A DNA stretch of 64,000 nt from Cyanophora paradoxa CCMP329 (Eukaryota; Plantae; Glaucophyta), in the NCBI GenBank assembly GCA_004431415.1, contig QPMI01000005.1:558001-622000 (forward strand), in the 5' to 3' direction. The position numbers were made by a program, and so were the translations under genes. The notes below the pieces were generated by a model that was not told where the DNA came from, did not search any database, and saw nothing but the letters and a program-made list of their open reading frames with translations. Below are positions 1-64,000 of the stretch, piece by piece. Within the stretch, counting starts at the first letter, position 1, and each line of letters begins with the position of its first letter.

Positions 1-1871
1 CGACCAGCGAAGCGCAGCCGCAAGGAGGAACCCTCCAGCAGCGCGGTTCCCTCGGAGGCGGTCAGCGGGCAGCAGGATTCGAATCCGTTCGCGCGCCTGC
101 CGGACGCGCTGGTGCAGCAGATCTTCAGCAACCTCGATGCCGGGAAGGCGTACGAGGAATCGAAGCTCTGGGCGGTAGATCGGCGGTTCCGGCAGCTGCT
201 GCCTGGCGTGCTCTGGAAGAGCCTGACTCTGGATGTTGATCGTAAAACCCGCGCCGGCAGCTTAGACCCGGTACAGCGATCGGAAAGCTTTCAGAAGCAG
301 CTGCAGCGCTTCACGAACCGCCTACAGCGCCGTCAATTGCTCGGCGTGCAGTTCCTGGCCTTCCAATCCGTGCTGCCAACAGAGCTCTTGCACGGCCTCC
401 TGTCCAACGACACTGAAGAAGATTGCGATAGGAGAAGGATGGAGCACGGTCGCCGTGTTACGAAGTGCATGACCGGTGCGCACGCGCGCCGCTTGAATTC
501 GATCCGTCGGCCTGAAACCACTCAATTCGCCCGCGCAGGATTGTTCGCCGCTGCCGCAACTGCGGCGGCTCCTGTCAAATCCGTCCGTTTCGGATCTGAC
601 TGGCATTGGTGGCTCTCGGCCGGCCGGCAGCGCGAGCTGAGTCCCCTGCCTGTGCTCTCCCTGAAGCACGTGGCGTCCTCGTTCCTGGTGGCCCTCTCGC
701 CAGCATCTCTGAATTCAATAAATCTTCCTTGCTCGAACTTCTCAGAGGTGGTTGCCTCCGTCGCGAAACCCGGTCCGCACCTGTCTGTGCATGCGGCGCT
801 TTGTCATTCCGCTTGTTCACATCGCGTCCAGGATGTGTGCCAGCGCTCAGGGAGCTCAGAGCTTATCATCAGAGCGACTCCAGCTGCGACGATTCGGAGC
901 AATTGTCGAGGCAGAGCGTTGTGCGTTTCTTCAGCTTCTCACGCAATCGCGCTCTGATGTTCTGACCGCCACGCAGGCCAGCGTGATTGCGGCGTTCTCG
1001 GAGCTGCGCTCGTTGCGAGTCAAGGTCCAGGACGGCGCAGCCCTGCAGGAGCTCGCCGGCTGCGCGCACCTGGAGGAGCTCGAAGTGTCCATCAAATCGG
1101 GCGACGAGCACGCCGCGGACGCGCTCGCCGCCATCGCGGCGGGCCCCTCCGCCGCGAAGCTGCGCAAGCTCCACCTGAGCGCTGTCGATACTCTTGCTCC
1201 TTTCCGCCCTGAGTGCCTCGCGTCCGTGCTGCGCTTCACCTCTCTCGAAGCGCTTTTCATCCCGGTCCGTGCCCCATGGCTGTTCCTTTGCCTTCTTTCG
1301 GCTCACCGGATTTCCCGCGCAGGTCAGGCCGGACTGGGCCAACGTCCTGCCGGCCCTGGGCTGCCTGGCGCAGCTTAAGAACCTGAAGCTGCTGTTGGAT
1401 GTCTCTGGGGCAGCCGACGGCGGCGCGGGCCTTCTGCGCGCCGGCGCGGCACTGCTTGGCAGCCGGGCAGGGCAGGGGCTCGAGGAGTGCAGGATGCGCA
1501 TCCGCGCCAACAAGCGAACCCTCTGCTATGACGTCGCGGCTCTGGGCGAGCTTTTCGGGGCAGTCCTCCGCTCTGCTTCCACTGTCGATTTTCAGCTAGA
1601 CCGCGCTTTCCCTGCTGAAGTTCTTGCATCGGTAGCCTCCTGTGGCCCACGGCTCCGCAGGCTTTCTATTTCGAGTAAGCTGCCTCCGGGCAATGATGCC
1701 ATGTGCAAGCTCGCCCCTTTTCGCGAGCTGCTAGCCCTTTCTCCAGAGAACCACCCGGGGCTCTCCGTTTTCTGCAAGGTAACATTGCCGGCGGAGCTGC
1801 TAGATTATGCTGAGCAGATTCTTAAAAGCTGGTTTAGCAACTCTGAGGTAGTGAAGTTCACAGTTCTTTGA
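1..1871 (+). CDS. F-box/LRR-like protein, copy 1 (5' end outside window; intron-containing)
   Basis: AKRSRK basic motif, then F-box-like NPFARLPDALVQQIFSNLD...LWAVDRRFRQLLPGVLW. LRR-like segments (LRSLRV, LEELEV, LRKLHL, LKNLKL, LRRLSI) are split by short introns. Stop at 1869-1871. Four paralogues in the window. Confidence 0.8.
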
Positions 1872-1961
1872 AACCTTGTGTGAAGTGAAGCGGTGTCACT
1901 TCGAATCTTTGAAATCAAACAACGAACCGCTCCGCCCGGAATCGCTTGCGGAATACTCCTA

Positions 1962-3290
1962 ATTGCGCGGCTGGGATGGGAGAGGAGCGGGCGCGCATCA
2001 TGGCGGCGAGCGGGGACGGGTTGGGCGAGGGGCGCCCCGAGGGGGCCGGCGAGCCCGAGGGCGGGAGACTCGCACCGGGCGGCGGCTAGCTGAGCTATAC
2101 GGCTGCGGCCCGCGGCCCGCCCCCCGGAGCCGGAAGAAGAGGCCGTGCCTGCAGGCGACGTTCCCGAGCTGCCACTGCTTCCGGTAGTAGTCCACCACGA
2201 ACCGCTCCGCCCGAAAGCCGAACCGCTGCGGCCGACGGATCAGTTACTGCACGAGAGGGCGGGCAGGCGGCGGAGGAGCGGCGAGGGGTGGGGGGGGAGG
2301 GGGGAGGGGGGGGGGAGGGGGGGAGTACCTAGTGGAAGCCGTTGTCCGTCCCTGCGTGGGCGGTGGCGTCTCGCGCTGGGCACAGTTGCCGAGGCCGTGT
2401 CAGGAACAGGGAGAAAGTGGCCTCCAGGGAGAGGGGGGGTACGGCTTGCCTGCAGGATGGAGTACAGGAGGAAAGAGGCCGCGCCCGAGCGGCGCCAATG
2501 CAGGTCCACTCCGGGGTACAGCACGTACCTGAAGCCTCGTCAGGCCGGGGTACAGCGATCTTGAGAGAGCAGGCGTACCCCCGGTTGGTCATGACTGCGC
2601 AGCCGATGACGCGCTTGCGGTACAGGGCGACGGCGGTGAGCTCCGGGAACGCCGCGGCCGCCTCATGATCAGAGGCTGCGGCGGCGCGTGAGCGGGGCAC
2701 ATCGAAGCAGGAGGGGTACGGCTCACTGTCGATGTTGGGCCACAGGACCTCCGAAAGGAGGCGGTTCGCCTGCGCGCGGGGCGGGTCGGCGGGCTGCGGG
2801 CGGGGGTACAGCGGCGGGGCGGACCTGCGGGACCAGGTGCGGCTGCAGGTGGCAGTAGTCGATGGGCGCCCGCTGGTACGGCCCCGCCACGTCGCGCGCG
2901 GTGCCGAGCCTGCGGGCGGGCGGGTGTCGCGGGTGGAGAGGGTCCGGCGCGCGGCGGCGGGCCGCACCGCCTCGCTGTGGCGACCAGCTCTTCCAGCAGC
3001 GCCACGTGCCGCGGGCGCGTCTCCGAGTCCCGCCGAATGTAGGGCTGCAGGGGCCACGCGTCGGGGGCGCGCGGGCGGGGGAGGGGGGGGGGGGTAGGGG
3101 TACACGGACCTTGAGAACGCGGCCTGTGGCGCCGGCGACGACGTAGGAGGGCTCCGTGTGCCAGCCACCGAGCGGCGTCGACTCGAAGGCACCGTGGCCG
3201 CGCGCGTCGGCTGCGGTGGCCGCGCGTCGGGGGCGGTGGCCGCGCGTCGGGGGCGCGCTCGCGCGGGAGGGGGGTACGCGGACCTCGGCG
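1962..3290 (-). pseudogene. Inverted partial duplicate of KAT14/CSRP2BP (3' half)
   Basis: Near-identical to the reverse complement of ~28350-29540 (GAFESTPLGGWHTEPSYVV, PIDYCHLQPHLVPQ, VALYRKRVIGCAVM, DYYRKQWQLGNVACRHGLFFRL). Lacks the 5' exons, has a deletion ending in TAG near 2330 and a 17-bp insertion near 2088. Confidence 0.8.
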
Positions 3291-4064
3291 TGGGCCGGGG
3301 TAGCAATCGCAATCGCAACGAGGTCGGTGGAGGCCTCGCCCAATGCGACCCACGCATTTGGCCATCCGCCCCCCCGGCCCGCCGGCTGATCGCAGTGGGC
3401 GGGGGGGCGATGGGCCGCAGCGTGCGCGGGTGCAAGGCGCTGCTGTCGACGGCGCGCGCGGATGGCGCGGACGGGGCGGGCAGGCCCATCCCCGGCCACA
3501 GGATCGGCCGCACCGGTACCGGCTCCAGCCTTCTCCTTCGGAGACCGCCGTGCTGCACCGCAAGCGTCGCCACGCCGCGAGCAGCCGCCTGCCACCAGGA
3601 CAGCGGCGTGCGGGGCGGAACGTGAGCGCGGGCGGATCGACGGCGAGGCGCGGTGGAGGGCGTCGCTCACCGGGCAAATCTCGCGGAGGCGGAGGGAGGT
3701 GGGCGCTTGCCAGATCCACAGGCGTGGGCTGTTGCCGCCCAAGCATCGTTTGCATCGCTTGCCATCGCGCATCAGGTAAGGCGGTAGCGCAGACTCGAGC
3801 TTTAGCTGCGCCGCAGCCTGCGCGGAAGAAGCGGCTGGCTCTGATGCGCAGGCGGCGACAGCCCAAGTGGGCTGTGCGGTTAGCAACGCCGCAAAAAAAA
3901 GCCCGGGGGCGACAAGTAAGACGGGTAGACGCGTCGCTCGGCGTGCTCCAGCGCTTGGATCCGGATCGTCCGGCTCTGCCGCACACGCTTGTAGCGCCGC
4001 GCGACCTGCAGCTCGCTGCTGCCCGCCGGCCCGCTCCGGATCCGCCTCGAGAAGCCGCAACGAT

Positions 4065-6052
4065 ATGGCCCAGGAGCGAGCAGCGAAGCGCAGCCGTAAG
4101 GAAGAGCCCTCCAGCAGCCTGACAGACCCGTCGGGGACGGCCAGCGTGCAGCAGGGATCGAATCCGTTCGCGCGCCTACCGGACGCGTTGGTGCAGCAGA
4201 TTCTCAGCAACATCGATGCTTTAGGGGCGTACAAGCATTCGAAGCTCTGGGCGGTAGATCGTCGGTTCCGGCAGCTGCTGCCCGGCGTGCTGTGGAAGAG
4301 CATCGAATTTGACGCCAGCGCAGTTAAAGCCGAGGACACCGAGTCGCAGTCGAACGGCTTCCAGAAGCAGCTGAAACGCTTTGCAGAGCTCCTCGGGAGC
4401 CGCCAGATGCTCGGCGTGAAGCATCTGGACATCAGCTGCGTGCTGCCTCCGAATTATGAAGAGGAACTGGAATACAGCAACAGAAACGAGAAGGAGATCA
4501 TGGAGCACGCCCAATGCATTTCAAATTGCATCGCTGGTGCCGCCCGCTTGCGCCTCCCTTTGAATCCGCATCAAACTGATGATGCTCGTCCCTCCGCGCA
4601 GGCCTGCTCGCCGCTGCCGCGACTGCCGCGGCTCCGCCCGAGTCGATCGATTTCCGAGCTACGTGGGACTGGTGGATCCCGACCGACAGGCAGCGCGAGC
4701 TGGGGCTCAAACCCATCTCCCTGGAGCAAGCGGCGACCACGTTCATGGTGGCAGTCTCGCCTGCACCTCTAAAGTCGATGAAAGTGTCCTCCTGCGAATT
4801 CTTTCTAACTGCGCTCGCTTCCGTTGTGAAACCAGGTTCGCTCCTCTTCGCAGTGCTCCAGCCTGCCGCCGCCGTTTGCTTACGTTGCGCACAGCCCATG
4901 CACAATCTCTCCTAAAATTCAACGTCGGGAACGTTGACACTGTGGCGTTGTCGAAGGATCACGTCGTGAGTTCTATCGGCCTCTCACGCGCACGTCTAGT
5001 CGTGTGCTCACTCCCTGTCGCCCCGGCCTGCAGGCCCGCCTGGTTGCGGAGTTCCCTGCGCTGCGCTCGCTAAACGCACGGGTTGAAGGCGGCGAGGCGC
5101 TGCAGGAGATCGCGGGCTGCGCGCACCTGGAGGAGCTCATCGTGTCCATCAAGTCGGTCGACGAGCACGTCGCCGACGCGCTTGCCGCCATTGCGGCGGG
5201 CCCGTCCGCCGCGAAGCTGCGCAAGCTCGTCCTCAGCGGCATCAAGTCCTTCTGCGGGGACCCCAAGAACCGAGCTCGTCTCGACGCTCAAAGCCTCGCC
5301 TCCGTGCTGCGCCTCTCCTCTCTCGAGGAGGTCTCCATCTCGGTCCGTACCCCTCCCCCCTCCTCCCCCCTCCCGCCCCCTCTCCCTCCCCTCGCTCCCC
5401 TCCCGCCCCTCTCCCCACCCCTCCCCCCAATCCCGCCCCTCCCCCCCCCCCCCCCGCCCCCCGCCCCCTCCTTTTACGGCCATACTTTCGGCCCCCCCGA
5501 TTACCCGCGCAGGTTCGGCCGGACTGCGCCGCCCTCCTGCCCGCCCTGGGCCGCCTGGAGCGGCTGAGGGTGGTCGACCTCACTTTGAACCTTTTGGGAG
5601 CGGCAGCCGGCGGCGCGGGGCTCCTGCGCGCCGGCGCGGAGCTGCTCCGCAGCCGGGCCGGACAGGGGCTGAAGAAGTGCAATATGAACGTCTGGTACTC
5701 GAAGCGAGGCTTTTGTCCCAGCGCCCTGCGCGAGCTTTTCGGGGCCTCCCTGGCCTCCGCTCCCGTAGTTGATTTTAAGATAGACGGCGCTTTCCCTGCC
5801 GAGGCCCTCGCATTGGTAGCCTCCTGCAGCCCGCGGCTCCGCAGGCTTTCTCTTTCCTGCTGCATACCTTCCGGCGACGATGCCGTATCCGAGCTCATCC
5901 CTCTCCGCGAGCTGCTCGCCCTTTCCCCAGAGAGCCACCCGGGGCTTTCTCTTCGTTTATACATTCATGGGCTGTGGTTAGAATACACTGCCAAGCAAAT
6001 TCTCAGTAATTGGTTCAGGAGCTCTAAGATAGTGAGGCTTATTTTTAAGTGA
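4065..6052 (+). CDS. F-box/LRR-like protein, copy 2
   Basis: ATG 4065 MAQERAAKRSRKEEPSSS...NPFARLPDALVQQILSNID. Same exon layout as the paralogues. Ends ...NWFRSSKIVRLIFK* at 6052. Confidence 0.8.
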
Positions 6053-6254
6053 AATAACACACGTATACGTAGCTTCGGAAGTCGTAGCTTCTACGGGAAG
6101 GTAAATTCGATGGGGCAGCATATGCATGCGAGTACTCCAGCTCTCTGCCAGCTCTCCGCTGTACTTCAAACTGGGAACAGACGACACATAGGGGTGCATA
6201 AAGTGATAGAAATCACTGATCATGAGTCATAGAATAGCAAAAGGGGAAAGCCGG

Positions 6255-6625
6255 GGAGACCGAACCTCTTCTAAGTAACTTCCGAAGTTCTCTACTTGCA
6301 AATTGAGAGCACGCCGTGACGGGAAATTAAAATTAAATGCGCACTGGGTGAAGCTTGAGGCCCTGAGGGGTGAAAGGGGAAAAAGGCAAGGCCGGCGGCC
6401 CGCGCTAGCCGAAGCATATGGCGACGTATACGTAGGCTAGCCTAGTAGGGGCCGGGCCGGCGGGGCCGGCAGCGGATAGCGCCCATTGTCGATGGCCCAG
6501 TCACTGAGTGGATCGGAGAAGTGCGTGTCCGACCGTCGGACGGTCGGAGTAGTCCCGGGTCCTCCAGCACCGCCCAGGGGTCCGACGGTCGATGCCATGA
6601 TGAGGGGCCCCAGCGCTGGCCCCAT
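6255..6625 (-). pseudogene. Degenerate copy of the MED12 last-exon end and 3' flank
   Basis: Aligns with ~19670-19890 (aaggcaaggccggcggccc.gctagccga...tcctccagcaccg.ccaggggtc) but is interrupted by many 5-16-bp palindromic insertions. Confidence 0.75.
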
Positions 6626-6858
6626 TCTTATTCTAAGGTAGCCTAGTAGTAAAGAATTAGGTGTTGAAATCACGTGCACAGTTCACCGTCGCAACTTGGC
6701 AATCCGCATTCCATGATGGTCGAGTTCATGCTGGTTCAAATTCAATCAATAGCTTCGATTCCGTGCACGTGGGACAGACATTCGGACTGCAAAAAGAGAT
6801 TGAGACACCGGCGCGGCGCCGCACATACCTGCCTAGCCTATAGCTATACCTTCTATTG

Positions 6859-7156
6859 TGTTGCCGATAGGGTTTCCTAGCCGTTAGTGCTTCGTTTGCA
6901 CTTCGTTCGCAGTAGTACCGTGACTTGACCCGCGGCTTCTCGCGATTTCCTGAGTCACTGTACCCCTGTACGAAGATGCGACCCTAGCTACTTTTTCTGA
7001 CTCTAGCTTGATACTTTCCGGTAGCCGTGTCCTAGGGTACACAGTAGTCTGTGATTAGCAGCTTTCTCTTGCAACGTGACAGCCTGCTCGCCTGCTGCTG
7101 GTACGCTACGGGAAGGTTGCTAAGGTCTACTGGGACGTATAAAACCTCCTAAAACA
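6859..7156 (+). repeat. 5' LTR
   Basis: tgttgccgatag...cctcctaaaaca; no difference from 19328-19625 by eye. Confidence 0.97.
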
Positions 7157-7597
7157 TCCTCGCCGGGACCAGCGCACGCCAGCTGACGGACTTGCTGCGC
7201 ACGTCCGTTGGCCGCGAGCGTGAACCCGCTGGACTACGAGGAGGCGAACGCTTGACGCTTTCGGAGAGCACCGCTACTGGCGGACGCACTCCGCTGACCC
7301 GCCTCGCCGCCGACGCTTCCCTTCTCGAAGCTTCGGACGCGCCTCCGCCGCTCACTCGCGCAGTTGGGGAGCAGCCCGCCGTACCGCGGCATCGGCTAGC
7401 TCCCTGGCTCATCGTTCGTGCCGCGCGCGCATCGGGGATCGGTTGCGGCGGTCCGACTCGAACGACGGTCACGGGCCAGCTCGCGTACCGTACTGCGGTC
7501 GCGGCCCGACGGCAACGTCTACGTCGAACGACCGCGTGATGGAGCGCGAAGGCATGACTTCCGGCGAGATGGCCCGACCTTCCCCGGCCAACTGACA

Positions 7598-10500
7598 ATG
7601 CTCAACCGCACGGCCCGAGTCGCAGCGGCGCACGCCGAGGAGATCGCGCGCCGGCGGGTCATGGGCGCGGAGCCGCCGCAGGCGATCAAGATGGAGGACG
7701 GCAAGATGGGCCACACCACCGGGATTCCCGTCTCGCCCAACGGCGTCTTCCAACATCACAACGCCATCCGTTCGGCTACTCGCGGAGACAAGAAGTACTC
7801 CCTGCTGGACGACGGTTCGCAGGCGGCGTACCACGCCGTCGATTTCGGTGTCCGTTCGCTGCCGGCGGGACTAACGGAAGTCTACCGTTCGACGGTCGAG
7901 TTGCACCGGTCTCTCGTCGAAAACCTCGTCGACGCAGAGAGCGAGCTCACGAAGGCGAAGGCGACACTCGCGACGGCTACGGAGGAGGCGGCCAAGGAGG
8001 CGGCGCAGAAGGCCGTCCAGACGCGACAGGCCGTCGTCGACAAACTCCGGGCTGAGATGCCCTCGGACATTATTCGCGGCGTCCCCTCGTACATTAAGAG
8101 CCTCGTTCGCATGATTGACCCCGCTGAGCGCAAGCGTCTCAAGGAGGAGCTCATCGCGGCGTACGATGGCACTCAACTGGACCGTATTTTCGCCAACATC
8201 TGTGACCTCATCGCGTTCACTGACCTGCCGCGTGACAAGACGGGCCACACTGTGCAGGCGCTGGACGTCTATGACACGCTCGAGCAGCAGATCACGGAGC
8301 GCAAGACGCTACACCACGGCCTGTACTCCGGCCTCCCGTACGAGCAGCAGCGCAAGGCCAATTACGACCTGGCGCTGAATCTACTGCCGAAGCTGAAGAC
8401 GATGGCGCAGGACCTGTCGCCGACCGATGGGATGACTCCCAAGGACAAGGAGACCTGGTTTAACCTCTTCTGCACTCGTGCGCAGTCGCTCATTCGGGAG
8501 GCGGGCTTTCTGATTGTGACGACGACTGCTGGGGAGCCCTCGATTCCTACTGGGAATTCGAAGAAGGGCGCCAGCATCAACGCGGCGAACGTCGACGGGT
8601 ACGATTACGACAACGATGGCGACGACGGGTACACGGCGCCGTACAGCGGCACTCCGTACACCCCACCACCTTCGTCGTCCCCTGCGCCCTCGGCCCCGCA
8701 CTCGCAGTTACTCGGCTCTTCGGTCAATCTCGTCCACACGACGCCGTCGACCCCGCCGACAACCAATCCGATCTACCAATCCGCCCTCCCCGCGCCCCAG
8801 CAGCCGGCGCCGGGCCACAAGCCCGTCCCCGGCTGCTGCGACTGGCACGCACCGGTGCCCGGGAAGGACTACGGCAATCGCCCGCCCATCGGCCGCCCCT
8901 ACGATTACGCCCGTACGCAGACGGTCACGGCGATCCGTACGAGCCAGGGCTACCCGCGCGACGCGCGCCCGAGGGTGAGGCCCGGCACCAACGATCACAT
9001 TTGCACACGTTGTCGGTCGTTGGGAGCCGCGGACATCCATCACTACTCTGACGACTACCACGAGTGTTGCTCTCACCCGTACCGTCGGGAACTACTCAAA
9101 TTCGTCAACCAAGGCTGCCAAGACCCCGAGGTCCTGGCTGCGGCCCGCCTCTGCGGCCTCATCCCTGGCGGCCCGCAGGCACCGTCCTACAACGCGGTCC
9201 CCCGCCGTCGAACTCTGTACCCGTCGCTCCGGCGCAGCTACAAACCGCCCCTTGCAGGAACTGCGGCGAGCACGGCCACCACGCGTCGGCGTGCACGAAG
9301 CCGGTGCGCTGCTACAACTGCGGAGGGAGGGTCACACGCAGAACCGCTGCCCCAGTGGCAAGCGCCAGCACGACGGCGGTCCCCCACACGGTCCGTCCCC
9401 GAAGCGTGGCCCCGATGGTGGTGCTGGCGGCGCAGGAGGCGGCGGGCACCGTGGTGGCCATCGCGGCGGTGGCAGGGGCGGCTACCAGAGCGGCGGTGGA
9501 GGCGGCGGCCAAGGCGGGACGGGATCTAACGCCACCCTCCTCGGCAATCCCGCCCCGATGCAGCGCCCGACTGGCCCCGTTGTTGACGCGCCGTCTTCGC
9601 GCCCGACTGGCCCCGTTGTTGACGCGCCGTCTTCGCGCCCGGCTGGCCCCGTCACTGACGCGCTGCCTTCGCGCCCGACTGGCTCCGTTGCTGACGCGCC
9701 GTCTCCGCGCCCGACCGGCCCCATCGCTAACGCGCCGCCCCCGAACCCTCGCCCGACTGACCACGGAGACGCCGTGCAGTCCGGTGGTCCTGACTCGGGC
9801 CGGGAGACCGAGGCTACGACGGACAGCCTGGCCATGGTACCGATCGCTCCGGTGCAAACTGTCCCGATCACGCCGACGCAGCCCTCGGCATCGGACATCG
9901 CGCACTTCGTTCGGGACGTCAACGCCACGACGGCGACGCAGCCGGTAACGTCGGCGGCGGAGAGGACGGCCCCCGTCCCCGTCGCCATCCCCGTCGCTGA
10001 ACCCGCGTCGCCGTCCCCCTCGTCGACTCACGCGACCGGCCCGTCGTCGCCGGCCCCGTCTGACTTGTCGACAGAGATGGAAACGGGAAGCCGTACTGCG
10101 GCCGAGTCCCGTGTTCCAATTCGGTGTGCGCAGCCCCGGCGGGGCGTCACTGCCGGCAGTATCCGCGACCTCATCAACGCTGGCCTCCGCCGGCACGACC
10201 ACACTCGCATGTCCGCCGCCTTGGCTCCCGTCACGTCCAAGAAAACCCCGCTCTTCACTCGAAACTTTGGCCGTATGCACCGCCCGCGCCCGAACGCCAT
10301 CAATCCCGTCGCCCGCGTCGCAGTCACGAGGTCGCTCACCTTCGCGGCCGCCCCCTCGGCGAAGAGCACGAACTCCGACGCTGACTCTGTGCGGGAGCCG
10401 AAGACCCGGACGTACTGCGCCCTGGGGGACCCCGTCACAGAGTCGCCGATGGACACTGCACTCGGCCCGCTAACCTCCAAATCGAGCACCGACTCCCCCG

Positions 10501-13500
10501 CAGCCACCTCGCAGCAGGAGGGGAACGTCTCGAAGGGAAGTGGGCGGCCGACCCCGAACTACAAGGCCCCGCCCGCCAAGATGCCCGAAATCGACTCGCT
10601 ACGCCGGCCAATGCTGACCTGTGCGGCCCTCGAATCGTCCGATTCACGCACGTTGCACCGGCCGGACCCAGCCGCGGTGCCCCCAACACGATCCAGAACC
10701 GCTCGCACATCACTATCTTCGACGCGAACAACCGGAACACCTGGCAGCAGATCATCGCGGGCACGAGGAAACCCCCAAACGAGGCGGCGGGGCCGCACCC
10801 GTGCGGCCCCGACCCCAAGTACTTCCCGGTGTCCGTCAATGACTACACTGGCCCTGGGGGCGTCGTCGTGTCTCTGCGTCGTCGCGGGCCCACGGGCACC
10901 GCGCCTGCAACGCCCCCCGTCGTCCACCAGGTCCTGGGGTTCCCGCTTTCGGTACACACTTGGGTGTACGGAATCGCAGCGTACCTGGCGGCGGCAGTCA
11001 AGCTGCACGGTGCCTTGTCGTTCTTCCTCGAGCCCCTACCGGGGGAACTCGGGAACATCATCATCGACTACGTTCGTAGCCACGAGGATGAGCTGCACTT
11101 CCGCTTCACGGCTTCAGGCGAAGTGGCGCGCAGTGCCAAACTCGACAAATGGTACGAGGTCGAGTACCCTGACTGCGAACGCGTCGACCCGGCACATTTA
11201 ATCACAGCCTTCGAATCCCTACTGCACAAGGCAACCAACGACTGGTTGGCGGTCCAGATCAAGCACGAGACACCCCCGGCGGCTCGCGAAGATGTCGACA
11301 TGGATCGAAACCACTGCTGGCCCGTAGCATTCCGACTCCCGGATGGAGTCATCAACGCACTCAACGCCCAAGTCCGGGGCGCTGACTTCGATCCCACGAA
11401 CGATCCGTCACACCCGCATCGTCCCAGTGTCTATGACGTCAACGCGAGCGCAGTGCGCAACGCTATTATGGATTTCGAACAGCGATACGCCGACATACAC
11501 GAGCAATTCCGTCACGCCGAATATGGCAACTTCACATTCGATCCATTCTACAATGAATTCGGCGCCGCCATCTTCAGTCGCGAACCGCAGGCGCGGGCGC
11601 TACTCCACGGTTGGTTGGAACAATTCGTTTACAATCACGCCACCGTCGACGCGGCGACGAGGCGGCCCATCACGTTCACTAGCCGCGAAGCCTACCGGGC
11701 GGTACAGATCGTCGACGTCCTCCCCCTGCGTCACTCCCTGGGCGATCCGGACAACGACAGCCTCCTTCGTCAGATCCCCCACATTTACATTGGTCACGGC
11801 CCCCACGGCGCGCCTGTCGACCCGTACGAAGGCCGCACGCGCTTCACTAACATCATGAACTACATCACTACGACGAAGGCAGAGGAGTCGCGCGCGTACA
11901 TTTGGGACCCGCGCCTCGACGGCAAGATCAAGCTCGTGGGCACGGACGAGTACATTCGTCGGAACCCTGGGATTGCGCGCAAGCCCTTTGTCCGACCCTT
12001 CGTCGTCTGGTCGACCGACTTCAAGGATCTGCGCACCAACGAGCCGACGGGACTGGCACGCTTCGGTCACATCCAGGGTGTTGTCTTCAAGCCATCTGGC
12101 AGTAACAGGCCTCCGCGTCGTAGTCCTACGGGGACCGAGACGACGGGAACCTCTGACGGCGACGACTCCAGCTCGGACAGTGGTGGCTCCACCGCCGAGT
12201 CCGTAGCTCCATCGGAGACCCCGTCGGCCGGGACGCCGAGCCTAGCCTCGCGCGTGCAGTCGTCCGCGTTCGCCCCCCACGGCCTCCTTGGACCGCTCAC
12301 ACGGCAGCACACGTACACGATCGCATACAACGACCTCACTAATCCCAGGACGTCGACGGATCTCACGATGGGCTGCTGGCTCCTCTACTCTGGACGGGGA
12401 CCGGACTACGAGCGGATCACGTCCGCGCGACACCGTGCCTTCGAGGACCCTGAATTCGCTGCCAGTTATCACTTGTACGACTGGTCGCCGCTTCAGCGGT
12501 CTCACCAACTCAACGCCCACGCAATCCTGGAGACGCTCCACGAGATCGAGAACTTTCGGTGGGATTTCACAACCTCTCAGGGCCTGTCAGCCGACCTCGC
12601 TTTCACTCGCGCCTTGTTCACTCGGGCGGCCTTCATCCTCAATTCAATCGGCCTCGCGGCGTGGGACGTGGTCCTCCACAATGACTTCCGTAGTCATGAC
12701 GCTCAACGGACACGTTTCTACGAGCGGCACGTACTCCAACGCGACACGCGCCTCCGCCACGCTTGGCCCCAACTCGTCAAATATCTCCGGGCGTCTCTCT
12801 CGCGCCACCGCGAAGCCATCCCGTTCCGATCCCCCGGAGAGCCTGGCTACCGGCCGGCTGAACGACGGGATGGCGCAGCGGGGACCGAAGTTGACGCGAT
12901 CAACGAGATTCACTATGGCTGGCCCAGCAACCGCCACCTCAACAAGCTCGCAAACGCCGACTGCAAGCCCATCCTTGGCGTCGGATACTTTTCAGCCACA
13001 ATGCGCAATCACCGGCCCCCGCTGCGTCTGTCGGCAGCTCCCTGCAGGGCACGCCCATTCGCCGCGACGGACGTCCTCATGAACGTGCACAGGCGGACAA
13101 CCACGCGGAAGCGACCTCGCCTCAAGCGGACGGCACCGCTCCCGCCAGCCAGCGTCATCTCCGGTTCGACACCGTGCACACCGTATGAGCAGAGCTACCT
13201 CGCCTCGCTTCGCGTCTGCGCGGCACGCATGTTGGGATTTGACGACGTCGAGGACCCCCTTGACGTTCCCCTCTTCGGCGACGGCGGCCCGTCAGTACCA
13301 CACCCCATTGCGCGAATGACGGACACGAACCGCACGCTCAGAGAGCGCATCAACGACGGCCGAATCTGTGTCAACTTGCACATCGCCGCTATCGATCACC
13401 GACGACAAGTCCTTCAATACCTCCTCACCAAGGCATTGGTGGATACAGGAGCCGCTGCGGACGTACTCGACGGCAGTATCGCCGACAAACTGCCAGGCCT

Positions 13501-16500
13501 TCGCTACAGCAACGCTCCGTGCGTGCACCTCACCGGCTTTGGAACGGACATGACTGCCTATGCGCGCATCGCATTCATTGCAATTAAGGTTGGTCCGGTC
13601 ACAATTCCGCGGAAGGTCCTCGTCGTCGCGCCTGGTCTCATGGGCAACACTCCAATGCTACTCGGCCTCACAACGCTGGTGGCGCTCAACGCTCACATCG
13701 TGCTCGACCCAGCAAATTGGGGAATGACGATCACGTCGCCTGACTCCTCGGATGGCGAACGATTCCACGTCCCTTTTCGGCTACGGGCCAGCACGACGGC
13801 GGCGTTCTGGTCCGATTGGCGAAGGACATCACTGTACGGCCGGGTGAATCGCTCGTTCGATGTTACACGCCACAAACGACTTCGAACACGACTCTCGGCG
13901 CACCGGAAGTCCTCCTCACTCCGCCACCACTCCTCCTCGACGACGACGGCTTCGACGGAGCCGACGAAGTCGAATTCTTGGTGCCATACCAAATTCACCG
14001 CAACCCAGCACACGGCACGTTTTTCGTGCAGATCTGCAACCCTCACAGGCGGCCTGTCCGCCTGCGAGCCGGAACTGTGATTGCGGAGACTGAATTCGGG
14101 ACTTGGCCGGAGTCCGAATTCCGTCCACACGAGAATGTCGAGACCTACCCCAAGGGGTGTTACAGCTCCTGGACACCTCAACAACAACTGACATTCCCGA
14201 TCTCTTCCGTAGCCGCGCAAATCTATGAGAACTTCAAGCCTGTTGTCGTACCCCGACGCTCGCAACCACGGCGCTACATCTCCCGAGCCCGACGCCTCTA
14301 CCCGGAGGTCTACCACCGACGACCGCCCGAACCCAACTGCAAGGAGGGCGAGGCGGCGCATGTTGGCTCCGTCGATGCTGCTGCCGACATCCCGCTATCC
14401 CACGAGGCCAGCGAGCGTCTCATGTCGTACGTCGCACGTGTCGTCACCCCTTACACTGCTCGAACCGGCGATCACTTCAACGACAAGGAGCTCATGGAGC
14501 TGGCCAGCTTCTTCGAGCCTCACTTCGCCCGCTTCGACTCCGAGCCGATGCTGGTTGGCCCCGCAGCCGGCCCCACGGTGCCCATCGCGTCCGTCAATGC
14601 CGACGCTCGAATGGAGCCCCGTCGAGTGACACTGCGCCTCCTACAAAGCCATCGCCCGAGACCATCAAGGCGATGGTGGACGCCCTGTTGAAACCATCGG
14701 AGTCGAACCCCGACGCCCTTCCCGAGGATCGCACTCAACTCCAGAACCTTCTCACGCAACGCCAGCACTGCTTCGCCCAGAACATCAATCCACGCGAGCT
14801 CCTGAAGTACAAGCACAGCATCCGACTTCTGCCCGGCGTCCCCGCCAAGCACCTCCCGCTGTACACCGTCCCTCGCCGGCTCTCTCCGCCTGCGGAGAAG
14901 GCTGCGAAGGCGGAAATCGAGAAGCTGCTACGCGACGGTCTCATCGAGCCTTCGCAAGCTGGTTTCGGCAGCCCCGTGGTGCTGGCACCGAAGAAGGATG
15001 GCACGATGCGATTCTGCGTCGACTACAGGAAGCTCAATTCCCTCACGGAACGTGATGTCTTCCCGTTGCCACGCATTGAGGACCAATTGGAGCGCCTACA
15101 GGGTGCGTCCACGTTCTCGACTGGCGACGCAACGTCGGGTTTCTGGCAGTTGGAACTCGACGAGGAGTCACGTGACCTGACGACATTCATCGTCCCCTGG
15201 GGAATGTACAGGTGGAAAGTGACCCCTTTTGGTATCACGAACGGCCCAGCGGCGTTCTGTCGAGCCGTGACGTCAATTTTGGGCAACCTTTTGTCCACCT
15301 GCGTCGTGGCGTACGTCGATGACCTCACGGTCCACTCGCCGAACGTCAAACAACACCTTCTCGACCTGGAGGCCTTCTTCGCTGCGATCGACCGCGGTAA
15401 CCTCAAACTCAAGCCCAGCAAATGTCGTTTCATGGTGCGGGAAGTCGAGCTGCTCGGATTCCGTGTCAGCAGCGACGGCATTCGCATGGACCCCAAGAAG
15501 GTTGAGATCATCTCCAAGATCACGGCGAACGAACTCCAGACTGTCGAGCAACTCCGCAGTTTCCTCGGCCTCACGGGCTTCTACCGGCGCTTCGTACAGA
15601 GTTACGCGCGACGGGAACTTTCCCTGCGAGACCTCCTCACGGACGCACTACGAGCCGACCGGCTCAACTTGGTGTGGAATGACGAGGCTCTCGCTGCGTT
15701 GGACGACCTCAAGAAGGCGATGTGCGAGGACATTGTGCTGATGCTGCCCGACTTCACGAAGCCGTTCATCATTTACACGGACTGGAGCAAACGGGCCATG
15801 GGAGCGGTGCTCATGCAGGAGGACAAGGACGGCCGCGAGCGCCCGATCGCATTCATCAGTCGTACTCTGACAAACATGGAGCGCAAGTACCAATCACCAA
15901 CGGAGGGCGAATGCATTGCGGTACTCTGGGCGGTTAAGGTCTGGCACCACTACTTCGTCTGCGGCCACCCGTTCACGATCCGCACGGATCATTCGGCGTT
16001 GCAATGGTTGAAGACACAGGAGCTGGCGAACAACAAGACGCTTGGGCGCGCGGCCATCGCCCTCAACCACTACAACTACACTATCGAGTACCGCAACGGG
16101 CGGTCGAACGTCGTTGCGGACTGCTGCTCTCGCCTTGCGGAGACGCACGCAGTGTACAAGCCTGGCGGCGCTGACGGCACTGACATCACGACTTCGATAC
16201 CAGACGGCGCTCACGGGTTCGGTGTGCCCGATGCGGGAGACTACGACGATCCACGCGAACTCTACCGCGTCGCCATCCACCGCACCTCCTCGGCCCTGCA
16301 ACATACTCTGGACGGGCCGGCGTGGATCCCTACTGGGGATAGACGCCGCGCCACCACGCGACCCGAGCACCTTGCCCCGGCGCCACCGCGCCGAGACCGC
16401 GACGACCCTCAGACTTCACGGCGACGTCCAAGGTCGTTGACGCCCGACACTCAGCGAGTGCGTGACATCGTCGAGAACGGCGGCCTGGAAGACGTGGAGT

Positions 16501-19119
16501 CCCAGATCACGCTGGAACGGCTCCACGAGAACGGCGCCCTCTCTGCCCCCGACGTCGTACCCATGGAAGTTGACACGCCTGCACCGGCCGCAGCGGCAGA
16601 CGAGGCGGGCGCGACGGCCCCTCCTGCACGGCGACGCCGCGGGGTGACGAACCTCGAGCATACACTCGACGGCGCGGCCTGGCTACCGGCCGAGGGTCGC
16701 CGCCGCCGACTTCAAGTTCGAGGACAGGAGAGCTCCGCTGACGGGCTTCAAGCTCGAGGACGGGAGAGCTCGGCCCGGAGGCCTCGGTCTCAGTCACCGG
16801 AAGGAGGGGAGGGGGTACAGACGAGGAGAGCGAGCCGTCGCTACCCCGTCCATCTTTGCGAGGCTTCGATCGTCAAGCAGCTGACCGCACGCTACGCGAC
16901 TCTGTGGAACGGGCACGACGCCGGGCCCTCACGGATGACGGCCAATCTTCGCAGTCCTCGGCGTCCGACGGAACGTCGAACTCAAGACGGAGCACGGCTT
17001 GGAGTGTCCCGCGCCAATACCAGCGACGGCTTGAAAAGGACTACGCTGACCGCCTCGCCAGTGATCGCGACAGACGTTCGCGTGCGGCCCGAGATCTGCA
17101 CGAAGCCTCGCGGGAGAGGACGGCGACGACGCTCGAACGGCGACGCCAACTGGCAGAGATGGGCCGTACCCCGTCTGAGATCGACGCGCTCGTACCCCTG
17201 CCCTCTGTTCGGAACCGAACCCCGGAGGAGCGGCGCAGACGGCGACAATCCCGCAAGGCGCTGAACGCCAAGGCATGCCCCGTACCGCGGGTGAAGCCTC
17301 CCAAGGGCAAGAATTCACGGCAGTCTCGATATGCCATTGCGCCCCCGTCGCATCTCGACGTTGCTGACGAGGAAGAGTACATGCACTTCCTGCAGCAAGA
17401 ACGTGACCTCGGTCGTCCGCGACCTGATCCCACTTCTAGCAGCGCTATCGCCCCGCTGGACGAAGGTGAAGGCGCCCAGAATGAGCCGACACACGTTCGC
17501 TTGCCGCGTGGCACCGTTGTCATGGACACCTGGAGCGAGGGCCCCCGCCCCCTCGTTGACGTTCCTCCGCCACCGACGATCCGTGAACTTGTTTCCGATG
17601 GGACCGCGGTCATCATGGCTCAGGCTCGTGACCCTCTTTGCCAGATGGTGTTCGCACTTCTTCGCGAGAAGGAGAACCTGGCGCGCTGTCACTCCCACTA
17701 CACTGCTGGTGAACGTGACCCGGAGGTGCTTGGGAGCTGCATTCTCTGCAAGTCTGCACGCGATCGCTTCGCTCGTGAAGCTACTCAGTACACGATCGAT
17801 GAGCAAGATACCGTACTGCGGTTGCCCTTGCTCCCCACTATGCGGCCTCAGATCGTTGTACCCCCAGAGTGGCGGGAGAAGATTGTTCACGCTTACCACG
17901 ATGACTGGGCTCACCGTGGTGCCCCCATTGTTGCTCGGCGCATCGCCTCACGGTTTTGGTGGCCGGGCATGACGACTGCTGTCCATCGCTACGTGAAGAC
18001 GTGCCGACACTGTCAGTTTGCCAAGGCTCACAAGAAGCCGAAGTCACAATTCACTGTGATCGAGTCTGAGCATCCTGGCGACTTGCGTCAAGCCGATCAC
18101 TTCCCTATGGCGCCCTCTGAGAACGGTCGACTTCACCGTTTCACACTTGTGCACATTGACGTCGACGCTTTTACCAAGTACCCTGAGATTTTGATGCTGA
18201 CGGAGGCTGATGGTCGTGCCTGTGAGTGGGCTGCACAAACTGTGTACGCGAATCACGGCCCTTGCAAGCGGTATCTCACGGATAACGCCAAGGTCTTCAC
18301 GCCTACTAGTCTCTGGGGCAAATTCTGGACTCGCCAGGGTACTCGGTTGATTTACGCTCCCACGTCCCACCAGTCCACGAACGGCGGTGCTGAGCGGCTT
18401 GGTGGCATTTACAAGCGCTTGGTGTATGCTCTTTGCGATGAGAACGGGGAGGACAATTCCCATTGGCCTTTCTATCATTATCGCGTGCTCTTCGCTCTCC
18501 GGACCACGATTCACGCTGCCACTGGTTTTTCACCCGCCGCTCTGCACTTTGGACGAGAATTGATGTTGCCTGGCGATCTTCGTCTCGACCTCACCCTGCG
18601 CGAACCTCACGAAGATCCCGTTTCTCTCTACGATTACGCTTTGTCGGTCGCTCGAGCCGCCCGCGACCAAATCTCTGCCGTCCGAGAACACCGCAAACTT
18701 TACAACAAGAAGTTGCTTCGCTATGGCACTGGCCGTGAGCCGCATCGTGTTTTCAAGCCTGGTGACAAAGTGTTGTGCTGGATTATCAGCGCGAAGACCA
18801 GTAACGTCAAGCGCACTGGGCCTCGCAATGGTTGGACTGGCCCTTACACTGTCACTGAGGTTCACTCTCACGGTCTTTTGTACACTGTCCGAGGCGATGA
18901 CACTTCACTGGTGTATCGCTCGCGCGAGGTTCTCATGCACGTTGATCTCATGATCGCTTTTCACGAGCGTCCTGCCAATGTTCTCGCTCCCGCAAAGCCG
19001 GTCGCCCTCGCAAGGCCCCCGTGCCTGTGCCGCCCGATCATGAGGTCCCCGTGCCTCCGCCACCTGCCGTTGATCCCGATTCACTTTCCGATGATGACAC
19101 GACGGATGACGAGTCTTGA
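7598..19119 (+). CDS. Gag-Pol polyprotein, broken by about seven -1 frameshifts in this assembly
   Basis: Zinc knuckles CRNCGEHGHHASAC and CYNCGG(E)GHTQNRC (~9250-9350). Protease ALVDTGAA (~13435). RT RFCVDYRKLN / PFGITNGPA / YVDD (~15000-15330). RNase H IIYTDWSKRAMGAVL...TDHSAL...NVVADCCSR (~15765-16135). Integrase H-H-C-C (HDDWAH..CRHC) and D,D,E (DHF, TDNA, GGAER) at ~17890-18400. Confidence 0.9.
9564..9743 (+). repeat. 36-bp coding minisatellite x5 (RPTGPVVDAPSS) in the Gag C-terminal region
   Basis: cgcccgactggccccgttgttgacgcgccgtcttcg and variants start at 9564, 9600, 9636, 9672 and 9708, contiguous with no spacers. Confidence 0.9.
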
Positions 19120-19327
19120 ATCACAGCCCGTACTGCGGTTTACCGGATTCACTTCCGTTGTCGATGACGTGCCCTTCACTGGGATGTGGCTTGCGAGTTT
19201 CGGGAATTCTCTCTTGGCGCTGGGTCAGCGGCTGATCACTGCTGCCTGGTTTGCCCTCAACCAAATGCGCAGCTCTACATCTCTTCTGATCCAGCCGCGT
19301 GGAAGCGTCTGTGAGGACCTGGAGAGC

Positions 19328-19625
19328 TGTTGCCGATAGGGTTTCCTAGCCGTTAGTGCTTCGTTTGCACTTCGTTCGCAGTAGTACCGTGACTTGACCC
19401 GCGGCTTCTCGCGATTTCCTGAGTCACTGTACCCCTGTACGAAGATGCGACCCTAGCTACTTTTTCTGACTCTAGCTTGATACTTTCCGGTAGCCGTGTC
19501 CTAGGGTACACAGTAGTCTGTGATTAGCAGCTTTCTCTTGCAACGTGACAGCCTGCTCGCCTGCTGCTGGTACGCTACGGGAAGGTTGCTAAGGTCTACT
19601 GGGACGTATAAAACCTCCTAAAACA
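19328..19625 (+). repeat. 3' LTR
   Basis: Identical to the 5' LTR; followed by the TSD ATTG. Confidence 0.97.
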
Positions 19626-19765
19626 ATTGCTGAGATGGGGAGTCCTTTGCGACGACCGTGTCCACTCTGACGAACTTCTCTACTTGGCTTGAAAACTGGC
19701 CGTTCATAGAATGGGAAAATGCGCAGTGGAGAAGAAGGAGCGAAAGGCAAGGCCGGCGGCCCGTG

Positions 19766-22700
19766 CTAGCCGATGGCGACGTAGGCTAGGGGCCGGCGGG
19801 GCCGGCGGCGGATGGCGCCCAGCTGGGCGATCGAGATGTGCGTCTCGGGGTAGTCCTCCAGCACCGTCCAGGGGTCGATGAGGGGCCCCATCCCCCGGGC
19901 CTTGCCGCCGCCCGCCCCCGCCGCCCCCATCGGCGTCGTCGGCCCGCTCGAGGTGCCCCCGCGCGGCGCGCCCGTCACAAGGGGCGACGCGGTGCGCGCC
20001 ACGGCGGCGGCGGCGGCGCCCCCGCCCGGCGTCGTCGGCGCCGCGCCCGAGGACGGCGAGGCAGGCGAGTCCGCCTGGTGCGCTGCGGCGGCCGCCTGCG
20101 CGCGCGCCGCCGCCGCCGCTGCCGCCGCGTTGCCTCCGCCCGGCGTGACCGGCGGCGAGCCGGCGGGACCGGCCCCGCGCGCAGACGAGGGACCCGCGGC
20201 TGCCCCCGCGGCTGCTGCCGCTGCTGTGGCCGCGGCCGCCTGCGGCCCCGCGCGCCCGAAGACCGACGGCGGGGGCGTGTACCCAATCACGTGCGCGATC
20301 CGGGCGCGCAGACCCGGGGGGTACTGCATCTTCAGGAACACGCCCTGCCGCGGCGGAGTGAGTGGGGCCCGGTGAGGGTAGAGAAAAGAAGAAGAAGAGT
20401 ATGTATAAGGGTAGAGAAAAGAAGAGCCCGCACCTGGAGCACGTCGGCGAGGCGCGCCTCCGCGTCGCGCTGTGCCTGCGAGGCCGCCGCCGGGGTACAC
20501 ACCATCGCGTGCAGCAGGTCCAGGGCCTCCGTGCAGGGGCCCGACAGGGGGTACGGCGACGCCTGGGCCCCCTGGGCGCCGGAGGAGCTGGGGCAGGGCG
20601 GCGGGGCGGGGTCGGCGTGGATGGGCGGGCAGGCGAGGAGCCGCAGCAGGCACGCCGCGAGCGAGTCGAAGGGGGACGCGGCGCCGCCGGAGGCGCCGGA
20701 GCCCGAGGCGGGCCGCTGGTCGCGGAGCGTGGGGAGGAGCCCGTGGACGAGCCGCACGCGCAGCGCGGCCGCCTGCTGCGCCACGAAGAGGCACTCGCGC
20801 TCCGCCCCGGGCTCCTCGGCGCCCTCGTCCGCCCCGCCGCCGTCCCCCGGCGAGACGGCAGAGGTGGCCGCCGCCGAGGCCCGCGCGTGCTGCGAGGCGA
20901 ACGAGGCGAGCTGCCGGCTCAGCTGCTCCGCCAGCGCGGCCCGGTCCCGGTCCTCCAGCCTGCGCCGCGCCGCTCAGGTGGGGCGCGCGAGAGCGGAAGA
21001 GCGAAGGGGCGCACCAAGAGTCGGCGGCACGGCCGAGGAGGAGGTGCAGGGCGCCGTAGAGCTCGGCCCGCACCCAGGGCTTCCAGCCGCGCCAGGCGCC
21101 CCGCGGGCGGCGGGCGGCGGCGGCGGCGGCGGCCGTCTCGCCCTCGGGCCCGGGCGTGGCCGGCTGCGCCTGGGCGACGGCGGCGGCGCGGTTCTTGCGG
21201 AGGGAGGGGATGTCGAAGCGGTGGCGCTGGAGGAGGCCAGCGAGCCGGCGGCCGGCCTCGCGGCGGACGGCGAGGCCGACGCCGTCGCCCTCGATGTGCC
21301 GCACCAGCAGCGCGTCGAGCAGCGGCGCCTGCTCGGGCCGCCGCAGCACCTCCCGCACCACGCAGTCGCCCACCTGGCCCTCCGGCGTCGACGCGCCGCC
21401 CTCCTCGCCGCCGCCCTCGCCGCCGGCGCCGGCGCCGGCCGCCGCCCCGCCGATGAGCGGCGTCGGGGGCGGCGGGGAGGAAGGGGACGACGTGGAGGAG
21501 GAGGCGGCGGTGGCGATGTCGCGCCACTCGAGCACGAGCAGCTTCAGCTCCGCGCCGCGCGCCGCGGCGTTCCACTCGTTCACGGCGCTCACCACAGCGC
21601 GCATCCGCTCCCGCACCCACGCCATCGTCCCCACCGCCGGCGCCAGCTTCGCCGAGGGCGCCGAGACGAGCGTGGGGGCCGGCGAGGGCGCCGGGACCGG
21701 CGGGGGCGGCGGCGGCGGCGGCGCGCCGTCGACGGGCGGCGTGGCCGGGACGGAGGTCGGCGTCCCGACCATGGCCAGGAAGTCGCCGTGGGGCAGGAGC
21801 TCCGGGGGCGGCGGGAGGGCGGCCGGCGGCGGCGGCGACGGGCCGGCCAGGATGCGCGCCTGCGGCGCCAGCGGCCCGCAGCGGTCGATCGCGTACAGCA
21901 CCACGTGCCGCGCCCGCGCGACGGGCAGGGCCGGCGCGGTCGGCGCCGCCGGCGGCGGCGCGCCGGCGGGCGCTGGGGCGGCCGGCGGGGCGGAGGCGGG
22001 GTTGGCGAGGCGAGCTCGCGAGCGAACCGCTCCGGCTCGCGCAGGATGAGGGCCGAGGTCAGCGGCTCATCCAGCACGGCCCGCAGCGCGCACGCCGCCG
22101 GCGAGTCGAGGCCGCCGTAGGGCGCCGGTGTGAAGGCGAGGGCGGCGAGCGAGGCGGCGGCCGCGACGAGGCCCGGCGAGACGCCCTCCGCGAGGCGGGC
22201 GGCCCGAAGGGCGCAGGCCTCCTGCGCCAGCACGTACGCGGCGGAGGGGTCCAGCCCCGCGCCGTCCCCCGTGAGGAGCGCCCGCAGGCACGCGACCGCG
22301 GCCTGCGCGGCCTGCGCCTGCGCCTCATGCTGCATCTGCTGCTGCTGCTGCTGTTGCTGCTGGCCGGGCGGGGGCGGCGGGGGCGGGAGGAGCGCGAGGA
22401 GCGCCGCGTCGAAGCGGCAGTAGGAGCGGGCGGCAAGGGCGGCCAGCAGGGCGACCATGCCAGGCACGCGCCCCGGCGTGCAGAGCTCCAGCGGGCGGGG
22501 CTTCCCCTGCAGGGCCGCCGGGCCCCAGGGCACGCTGGGCTGGACCAGGATCCCCAGGAGCACGGTGGCGTGCGGGGGCAAGGCGCGCCCGGGCCCCGCG
22601 GCGCGGCACGAGGCGTCCACGGCCGAGAGCCAGAGGGCGGAGAGGAGGACGGTCTGGTAGCGCTCGGGCGGCGTGGAGGCCGCCTCGTACGCGGTGAAGA

Positions 22701-25700
22701 ACTGGCGGAGGGCGCCGAGGAGGACGCCGGGGGTGCTGGCGGGGTTGTCGCGGCACAGCGTCGCCGACGACTCGACGCTCCCGTGGACGCCCTCGCCCAC
22801 CATGTCGCCGCCCTCGCTCCACGCAAGCCCCGAGCACAGCACGTGCGCCGCCTCCTGCGCGCCCGCCGCTTAAACAAACAAACAAACAAGGAGGCGGAGA
22901 GCAAGGGCGAAATGACCTGCACGGTGGAGGTGACGAGGCCGGCGCCGGGGTACACGAGGCCGGCGGAGGGGCCCCCGGCGCTGGCGATCGTCTGAGGGAA
23001 GAAGTCCAGCTCCAGGAGGTACTGGCCCTGCAGAAGCGGCGGAGCGGCGAGAGGCGGAGGCGGTGAGCGATGGGGGAAGCGGAGGGAGCAAGTAAGGGGT
23101 CGGACCCGGTCGGGCTTGGTGGCGGCCTGCTTGGCGACCGACGTGAGCTCCCGCTTCAGCTCCGCCGGGGCCGAGTCCCCGGCGGCCAGCCAGGCCTTCA
23201 CGCCCTCCACCTTCTCGTAGCTGCCGCGCGGCCCGCCGGACAGTCAGTAAGCCGCCGCGCCGCGACGCGTGAAGGCGCGCGCGCGTCCAGGCCGCACCGG
23301 AGGAGGACGTAGGCGGCCAGGGCCACGGACTGGTCCCGAAGGTGGTACTGCCCCGTCATCCCCTTGATCTGCGGCGAGCGCGGCGCGGCGCCGGTCGGTC
23401 GGTGCGAGAGCGGCGAGGGTTCGAGTCTGGGCGGGGCACCTTCTCGGCGAGCGCGCGGAGCAGGTCGGGTAGGAGGGAGTGGGCGACGAAGGCGGGGAGG
23501 AGCCGCCGCGCGAGCAGCAGGGCCGCCCGGTCGTACCGCTGGCTCCCCGCCGAGCGCCGGAAGAGGTCCAGGACGGCTCCGAGGAGCCCGCGGTACTCCC
23601 CGCAGGCCTCGACGATCGAGAGGGCGCCCCGAAGCTGCTCCTCCGTGGGGAGCTCCCAGGGCGGCCACTCCGGCCCCGCGTCCGGCGCGTCCTCGCCCCC
23701 GGCCCCGGCCCCGGCGGCGGCATGGGCCCGGGCGCTCGGCGGCGGCGCCGGCGCGTCGGCCATCCCGCGCCGGTCTCGTGCCGTGGGGACGGCGGCTCCC
23801 GCAGGGACCGCTGCACGTGGGCGAGGGTCCAGCCCGCCAGCGCGAGCCGCTCGCAGGGGTACAGGCCCGCGATGGCCGCGGCGGGGTACTCGAGGTCCTG
23901 CGGGGGGAGGGAACGTGAGGAGGGCGGGGAGTAAGAGGCGAGGGGAAGACGCGGGGGCGCACCCGGTGGCGGGAGAGGGAGGTTACGGAGGGGGACGAGA
24001 TCGAGGAGGAGGACGGGCCGGCGGCGGGCGCGGCGGGCGCGGAGGAGGAGGCGGGCGCGGCAGGGACGAAAGTCGCGCTCGGGGCCGGAGTCGGGGGCGG
24101 CGGGTGGTAGACGAAGCGGTGCGCGGAGGGGGCGGCGGCGGTGCAGGAGGAGGGGCGGGCGGTGGCGGGCGGGAGGGGCGGGTCGCGCGGGGGCGCCCCC
24201 GGGCCCTCCATCGCGCTGCTGCGGGGCGTCTCTCCGGCCGCCCCCGCGGGGCCCGCCGCGACCGCCAGGCGCCGCTCCCGCTCCGCCGCGAACGCCTCGT
24301 ACTGCGCGAGCGGGCGCGGGTCGGACGGGGCCGGCGGCGGCGGCGGGGCGGGGCGGGGCGGGGCGGGGCGGGGCGGGCGCACGGCGGCTGTGAGGGAGCG
24401 CTCCCACTGGTGGAGGTAGGCGCCGGACGGCGAGTCGCCGTCGTCGAGGGCCAGCGCCCCGACGAAGGCGTACACGCGGCACTTGGCGGACGCGAGCCGC
24501 GCCGCGGCCTCCGCCGCGCGCGCCGCCGCCTCGCCGGCCTCGGCCGGCGGCACCATGGCCGAGCCGGCCCGCAGGTCCGGGCTGCCGTCGTCCCGCAGGG
24601 AGGGGATCTCCTCCAGGAGCCGCAGCTGGAAGTACCCGTCGGTGCCCTCGGGCGGGGCCGGCGGCTCCAGCGCGCCCCGCAGGACGAGCTCGCGCCGGTG
24701 CCGCTCCCGAGAGAAGAGCCCCCGCCGGGCCAGCTCGCCGAAGAGGCCGACGATGCGCTCCCGCGCGGCGCCGGAGGCCGCCAGCGGCGCCAGGCGGAGC
24801 AGCGTGTCCACGAGGCCGCGCTGGAGGCGGACGACGGCGTACTCGGCCTGGGACTCCGGGGCGGCCCCCGGCGGGGCCGTCTCGATGGCCGCCGCGCACA
24901 TCGCGTCGGCGTGGCGCCGCGCGATGGACGCCGCCAGCGCCGTCCGCAGCGGGTGGGCGTCCGTGGCGCAGTAGGGGCCCGGCGCCGCGGCCGGCAGCGC
25001 GAGGGCCGGGCCGGGCGCCGTGGCCGGGAGCGCCAGGGCCCAGCGGCAGATCGTGTCGAGGAGGCACTGCGAGGGGCCTGCGCCAGGGGGTACCCCGACG
25101 GCTCCAGCGCCCCCGGATCGCCTTAAAGACTCGCTCCACGTCCCCGTGCGAGGAGAACTCGTCGAGCGCCTGCGCTGGCGTCAGGTGGGGCGCGCGCGGC
25201 GGGGCGGGGCGGGGCGGGGCGGGGCGGCGGGCCTGGATGAGGACGGGGGTGGTGCGGGCGGCGTGGAGGGGCTTGGAGGGGGCGGATCGCTCGCGGAGGC
25301 GCTGGAAGCGCCGCTCGACCTCGGCGTCCTGGGGGTTGGAGGGGCCGGCGGGGGCGGCGGGCGGCGGGGGCAGCGGGAGCGGGGCGGCGGGCAGGCGGCC
25401 TCGACACGGGCGAGGAGGGAGCGGAGCTCGGCCGCCTCGGGCCAGCGCGGCGCGTCCGGCACGGCCGCCGCGACGTAGCGGAGGCAGAGGCGGACGACGG
25501 AGGCGACGCGGGCGGGGGAGGGCGCCGGGGCCGCGCCGCGCGCCGGGGCGGCGACGAGGCGGCGGGCCCGGGGCAGGAGCCACTCGAGGAGCGAGCGGAA
25601 GGGCGCGTGGGAGCGGCAGAGGTCCGGCAGGAGGTGCGGGAGCAGCGGGAAGGCGTAGTGGCCCAGGTGCTCCTCGTCGGCCGGCGAGGCGCACGCCGCG

Positions 25701-27126
25701 GCGGCCGAGAGGAGCGAGAGGTACCAGGGGTACAGGACCTTCGGGTCCAGCAGGCCCTTCGCCGAGTGCCAGAGAAGCAGCCGCGTGCCGTACGCCCACT
25801 TGAGGAACGAAGCGCGGTCGATGGCGATCGAGGAGGGCTCGCCCGCCGCCGCTGCCGCCGCCGCCGCCGTTGCCGGAGCCGGGCGCTGCTTCTGGGAGGC
25901 GGGGGCCGCCGCCGCCGCGGAGGCCGCGGGCAGCGCCGGGGCGGACGCCCGTAGCGAGGCCGGGATGAGCGCTTCGAGGTACTTGACGAGGGTTTGGGTC
26001 CACTGGGTCGACCGTTGCTGCGCGCGGCGCCGGCGTCGGCGTCGACGCCGGGGCGGGGCGGGGCGGGGCGCGCGGGGCGGCGGGGGTACGCCGAATGCGC
26101 ACCTCGGCCGAGTTGGCGCGCGAGGGGTGGTACTGGTTCAGGTAGATGACTTTCACGTACCTGGGGGGCGAGGCTCGGCCTGGGGTACGGGGGCGGGGCG
26201 GGGCGGGGCGCGGGGGTGCGGCGCACCACGTGGCACGGAGGATGGGTACCTGGTTCTCCACCAGCATATCCAGGAGGGTTTGGCCCTTGAATCTGCGGCG
26301 GGGGTTCAGTGGGCCGGCTCGGCGAAGGGCGGGGGCGGGGGCGCCGGGGCCGGGGCTGGCGCTCACCCGTGCGGGACGGTCGACGCGAGCTCTCGCAGGG
26401 GCGTGAAGGAGGGCGTTCCCGGCTGCAAGTCGTCCTGCCGCGCGGGGTACGAGAGCTCGCTGATCCACTTCTTCCGGAGAGAATCGTCGGCCTGCATGAC
26501 TTGCGTGGGGAACTGCACGGTGGCCTTCGGCAGAGGAAGCGCGAGCGCCTGCGCGAGGGCGAAACGCGCGCGTATCAGGGGAACAGGCGAATGCAACGCC
26601 GGCTGAGCCCCGCGTGCCTGCGACTTGGAGCGCAGGGCCATTTCTCGCAGCTTCGTCACTTTGTCCCGGAAGTCCTTCTCTTGGATCAATGTGAAGACCT
26701 TCTTGAAAGTCTCGTACTCATCGTTCGCCTGCTGTGTGCCGAACCGCACGAGTTACGACAGGGCCCTCGGGGGCGGACGCAGCGCGGCCTCCCGCTCCGC
26801 TCGCACCTCGATGCCGAAAGTCTCCCAGTGGCCCGACCCAACGGTGGTCTTGTCGATGCGCTCCTCTGGCGCATTAGCTGGCACCGGATAGAAGTCCGGA
26901 ACGCCGAGCTTCCTGGAGCCACGGGAGAGATCCTTCATGCTTGGAGGCTTAAGCACATACGGCTTGAGCCGGTTGCGTGGGGCGGTGAGGGGAGACCCAT
27001 GAAGTCTGGGCCATTCACTTGGGTTAGCCGGCCGGGGCGAGAACTGCGCTCGCGACGTGGCGGGGAACGCCCTAGGACGACGCACCGGATGGGCCCCCCG
27101 ACCCCTCGCTTCGCCTGGAGCGACAT
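19766..27126 (-). CDS. MED12: Mediator kinase-module subunit 12 (multi-exon)
   Basis: N-terminal Med12 domain: LGVPDFYP...EE, PLRELASTVPHG/FKGQTLLDMLVENQVPILRATW/YVKVIYLN, then WTQTLVKYL and RLLLWHSAKGLLD. Plant-type C-terminus IDPWTVLED...GAIRRRPRRPLAYV. Probable ATG 27126 (MSLQ, then a GC-AG intron). Confidence 0.85.
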
Positions 27127-27431
27127 GCTGCCCGGCGAAGCGCGGGGGCTGTGTTCGATTCGAGCCGCCGCCGCCCGTAAGCTTCTACGTGTGCTCTAGA
27201 ATCATCGCTCAACCGCAGCGAGTCGCTCAAAGATCGGAGGCGGCTCTCAGCTCGTGCGACAAGCGCCTGTAGGGGGGCGAAATTTCTTCCCCCCCTCTCG
27301 TCGGGTTTTGTCGGACTCCGGTGGGAGTCCGGCCTCGCTCGCCGTTCGGAGAGCGCTGCGATGTTAGACAAGGTGGGTTTCGCTGCAATCCGTGGGCTCC
27401 GCCTCCAGGACTTGCGTCCGTCCTTGCACCG

Positions 27432-29542
27432 ATGGCGCTGAGCGACTGGGACGTCCGCTTTCCGCTTTCCTCACGCCTTCCGTGTCGCAGAAGTCGAAAA
27501 AGAAGTTCCGCCCGCCATGCTCCGTCCTCGTACGCTCCCACCGCGGTTTGAGCTGGCCCACCTGACGGCCGCGCAGTCCCCAGACGAGGAGCTGGCGCTC
27601 GTCGATCTCATCGAGACGGAGCATGCGGATGAGCTAGAGACACAGCCCGCCATGGCCCGGCTGCGGCGGAAACTGCTCCTCAACCAGGTAGCCGCCTCGC
27701 GCGGGCGCAGCTCGCGCCGGCCTCAGGCGGGCGGGGCTCTTTGCAGGTCCGGCGAGAGCGCGGGCTCCCTCTCTTCGACATCGACGCGCGAGTCACACGG
27801 CTGAATGAGCGGATCAAGCGCTCAGACCAGCAGTATACGATCTACGTGGAAGAGAACGAGCAGACGACGCCGCCAGCTAACCAGCCGCCCGTCCGGCCCG
27901 CCGCCGCGCGGGCGTACGAAGCGATTGCGGCGCAGGCGGCCGCGGCCGCAGCAGCGTCGTCGAGTTCCTCCCACCACCACCAGCAACCCTCGCCGCGCGG
28001 CATCTCGCCCCGTGGCATTTCGCCCCGCGGCCCCTCCCCTCGCGCCTCCTCCTCCTCCTCCTTATCGGCTTCCATCGCCAGCCCCCGCGGCCGTTCATCC
28101 CGATCCCTCGCCGCTCAAGCCGCCGCACAGGCGGCGTCAACAGCGTCGTCGTCCTCGGCGGCGGCGGCGCCAGCGCCCGCCTCCGCTCCTGCCGCCGAGA
28201 GGGCCGCCCCCTCGCCCCCGCCCAAGCGCCCCGCCTCCCCCCCACCTCCCCCGACCGTCAAGCTCATCCCCGTGCGCGCCTCCCGTACCCCCACGTGCCC
28301 CGGCTGATGACCCCGCGCAGCTGGGGCGCGGGGTGTACCCCTGGGTCCCCGTCCACGGTGCCTTCGAGTCGACGCTGCTCGGCGGCTGGCACACGGAGCC
28401 CTCCTACGTCGTCGCCGGCGCCACCGGCCGCGTTCTCAAGGTCCGTGTACCCCCCTCCTTTCCGCCGGCGCGCCCCCGACGCGTGGCCGCCGCAGCCGTA
28501 CATTCGGCGGGACTCGGAGACGCGGCCGCGTCACGTGGCGCTGCTGGAGGAGCTGGTCGCCACAGCGAGGCGGTGCGGCCCGCCGCCGCGCGCCGGGCCC
28601 TCTCCCGTCCCGCGACGCCCGCCCGCCCGCAGGCTCGGCACCGCGCGCGACGTGGCGGGGCCCTACCAGCGGGCGCCCATCGACTACTGCCACCTGCAGC
28701 CGCACCTGGTCCCGCAGGTCCGCCCCGCCGCTGTACCCCCGCCCGCAGCCCGCCGACCCGCCCCGCGCGCAGGCGAACCGCCTCCTTTCAGAGGTCCTGT
28801 GGCCGAACATCGACAGTGAGCCGTACCCCTCCTGCTTCGCTGTGCCCCGCCCACGCGCCGCCGCAGCCTCTGAGGCGGCCGCGGCGTTCCCGGAGCTCAC
28901 CGCTGTCGCCCTGTACCGCAAGCGCGTCATCGGCTGCGCCGTCATGACCAACCGGGGGTACGCCTGCTGTCTCGGGATCGCTGTACCCCGGTCTGACGAG
29001 GCTTCAGGTACGTGCTGTACCTCGGAGTGGACCCGCACTGGCGCCGCTCGGGCGTGGCCTCTTTTCTTCTGTACTCCATCCTTCAGGCAGGCCGTACCCC
29101 CCCTCTCCTCGGAGGCCCCCTTCGCCCTGTCCCTGACGCGGGCCTCGGCAGCTGTGCCCGGCGCGGGACGCCACCGCCCACGCGGGGGCGGACAACGGCG
29201 CCGGCGCGGCCTTCCTCCAGGTACCCCCCCCTTCCCCCCCCCCCCCAACCCCCCGTTCGCCCTCTCGTGCAGTAACTGACCCGTCGGCCGCAGCGGTTCG
29301 GCTTTCGGGCGGAGCGGTTCGTGGTGGACTACTACCGGAAGCAGTGGCAGCTCGGGAACGTCGCCTGCAGGCACGGCCTCTTCTTCCGGCTCCGGGGGGC
29401 GGGCCGCGGGCCGCAGCCGCCGCCCGGCGCGAGCCTCCCGCCCTCGGGCTCCCCCGCCCCCTCGGGGCGCCCCTCGCCCAACCCGTCCCCGCCCGCCGCC
29501 ATGATGCGCGCCCGCTCCTCTCCCATTCCCGCCGCGCAATGA
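27432..29542 (+). CDS. KAT14: KAT14/CSRP2BP (ATAC2)-like GNAT histone acetyltransferase (multi-exon)
   Basis: Motifs typical of CSRP2BP: ARLRRKLLL..RERGLPLFDID, PYIRRDSETRP, PIDYC, LWPNID, VALYRKRVIGC, YLGVDPHWRRSGVASFLLY, FGFRAERFVVDYY...CRHGLFFRLR. Confidence 0.85.
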
Positions 29543-29818
29543 GTTCTGTGTTCTTGCGCGGATGTTTCCCATTGGCACTTAATCTTGAGAACAGTAAAAC
29601 ACGCCATACGTATATACTTCCCGCCCCCCGGGGCCCCCCCACCACCCCCCTCCCGGGGGAGCCCGAAGTTCAACGAAGTTCCGAAGTTCAACGGTTTAGA
29701 AAGTTTCGAATGTATCCTCTAATAATTTCGCTCCGAGGCTCAATTGCAAGAGTCTGACTATATAAACTCTCTGACACATTCTTTATAGCTATGAGCAGTT
29801 TCAGATCAGATTCAAATG

Positions 29819-31658
29819 CTACAATTTGAAAACATGAAAATGGGGCCTCACTATTTTGGAGTTTCTGAACCAATTCTCGAAAATAGTCTCAGCGCCACGT
29901 ATCGAGTAATGCACAAAAAGTTTCAAACGAACAGAAAGCCCAGGATGGCTCTCTGGCGTAAGGACGAGCAACTCGCGAAAAGGAGCGAGTTCTAGAACGG
30001 CGTCGTTACCAAAAGACATCTGGCAGGAAAGAGAGAGCCGGCGGAGCTGGGGCCCGCAAGAGGCTACTGCTGCAAGGGCCTCTCGGGCGGGGACAGCGCG
30101 GTTGAGCTTCAAATCTACAACAGAAGATGCCGCGAGAGCAGCCTCTACGAGCTCGCCAAGGCGTACGGCGTCGATGGGGCCGCCATTGTCCACAGTGCGG
30201 ATGCGGACCATGCACTCCTCGAGCCCCCGTCCGGACCGGCTGCGGAGCAGCGCCGCGCCGGCGCGCAGGAGCCCCGCGCCCCCGTCCGCCGCCTCAGAGA
30301 GGCTCAAGGTGAGGTTGAGCGCCTTGAGCCGCTCCAGGCGGCCCAGGGCGGGCAGGAGGGCGGCGCAGTCCGGCCAGACCTGCGCGGGGAATCAGGTGAG
30401 CCGGAAGAAGGCAGCACCAGGCAGCGCAAGAAGGGAGCGGACCGCGATGGAGAGCTCTTCGAGAGAGGTGAAGAGCAGCACGGAGGCGAGCCACTGGGCG
30501 TTGAGAGACCGCAGGGACTCGTTCAGGACCAGCTTGCGCAGCTTTGCGCCGGACGGGCCCGCAGCGATCGCGGCGAGCGCGTCCGCGACGTGCTCGTCAA
30601 GCGACGCGATAGACACGATGAGCTCCTCCAGGTGCGCGCAGCCCGCGATCTCCTGCAGCGCCTCGCCGCCTTCAACCCGTGCGTTCAGCGAGCGCAGCGC
30701 TGGGAAAGCCGCAACCAGGCGGGCCTGCGGGGCGACAGGGAGTGACAACGCAATCATGCACGAGATGCTGGCAAGACTTACGACGCGCTGCTTCGACAGT
30801 CCGGTTCCGTGATCAGACTTGAACTCCCGGAGTGCTGGCGCACAGCCTGGACGAGATATGAGCGAACAGATAATAAAGCACTGCAAAGAGGGCCGAACCT
30901 GGATTCGCCATCATAGCGAGCGCCTCTGCAAAGCACGAGCGGGGCACGTTCATCGACTTCAGGGGTGCTGGCGCGAGGGCCAACATGAACAAGGCCGCCA
31001 CATGCTCCAGGGACATAGAAATGAGCCCCAGCTCGCGCTGAATGTCGGTCGAGCGCCACCAATACCAATCAGCTCCAAAGTCGATCGACTCCAGCGGAAC
31101 CGCAGCAGTTGCAGCAGAAGCGAGCAGGCCTGCGCGGGCGGGTGAGGATGGGGCAGCAAGTGGCAAGCGCAAGCACCCCGCACCAGCAATTCGATTTGCA
31201 TTGTCTTGAGCGTGCTGCATCATCTTTCCATCGCCCTCGTCGATGTTCTCGTCTTCCCACAAGGAAGACAGGACAAGTCTAATGTCCAGATGTTTCACAC
31301 CGAGCATCTGGCGGCTTCCGAGGCGTTCTGCGAAGCGCTGAAGCTGTTTTTGAAAGATCTTCGCCTGCAACTCCGTGTCTTTTGCGCCTGGAACTACGTC
31401 GGCGTCTACAGTAATGCTCTTCCAGAGCACGCCAGGCAGCAGCTGCCGGAACCGCCGATCTACGGCCCACAGCTTCGATTCCTCGTACGCCTTCCCGGCA
31501 TCGAGGTTGCTGAAGATCTGCTGCACCAGCGCGTCCGGCAGGCGCGCGAAGGGATTCGAATCCTGCTGCCCGCTGCAGCTGGCCGCCTCCGAGGGGCCTG
31601 CCGCGCTGCTGGAGGGCTCCATCTTGCGGCTGCGCTTCGCTGATCGCTCTTGGTCCAT
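29819..31658 (-). CDS. F-box/LRR-like protein, copy 3
   Basis: MDQERSAKRSRK...NPFARLPDALVQQIFSNLDAGKAYEESKLWAVDRRF; ends ...NWFRNSKIVRPHFHVFKL*. Confidence 0.8.
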
Positions 31659-32302
31659 CGTTAACGTTGCTGCTTCGCGGCCGTTCCTTCTCGCGGCGGA
31701 GCGGGCCGGCAGCGAGCGGCGAGCTACAGGTATCGCGGTGCTGCCTGGCGTACGCGGCAGAGCCAAACGATCCGGATCCAAGCGCTGGAGCACGCCGAGC
31801 GACGCGTCTACGTATACCCGTTTTACTTGTCGCCCCGGTTGTTTTTTCGCGGTGTTGCAAACTGCTCCAGCGCTAGCAGAGGACCGTCACGGCGTACCAG
31901 CACATGTACCGCGGGCCGTACAGGCTGCACGTAGCCGCTGTACAGCCCAGTGAGCCCACTAGCTTCGGCTCTCGTACAGCCGTTGCCAAGTTGGGCTGTC
32001 ATTATATATATGTCGATCGCGATATCATAGTATAATTGCTCTAGATCTGCACACGCGTACGGGGCCTCAGGGCTGTCATTCAATGATTGCTGTCATGCAT
32101 TGTCAGGCCTGATCATGAGGGCCAGCCCCTGCAGGGCCACTGGGCCAGGCCTAGGAGGGCGGGCCCGCGGCTCCCACCCCCGGCGCCTCCGAGGTCATCG
32201 GCGGCGGCGGCGGCGGCGGCAAGGGCTGCCAGGCTGCCAGGCTGGCGCTCGTTCTTCGCAGTGCACACGTGGGCACTGAAAGGACAGCGACCCTCTAGCT
32301 AG

Positions 32303-34212
32303 CTATAGCGCTAAGGCTTGAATCCGTTTCTTTTGGAACAAGGCCGCATGCCCTCGCCGCTTGCTGTCTGTCAGCTGGGGGCCGGGGCGGGGGCGGGGCC
32401 GCCGGGGCGGCGGATCCGGACTGCGGAGCGCGTGGGGCGGGAGGGCGCCGGTGGGGCCGAGGCAGGAGCAGGGGCCGGGGCAGGGATTAATATTGGGGCA
32501 GGGGCCGGGGCCGGTGCGGAGCGGACGACGTGGCCCCAGGCTACCGCCGCGATGGCGGCGGCCCTGGGCGAGACTCTGGCCGCGCCCATGTGCGCCCCCG
32601 CGCATGCCGAGGTCCCGGGTAGGAAGCGGGCGGCCCCCGCGGCGGCGGCGGCGCCCGGCTCCGGGGCGCGGCGGATCCCGTTCGCCCAGCCGCACGCCTC
32701 CTCCCCGCAGAGGTCGAAGACGCAGGGCGCAGGCTCCTCGACCACCCGCCCCTTCCCGTCCCGCCGCATCACTGCCCGGAGTCAGGGGGGTACGGGGGGC
32801 GAGAGGGGAGGGGGGGGAGGAGGGGGGGGGAGGCGCGCCGTGGAGGCGGTACCCGAAGTAATCGCCCTCGTTGTGGGGGTACACGATGGCGCCGAGGGCC
32901 CCGTGATGCTTCGGCCTCGCCAACACGTTTCGCTGCGCGCCGGTTCACGGTTGGCGGGCCCTAAGCGGCGGGGGGAGGGGGCGGGGCGGGCCCCAGGCTG
33001 GGCGCCGGCGGGGCCGGGGACGGGCGGACCAGGTTCTCGCGCTGGGCGGGGGTAGGGGCCTCCGCCTCGACCTTCACGAGGAGCGACGTGCCGTTGGAGA
33101 GGGTACAGGCGAATTCGAAGGGGCCGGCGCCGGCCTCCGGATCCCCGGCCTCGTAGCGCGGGCCGAGGCGGAATGCGCGGAGCGTAGCCGCCGCCCGCGC
33201 CGCGAGCGCCGACGGCAATCGTTCTGCCGCGACCCCCGGTCGGCGCCGGCGCCGGCGCCGGCGCGGGGCGGGCGGGCGGGAAGAGAGGAAAAGGCGCACC
33301 TCCCGTGAATGAATCGAGGGCGGGGCGGTCCAGCGACCCCTCGAGGCCTTCGCGGCGCACCTGCTCCCCCGCGATCCGACTGGCCAGCTGCGCCCGCGGC
33401 CCGGCCCCGTCAGGCGGCGGGAAGGCGGGGGCGGGGCGGGGCGGGGGCGGGGCGGGGGCGCGGCGAATGGGGGGGACGCGCGAAGGGGTACACGTCGAGG
33501 AGGGCCTCCAGCAGCTCCCGCACGGCGTTCACGTCCAGGCACGCCGACGTCCGTTCGGGCAGAGCTTCCTGCGGCGGGTCGGGGGGGGGGGGTAGGGGGA
33601 GGAGAAGGGCCCGGGGGGGTACGGTACGGGGCGCACGAGGACGTAAGGAAAGCAGGGGAGGCGAACGAAGCGCTGGTGGAGGCCCTGCCGCGGGTACAGG
33701 CGGAAGCGCACGCGCGGGGCGAAGCGGTCCCGCGCCCACCGGACGAACTTGGGGCCGATCCCGCCGCAGCGGAGGCAGAGCTCGTCCCGCTCGTCCGCCG
33801 TCGTCGGGCAGGCGTCGGCGGCGAACTCCACCCAGCGCAGCGTCCCGCTTTCGCTCTCCGCCGGCAGGAACACCTCTTCGGACGGGTCCGTCGTCTCCGC
33901 GCGCCCCGCCGCCGCCGCCACCGCCGCCACCAGCTTCCGCACGCTCTCCATAGGCACGCCGTACGCCCAGAAGCACGGGCCCCACTCCCCGCCCCGCGCC
34001 GGCGTCTCCTCGTACGTCTCCGCGCACACGAGCGGCATCGGGACGCTCCCCGCCGTGCCGGCGACGTTGTACGGAACGTCGAACTGCGCATGCGCGGCGT
34101 GTTAGGCGGCGTGCGCGGCGCGGCAGCGCGGGGGGCGCCGCCTGCGCGCGGCGCGTACCCAGAAGAGGACGCGGTACGCCTTGCCGGGCGTCATCCTCGC
34201 GGCTGGCTCCAT
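32303..34212 (-). CDS. Hypothetical protein, multi-exon, no family recognised
   Basis: MEPAARMTPGKAYRVLFW, GT-AG intron, FDVPYNVAG...GPCFWAYGVP...ELCLRCGGIGPKFVRW...AIVYPHNEGDYFGYRLH. Complex, protein-like exons flanked by typical short introns. The 3' end is uncertain. Confidence 0.6.
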
Positions 34213-34516
34213 CGATCAACGCGAGTGCGCTCGCGCTGCTAGCGCTCCCGCCTCACCGCCTCGATCGCCGCTGCTCCACACGCGGCGCGCACTAGCTACC
34301 CGTCCGAGTTGTCGTCCCCCGACTCCCCGCCGAGTCCGCGAGACACCGTCGCCGCCCGCGTGCTGCTGCGCAAGCTAGCGGCACGCCCGACGCTGCAAGA
34401 CTCTGCGTCAAGCTGCTACCGCAGTGCACGATCCAGTGGCCCGCCTTGCTCTGCGACACGCCTTGACCCGGCGCTCTTGGTGCCGCACCGCTCCAAAGCG
34501 CCCTACCCCCGCAGGT

Positions 34517-34603
34517 GTTGCCAACTGGCCTGCAGGAAAGCCTGCAGGCCAGTTGGCAACGGCCTAGTCCTGCAGGCAAACCTGCAGGCCAGTTGGCAAC
34601 GGC
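34517..34603. repeat. Perfect 20-bp-stem hairpin plus a second partial unit
   Basis: gttgccaactggcctgcagg-aaag-cctgcaggccagttggcaac (34517-34560), then cctgcagg-caaa-cctgcaggccagttggcaacggc. Confidence 0.85.
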
Positions 34604-35574
34604 TCGTTGGCCAGCAGGAAAACCTGCGCATGCATGCGCAGGGCCGTGCAGGCCACTGACTTCGACCCCCGTATGCAGCTACCGCGTCTCTCAGTCTGCG
34701 TTCTCCCCGTGCCCCGCGCCGTTCTCTCTGTCTGCGCCCAGCACTGCCCATCGCGTCGAATGCGGCGGACGCGTCGAGGTCTGAGCTCGGCAGCGGCCTC
34801 TCTCGTTGGAGCAGCCACCGTCAAGCTCTTGCGGAGCGCACGACGACTCCCGATTCCAGCTGCGGGGCTCCTTGCGCCCGGCAGTCCCAGCAGCTGCCAC
34901 AGCGTGGTTCCTTCTGCACTCTCACTGGTGCGCGCTGAGCGCAGCGGCCTTGCCGCGCTGCTTGCTGACTTCCGCACGGGCGCAGACTCCTGCGCGGTGC
35001 TCGGCCGTCCGACGGTCGGAGTAGGATCAGGCTCGTGCGAGTGGTGCGGGCTCGCGCTCGCTCGTGCCGGGCTTCCCGCAGCTCGCTGGTGCATGCTCGT
35101 TGAATCAGCGGTCCAGGGCTCTTTTAGATCTGGCCGAGGCATGCGTGCGACCGGAGCGGCAGGACCCGCGCACCTCGAGCCCCAACGAGGTAGCGCCCGC
35201 GCTGCCTCGGGCCCGCGCGCTCCGTGCGCCCCGCCCAACATGACCCGTGCGCGACGCAGCAGGCGCCGCGCGCTGGGCGCTGCGGAGGGGCGCGAGCCCC
35301 TGAGGCTGCGGGCGGCCTCTCGCGGCGGCCCTCCCTCGCGCCGCTCCAGACGCGGCGGCAGAGGCAGGCGGGGGCGCCTGCGGGCGGGTCTGCGGGGAAG
35401 CCCCGGCGCCCGCGGCCTGGCAGACCTTGCCACCGCGCTGACCCCGCGCGCCTCCCCGGCCCTTGGCTTCGCGCTGGCCCTGGCCCGCCTCGCTCCACCC
35501 CACTTCGTCCGCCGCCGACCCTGCCAGCGGCGCCAGCGGGGCCTGCCCCCCCCCCCCCCCCCCCCCCCCCGGCG

Positions 35575-35766
35575 CCCTCGGCGGTTCCCGGGTTCCGAGG
35601 GAGCGGGGTACAGGCGCTGACCGCCGCGTGATCGGCTGCGCCGAAAGACCAATCGGGGGTACGTCCTCTGCTTCGTATGTGCTGTACCCCGACCTGACGA
35701 TGCTTCAGGTACAGGTACCCCGGTCTGATATGCTCGGGGTGGACCCCCACTGGCGGCGCGCCGGCG
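35575..35766 (+). pseudogene. Small degenerate KAT14 fragment
   Basis: cgcgtgatcggctgcgcc..gaccaatcgggggtacg and ctcggggtggacccccactggcggcgc match 28920-29050. Confidence 0.6.
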
Positions 35767-35850
35767 GGACAGTGGTCACCGCCGTACGGATATCTCAGTT
35801 CTATCATTAGCCGTATTGTCTCGGTGTGTGCGAATTCATTGATTAGTGGC

Positions 35851-37235
35851 CACCGCCGCCGCCTCCGCTCGCCGCCCGCGGGGCGCCTGGCGCGGCTGGA
35901 AGCCCTGGGTGCGGGCCGAGCTCTATGGCGCCCTGCACCTCCTCCTCGGCCGCGCCGCCGACTCCTGGTGCGCCACTTCGCGCCGCCCGCCCGCGCGCCC
36001 CACCTGAGCGGCGTGGCGCACCTGCAGGCTGGAGGACCAGGACCGGGCCGCGCTGGCGGAGCAGCTGAGCCGGCAGCTCGCCTCGTTCGCCTCGCAGCAC
36101 GCGCGGGCCTCGGCGGCGGCCGCCTCCGCCGTCTCGCCGGGGGACGGCGGCGGGGCGGACGAGGGCGCCGAGTAGCCCGGGGCGGAGCGCGAGTGCCTCT
36201 TCGTGGCGCATCAGGCGGCCGCGCTGCGCGTGCGGCTCGTCCACGGGCTCCTCCCCACGCTCCGCGACCAGCGGCCCGCCTCGGGCTCCAGCGCCTTCGG
36301 CGGCGGCGCCGTGTCCCCCTTCGACTCGCTGGCGGCGTGCCTGCTGCGGCTCCTCGCCTGCCCGCCCATCCACGCCGACCCCGCCCCGCCGCCCTGCCCC
36401 AGCTCCTCCGGCGCACAGGGGGCCCAGGCGTCGCCGTACCCCCTGTCGGGCCCCTGCACGGAGGCCCTGGACCTGCTGCACGCGATGGTGTGTACCCCGG
36501 CGGCGGCCTCGCAGGCGCAGCGCGACGCGGAGGCGCGCCTCGCCGACGTGCTCCAGGTGCGGGATCTTCTTTTCCCTACCCTCACTGGGATCCGCTCACC
36601 TCTCCGCGGCAGGGCGTGTTCCTGAAGATGCAGTACCCCCCGGGCCTGCGCGACCGGAGCGTGCACGTGATCGCGTTCATACCTCCGCCGTCGGTCTTTG
36701 GGCGCGCAGGGCCGCAGGCGGCCGCGGCCACAGCGGCGGCGGCGGCCGCGGGGGCCGCCGCGGGTCCCTCGTCTGCGCGCGGGGCCGGCCCCGCCGGCTC
36801 GCCGCCGGTCACGCCGGGCGGCGGCAACGCGGCGGCGGCGGCGGTGGCGGCGGCGCGTGCGCAGGCGGCCGCCGCCGCGCACCAGGCGGACTCGCCTGCC
36901 TCGCCGTCCTCGGGCGCGGCGCCGAAGACGCCGGGCGGGGGCGCCGCCGGCGGCGTGGCGCGCACCGCGTCGCCCCTTGTGACCGGCGCGCCGCGCGGGG
37001 GCACCTCGAGCGGGCCGACGACGCCGATGGGGGCGGCGGGGGCGGCGGGCGGCAAGGCCTGGGGGCTGGGGCCCCTCATCGACCCCTGGACGGTGCTGGA
37101 GGACTACCCCGAACGCAATACGGCACATCTCGATCGCCCAGCTGGGCCGCGGGCGCTATCCGTACGCGTCATCCGCCGTCGGCGCCGTCAGCTAGCACGG
37201 GCAGCCGGCCTTCGAAGACTTGCCTTTGCTCTTTC
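35851..37235 (+). pseudogene. Inverted duplicate of the MED12 3' ~1.4 kb
   Basis: High identity to the reverse complement of ~19740-21130, introns retained. In-frame TAG at 36173-36175 where the parent has GAG. No 5' part. Confidence 0.85.
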
Positions 37236-37391
37236 ACCCCTTCTGCCTACTTTAATTTCCCTCATCGGCACCATGAACGTGGCAACACAGCAGGATGGGC
37301 TTGTCACAGAGTGGTGATCACTAACTGCCGCCTGCATGCTGCCTGACCGTCGGTCATGCTACCACAGACATTGGATTAGAGATGAAAAGAA

Positions 37392-39254
37392 TCAGATTTC
37401 TAAAAAATCATTCACAAACAGTTCCGTGATTCGGTGCCGCACTAGCTTGGAATTTCTAAACCAAGTCTTGAGAATCTGCCCAGCACCAAATACCGAGGAT
37501 GGCACCAAGACATACAAGCTAACAGAGAGCCCCGGATGGCTCTCTGGTGAAAGGGCGAGCAGCTCGCGGAACGGGATGAGCTCGGATGCCGCGTCGTTAC
37601 CGGAAGGCAGCCAACAGGAGAGAGAAAGCGTGCGGAGCCGCGGGCCGCAGGAAACTACTGCTGGAAAAACCTCTGCAGGGAAAGTACCCTCTAGCTTGAA
37701 ACGGACTACAGGGGCTACGCCAAGGGAGGCCCGGAAAAGCTCGCAAAGGGCGGCGGGATCAGGCCCGAGGGCGTACTGCGCGGAAAGGACGGAGATACTG
37801 TAGGCCTGCAGCCCCGCCCCGCCCCGGCTGCCGAGCAGCGCCGCGCCGGCGCGCAGGAGCCCCGCGCCGCCGTCCGCCGCCTCAGAGCGGTGCAAGGTGA
37901 GGTTGAGCGCCTTCAGCCGCTCCAGGCGGCCGAGGGCGGGCAGGAGGGCGGCGCAGTCCGGCCCGACCTGTGAGGGGAATCAGGTGAGCCGGAAGTATGG
38001 CCGAGGAAAGAAGGAGGGTACGGACCTTGATGGAGATCTCTTCGAGAGAGGGGAAGAGCAGCACGGAGGCGAGGCACTGGGCGTTGAGAGGACCATAAGC
38101 GCAGAGTTTGAGCTCGCGCAGCTTCGCGCCTGACGGGCCGGCCGCGATTGCGGCGAGCGCGCTCGCGGCGTGATCATCGAGGAACGAGAAGGAGACATTG
38201 AGCTCCTCCAGGTACGCGCAGCCCGCGATCTCCCGCAGCGCCTCGCCGCCATTGACCCCAATGCTCAGCGAGCGCAGCTTGGGGAACGCCGCAACCAGGC
38301 GGGCCTGCGGGGCGACGGATAGTAAGAGCGGGACTGGTCGTAAGAGGATGAGGAAACTCACGGCGTGATCCTTCGACAACGATGCGTTTGTGCAGTCGAA
38401 TTCCAGGAGTGATAGCACATGTGCTGGGCGCAACGTAAGCAAACGCCAGGATCTCCGGAGCAAAGCAAAGAGGAGCGAACCTGGTTTCGCAACAGAAGCG
38501 AGCGCATACAAAAAGGACGAGGACGACACTTTCATTGACTTGAGTTGTGCTGGCGAAAGGGCCGCCATGCACGAAGCCGCCATTTGCTTCAAGGACACGG
38601 GAACGAGATCCAGCTCGCTCTGCCTGTCGGTGGAAGGCCACCAATACCAATCAGCTCCAAATTCGATCGACTCAAGCGGAACCGCAACAGTTGCGGCAAC
38701 AGCGAGCAAGCCTGCGCGGACGCGTACGGGTGAGAATGGTGAGAAGACGGTGAGCTCAAGCAAGCCGCACCAATGATGCAATTCAAAATGCGTTTTGCGT
38801 GCTTAATCATCTCCGCGTGGAAATCGTCGTCTTCAATGTCTTCGTCGTCGTTCAAAGAAGGCAGCACTCGAAAGATGTTCAAATGCTTCACGCCGAGCAT
38901 CCGGCCAGCCCCGAGGCGCTCTGCAAAGCGCTGCAGCTGCTTCTGAAAGCATTTCGCCTGGAACTCGAAGCCCTCGTCGTCGCCTGGAACTGCATCGGCG
39001 TTTACTTTAAGGCTCTTCCAGAGCACGCCAGGCAGCAGCTGTCGGAACCGCCGATCCACGGCCCACAGCTTCGAATCCTCGTGCGCCTCCACAGCATCGA
39101 GATTGCTGAGGATCTGCTGCACCAGCGCGTCCGGCAGGCGCGCGAAAGGATTCAAATTCTGCTGCCCGCTGGCCGCCTCCGATGCATATGGGCCGGCCGC
39201 ACTGCTCGGGGGCTCCTCCTTCCGGCTGCGCTTCGCTGCTCGCTCCCGCGCCAT
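37392..39254 (-). CDS. F-box/LRR-like protein, copy 4
   Basis: MARERAAKRSRKEEPP...NPFARLPDALVQQILSNLD; same exon pattern; ends ...TWFRNSKLVRHRITELFVNDFLEI*. Confidence 0.8.
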
Positions 39255-39954
39255 CTCTGGGCCTTCTGGGCTGGAGCCTGGAAGCTGTTGCGGCGGAGCG
39301 GGCTGGCGGGAAGCGGCCAGCTGCAGGCGGTGCAGCGCTGCTGGCGTCCGTGGCAGAGCTGGACGATCTGGATCCACTAGCGTTCAGTTGCGAATGCCCA
39401 GATCTCGGACAAACGCGTGCACGCTCCTACCCGTCTAAAACTTTCGCCCCCAGACATGCAAAGCGGCAGCGCTGGTCTGATGCAGCGCGGCGCGGCGCGC
39501 ATCGTCGGACAGCGGAATTTGAGAAGTAGCGTGCCGGTCGCGGGGCTTGTGCAGCAGGGCGAGTGCGCGCCCCCATTCCGCGTCCCGGCGCCCGCAACCC
39601 AATTGCAAGCATCGCGCATCCTGCAGACACGGCCAAGTAGTAGCCAAGTAGACGCAGCAAACACGCGCATCTAGGGGATGTTGAACCGCGAGATCTGTTC
39701 AGGTTCGCGCTGCCCTCCGCCGCGCGAGAGAGTGGCGCTCGCTGAGAAAGGGCGGCGCGGAGTCTATGCATATGCAGCGGGCGGAACGAAAGGCGGGGCT
39801 GCCAGCAGCGCGAAGAGGCAGCTCCTCGCGCCGGCGGCGCGCTGGCGCGGGGCTGCCGGGTGTCGTCGGCACGACGGGCCCTCGGCTCCCCGCTAGGGGC
39901 GGCGCGGCCCGGCCCGCTCCGCGCGGCCCGGCCCGGCACAGGCAAGGCGACGGC

Positions 39955-40545
39955 CGCCGCCGCCGCGCGTCGCGCGCGGGTGTCCTGACGCGGCTGGAAG
40001 CCCTGGGTGCGGGCCGAGCTCTGCGGCGCGTTGCACCTCCTCCTCGGCCGCGCCACCGTCTCCTCGTGCGCCCTTGCGTTCCGCCCGCGGCGCGGCGCAG
40101 GCTGGAGGACCGGGACCGGGCCGCGCTGGCGGAGCAGCTGAGCCGGCAGCTCGCCTCGTTCGCCTCGCAGCACGCGCGGGCCTCGGCGGCGGCCGCCTCC
40201 GCCGTCTCGCCGGGGTACGACGCCGGGGCGGACGAGGGCGCCGAGGAGCCCGGGGTGGAGCGCGAGCGCCTCTTCGTGGCGCAGCAGGCGGCCGCGCTGC
40301 GCGTGCGGCTTGTCCACGGGCTCCTCCCCACGCTCCACGACCAGCGGCCCGCCCCGCGGCGGCGCCGGCGGCTGCGCCGTGTCCCCCTTCGACTCGCTGG
40401 CGGCGTGCCTGCTGCGGCTCCTCGCCTGCCCGCCCATCCACGCCGACCCCGCCCCACCCCCCTGCCCCAGCGGCCGGAGGCCCAGGCGTCGCGGTACCCC
40501 CTGTCGGGCCCCTGCACGGAGGCTCTGGACGTCGACCTGCTGCAA
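39955..40545 (+). pseudogene. Third MED12 fragment (internal exons, degenerate)
   Basis: LEDRDRAALAEQLSRQLASFASQHARA...ALRVRLVHGLLPTL matches MED12 20510-21100, with deletions and frameshifts. Confidence 0.8.
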
Positions 40546-40571
40546 GTGCAGGTGTAATCGACAGTTGATAT

Positions 40572-40647
<76 letters not shown>
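40572..40647. repeat. (GATA)19 microsatellite
   Basis: Uninterrupted GATA run of 76 bp. Confidence 0.95.
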
Positions 40648-40701
40648 TGTAATCTGTACAGATCTATGTACCTGTCTGAGCTGATGCTCGATTGTTCGTC
40701 G

Positions 40702-43471
40702 CTACTGGCGAGGGGCCGCCCTCTGGAACCTGAGCGGCGCAAGGCAGGCAAAGAAGGCGCCCATGTTGGCCACGGCGCCCGCTTTCTCCGCCACCGGTCG
40801 CGGTGGGGGCGGGGCCAGGGGCGGGGGAAGCGCGAGGGACCCCTTTCGCTCCCGCGGGACGAGGGCGGGGGAGGCCCCGGGGGTACCGGTCGCCCGGTCC
40901 GAGGCGGGCAGGACAGGGGCGAGGCGGCCGAGGACTGCGGCGAAAGAGGGTCGCTCCGAGGGTCGCTCCGCCCAGCAGTCCTGCATGAAAGTGAGATTCG
41001 ATCCGAGGGAAAGTAAGTCGGCGGCCTACCGAAATCAAGGAAGCGACCTCCGGGGGACAAAGCTGCGAAAGGGGCTCACGATCAGAGGGGTACAACTTGG
41101 ATCCGGAGCGAGAGGGGTACGCGGACGTTGGGGTCAATGGCGGGGCGCGCGCCCCGGTCGGCCACGTGCGCCGCGGCCACCACGGGCAAGAGCGACGCGA
41201 ACGGAACCTGAAGGGGTACGTGAGCAAAAACGCGAAGCGACGGGGGTACGCGGTCGCATACCTCGCGGTGGAAAAGCTCCCACAGCAAAATGCCGAAGCT
41301 GTACACATCGACCTGGGGGTACAGTTTAGAGCCGGCCCGAGCTTCGGAGCCCTGTACCCCCGCCCAACTCGCCTTTTCGTCGTACCGCTCGCGCCTCAGG
41401 ACCTCCGGCGCTGTCCAGCGATACGTGCCTGAGAGGCGAGGTCGATAAGAGCCCCGCGCGGATTCGAACCGGAGGGTTCCTGGAGCCGCGCACCGGCCTC
41501 TCCGAAGAGGTAACCTGACTCGTCTTTCATCGCAGAGAGGCCGAGATCCACGACCCGGGCCCGCCCGGAGCCGTCCAGCTGGGGGAACGGGATCAGAGGG
41601 ATTGCCGGAGTACGAAGGTACAAAGGTGGAGGGGTTCAAGGTGCTCGCCATCACGTTCGAGGGCTTCTGCGGAGGGGGTGAGGGGGTACAGGATCCTGAA
41701 GGGGGTACAAGGCCGCACGAGGTCGCGGTGGACGACGCCGGACGCGTGGAGGTACGCCATTCCCTTCGGGGGGACGGCATTCGTCGGCGGGAGCGGGAGG
41801 GGGGGGTACAGAAAGACAGTGCAAGGGGGTACCGACGCGATCTCCTGCGCGATGCGGACGGCCTCCCCGTGGGGTACGGGCGGCGCGCCGGGGCCGTGGA
41901 TGCGGTCGTGGAGCGTACCCCCGCTGCGGCAGACTCGGAAGGGGAAAAGCGGGGGGGGGAGGCGGGAGGGGGGTACGGCAAGAACTCGCAGACGATCCAG
42001 AGGGCCCGGTTCGAGGCGCAGGCGCCGAGAAACTGGGAAGCGGTAACGAAGAGAGGGTTCAGAAGTCGAAACACGGGAAGCAAAGGGGCTTAAGAAACTC
42101 TCGATCGCGAACACGCCCACCTGGACGATGTTGGGGTGCCGGATGTTGCTGCGCCGCCCCCCTTCGGGTCAGGGCGGAAGCTTACATTGAAGGCAGGGCC
42201 CGGAAGTCCGAAGCTGAGCTAACACCTGAGCCACTAGGCTAGGGCGGAAGCTAATAGAGGAGCTCGAGGGGCCCACCTCAGGGTCTCGACCAAGCTATCA
42301 GTCAACTAAGCGGTTAAGCTAAGCTTCTTCTTACAGGGTGGAAGCGAAAAGTCAGCAAAGGTGCCTCTTCTAGGGCGGAAGCTAGCAGTTGAAGAAGGGG
42401 TCCGGAGGAGCGCGGGGGGCGCACCTCAGGGTCTCGACCTCGGCGGCGAACTTTAGAAAGCCAAACTAACTTTAGAAAGAGTTAAGCTGAAGGCAGCTAA
42501 GCTAAGCTTCTTCTAAGCTTCTTCTCTCTAGGGCGGAAGCTTATAGAGAAGCTTGCCAAGTCGGAGGGCCCACCTCAGGGTCTCGACCTGAGGGACCTAG
42601 AGAAGCTCGGGGGGCCCACCTCTAGGGCGGAAGCTGTTAGAGGAGCGCGAGGAGCCCACCTCAGGGGCGCGAGGGCCCACCTCAGGGCCCACCCCTCTCT
42701 ATGGGCGGAAGCTGTTAGAGGAGCGCGGGGGGCGCACCTCAGGGTCTCGACTTCGGCGACGAACTCCTCCCACAGGCGCCCGTCCAGCGTCCCTGCGAGA
42801 ACGCCTCAGGTCTGGGGCGGGGCGCGGAACCGGGACCGCGGCACGTGTGCTTCCTCTTCTAGGGCGAAAAGCTATAGCTAAGCTTCTCGCAGTTAGCTTC
42901 TTCTAGGAAGTTAATTAAAGCTTCTTCTTCTTTTTCTTCTCTCGGGGCGCGCGCGCGCACCCGGCGCGTAGCGGAACTGCTTCACGGCGACGCTGCGGCG
43001 CGGGGCGCGCGCGCGCGCGACAGGTGAGAAAGCCCCGCAGGAACTCAGGAACTAGAGCGAAGGAGAGGGCGGGAAAGAGCGCACCGGGTACCGTGCCAGG
43101 ATCCCTCGTAGAGCTCCCCGGAGGCCCCGTCCGCCACCTGCGGGCCGCGGGCCGGGGTACGAGATCAGGCCGCCGATTCGAAACCGGAGGGGGGTCCGTC
43201 CGCTGGTACGGCGCGCCTTCTCGACGAGGGCGCACTCCTTGAACCAGTCGCGCCACCACGCCGGCCGCTTGCGGCCTGCGGCGAAAGTTACTAACCGAAG
43301 GGAAAGGACGGAGAGGATCTGAGGGTGTACCCTGGAAGAAAGAATCCATCCAATCGGAGCGGCCGTGGCGCGAGCCGCCGGGCTGTACCCCCGCGTTCGA
43401 GCCCCCCTCGGCCTCCGCGGCGGCCCGCGAGGCCTCCTGCGATGGCTTCAGGGAAAGGGAAGGGGGCAGAA

Positions 43472-43512
<41 letters not shown>

Positions 43513-45635
43513 GGGAGGGGGGGAGGGGTACAGAGAGCCGACCGTGAGGGAGGCGCAGAGAGCGTCGCGGATGGCCTCTGGAGCGTCGTGTACCCCCCCA
43601 TCGGGCGCGTCCTCCCCCGTCTCCGAATGCGGGAGGGCCTGAGAGAGAAGCACGGTCTGTACGGCAGGCGTCATGATCAGGGGTACGAAGATAGAAGGGA
43701 CGCGGGGAGTACGAGTGCACGTGCCTGGAGGGTCGCTCCCGTGTCGGCGGATTGGTAGGCGACGGCGTCTGCGGAGGGGGTACGGGTGTGAACGGTTGAT
43801 CGGTGGAGCGGGGGGAGGGGGTACGCGCCCAAGACTTCGAGGTGCCGAGCTGCGAGGGCGGCAGCGAGGGCCTGCGCGGGGGTCAGTCGGCGCCCGCCTG
43901 CGTGAGGAGAAGGGGGGGAGGAAGTGGGAGGGGAGGAAGGAGGGGGGCAGGGGGGGCGGCGGGAGGTGCTCGCCTTCATCTCGCGGCCTGTACCCGGGTC
44001 GCGAATCGCCGCCACGAGCTGCCCGCACCCATCAGGCCACCAGGGGTACGTGGGTTCTCGGGCCGGGGGTACAGCGAACCTTGAGGGCCTTGGACTTGGA
44101 GCCCCGGGGTGCAGGGCCAGGCGAGCCGTTGGGGACTGGCGAGCTGCGGTGTGAGCCGCCGGCGCCGCTCTTCTCCCCGTCTTTTCCGTGCAAGTGTCTG
44201 TGAGAGAGTGCCAAGGCCCGGCGGGAGACGTGGGCGTGCGGCTCGGGCCTGCGGGGTACGTGAGCGGATCCATGGGTGCGTTGGGACGAGGACCGCACGG
44301 CGCGCGGCCATCGGTGGGGAGCCGAAGTCGGGGTACAGACCCCTCGGGGACGGGTATGATCTCCAGCGACTGCGGGACCTGCCGGGGATCGCCTTCGAAG
44401 AGGCGCGAGGAACAGCGGCGCGTGACTCACGAGGGAGGACCTGCGCTCCGCGGAGGGGTACAAGGGTCCCAGGGCCGTGTCCAGCGCCGTCATGTGTGAG
44501 GGGACGTCCTGGAGGGGGGTTCGGCGTTTTGAAGGGGAATCTCAGGTTTGGGAGGGGTACAAGGACCTTCGGATCGACCTCGAGGGCGTAGGCGGTTGGG
44601 AGGCGCATGAAGTGGGCCCGCACGCGGTCCAGGATGGCGTGAGCCCTAGGGGTACAGCGTCAAGATCTAGAGCTTCCTCGGCGCGGAGGATGGGTACAGA
44701 GAATGAATCACCGATCGGGCGGCCCGCCACCTCCGGGCCCCGCGATCAACTGCGCCACTTTCTGCGCCTTCCGCTCTGCGCTTGCGTGGGTCAGGGGGTA
44801 CAGGCTCGTGGAGTCGGGGGTACGGGCGCGCCGGTGAGGTCGAGGGGGCTCTTGACGACGCTCACGGGGGCCGTCGCCACCGAAGTCACGATCTGATGGG
44901 GTACGCCGCTCAGAACGGGACGGGGGGGTACAGACTCATCCGACCGCTCGCCTCGCTCTCCAGGGCGCAGGCTTCGCAGGCCCCAATATGCGTCTGCGCC
45001 GGACGTCGACAGTCAAGCCCGGCGGAGCGCGCCGGAAGCGGCGAGGCGCACCGGACAGCAGTCGTTGTGGGACTTGAGGCTCGAGCGCCGCCCGCCGGCG
45101 CCCTCGAGCTCGGCTTGGAGCCGCAGCACCTCTTTCTTCATCGCCTGGTACCGGAGGAAGAGCTCGTACTCGCGCGCGTTCGATTGCACGATGAACTTGG
45201 AGATGTCCTGTTCAAAGGCATCAGATTTGATCTGTTCAGAGGGCGCGGGGCGCCGGGCCGGGACCGCACGCTGTTGACGAGGGACCGCCCCTCGTTGAGC
45301 CGCTGGATCGTGTCACGCCACATGATTTTTGCGCGCGAGTCCTGCGGCCGGCCCGCGTCAGGCTCGAACTTCTTTGGCTTCAAACGTCGCTCTCGGAGAC
45401 TAGGAGGACCGAAGACGCCGGCGGGCATACGCATGCGCACCGTGCCGGCTGCGCCCCGGCGCCGCCGGCCGGCCGCCGTCTGCAGAGCGACCTGCTTGAT
45501 GGCGAGCCGCCACAGACTGCGCGGCGAGCGGCGCTGCCCGACACTGCTGTCGTCGTTGGAGCTCGAAGTCGACCGCGCCGGCGAGGAGGACCGGCTCTCG
45601 CTGTCTCTCCTTCCGAAAATCGCGTCCGGTTCCAT
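40702..45635 (-). CDS. Tyrosine-kinase-like (Raf-like, STY-type) protein kinase, multi-exon
   Basis: VADGASGELYEGSW, AVK, EFVAEVETL, IRHPNIVQ/FLGAC, GMAYLH..VVHRDL/KPSN, VVDLGLS, GTYRWTAPEVL, DVYSFGILLWEL, CWAERPSERPSF. The N-terminal HFMRLPTAYALEV resembles plant STY kinases. Start uncertain. Confidence 0.85.
42165..42880. repeat. Compound intronic minisatellite in the kinase gene
   Basis: About 7 copies of (ct)agggcggaagct interleaved with 4 full and 2 partial copies of cacctcagggtctcgac, which is the 3' end and donor of a kinase exon. Confidence 0.75.
43472..43511. repeat. G40 homopolymer in a kinase intron
   Basis: Direct reading; similar poly-C/G tracts occur in many introns. Confidence 0.9.
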
Positions 45636-47332
45636 GGCCACCACGTGCACGGAGCTCTCGTCTTGCACTGCAATCCGACCACCGGCGCGCGGCCGCTGCC
45701 AACGCCCGGCGCTGGCTGAATCCGCGGCCGGAGAGTCCGAGCGCTCCGGCATAGATCTGCTCTCGCGGCCTCCGGTCGCTGCAGTTGATCAGAAGTGGAT
45801 CGCAAAATGCTCGACACGCGAGGATGCACGTACGCAAGGGGCTGGCCCGCCTCCATCCTCACGATCAGGCTCCAGCGCAACAGGATCATGAGGCATCAGC
45901 GCAACATCGCCTGAGAGGCTCAGCTGAGGCTCTGTGGCGGATTCTACCGAAGTACTGGGAAGCTCGAAGAGGTGCCCTTTCGCTTCTGTCGGCAACTTGG
46001 GAGGGCCCTGCAGGCTGCTGGGTCGCGATGCGCGGAATCACAGACGGACAGAGCCGCAGATGCCGCAATGTCGTCTGGACTGGTTGCAGACCGCGAGCGC
46101 CGCGCGCCGCGCCCGCACTAGGCTGAGCCGAAACAGCCTTCCCGCGGGGATCGAACCCGGGTCGAGTAGAACGGCTGCTGTGGAGCCGCAAGAAATCCGC
46201 GGCCCGGTAGCGACCTGCAATAGCGATAAGCTCGCGCAATCGCAACGTGCAACCTTTTATCTGCCGCAATCGCCGCAACTCCGCAACTGCCGCGCGTCCC
46301 ACGGTCGGCCTCGTGCAGGACCGCACACGTCCTCGTCGGATCTAGAGGAAGACTCAGGTGCGTGCACTGCGGCATGGCTTGGGGCATGCTCCCCCTCCCC
46401 GCCGCGCCTCTGATCCTCGCGCTGCCGCGCGCAGCGGCCGGCGTTTCTACCACCGAGCCGCCGGCTTGAGCTCATCCCGTTCGAGATCTAGAGGCGCTCG
46501 CGTGGTTGAGCGATGCGTCTGCTGCTCCGTCGCACTGCGGGCTCCTCGCGCGGCGCCAGCTGGCGTGTGCGGGCAGGCATGCTGACGAGTGCAGCCGGTA
46601 GCGTGAGCGGGGTCCCGCGTCGGTGCGCCCACCCGGAGCTGGGCGGCACGGCGGCTTTGGATCCAGACCACCGGCTGACCACGCGCCCGCCCCGCCGCCG
46701 CCGCAGGCTTCTTCGCCCCCGGCGTGGCCCGGGCGCGGCGGCTGGAGAAGGCGGGGTGCAGCCGGCGACGGCGGTGGCTGGCGACAAGCGGCCGGCGGCG
46801 TAGTGCAGCGATGGAACCACGCACGGCTTGCCAGCGTAGAGCAAACGGTCAGGACGGCCGGATACAGCCGATGACAAGCTTGCGGAGGACGACCGGGGCT
46901 CGCTGGCGCGCCGTGCCCGCCGCCCCCTGGGGACCGGTGCCGCCCGCCGCCCTCACCGGCAGGGAACTCCGGGGCGCCTCGGCTGAAGAAGGCGGGGAGG
47001 CGGCACGCGGCGCGCGGCGCGCGGCGGGCCGCGCCACTCAGCGGCGGCGGGCAATGCCGCGCGGTGCGTGGCGGGCCCTGCCGCTCAGGCGGCGCAGCGG
47101 CTGCGGCCCTGCGGGTGGCGGCAGCGCGCGGGCTCTCCCGCGCGCCGCGCGCCGCCCGCACCGCCCCCGGCGCCGCCCACCGCCCGCCGCTTCTCAGCAC
47201 CGGGCAGCGGCGGCTGGCAGCGGGCGGTGTGCGCGGCGCGCGGCGGCCCTGCCGGTGCGGCCCTGCCGCCCGCCGGCTGGGGCGGCGTGCAGTGAGCGGC
47301 CGCGGCAGCACAGCGGCGAACGCTGCAATATC

Positions 47333-47808
47333 GCCGCTCGGCCTTGGCCTCCTTCCTCCTCTTCTCCATCCTGCAGGCAAGCCGTACTCTCCCGCCCCCC
47401 CCCCCCCCCCCCCCCCGCACCCCACCCCCACCCCACCCCACCCCCAACCCCACCCCCCCCCCCCCCGCCCCCCCACCTTCCTCCGCCCACTCCCCTCCCC
47501 TCCCCCCCCTCCCCCTCGGCGCCGATGCGGCCTTCCTCCAGGTACCCCCTACCGTCGCCTCCCCCTCCCGCCCCAGCCCCCCCCCCCCCCCCCAGCCCCT
47601 CCCCTCCCCACCTCTCTCGCCCCTCCCCCGCCCGCCCGCCCGCTGGTCCAGAGTCTCACCCGTCGGTCACACCGGGTCGCAGCGGTTCGGCTTTGGTCGA
47701 CTACCACCGGAAGCAGCGCTTCGTGGCCCAGTGGTGGACTACCACCGGAAGCAGTGGCAGCTCGGGAACGTCGCCTACAGGCACGGCCTCTTCTCCCGGC
47801 TCCGAGGC
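47333..47808 (+). pseudogene. Degenerate KAT14 3' fragment
   Basis: ASFLLFSILQA and VDYHRKQWQLGNVAYRHGLFSRLR match 29045-29395; internal duplication of gactaccaccggaagcag. Confidence 0.75.
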
Positions 47809-47888
47809 TTCTGGTGGCCACCCGCTCAGCGGCTCCTCTCTTATATCCCGATCCTGCCAGGCGGCGCCACCGTGTACTTGCTATGGAA

Positions 47889-49928
47889 TTAGAAAACATG
47901 GGCCTTTACAATGTCAGAGTTCCTAAACCAGTTCTCGAGAAGCTGCTTTGCAGGTTCACGCGCGCCGCCTCGGAACGGCACGAGTACGCTCAAAAGAATG
48001 GAAAGCTGTGAAAATTTATCTGCCGGCAATGCGACCAGCTCTTGAAAATGCGCGAGCTCATTCATGATGGCATTGTGGTTCGAAGAAGGCTTACAAAGAA
48101 GAGATAGCCTCCGAAGCCGTGAGCTACAGGAAGCTACCGCTGCGAGGGCCTCGGCTGGGAAAACGCGGTCTAGCTGAAAATCGACAACGGGAGCGGAGGC
48201 CAGGGCGGCCCCAAAAAGCTCGCTAAGGGCCGCCGCGTCCACTGGAGCGGACCCGTCCCCGGCGCGGACGCAAATCTTGCACTCGCCCAGCCCCTTCCCG
48301 GCCAGGGAACCGAGCAGCGCCGCGCTGGCGCGCAGGAGCCCCGCGCCGCCGTCGGCCGCTCCGGAGATGTCGAACCCGAGCTTCAGCTCCTTCAGCCGCT
48401 CCAGGCGGCCCAGGGCGGGCAGGAGGGCGGCGCAGTCCGGGCCGACCTGCGCGGGGGATCAGGTCAGCAGACAGACGACGCAGAGGGACAAGGAGGCGCA
48501 AACCGGGATGGAAAGGGCTTCGAGGGAGGTACAGCGCAGCACGGACGCGAGGCACTGAGCGTTGAGAGAAGCAATAACCTCACTTTTGAGGAAGTAGTCA
48601 TCGTCGTTCAGGATGAGCTTGCGCAGCTTCGCGCCGGACGGGCCAGCGGCAATGGCGGCGAGCGCCTCCGCGACGTCCTCCTCGGAATCGAGGACGAGGA
48701 CCTCGAGCTCCTCCAGGTGCTCAAGGTTCGCGATCTCCTGCAGGGCCGCATCGTCCTCGACGTCGATGCACACCGAGCGCAGCTCCGGGAATGCCGCCAC
48801 CAGGCGGGCCTGCGGGGCGACGGGCAGTGAGAACGCGACTATCCATGAGAAGCGAGCGCAGGCACGACTTTCGACGTGATCCGTCGACAATGCAATGTAC
48901 TCTTCGCAAGTAAAGTGATCGGTCTGATAGGCCTTGAACTCCCGGAGCGATGGCATGCAGCCTGAGCGCGACGTAAGCCGGTGGCTATAATGCGAGCGAG
49001 CCGGAACGAACCGCGCTGCAAGACGGAGGCGAGCGCCTCTACAAAACGAGAACATGAGACCCTGATCGTCTTGACGCGCGCTGGCGCAAGGGCCGACAGG
49101 AACCAGCCCGCGGCGTGAGCCAGGGTCAAAGACTCGTTCGCCCCGAGCTCCTCGTCGTCCCACCATTCGCAGTTCGCGTCGAAGTTCACGGAATCGGGCG
49201 GAACCGCAGCTGTGGAGGCAGTAGAGAGCAAACCTGCGTGTGCGGATGAGGGACAGAAGGAACAGGCTCAAGCGGGCCGCACCGATGATGCACTCCGCAT
49301 TGCGTCGGGCGTGCTGCATCAGCACGTCGTGGACGGCTCTGCCTGTAGAGTTGGTCAAGGATACGGGAACTACGTTCTCGACGAAGATCTGCTTCGCGCC
49401 ACGGATCTGCTGCTGCTGGCCAAGCTTCTGCAGCAGGCGCTCGAGCTGTTGCTGCTGCTTCACATCGTTGGCAGTGACCTCGCCCGCGTCGGCCTTGCTG
49501 CACAAGAGCGCAAGTTTCTTCCGGGCGGCCGCGGCGTCGCGCCCACGCTGCAGGCGCTCTTTGAAACGCTTCAGCTGCTTTTCAAAGCTTGCCGACCGCC
49601 GTACGGCATACTTGATGTTCTCGTTATCGCGGTAGTTTTCATTATCATCGCTATCGCTTGGGATATGGCTGCGAGATGCGTCTATGCTGATGCTCTTCCA
49701 GAGAACGCCAGGCAGCAGCTGCCGAAACCGCCGATCTACGGCCCACAGCATCGATTCCTCGTACGCATCCAAGGCATCGAGGTTGCTGAAGATCTTCTGC
49801 ACTACGTCGTCCGGCAGGCGCTCGAAAGGATTCAAATCATGTTGCCCACTGGCGGCAACCGAAGGGCTGGTCGCGTTGCTGGAGGGCTCCTCCTTGCGGC
49901 TGCGCTTCGCTGCTCGCTCCCGGGCCAT
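47889..49928 (-). CDS. F-box/LRR-like protein, copy 5 (most diverged; Q-rich insertion)
   Basis: MARERAAKRSRKEEPSS...NPFERLPDDVVQKIFSNLD; ends ...NWFRNSDIVKAHVF*. Confidence 0.8.
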
Positions 49929-49995
49929 CGCCGGCGATATTCGGCGATTCTGCTCTGAACTTGCGCGGGGTCCACTCCTGGCGGGGCAGTTCTCG

Positions 49996-51530
49996 ATGGC
50001 GAGCTTCGCGTGCACAGCGCCGGCTCCGGCCGACCGCCTGGACCGCGGCGCGTTCTTCGGCAGCAGGAGATGCATAATAGCGCGCGAGCGGCGACCAGCT
50101 AGGCCACAGCCAACGCGAACGCGGTGAATCTCGCCGATCTCAATCAGCGGCCGCGGCCGACGCGAGGCGCAGGTTCGAGGCGGCTGCGAGCGCGAGCGAG
50201 GACCCCTACGAGGGGCAGCGGACGGGCGAGGCGCGGCAGGACCTCTTCAACCGCATCGCACCTGTGCGGACCCGAGCGGCCCGCGGCCGGCGCGGGGCGA
50301 GGGCTGCTGACGAGCGCGCGCAGAGCTACGACCTGCTCAACAGCGTCCTCTCGTTCGGCGCGCCCGCCGCCACCCGCTCGCTGCCCTCCGCTATCTGACC
50401 CGCCGCACCCGCAGGCCAGCACGCAGTCTGGTGCCTTTCGAGAGGCGGCGCGTTCCTATCCGCGCGCAGCTAAGGCACGCGCGCCGCAGGAAGCGGACGG
50501 CGGTGTATTGGAGCAAGGCGAAGGAGGGCGACCAGGTCATCGATCTGTGCTGCGGGTCCGCCGCCACTTTCCCCTCCGCCCTCTGCCCTGCCCGCCGCGC
50601 GCGCCGACGCCGACGCCGGCGGTCGCTCGCGCAGGAGCGGCGACATCGCTCAGATCCTGGGGCGCAAGGTCCGGCCGGCGGCGGCCCCGTACCCCTTCCC
50701 GGCGTCCACCGGGGTACCGGCGCAGGTGGGGACGACGGGCAAGGTGATCGGGGCGGACTTCGCGTGCGCGCAGCTCGACATCGCGCGCGAGAAGTGCAAC
50801 AAGGACCGCTCCCTGCGGGGGGTACCCTTCGAGTGGGTCCAGGTGCGGGTACCCCCCTCGTAGCCCCCACGCGCGACGCTCATGCTTCGCCTCGCAGGCC
50901 GATGTGCTTCAGCTCCCGTTCGATGGTGGGCCGATCCTGTACCCCTCCCCTGCCGCCCGCCCTCATCCGTACCCCGCCCAGACGAGAGCTTCGACGCGGC
51001 GACGATGGGGTACGGCCTGCGCAACGTCACCGACATCTCGAAGTGCTTCACCGAGCTGCGGTACCCCCTTCTTCCCGCGAGCCATCGCGTACCCCCCGGG
51101 CGAGCTCTCGGCCCGCAGACGGGTACTGAAGCCCGGAGCTTACGCGACGATCCTGGACTTCAACAAGCCGAACAGCCCCGCCTCCGCAGCCTTCCAGGCC
51201 CGCCCCGTACCCCCCCAGACCAGCCGCTTCCCCTGCCCCCGGCTTGAGCCCGTACCCCGCCCCCGCCCCCTGCAGAAACTGTACCTGGACGGCATCGTCG
51301 TACCCGTCGCCTCGCGCTTCGGGCTTCGGGACGAGTACGCGTACATCTTCAAGAGGTGCGGCTCCTCCCTCCTCACCCCACCTCCCCCAACTAACCCGTA
51401 CCCCCCCAGCCTGGAGGAGTTCGCGTCGGGGGAGGAGCAGGCGGCGCTGGCGCGGGCGGCGGGCTTCCGCTACGCCTCCTTCCGCCCCATCTTCTTCGGC
51501 CTCATGGGCGTCCTCGTCCTCCGCAAGTGA
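49996..51530 (+). CDS. menG: 2-phytyl-1,4-naphthoquinone methyltransferase (UbiE/MenG family), plastid-targeted
   Basis: MASFACTAP transit-like start; RQDLFNRIAP/SYDLLNSVLSFG/QH..W/KR; DLCCG/SGD; FDAATMGYGLRNV; RVLKPG...ILDFNK; EYAYI; FFGLMGVLV. Confidence 0.9.
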
Positions 51531-52238
51531 GGCCGGCCCGGCCTGGCTCGGGCGGCCTCCCGAAAGGGCCAGCTACAGCTTTCTGAGCCCGCGACTTGTC
51601 TCTGGATCTACAGGTAGGAGCTAGTCGCTGTGTATTCTTCAAGGCTTGAAGAACATGCAGAAAGGCCCAAAACAAGCGCACGCGAACTGCAACTAGCTAA
51701 AAGAGCGACTGCAACTGGCTCTCGAGCTCAGTCACTGAAAGCAGAGCTCTATCTAGATCTAGATGCACGCGCATCTGTCTTTGAGTTCAAATGCCTCGTG
51801 ATCAAATGCAAGTTTCAAGTTTCAATAAATCTCTCTCAATGAAATAGAAACGATGTAAGCAAAAAGGATGTACATTCGCAAACTGAAATCTAGAGCTCGA
51901 TCCTGAAGAGAACCGATCAAGCTAAAGAATTTGCAATTGCAGCAAACAAGTATTATGCAGTCGAGGGCCCGCGCTGGTGAGCGTGGGCCCGCCCAATGAA
52001 AGAAAGAGAATCCCTACCCTCCTATGCAGCCTGGCAATGTCCCTACGATAATTTACAGTCCGACGGTCGGCCGCGCGGCCGAGGGCGGCGCGCCGCGGAA
52101 CGGGAACTGGAAGCTCTACATCTGCTCTACATCTGCGGCCGCGCGTCAGCTAGTTCGCGGCGAGGCGAGGCGGGGCGAGGCAAGGCGAGGCGAGGCGCGG
52201 CGCGGCGGCTTCGCACCAAATCTCTAACAGATGATCTT

Positions 52239-53269
52239 TCAAGGCCAGATCGGGGGCGGAATGGCGTCCGGGAGTGCCGGGTGTGGCACGTACTCCGGAT
52301 CCCTGAGCCGACGTTCATAGGGGTACGCATTCGCCGGGCCGGGGTACTGCGCTGGGGCGCACCTGTAGGCCTCGAGGTCGGCGCGGAGGCGCTCGCCGTC
52401 TGTACCCGTGTACTTGTCGACGACGAGCCCGTCCTTGATGTAGACGAAGGTGGGCAGATGCGTGACCCGGAACCTGTAGGGCAGCTCCTGCGCGTGCGTG
52501 GGCGCGCCCGTCAGCAACGCCGCCAAGTTGTGCCCGAACGGGCGGGCGGCTTGCTCTGAAATTCAATGCGCAGCGCTAGCGCGCGTCGCACCGGGACTTC
52601 GTTACCGTCCACCTTGACGAAGGATACGTCTTCGAACTCGCCGGCGAGCCGCTCGAACTTGCGCTGCGATCAAAAGTTCTGTGGGCACGCGGCGCGCGGC
52701 GCGCGGCGGCGGCGCATGCAGAGGCGGCGGAGGGGACCGCGGACCGCGAAGTTCTTGCAAGAGCGGCAGGCGCGGGAGTAGAACTTCGCTACGATCACCC
52801 GCCGGTCCTCGGCGGTAGTCTGGATCAGAGAGTCGAACTCTGCGGGCCGGGCGCGCGGGCCGGGTAGGGTCAAGAGCCGCGACGACAGCGCCACCGCGAA
52901 AGCGGCGAGGGCGGAGTACAGACCGTCGCTCGATGTTACGTGCAGAGGAGCATTCGGCACAGAATCCTCAAGCGTGTCGGTGGTCATGGGCGCGATGGAG
53001 GTTGCATGGGCCGGAGCAAAGGTCGCGACGGGCGGCTCGGGAGCGGCGGAGGGCTGCCAACGCTGAATTCGGACTCCAAAGAACTCGCTTTGATGATCGG
53101 GCGCCGCTGCAAAGGCCGAGGTAGCGTGCTTGTGTCTGGTCTTGAATTGATCGCTCGATTGAGATCCAATCTGACGGGCCTGGTGCCGCCGGCCGAGGGG
53201 GGCGCTGTGGTGCGACGAGCGTGTGTCGTTGAGAGTGAGGAGACCGATAGCGAACGACGTCTGCTGCAT
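52239..53269 (-). CDS. Atypical thioredoxin-like protein (CRSC), probably plastid-targeted
   Basis: VIVAKFYSRACRSCKNFA/RKFERLAGEFEDVSFVKVD...FRVTHLPTFVYIKDG; long Ser/Arg/Ala-rich N-terminal extension. Confidence 0.8.
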
Positions 53270-53433
53270 TTTGGCGGGTCGGGTCACGGCTCGACAATAG
53301 TGGGCGGTCGGGTCGCCGTTTGCAGCCACAGTCTGCCGAGAGCGAGCAAATGAATCAGAATGGGCGACGGAGTGAACATACGCGCCGAACGAACCAAATC
53401 AACGAAGTCGAAGGCGAGAGTTCGCAAGGCTGG

Positions 53434-56400
53434 ATGGCTCGCGGCAGGCTCGGCTCGGAATGCGTTACTGCTTTGCTCCTCAGCGTGCCTGAGCTGCTCG
53501 CTGCGTGCCCGGGCTGCTGCTCGGTGAGTTTCGTGCTGCCCGCCGGGTACGCAAACACCTTGCAGACCGGGTATAGGGCAATGAAGCGAACACCAAGCGA
53601 CCCCGCGGCCCTGTACGATCGGCTCCTGCGGCGCGGCGATGTGGTGGCGCGCGCGGGGGCAGCGCTCCTCGGCTTCGCCTGTGCTCACGTCCTCTCTACT
53701 TCGGTCTCTCCTCGCCTCGCGCTGCGCATGTGCGCGGCGCACGAGGGAGACCTCGCTGCAGGTGTTCATATTCGTGCTGGGCGTGTTTGTTTGGCAGAGC
53801 TGGCCGCGGCTCGAGGAAGAGGACGTCGAGCAGGATGAGCCGTCGCGCGTGCCGCCTTTCGCAGCCAAGGGCGGCCCGCTCCCCGATCGAACAGAGACGG
53901 ACAGCCTGATCGAGGCCATGGCCAACACGGCGATCGACAAGGCGAGCGCTAGCCTCGCGGGCGCTGTTTCGCCGCATGCGCTGACCGCCCGCAGGTCTGG
54001 CGCCGGTACCAGACGGTCAGCCGGGAGCCCGCACCGTGCAGATTTGATCCCAGCGGCTCGCGCAGGAGCTGGGGCACCAGGCGCGGATCCGACTCGACCC
54101 GCTGGCGCGAAAAATGAAGGTCGCATTCTCGAATAGATCGCTTGCGGGCCCCGAGGCCGCGCGCGCGACGCCCCGCGCGCAGCCGCCTTGGTTCCAGGAC
54201 GCATCTTGCCGCATCGCGACGTTCGGGCCGGCCCCTCCGATTCTCTTCAACTTCCGTCTCGTGCCGCAGAGCCCCCCCGACAAGCTGGCGCGCGCGCCGG
54301 CCCCAGCGCCCCGCACGCCGCCGCCCCGCGCGCCCTTCCTTTCCCAGACCTCCTTTTGCAGGAGCTTGATTTCGATGTGGACTACCGCGGGGCCGCGCGG
54401 TTCGTGTTGACGGGTACTGTCGTCCGACTCTCCCTCGAGGTCCGGGGCCCGCCCCCGCGCGCGCCGCGGCCCGGTCCCGTGCCCCCCTCCTGACTCCGTG
54501 CCCCCCGCAGGTCACGGTACCGGTGCTCGTGCTGTTCCGGAGCCTGCGGGGCCGGGCGCGGTTCCGGTACCATCTCGGCCCCGACGGGCGGCGCGGGCCG
54601 GCGTGGCTCACCTTCCTCGAGTGCGCCCGTACCCCCCCCCGCTTATTTTAAGCTCACGTACCCCCAGGAAGCCGGAGCTGCAGTACGAGGTCCGGCCCCT
54701 CGCCGCCGTCGACCTGATGAGCGTACCCATCCTCTCCGCTTGGTGCGCGCGTTCGCCAGCCAGCCCCCGCCTTCAAGATTCGATCCCGATTCGTTGGCGG
54801 CTCAAGGCTACCGCCAGGATGCGGACGCAGATCCTCCGCGTGGCTCGGAAGCGCCTCGTCTGGCCCGCGTGGCGGCCGGTCTACGGCCTGCACGCCATGA
54901 AGGAGCGTGCGCGCCGTACCCCCCCCCTCCTCCCCCCCCCTCAACTCCCGCCCGCCCATCCCCTCCTGAATTGATCGTGCTCGCGCGCGCGATTTGCAGT
55001 GGGCCTCTCGGAGAACGGGGGCGAGTCGGGGGCCCCGCCCCGCTTCCTGGGGTACCTCGTCGCCACCGCCGTCGAGGCGCGCTCGTACCCCCTCCCGCTC
55101 CCCCCCCCTTCAATCCTCCGTCTCTGCTTCCTCCCGAGTCCCCCTCACCTCCCCTTGTGCCCCCCTTCCCATTCCTTTCGTCTTTCCGCTCGCTCGCTTG
55201 CCTCCTGATCCTCCCGCGCGTACCCCCTCCCGCTTCTTCCCCCCCTTTTCTGCTTCCTCCCGCCCCCTCCCGGCCCGCCCCTTCCTTTCTTCGTTCCTGC
55301 TTGTCCGCTCGCTTCCTCACCTCCCCCGGCCAGGCTCGAGGCCTCCGGGGCGCCGACATCGCCGGTCCGCGCGCTTTTCTGAGGCGGACGACGCCGGCCG
55401 ACCCCGCGCCCCCTCTGACAGCGCCCCGCAGGGCGCACGAACCCGCGCTGCGCCCTTCGCTGCGGCCGCCAGAAGTTCGTCACGCGGGTACCGGCCCCCT
55501 TCCCCGCCCGTCCCGGTCGTCTCCGTCGTCGTGTACCCCTGCCGGCCATCTGATTCGTATCCCCGCAGCCCGTCCACGACTCGCGGGAGCCGCGCTGGCT
55601 CGAGAGCTGTGCGTACCCCCCGCGCGCCCCCCCCCCCCCCCCCCGCGCCCCGCATTTCTCTCACCCGCGTACCCCCCGCCAGGTGTTTTCGACCTGACGG
55701 ACCAGCACCCCCCCTGGGAGCTGGCCGCCGGCGAGCCCGACGACGGTACCCGTCGCGCGTGGCCTCTGGACCTCTACGCGACCGTCGTCGTGCGCCGTAC
55801 CCCCCACCAGGGCGCCCCAGCCAGCGACCGTACCCCCGGCCCGCAGGACCACGGCCACGCGACGCCCAGCAACTTCTTGGGGTAAACCTTTGCCTGCACG
55901 ACTGCACATGTACCCCGCTGCCACCGTGACGAGCCTTCGCAGGGCCGCGGAAGTGGACCTCGGGGAGTTGAAGCCGGGCCAGCCCGTCGATCGCTGGTAC
56001 CCCCTCGTCGACCTGCCCCCCGGCGAGGCGCGCCGGGCTCCTTTTCCCCCCCCAATCCGCTCCGCGTCAAAGTTCACGTACCCCCCTCAGCTCCGGCTGC
56101 GCCTGGAGCTCGTCCCCCTGGGCTCCCCTCTACCCCCCCGATGTCCGTCGCCCCCCTCCCCCTTCCGCGCTCGCCTCAGAATTGACGTACCCCCGTCAGG
56201 CCCGAGGGCGGAGGACACGGGGAGGGAAGAGAGCGAGCTGGTGTACATGGCACGATACGACATGGCCGGATCCACGAGTGCCCCCCTCCCGATTCCCCCC
56301 TCTCCCGATTCGATCTTATCTGGATTCGATGCAGAGAGACGGGTACGGCTCGTCAAGGAGCTGTTGAAGGTCGGGCGGCGCCTCTTCTACAGGATGGCCG

Positions 56401-56640
56401 CCAGCGTCGACCCGCAGGTGCGTGGGGGTACGCGCTCGGGGGAGGGGGGTACGCCCTCGCGCGGGTCTGATGGGGGCGCGTCAGAAGCTGAAGCGGGGGG
56501 CGTGCGAACAAGACGCGCCTGGTCCGGGCCTGGGGTTCCTTGAACTGGGCCCGCAGGCGCCCGACGGCGGCGGCGGCGGCGGCGGCGGCTCGGACGGGGC
56601 TCCCAGCGGCTCCCGCCCCTCGTTGCGGGCGTCGACGTAG
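53434..56640 (+). CDS. Synaptotagmin/tricalbin-like membrane contact protein (TM-SMP-C2), multi-exon
   Basis: Hydrophobic VFIFVLGVFVW. SMP-like PPWFQDASCRIATFGPAPPIL/ELDFDVDYRG/WLTFLE/KPELQYEV/DLMSVPILSAW/LVWP. C2-like GYLVATAVEARGL...NFLG/AEVDLGEL...DRWYPL...GE/LRLRL. Confidence 0.7.
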
Positions 56641-56897
56641 GGCCACGCAATTTCATTTCGCACAGTATATGCCTAAATTCCTGCCTGAAAAACGTAGAGA
56701 GAGTACTAGCTAGAGCGAGCGACTCTGGCCGGTCGGCTAGAGTGCAGCCAGCTGCCTGCAGCTGCAACTGTCTGTCTGTGTGGGTAGGAGAAGAGCGCCG
56801 GAGTAAAGAGGGCGCGGGAAGGTGCAACGGGGCGAAAGCTTGGGGCGGGAAAGAACGAGGAGGCGACGGGAGAGACGGGCCGGAGCGCGGCTACGGC

Positions 56898-57680
56898 TTA
56901 GGGTACGGCTTTGGCTTGGAGGAGGACAGAGGCGCGCGAGGGGCGGCGAGGGGACAGGCTGCGCATGGTCGCAGCGGCCGCGGCCGCCGGGAAAGCTCGG
57001 GACGCGGGTCGCGTCCGCGTCAGCTGCTGCCCTGCTGCTGCTGCTGCTGCGCGAGCTGCTGCTCCTGCAGGCGCCTCTTCTCGAGCTCCTGTCTTCTCCA
57101 GGCCTCGCGCTGCATGTCCCGGATGACGCCCTGGTGCATCCGCTGCGCGCGCGTCACGGCCAAGCGCCGGAGCGGCAGCGTCCGCGGCGGGCGGCGGCTC
57201 GACGAACCTCTCGGTCCGCCTTCTGGCTGACGTGAACGTACCAGACGATAGCTGCGGCAGGGGATCACTCGCGGCGCGGATGGCGTGGCGCGTGCGGCGA
57301 GGCGCACCGGTGCAAGCCAGGCCGCACAGAGCGGCGCCGGCATACATCCTCCGCTTCGAGATGGGGAACACGACGTGGTCCGGCGGCGGCGGCATTGCGC
57401 GGGCTTGCGGTCCTGTGCGCGAAGTCGTACCCGGACACCGGGGTTGGCTTCAGCCCCGGGTACCGGCAGAGTGGTTGAAAGAAAAGTCCTCTATCGCCTC
57501 AACTTGAGCGGGTAAACGCGGCTGGGTACCGTGACTAACCGTAACTAGTAAGCGGAGCGAGCTCGAGCTCTCTGCAGGCTGCAGCTCATCGGGTCCGCGC
57601 AAGCCTGACGTCGACCCTGTAGACTGTAGGAGGCGCTTAAGCTTCTGCATCGATATGCCGGCGGCGCCCGGCGCGGGCAT
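56898..57680 (-). CDS. Small hypothetical protein with a charged/Q-rich coiled coil
   Basis: Putative exons MPAPGAAGISMQKLKRLLQSTG / VEAIEDFSFNHS / PDHVVFPISKRR / ...REAWRRQELEKRRLQEQQLAQQQ; boundaries uncertain. Confidence 0.35.
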
Positions 57681-58091
57681 GCTCTGCTGATGATGCGCAT
57701 GCGCAGTGACTCTTAGGCTCTTCTAGCGTCAACTTGGAGGCTTAAGTTGGAGCTAGTAACGATATCTCAGAGTCGAGTAACGCCGGTCGGGCGAGCCTTG
57801 GAGCGCGCGGCGCGCCGAGCTCGAAGATTTGTCCGGCTGCCGCGCAGTCCGACGGTCGCGCCCGGCGGCCCTCCGAGACTCCGATCGCGCGAGCGGCTCC
57901 CCCGCGACCGGGCCGGGAGGTCCGACGGTCACTGCAGCTGGGCCAGATCTCAGCTGGCAGAGCGTATACGTAGATATCGCGAAGCTGCAGCTGCAGGGCG
58001 CCTCATGATCAGGCCGCCTAGGCCTCAGGGCCTGCAGCTGCATGCGCAGCTGAACCGGGCCGCAGGCTTATAATAGATAGCTTGAAATATA

Positions 58092-61000
58092 ATGCCCTCC
58101 GCTCCCTACAGCACCATGGCCATCGCGAGCGTGTCCGCGCTGGACGCCGATCGCGACAGGCTGCATCTCTCGCCCAGCGACGCCGCCGACTTTGAGCGGC
58201 TCCAGGCGCTCGAGCAGGCGGCGTTCGGGCCGGGGGGCCCAGCTGCAGGATCGCTGGCGCCCCCCAAGCTGAAGAAGAAGCGCTCGAGCCTGTCCGCGCT
58301 GCACCTGCGGAACATTTTCCAGGCGAGCTCGGGCCAGCCCCGGTGATATACATCAGGAGGCGACGCCAAATGCCTCCGGCCCTAGTCTAAGCGTTCGCGT
58401 GCGCATACGCAGCCTCGCACATGGCAGCTTGTCAACAACAACCGGCGGGCGAGCGCCGCGGTCCTGGCCGGCCTGGAGGTGCACCCCGCCGTCGAGAAGA
58501 ACGGGCCCATCATCGGGTGGCTCCAGCAGTACCTCTCGCCCCACGCGCCCTTCCGCACCGTGTGAGTAAATACTATTCACGTAACTTATCTGCTGCGCGT
58601 TCGGACCTTGAATTAATAAATTCGCGCCCGCCCCGCCCCACATTCCGGTCTGGCCCGCAGGTGGGGCATCCTAATGGCTATCTGCATCCTGTACAGGTGA
58701 GCCCCGCGGCCCGCGCGCACGACACTTGTGTATACGTCGCCCCGCCGCGGGCCTTAGGCCTGCAGCTGCCCTTTTGGCTCCCTCTTGAAACCTAGGAACG
58801 CCCCCTCCCCCCCCCCCCCTCCCCCAAACGTGCACCCCCCTCATCCCTTCCCCCGGTCCCCCCCCCCTCCCACCGCTCCGGATCGATATCCCTCCCCCAG
58901 ATGCACGTGCACCCCTTCTCCCAGCCCTTCCCCCTAGGCCTCTTTCCTCCCCTCCCCTAGGCCTACGCACCCCGGGCAAGGCCCGGCCCCAACCCCTCGA
59001 ATCGACACCCTCCCCCCCCCCACCCCACCCCCACCCACCCCCACCTTCCCTCCGGATCTGGATCCCTCCTCCTCCTCCTCCTCCCCCAGCCCACTACATA
59101 CGCCTCCCGGCTCCCTCCCTTCTGAAAAACACGTCCGGTCCCCCGCCCCCAGCATTGCGATGGTTCCATTCGCTTCGGCGTTCGACTACTACGCCCATCG
59201 GTGAGAGCGCCGCGCATTTTCAGCTTATAATTAATTAGCTTCGCTTTGCTTAAGCTTCAGCTTTGTCTTTGAAATTAGAATATTTAATGCATGCGCAGCT
59301 CTGATATCGATCATTAACGGGGCGGGGCGGGGCAGGCCGGGCGGCCTGGTTGTATGGGACCTGATGGTCGACATCGCTTTCCTCATTGACGTCGCCCGTG
59401 CGCTTTCAACAGTTTCGACCGACTCGCTCTTTCACTTTTAAGAACGCTTAAATTTACTTATCCGCTCCGGATCCGGATCCGATCCGGGACACGGGGCCGG
59501 GCCGGGGTACAGTTCACTTCGTGTTCCCGTACGAGGACCGCAGCGCGAAGGTCACCCGCCTTGAGTACTCCCTCCGCCCCATCGGTACCCCCCCCCCCTT
59601 CCGAAGGCCTTCGAATATTAATTCTCCGCCACCCTAGCCCCCCCCCCTCCCCCCCCCCCCCCCCCACCCCTTTTTCCCCCACCCGGGGCCGACGCGGCGC
59701 CGGCAGCGCGGCGCTACGCCCTCGCGTGGTTCTTCCCCGACATCGTCTCCTCCATCCCCGTGCGCCTCTACGAGGCAGCATTCTATGAGTTCACTTGCGC
59801 TCGAGCCTCGGAGTTCGCACGGCGTTATATATAATATAAAATATTAACGCTGCACGCTCGTGATCGCGCTGACCCGCCCCCTCCCCCCCCCGCCCCCCCC
59901 CCCCCCCCCCACACACACACCCTTCCACGCTCGCGCGTTCGAACATCACCACTGCATCCCTGATCCGCCCCGCGCCACACCACGCAAGATCGACCTCATT
60001 CGCTTGGACGAGCAGCAGACGGGCGTGATCCGCATCATAAAAATCTTCAGGTGCTGCAGTGCCGCCCCCCCGAATCCAACAAATTAAATAAACCAAACGC
60101 GTTGCCACGTTGTGCTTTGTGCTCACTTGTTTTAAGGCTGCTTCGCTTCGCTCGGGTCTTGAGGCTCAAACGCCTGCTGGACCATATCGCAAAGGGCCGC
60201 CTGGTTCGTTTCTTTATATGGCCGCCCGCTGAATATTAATCAGTGACGTGGGCTCGTTTGACCGCATACGTTAACGATATCCTCCGGATCCCCGCGCGCA
60301 CAGGTCTCCCAGATGGAGTCCCGGGTGCACCTGTACCCCGGCACTGGACGCCTCCTCTTCCTCCTTATCTGGATCGGCCTGATCGCCCATTGGTTCTGCT
60401 GCTTTCAGGTAAAACAAAGCTCTCTGAATCTCCATCCCCCTCCTTTCTCTCCGCCCCCTCTGCCCCGGGCCGCCCTCCCGCCCCCCCGGGGCCCGCCCCC
60501 CCTCCCCTCCACCCCCCTTCCCCCCCCCCCCCCCCCCCGCCCCCCTTCGCCAACCCCCACCCGTCCAGTTCTTCGTCTCCTCGTTCGACGGCTTCGATCC
60601 GCATTCATGGTACCCTTCAAGAAAAACCTCTACCGCAAATTAAACCTTCTACCCCCTACTCACCCAGCCACGTGCCTTCCCCTCGCACAGGGTCGTGACG
60701 CACGGGTTGGACAAGGCTCACGTATCGGAGCAGTACCTGAACTGGTACCCCCGCCGCGCCGCGCGCCCGCCTATCGATAGGCTTGCAATTGCGCATGCGC
60801 CCCGTCGCTCACGTTCACGTGCACGTCTTAGCTTGTACTGGGTCCTGGTGCGCCCTTACCCCCACACCCCCATGGCCTGTGCCCTGCGTGCAATTACTTG
60901 ACCCCGCGGCCGCCGGCCCCGGTCCTTTCGGCAGACAACGCTGGCCACTGTCGGTGCGTCCCCTTTCTCGGACCCCTCGCCGCATCTCCCGCCCGGCCGA

Positions 61001-64000
61001 CACTTAAGCTTGGCTCACCCGCGCGCCGCTCTTTGTGCAGGGTACGGAGACATAAGCCCCGGCTCCAACCGTGAAAAGGTGCATTTAATTTACTACGACT
61101 AAGTTACAGCCCGGCCGCCCCAGCTGCAGCCGTCGGTGTCCGGCTCTCGCGGCCGCCCCTCCGCAGCCCACCCGGGCCGGGTCTAGATCTAAGCGCCCCT
61201 GGCCCCGCCCTGCAGGCCGTCACGATTTTCATGTTCCTTGTCGGCGCCACTGTCTTTGCCTTGTGCGTACCGCCCGTCCCCAATTTATTACTGAGCTTCA
61301 AGGCTTCTCCCCGCTCATCCCACGTGCACCCGTACCACCCCGGGCCCACCTCGCAGTCTCATCGGAGCCGTGTGCCCCGCCCACCGCCGAGCCGCGCCGC
61401 CCGCCCACCCGGCGGCCGGCCCACCGTTACCCCCCCTTGCGTAGGTCACGGGCCTGGCCGCCTCTCTCGACCGATCCGTGCGCTCATGATCAGCGGCTCC
61501 GCCCTGGCCTGCTCTAGATCCAAACCCCTACGCCCCGCCGGCTCATGATCACCTCCATGGGCCCGGCCCTTGCACGTGCGCAGTCTGCTCTGTACTGGGA
61601 GCGCCTGGACGCCCTCTCGTCCTTCATGCGGTGCGCGTTCTAATTACTTCACTTCAAGTTATAATAATGAAAGAGCGGTTGCACTTGAGAGCGCTATTGG
61701 ACGAGAGCGCTACTAGAAATAAATAAAAGGAGCCAATTGAATATTTAACATTCATTGCATCATAGAGTTGACGCGCACTCGGTGACTAGTACTGCGGCGT
61801 GCATCATAAATCATAAGAGAACGCGCATGCGCAATTCAAGATAATTACAGATTAAAGCACAGAGATAAAGGCAGAGCTAGCTATAGATCAATTGCATTAA
61901 TCCGAACTCGAGTCCTCGACTCGGCGAGCTCCTCGCATCTGACGCTGAAGCTTCGTTACCCCTTCCCTCGCGCGCCTCTGAGTGTCGGCATGGACAGGTA
62001 TCACCGAGTGCCCTTCCACCTCTCGGCCCGCATCAAAACCTTCTACCAGCACTTCCTCGTGCGCTCTTTCATTTTCTAGCTTTTACTTTCAAAGTTTTCC
62101 GCGGATACGAAATTTTTCGAAGCTCATTTCTGAAGTTGTACGTCTTCGATTCTTAGCCCGGCCTGCTATATATAGAAACACTTGGCAGGATGAGCTCTGA
62201 AATTAAATCTGCACGCTAAATTTCTAGAAGCTCTGGAGCTCCGAGGATCTTGCCTCTCTCAAAGTAGGCGTCGCTCACCGCTCGCCGCGCGGGGCGGCGT
62301 GCCGGCGCCGGCAGCCCGGGGCGCTGGCGTTCAACGAGGGGGCCCTCCTCGGCGACCTCTCCGCCTCGCTGCGCACCGAGCTTGCCATCTTCCGCCACAA
62401 GGACCTCATCCTGAAGGTCCGGGGGCTATTTATATTTAATAGAAACGCAATACATAGCTTGTATAAGGCGACAATCTCAGCTCCAAGTTCGTCGTTAATT
62501 ATACAATACTCACTTGGGACGCCCCCGGGCGCAGAGCGCCATGTTCAAGGTGCCTCTCCCTCTCCAAACAGATTTGAAATCCATGCTCCATCCGTCCGCG
62601 CTGAACCCCCCCCCTTCTCCCCCCCCCCACATACCAGCGCGTCTACGACCGACGCTTCATTGAGCGGTTCGCGATCGCCCCCCCCCCCCCCCCCCCCCCC
62701 CCGCCCCCCGGCGGCCGGCCCGCCCCCGGGGTCCCAAGTTCCCTATTTAGCTGACACGTACATGTACATGTACAGCCTTGCCCTTATTCCTTAATTCCTG
62801 AATTGCGTTTCCGGATCCTTTCCACTTCTAAGTTTATAAAAAGGACATGTACAGCCTCGAGCTTGCGATTGCTATCGCCCCCCGGCCCGCCGTGCCGGCA
62901 TGCCTCCGCGCACGGGCCGCCCGTTTCTAGATCTTGGCACGCCCTCCTGATTAAGCGGCGCCGCGCACGCGCGCTGGCGCCCGCAGGGTGGTGGTGCTGC
63001 TGAAGCCGTGCTCCTTCGGCCCCGGGGACCAGATCTTCTTCCAGGGCGAGCGCGGCTCCGCCATGTACTTCATGTGCGCGTGTACCCCTAGCTATCATAG
63101 TATAGGGTCCTGCCAGGCTGCGCCAGCCAGCTGCAGCCGCCCTCTCGGAAAAATAAATAAACAGCATCTTCCGGCTAGCTATAGGTATTCGAGCTGACGG
63201 TCCCTGGCCCCTGGCCCCTCGCAGCTCGCAGGGGAAGGTCCGGATCGCGGTGGGCCCTGAAGACAGCGCCGCGACCGTCGCGACCCTGTCGGAGGGCAAC
63301 TTCTTCGGCGAGGTGCCTTCATCATAATAAAGAAAAGCCCGCTTCTAGAAGCCCTACAGTGCCGCGGCCATAGAAAAGCCCTTGTTTTTCAACAAATCAA
63401 ATTTAATAGTTGAGTGGCCTCGAAAGGAGGCCAGGGTATAACCGCCGCGGGGCCGCCTCAGATTGCGGCGCTGACGGACTCTGTGCGGACGGCGCACGCG
63501 ATCGCCATCGACTTCTGCGGTGAGGCAATAATTATATTAATGGCTTTACTAAGTTAGATCCAGATTAATACCAGGAAATGTCTAGATTGATGGCCGCCCT
63601 CTTATTAATACTACTACTATGATATTCAATGATTCCCGCCCTTGCCTGGCTGCTGCTCACGATCCGATCTGACGGAGCCCGCAGAGCTGGTGGCGCTGAA
63701 CAAGGGGGACCTGGAGACGGTCCTCGAGGACTTTCCCTATGTGCGCCGCCGCCGCTCCGGGCCCGACCCGCGGCCGCGCGCTGCGCTTGAATGAGTAATA
63801 CCGCCCCGCGTCAAATTAAAGAGAGACGCGGAGCTTGCCGAGGGGGCTAGAGGGCATTCAAACCTTAACTTCAGCTTCTTAAAGACAAAATGTGCGAAAT
63901 AGGAATTATAGGATCAATACAAGATTGAAGCGCGCTCAGCGGCCGTCAAAGAAATTCGCGCTTTCAGTTTTCCATCAGAGTCCGACCCGCCCGCGCAGAT
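58092..64000 (+). CDS. Voltage-gated K+ channel with cyclic-nucleotide-binding domain (KCNH/HCN/plant-Shaker-like); runs off the window
   Basis: DLMVDIAFLIDV, WFFPDIVSSIP, S4 RLLRFARVLRLKRL, S5 LIAHWFCCF, pore TTLATV-GYGDISP (GYGD at ~61041), CNBD FGPGDQIFFQGERGSAMYF, LSEGNFFGE/IAAL..RTA. Confidence 0.9.

Follow-up and report, generated by a model that had tools for sequence, protein, structure and literature searches.

What process writes the same short word repeatedly into the non-coding DNA of a genome? The question is raised by a 64,000-nucleotide stretch (the window) of Cyanophora paradoxa contig tig00000042. An earlier note on this DNA had described a recurrent 11-mer, in which a triplet X is followed by C, by its own reverse complement, by G and again by the triplet (X-C-rc(X)-G-X), and had proposed that it is the excision footprint of a transposon with a 3-bp TSD. 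The C. paradoxa genome comprises 99.94 Mb with 67.6% GC, short introns and 29.4% repeats; the genome paper describes little repeat expansion, and palindromes or footprints go unmentioned in it (PMC6704402). DNA transposons exist in this organism (PMC12344493). An F-box ORF of the window matches the EukProt proteins tig00000042_g155xx of C. paradoxa. The window contains five F-box genes, which are accompanied by co-duplicated pieces of neighbour genes, as well as Med12, a kinase, a MenG-type methyltransferase, an intact Ty3/gypsy element and a gene at 58343..64000 that we read as cyclic-nucleotide-gated-channel-like.

Two classes of stereotyped insertion

A scan for X-C-rc(X)-G-X with X = 3 nt found 42 matches in the 64-kb window. 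The expectation from 100 block-wise dinucleotide shuffles, which served for the scan of all spacer pairs, is 6.5±2.6 with a maximum of 13. All coordinates and triplets listed previously were recovered, and the full scan gave about twice as many. The chance expectation had been put at about one match, which is too low because the window has 67% GC. When triplets composed only of G and C were omitted, 37 matches were observed versus 1.1 expected; the five G/C-only matches (21559, 22513, 29626, 57860 and 60484) are probably due to chance. The all-pairs scan gave C/G as the only strong peak. None of the other pairs was comparably enriched, the next being G/G (13 vs 7.2) and C/A (6 vs 2.4). The C/G excess in the window is limited to k=3, where k is the length of X (k=2, 81 vs 62 in shuffles; k=4, 0), and the motif is symmetric on both strands; the fixed 3-nt unit and the strand symmetry noted before are therefore borne out. 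The 42 matches represent 30 different triplets, and their sites have no strong target consensus besides an A/T middle base and a mild C..G flank bias. Decayed copies with one mismatch are also in excess (18 vs 5.5).

The same analysis uncovered a second class, X-rc(X)-X, which is absent from the earlier note. In the comparison that gave 37 vs 1.1 for the first class, this motif reached 127 matches vs 13.6 expected, making it about three times as common. We refer to the two classes by their net gain in length as +8 and +6. One-mismatch copies of the +6 class are in excess as well (147 vs 71). Neighbouring variants in the window behaved differently. Hybrids with one spacer (+7) are at background (7 vs 4.2 and 4 vs 3.6), as are X-CG-X remnants, and versions with two-base spacers amount to 14 vs 12.4. 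Without spacers, k=4 gave 4 matches vs 2.4 and k=5 gave none; versions with k=5, 6 or 8 show no enrichment in the window. The raw window has an excess at k=2 (153 vs 95), which is small once the scars are removed and consists mostly of TA runs. Simple tandem duplications of 3 bp show no excess (31 vs 25±4.5).

The two classes differ in the middle base of X, which is A or T in 27 of the 37 +8 scars and in 63 of the 127 +6 scars (p=0.015). This difference, together with the absence of hybrids, suggests two enzymes, families or element types. Scars of both classes are nested in each other in both directions (6213 and 61482; 61915 and 63089) and also within their own class. This mutual nesting indicates that both processes were active over the same period.

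The scars are insertions

The sites on which the following analysis relies are listed here, with the strand where one applies.

2663..2671: +6 scar (TCA) in a duplicated gene fragment; 0 mismatches in 21 nt to the empty site of the paralogue
6213..6229: +8 scar (TCA) whose inverted triplet holds a nested +6 scar
6280..6290: +8 scar (TTC); empty site in the paralogue at ~19672
6283..6613, minus strand: dead duplicate of the Med12 last exon/3' region
6311..6368: +8 scars ACG (6311) and AGG (6358); paralogue alignment ambiguous here
6426..6448: +6 scar GTA (6426) and +8 scar TAG (6438); paralogue has neither
6499..6509: +8 scar (AGT)
6527..6545: +8 scar GAC (6531) nested in +8 scar GTC (6527); net +16 relative to the paralogue
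6580..6602: adjacent +8 scars GTC (6580) and ATG (6592); both sites empty in two paralogues, 1 mismatch in 25 nt
6639..6702: +8 scars TAG (6639) and CAA (6692)
6859..19625, plus strand: young Ty3/gypsy LTR retrotransposon with identical 298-bp LTRs and a 4-bp TSD
19670..19890, minus strand: intact Med12 3' end, the reference with empty sites
29678..29749: intergenic cluster of interleaved +8 scars TTC (29679), GTT (29686) and CTC (29731), plus one +6 scar
31573..31581: in-frame +6 scar in an F-box gene exon (model P0004); site empty in three paralogues
31800..32320: intergenic hot spot with 7 +8 and 10 +6 scars, 22% of bases; members at 31885, 31983, 32023, 32078, 32137 and in tandem at 32226/32234, and the paralogue-verified +6 scar at 31809
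35007..35017: +8 scar (GTC)
38720..38728: +6 scar in an F-box gene intron; paralogues empty
39182..39190: in-frame +6 scar in an F-box gene exon (model P0007); site empty in the closest paralogue
40528..40536: +6 scar (GAC) in a dead Med12 fragment; site empty in two paralogues
46364..46374: +8 scar (GCA)
47724..47734: +8 scar (TGG) with flanks G..T in a pseudogene fragment; site empty in two paralogues
47824..47834: +8 scar (GCT)
51637..52068: intergenic +8 scars CTT (51637) and GTC (52058), plus three +6 matches
57500..58100: hot spot upstream of the channel-like gene with 4 +8 and 12 +6 scars, 17% of bases; members at 57847, 57920 and 58023, and a multiply nested chain at 58017-58052
58343..64000: introns of the channel-like gene, with +8 scars at 59803, 61296, 61917, 62087, 63093, 63110, 63546 and 63624 and nested scars at 61482, 61915 and 63089

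Duplicated sequences in the window allowed us to compare scars with their empty sites. Fourteen insertions, seven of each class, were verified in this way; the paralogues have the plain triplet. In the dead Med12 duplicate at 6283..6613, alignment to the intact copy revealed at least eight scar insertions vs 21 substitutions; a third copy of the Med12 3' end lies near 37040-37300. Exact +8 insertions relative to the Med12 paralogue occur at 6280, 6438, 6580 and 6592. Positions 6527/6531 account for the nested +16, and one +6 lies at 6426. The other verified sites are in other duplicates (+8 at 47724; +6 at 2663, 31573, 31809, 38720, 39182 and 40528), where the closest paralogue differs from the empty site at 0-4 of 21 nt. 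Further paralogues, where they can be aligned, are likewise empty, so that the change is polarised as a gain. The predicted net insertion of 8 bp is thus what the paralogues show, with empty sites and a gain of exactly 8 bp. None of the paralogues in the window has an element still inserted at a scar site. Other dead copies have far fewer scars than 6283..6613, so scar density is uneven.

Two candidates from this region were not accepted. A stretch at ~6481-6492 with CAT...ATG ends, possibly an 11-bp remnant, is inseparable from overlapping scars, and a nested TGG match at 6493 is doubtful as a scar, with part of the same sequence being held by the paralogues.

These comparisons also bear on the idea that the motifs arose as errors of sequencing or assembly, or that they are a regulatory motif under selection. 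The data come from a single assembly and the matches cluster near gene ends, as this explanation would have it. However, the scars are copy-specific among paralogues and nest both ways, and exons and the LTR element are spared. The excess of one-mismatch versions means that scars age, which counts against an assembly artefact; 30 triplets among 42 matches are unlike a protein-binding site. We consider this explanation highly improbable. Both insertion classes are real.

Scars accumulate in non-coding DNA

The 37 +8 scars that are not G/C-only are absent from the LTR element (12.8 kb), the Med12 region (7 kb) and the exons of the F-box and channel-like genes (6.1 kb). In the channel-like gene all eight +8 scars (p=0.08) and 36 of 38 +6 scars (p=0.0006) are outside exons, the exon coordinates being read by eye with 6 of 26 boundaries off by a base or two. 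This agrees with the previous observation that the 11-mers avoid exons. F-box exons tolerate in-frame +6 scars (31573, 39182); frame-shifting scars are purged from exons. The young LTR element is an internal negative control, with no +8 scar and five +6 matches in its 12.8 kb. Neither this result nor the presence of decayed scars bears out the present-day activity that the earlier note implied in calling the transposon very active.

The scars had also been suggested to make up a large share of the non-coding DNA, and this holds for the regions sampled. Four intergenic spacers shrink by 16-22% when perfect scars are removed, and 7.8 kb of spacers and introns, a sample picked after the data were seen and not a genome average, shrink by 9.5%. 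The excess amounts to ~150 scars in 64 kb; if the window were typical, this would extrapolate to ~2x10^5 events genome-wide. The hottest site has taken at least eight events in 330 bp. Such a very large implied number of events, set against the little repeat expansion of the genome paper, counts against a transposon as the source. In Chlamydomonas lines, 6-12% of all mutations are structural, and 22-38% of the structural ones are due to TEs (PMC9977147). A TE contribution of a few percent to the mutation rate thus has a precedent, which the hot spots in the window exceed.

Eight control loci from other eukaryotes with a total of 187 kb (four green algal assemblies, two plants, a spider and one metagenome contig) had 2 +8 matches vs ~2.3 expected and at most a mild excess of the +6 motif (55 vs ~37).

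The C and G spacers do not come from the flanks

The base composition around the scars distinguishes between several sources of the spacers. Among the 42 +8 matches, C precedes the scar in 17 and G follows it in 18, and both are present in 7, which corresponds to the GC background. Only one of the six independent verified sites has a C-X-G empty site; the verified empty sites include C-TTC-T, G-GTC-G, G-ATG-A and G-TGG-T. The C and G spacers are therefore not derived from the flanks, as the transposon proposal had assumed in taking them from elsewhere, and this excludes hAT-type loops and largely also local template switching for the +8 class.

One reading affected by this result is a hAT-type excision of an element that has a 5-bp TSD, targets strictly C-NNN-G and is released by a nick in the flank, one base away from the border. 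It would also give a net gain of 8 bp with single-base spacers, and Ac/Ds footprints are indeed palindromes that have the complement of the flanking base at their centre (PMC5873905). It requires C..G at every scar, however, and is refuted by the flank counts and by the verified empty sites; we attach almost no credence to it.

Short-range template switching during replication (four-point model) could also make an inverted triplet. The process is a known source of short inverted copies in genomes (PMC5453318), and it could formally yield X-rc(X)-X, and the +8 product where the site is C-X-G. But for a +8 scar the copied fragment must be rc(C-X-G), and the C and G have no local template in five of the six verified sites. 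Neither the fixed 3-nt unit, evident from the counts for k=4 and k=5, nor the absence from the eight control loci is explained. Template switching is largely refuted for the +8 class, and as an overall explanation we regard it as very unlikely.

On either strand the added base is a C immediately 3' of the flank. This C would be left behind by a first nick one base into an element whose first base is C.

A proposed model of hairpin excision

A direct duplication of X with an inversion bounded exactly by X calls for a staggered cut with fill-in and, in addition, for a fold-back. Both would be provided by an element that inserts with a 3-bp TSD and is then excised through hairpins. We therefore think it likely that the scars are the excision footprints of cut-and-paste DDE transposons that have a 3-bp TSD and form hairpins on the flanks. 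Such hairpins are known from hAT, Transib, RAG and MULE, in which opening and joining are left to the host (PMC5499845). The transferred strand is cut at the element end, and the position of the nick on the non-transferred strand varies (PMC6900584).

The proposed sequence of events is as follows. Insertion of the element would duplicate the target triplet X. For excision the non-transferred strand would be nicked, and its 3'-OH would attack the other strand at the element end, as in the chemistry of hAT, Transib, RAG and MULE, whereby each flank would be closed as a hairpin. A host nuclease would then open each hairpin ~2-4 nt from its tip. With the same triplet on both flanks, the overhangs would share the microhomology rc(X) and could be joined, a logic that we simulated. 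A first nick at the border would give X-rc(X)-X; a first nick one base inside an element with 5'-C...G-3' ends would keep the terminal C as a loop and give X-C-rc(X)-G-X. The +6 class thus implies a second cleavage geometry, and two element types, one per scar class, are implied. The lack of enrichment of plain 3-bp duplications is expected if the ends are always hairpinned. Our literature search found no description of a nick one base inside the element combined with a flank hairpin.

In a two-hairpin simulation, which is a toy model and not evidence, a TSD of 3 and an opening at 2-4 nt gave the canonical product in 73-97% (+8) and 48-89% (+6) of the joins; with a TSD of 8 it was 0-40%. This difference would explain why scars are uniform here and hAT footprints are varied. 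The original proposal that hairpins open 3 nt away is workable, but this exactness is not needed, since the model succeeds over 2-4 nt.

A similar product could arise without any element, if a host or domesticated nuclease made breaks with a 3-nt stagger and the repair added a non-templated C or nothing, snapped back or jumped template, and rejoined the ends; the end chemistry would resemble that of Pol theta or a reverse transcriptase. The searches of the window, which found no element, agree with this scheme, as do the extreme local density with clusters in gene-proximal spacers and introns and the spacer itself, a 3' end plus C on both strands that terminal addition could provide. However, the stagger would have to be 3 nt every time and be filled in, both ends would invariably have to receive a single C, and the fold-back would have to span zero or one base; we know of no polymerase snap-back with such requirements. 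Independent chemistry at the two ends should also give +7 hybrids, which are absent, and +3 duplications, the main product expected of a staggered break, are unenriched. We judge this scheme to be unlikely.

Search for the element and comparison with known systems

No intact element had been seen in the window before, and our searches led to the same result. A Pfam scan of 124 window ORFs outside the LTR element detected no transposase domain, the Tnp2/Transposase_21 type of CACTA/EnSpm included; only Med12, kinase and PET117 were matched, and intron-split or short ORFs could escape such a scan. A search of the window for TIRs with a 3-bp TSD gave 66 candidates vs 47-71 in shuffles. Self-BLAST of the window returned only gene duplicates and no MITE-like dispersed repeat, and an Rfam search of the window gave no match.

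Among known transposons a family of the CMCT clade (CACTA/EnSpm, Chapaev, Plavaka-like) is a plausible best candidate for the +8 class. It leads because CMCT elements have CA..TG ends and TSDs of 2-5 bp, with 3 bp in EnSpm (PMC12730594; PMC3193017). Members of CACTA/CMCT (Chapaev, Mirage, Plavaka) combine a 3-bp TSD and 5'-C...G-3' ends with small footprints (PMC3193017, PMC12730594, 10.1101/342816). The scars match this group in the 3-nt duplicated unit, although here it is known from scars and not from an element, and of CACTA-type CA(C)...(G)TG ends the +8 scar would record only the first base (C/G). X-C-rc(X)-G-X was not found for CACTA in our literature search, in which older plant CACTA work is thinly covered. 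To our knowledge the biochemistry of the 3-bp-TSD class of CACTA/CMCT has never been reconstituted.

The scars resemble the products of hAT elements (Ac/Ds, Hermes) in the flank hairpins, the palindromic P-nucleotides round a single loop base and the repair by microhomology (PMC5873905, PMC2921059). They differ in that the loop base of hAT elements complements the flanking base, whereas here it is an invariant C or missing, and in that the hAT TSD is 8 bp (5-7 in some lineages) and the unit here is 3 bp. In addition, hAT footprints are heterogeneous, with 28 types among 128 in Candida; here one product dominates. Transib and RAG have TSDs of 5 bp and MULEs of 8-9 bp. Their cut at the border and loop-less flank hairpin, described for Transib, RAG and the MULE Muta1, correspond to the +6 class (PMC5499845, PMC6900584). 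Muta1 excision is mostly precise, unlike the scars, and the Transib/RAG/MULE literature that we consulted reports no stereotyped scar that shapes a genome. PIF/Harbinger (mPing) shares the 3-bp TSD but has a TTA/TAA target and excises precisely; Tc1/mariner leaves element-end bases in its footprint and no inverted copy of the flank (PMC4561436). Neither fits 30 different triplets with an inversion. Together, the footprint works like that of flank-hairpin excision and fails the tests for hAT, PIF and, for +8, template switching.

Implications

Neither motif was found in our literature search as a genome-scale signature or in C. paradoxa; older work is thinly covered there, and a small-scale precedent in plant CACTA is possible. 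The footprints of transposons are usually heterogeneous and become unrecognisable after the element is lost. Here they are two exact, searchable words, so that a single genome is enough to count, date and map a history of insertion and excision, and any other genome can be searched with the same regular expressions. The scars are moreover a record of cleavage chemistry; from the +8 class, the first nick is predicted to lie one base within the element. They may reveal a transposase lineage with an undescribed geometry, a flank hairpin with the terminal base of the element as its loop. If this is true, such a lineage would be a mutational force that rivals point substitution in non-coding DNA. 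As footprints the scars would represent a directional, expansion-biased mutation process, which has provided about one tenth of the sampled non-coding DNA and two-residue in-frame insertions in exons, and which bears on the growth of introns and spacers in a key early-branching archaeplastid.

Possible triplet preference and imperfect insertions

The commonest triplet among the +8 scars (X-C-rc(X)-G-X, where X is 3 nt) is GTC/GAC, which was found at 6580, 35007, 52058, 57847, 57920 and 6527; a decayed copy lies near 37345. Because this triplet is the most frequent and its scars are often directly followed by G, there is a hint of a preferred target. No +8 scars were found in L006, a control metagenome contig from ENA with 60% GC. 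The sister +6 motif, X-rc(X)-X, was mildly in excess there (16 vs 6); its matches are mainly CAG/GCA triplets and the excess is probably codon-related.

Comparison with paralogues, the duplicated segments within the window, revealed the following imperfect insertions:

5025: +5, a one-sided palindrome
6552: +7, a scar without one base
37221: +9
36026: a +6 variant
2083: +17

These insertions look like non-canonical products of hairpin repair. Palindromes of 6-8 bp are still enriched once the scars are removed. At 34517-34600 there is a partly tandemly repeated fold-back, in which a loop of 4 nt separates the arms of a perfect 20-bp inverted repeat; it may be what is left of an element, or else the product of a long P-nucleotide event.

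Other repeats and local duplication

The window contains these further features:

6859-19625: intact Ty3/gypsy element, 12.8 kb, with identical 298-bp LTRs and a 4-bp TSD
7418-9529 and 9252-11201: its two large upstream ORFs
9527-9748: 36-bp tandem repeat within it
40572-40647: GATA microsatellite joining a dead Med12 fragment to the end of the kinase gene
42239-42765: degenerate ~50-bp repeats within one of the kinase gene's introns, a long one
1-1870, 4065-6050, 29820-31660, 37430-39260 and 47900-49930: five F-box genes, a tandem family

The Ty3/gypsy element is unusually long. Its upstream ORFs had no Pfam matches, and other proteins of C. paradoxa include relatives of the integrase. In the genes at 40800-45000, 50500-51500 and 54400-56500, GTAC with a run of C after it appears strikingly common, in exons and introns alike.

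Behind several of the F-box copies lies a duplicated piece of a nearby gene, either the 3' end of Med12 or part of the gene at ~27500-29520, and this arrangement suggests repeated local segmental duplication.

Follow-up and report, generated by a model that had tools for sequence, protein, structure and literature searches.

In a spacer of the Cyanophora paradoxa genome, where an LRR/F-box-like gene and MED12 ended facing each other before an LTR element came between them, lies a crowd of small insertions of two exact shapes, in which a triplet X is followed by its reverse complement and a second X, either directly (X-rc(X)-X, the 6-bp form) or with a c and a g on the two sides of the inverted copy (X-c-rc(X)-g-X, the 8-bp form). 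We conclude that these scars are probably the excision footprints of cut-and-paste transposable elements of CACTA/CMC-like character, with a 3-bp target site duplication (TSD) and C...G ends, whose donor sites were repaired via flank hairpins. The window, that is, the whole 64,000-nucleotide stretch analysed here, has the short introns and short spacers described for this genome (PMC6704402). The spacer that concerns us shows 17 perfect scars, or 20 once nested ones are collapsed, amounting to about 17% of its bases (Table 1). The scars begin 11 bp past the stop codon of the LRR/F-box-like gene and are absent from open exons.

The gene that precedes the spacer belongs to a family of five copies in the window (1-1853, 4077-6052, 29845-31784, 37436-39382 and 47879-49930), which are 70-75% identical and whose last exons, each some 190 aa long, are all open; its assignment to LRR proteins is a lead only. 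On the other side, the parent gene is matched by the N-terminal Med12 domain PF09497, the scored exon being preceded by one that covers positions 26-38 of the domain, and its C-terminal part has a DPW motif that may resemble the C-termini of plant MED12. Three copies of the MED12 3' end are compared below: the parent (copy B), the copy within the spacer (copy A), which is a dead duplicate lying between two convergent 3' ends, and a third copy (copy C). Partial duplicates of this end, the first of them within copy C, lie at 35848-37212 (90% identical) and 39899-40555 (86% identical), and a GATA microsatellite of 20 copies (40567-40647) abuts the end of one such duplicate. One contig of sequencing run X5 fuses the end of an LRR gene to a 22-nt match to the MED12 end fragment, joining window positions 5950 and 6559; this contig is paralogous and from outside the window, and possibly represents a further composite copy elsewhere. 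The remainder of the spacer, 6626-6858, aligns with its upstream part no better than shuffled sequence does.

Copies A and B are now separated by an intact LTR retrotransposon of 12.8 kb, across what was earlier a gap of about 270 bp. Its order of protease, reverse transcriptase, RNase H and integrase is that of the Ty3/gypsy type, its long open reading frames at 7418-11201 have no Pfam match, and its LTR is multi-copy in the reads, at 30-55 times the single-copy depth. No 8-bp scar occurs over its 12.8 kb, and it is therefore either too young or avoided; repeats in C. paradoxa are methylated (PMC12344493).

Table 1. Positions of the scars, the MED12 copies and the neighbouring features within the window.
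Feature	Position	Strand	Remarks
LRR/F-box-like gene, open last exon (~190 aa)	5470-6052	+	scar-free; one of five copies in the window
Scar-rich spacer	6053-6858		between convergent 3' ends of the LRR/F-box-like gene and MED12 (before the LTR element)
Nested scar	6213-6229		6-bp scar (TGA) centred in 8-bp scar (TCA)
Copy A, dead duplicate of MED12 C-terminal coding end and 3' UTR	6253-6623	-	frame broken by scars
8-bp scar, X=TTC	6280-6290		short state in parent
8-bp scar, X=ACG	6311-6321		alignment to parent B
8-bp scar, X=AGG	6358-6368		alignment to parent B
6-bp scar, X=ATG	6412-6420		one later substitution, in first copy of X
6-bp scar, X=GTA	6426-6434		alignment to parent B
8-bp scar, X=TAG	6438-6448		alignment to parent B
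5-bp insertion, ambiguous register	6449-6462		clipped 6-bp scar or simple duplication fit equally
8-bp scar, X=TGG, with off-register 8-bp scar, X=AGT (6499-6509)	6493-6511		collapse of inner scar
Nested scar	6527-6545		8-bp scar X=GAC centred in 8-bp scar X=GTC
7-bp insertion	6553-6562		best read as 8-bp scar X=TCC minus one base
8-bp scar, X=GTC	6580-6590		alignment to parent B
8-bp scar, X=ATG	6592-6602		alignment to parent B
8-bp scar, X=TAG	6639-6649		outside parent alignment
Four further scars past 6649	6671-6846		at 6671, 6692, 6763 and 6838
LTR retrotransposon, young	6859-19625	+	identical 298-bp LTRs, TG...CA, 4-bp TSD ATTG
Parent copy B, end of last MED12 exon and 3' UTR	19660-19895	-	stop 19766-19768; scar-free
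MED12 exon	26220-26291	-	Pfam Med12 positions 39-61, 32.2 bits, cut-off 25
Copy C, third copy of MED12 3' end	35848-37300	+	adjoins another LRR-like gene copy, same junction

The bases of the hotspot (6213-6649) are real and not an assembly error, because the contigs of three DNA runs (2012, 2019 and 2024, one of them possibly the source sample) match the window without a differing letter or gap; in each run a single Logan contig covers 5624-6888, at a depth like that of other single-copy contigs. No polymorphism was seen at the hotspot among these contigs. Low-depth contigs from a run that we guess to be RNA cover 5624-6126, the 3' end of the LRR gene, and 6514-6670, part of the hotspot; DNA carry-over could explain them.

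All strings quoted in the initial annotation were recovered at the positions it gave, and its claim of more than 10 events in about 440 bp holds. The hotspot contains nine perfect motifs of the 8-bp form against 0.01 expected from dinucleotide shuffles (maximum 2 in 2000) and two perfect motifs of the 6-bp form against 0.15. To these is added TGG-c-CCA-g-TGG at 6493-6511, which had been missed and becomes visible only after the AGT scar within it is collapsed. By the same motif count the corresponding region of the parent, 19626-19900, has zero perfect scars of either form.

The third copy and purifying selection support the original proposal that, measured against the MED12 3' end, these motifs are insertions. 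In the alignable core 148 bp of copy B correspond to 231 bp of copy A; with ten scars removed (eight perfect, one with a single mismatch and one lacking a base) there remain 137 matches, 8 substitutions and residual indels of +5, +5, +1 and -3. Copies B and C both have the short state at eight of the ten events, and at the other two copy C is deleted. The last exons of B and C differ by pS 0.11 and pN 0.037 (pN/pS 0.33), so the short frame is the selected frame. Copy C also has scar-like insertions of its own near its 3' end, at places where A and B agree; they crowd into its final 110 bp. Its last-exon frame is open up to the DPW motif.

It is accordingly very improbable that the long state is ancestral, the parent having lost bases by deletion between 3-bp repeats, or that the additional bases are errors of assembly. 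The latter is contradicted by the base for base agreement of the three runs. Short direct repeats readily allow deletion between them, and no alignment to a MED12 orthologue was obtained: with the gene taken exon by exon, word searches with C- and N-terminal sequences, the ESM Atlas, PDB sequences and a large representative search gave no informative match, a blank that does not amount to absence. Against an ancestral long state, however, that state breaks the MED12 frame, whereas the short frame reaches the stop and is under purifying selection; A and C each carry insertions of their own at places where the remaining two copies are alike; and nine motifs where 0.01 are expected would still need a generator.

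The initial annotation also held that insertions arise at a rate comparable to that of substitutions. This is upheld in the core, with ten scars against eight substitutions, but fails beyond gene flanks, where the count over other duplicate pairs of the window is about 3 scars to 128 substitutions (a post hoc comparison, the hotspot having been picked for its density). Parity is therefore local, being confined to gene flanks. The exon body of copy C, which may be near neutral, has almost no scars. A dispersed duplicate (1959-3200 and 28350-29543; 90% identical), which lies past the 3' ends of LRR genes, has 61 substitutions and 1-2 scars. Steady accumulation of the core scars over 5.5% divergence fits the proportion that are still perfect, 8 of 10 against an estimated 76% or so, in a small sample.

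Nesting of scars had been read as repeated re-use of earlier scars, a claim that we do not sustain, since nesting stays near the prediction from local density. Two centre nests and one off-register nest occur in the hotspot. Random placement of scars at the same density gives 0.35 centre nests, or 0.5 with a weak C-NNN-G flank bias, and 3-4 overlaps; two or more centre nests arise in this way with P 0.04-0.09, and the overlaps seen are about as many as predicted. The other scar clusters of the window contain no centre nest, and window-wide a rough estimate expects about one where two are seen. At 13 scars per 500 bp, the hotspot is less dense than clusters at 57.5 kb (18) and 31.8 kb (16); these (57550-58050 and 31785-32350) consist mostly of perfect scars of the 6-bp class. 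What distinguishes the hotspot is its excess of the 8-bp class, with 8-bp and 6-bp scars in the ratio 10:7 against 32:115 elsewhere (p 0.002). The 8-bp class dominates the 3' flanks of three LRR/F-box-like copies (10/17, 4/5 and 2/2).

Across the window both shapes obey a strict grammar. There are 42 instances of the 8-bp form where 6.2 are expected, and of the 16 possible spacer pairs only c/g is strongly enriched; after exclusion of the LTR element, MED12 and pure-GC triplets, the 8-bp form numbers 37 against 0.7 and the 6-bp form 121 against 10. All 37 scars of the c..g class have arms of 3, with none at arms of 4 or 5 and only the control level at arms of 2. The scars are symmetric with respect to strand, X spans 23 of the 32 triplet classes, and the spacer is constant whatever X and the flanks may be, which is why we take c and g to come from outside the site. 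Flank preference is weak, C standing at -1 in 0.42-0.44 of cases against a background of about 0.32, and scar-rich DNA cannot be told from scar-poor DNA by its CpG depletion. One-sided hybrids, X-c-rc(X)-X or X-rc(X)-g-X, are absent as a class: nine were found where chance gives 5.6 and independent ends would give about 127, which implies that nicks fall in two registers, both fixed, and that one of these lies 1 nt inside the element.

Other forms did not withstand the same counting. CC...GG ends, at which the initial annotation had hinted, find no support, since X-cc-rc(X)-gg-X has 0 matches and the 7-bp case reads equally as TCC-c-GG-g-TCC. The reported GGC-cg-GGC is an insertion, of 5 bp at 6449-6462, but its register is ambiguous and the X-cg-X form assigned to it is not enriched (51 against 58 expected); neither plain TSD doublings nor X-cg-X clearly make up a class. 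A putative third class with 2-bp arms was likewise rejected, its excess being mostly GC codon periodicity and its c..g count equal to the control.

The same regularities bear on whether a transposon is needed at all. Breaks repaired by template switching or by polymerase-theta-like fold-back could yield micro inverted triplications with an untemplated c and g, and we consider such a host process unlikely. Templated insertions vary in length, while the arms are strictly 3 nt here; and a fixed c on both strands together with the lack of one-sided forms calls for a symmetrical external source, even if the 6-bp class needs no outside base, the concentration in gene flanks could mirror break frequency and the window holds no source element. 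On the last point, scans for terminal inverted repeats (TIRs) with 3-bp TSDs gave only chance-level pairs, none with CACT(A/G) TIRs; no intact element, transposase or pair of filled and empty sites was found in the window, the transposase search covering a subset of its open reading frames, and no filled site paired with a scar was found among window duplicates or the contigs of four runs.

The original interpretation of the scars as excision footprints looks borne out by their fixed shapes, the outside origin of c/g and the polarity of insertion. From shapes, counts, polarity, coupling and location we infer a transposon origin, a hairpin, nick registers and a family, as follows. Insertion would duplicate any 3 bp, giving X-element-X. 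At excision the non-transferred strand would be nicked and the 3'-OH of the flank would attack the opposite strand, forming one hairpin per flank; in hAT, Transib, RAG and MULE elements hairpins are sealed on flanking DNA and are opened and joined by host enzymes (PMC5499845). A nick at the border would leave the left flank with the arm X-rc(X) and the right flank with rc(X)-X, and a nick 1 nt inside the element would retain its terminal C on each side, giving the arm X-C-rc(X). Once host enzymes had opened the hairpins, the 3' tails could anneal via the 3-bp match of rc(X) and X that the TSD guarantees, and fill-in would produce X-rc(X)-X or X-c-rc(X)-g-X, exactly the two shapes observed; were the tails to pair through X instead, the site would be restored without trace. 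The use of the same register at both ends would imply either two element families or enzymes or a concerted cut. Given elements that prefer gene-flanking DNA, scars would pile up at about the substitution rate in the 0.8-kb spacer, and the nests would be chance at that density. Such a rate is within reason. Every jump in a haploid may leave a scar behind, and therefore a few hundred copies, each making about 1e-5 jumps per generation into about 10 Mb of flanks (assumed numbers), would equal a substitution rate near 3e-10.

The same chemistry might operate without lasting insertion, the element being joined to a new target and then immediately reversed or cut out again. In a haploid, ordinary jumping is enough to give one scar per jump, and no precedent for such hit-and-run transposition was found in the literature; we therefore think it improbable, notwithstanding that coupled ends and the retained c/g fit it equally well and that scars are very dense with no filled site in any duplicate pair of the window. 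Within the preferred account of excision footprints, we offer more tentatively, and with real doubt, the proposal that an uncharacterised DDE transposase first makes a nick 1 nt within its own ends and then forms the flank hairpin and, with a border-nicking relative, acts as a rule-bound mutator; in gene flanks it would work at or above the substitution rate, and it might do so without lasting insertions. For CACTA transposases, no paper was found that describes hairpins on the flank or nicking inside the element. If the proposal is true, the nick 1 nt inside would be a third register for DDE enzymes beside those of hAT and RAG, and the mutator's scars would be an event-by-event record of past transposition.

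Schwarz-Sommer et al. in 1985 reportedly regarded transposon footprints as a main source of DNA diversity. Footprints are usually irregular and thus hard to quantify; here, exact marks and a conserved MED12 parent calibrate them against substitutions, and excision rate, target preference and timing become measurable. The shapes also predict the cleavage chemistry of a transposase class for which no described mechanism was found: flanks sealed as hairpins, nicking either at the border or 1 nt within the element, and a coupling of the two ends. If the scars are excision footprints, these would be a main local source of mutation next to genes. Such scars will in any case distort alignment, repeat annotation and divergence estimates in the non-coding DNA of C. 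paradoxa. The genome paper for this species makes no mention of such footprints or of CACTA elements, and in the literature, as incompletely as it was covered, we found no description of these scars.

Among known systems, the hotspot scars behave most like a CACTA-type hairpin excision footprint, and CACTA/En-Spm (CMC; Tam1, Spm, Tgm9, Tdv1) is our candidate family. Its members share a variable 3-bp TSD, C...G termini and small rearrangements at donor sites, and some CACTA footprints carry inverted TSD copies. The variable 3-bp duplication is matched here by arms of 3 and 23 triplet classes, as read from the scars; C...G termini would fit the fixed c/g spacer of the 8-bp class, although a single base does not identify a family and the 6-bp class has no spacer at all. 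CACTA elements are defined by their variable 3-bp TSD and CACT(A/G) tips (PMC4423477; PMC3193017). Unlike their footprints, the scars are dominated by two exact forms, keep the terminal C/G symmetrically and make up so large a share of local bases, whereas the excision sites in the literature vary among themselves and include deletions and filler sequence (PMC4423477, PMC5873905).

The hAT elements (Ac/Ds, Hermes) also leave palindromic insertions from opened flank hairpins joined via microhomology, and in Ac/Ds the base complementary to the flanking one stands at the centre of the palindrome (PMC5873905). Their TSD is 8 bp, however, where the present arms are 3 and the centre is a fixed C; 31 of the 37 c/g scars violate the flank-complement rule, and a hAT-type model with a 5-bp target was rejected as well. 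RAG and Transib elements have a 5-bp TSD, variable joints and no retained terminal base, and no excess was seen at arms of 5. They too form the hairpin on the flank (PMC5499845), and nicking at the border would yield the 6-bp form, which has no spacer. PIF/Harbinger, with a TAA/TTA TSD and ends that start with G (PMC4423477), was rejected because X can be any triplet, the TAA class accounting for 1 of 42; Tc1/mariner, which leaves a TA TSD with 2-3 terminal bases and no inverted copy, was rejected on the variable 3-bp X with its inverted copy and on the lack of X-cg-X enrichment.

The nearest parallel in location comes from grasses, where excision is a source of mutation and divergence at gene starts and ends (PMC5023962, PMC4423477) and where rice DNA transposons favour just these positions (PMC5023962). 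Rice scars are rare and irregular; those of the hotspot are uniform, countable and locally as numerous as substitutions. Hairpin-type footprints and excision-linked mutation near genes were thus already known, as irregular and sparse events (PMC5873905, PMC5023962, PMC4423477); new at this hotspot are a read-confirmed count calibrated against a parent, a test against independent ends, and negative results for re-use and for CC...GG ends.
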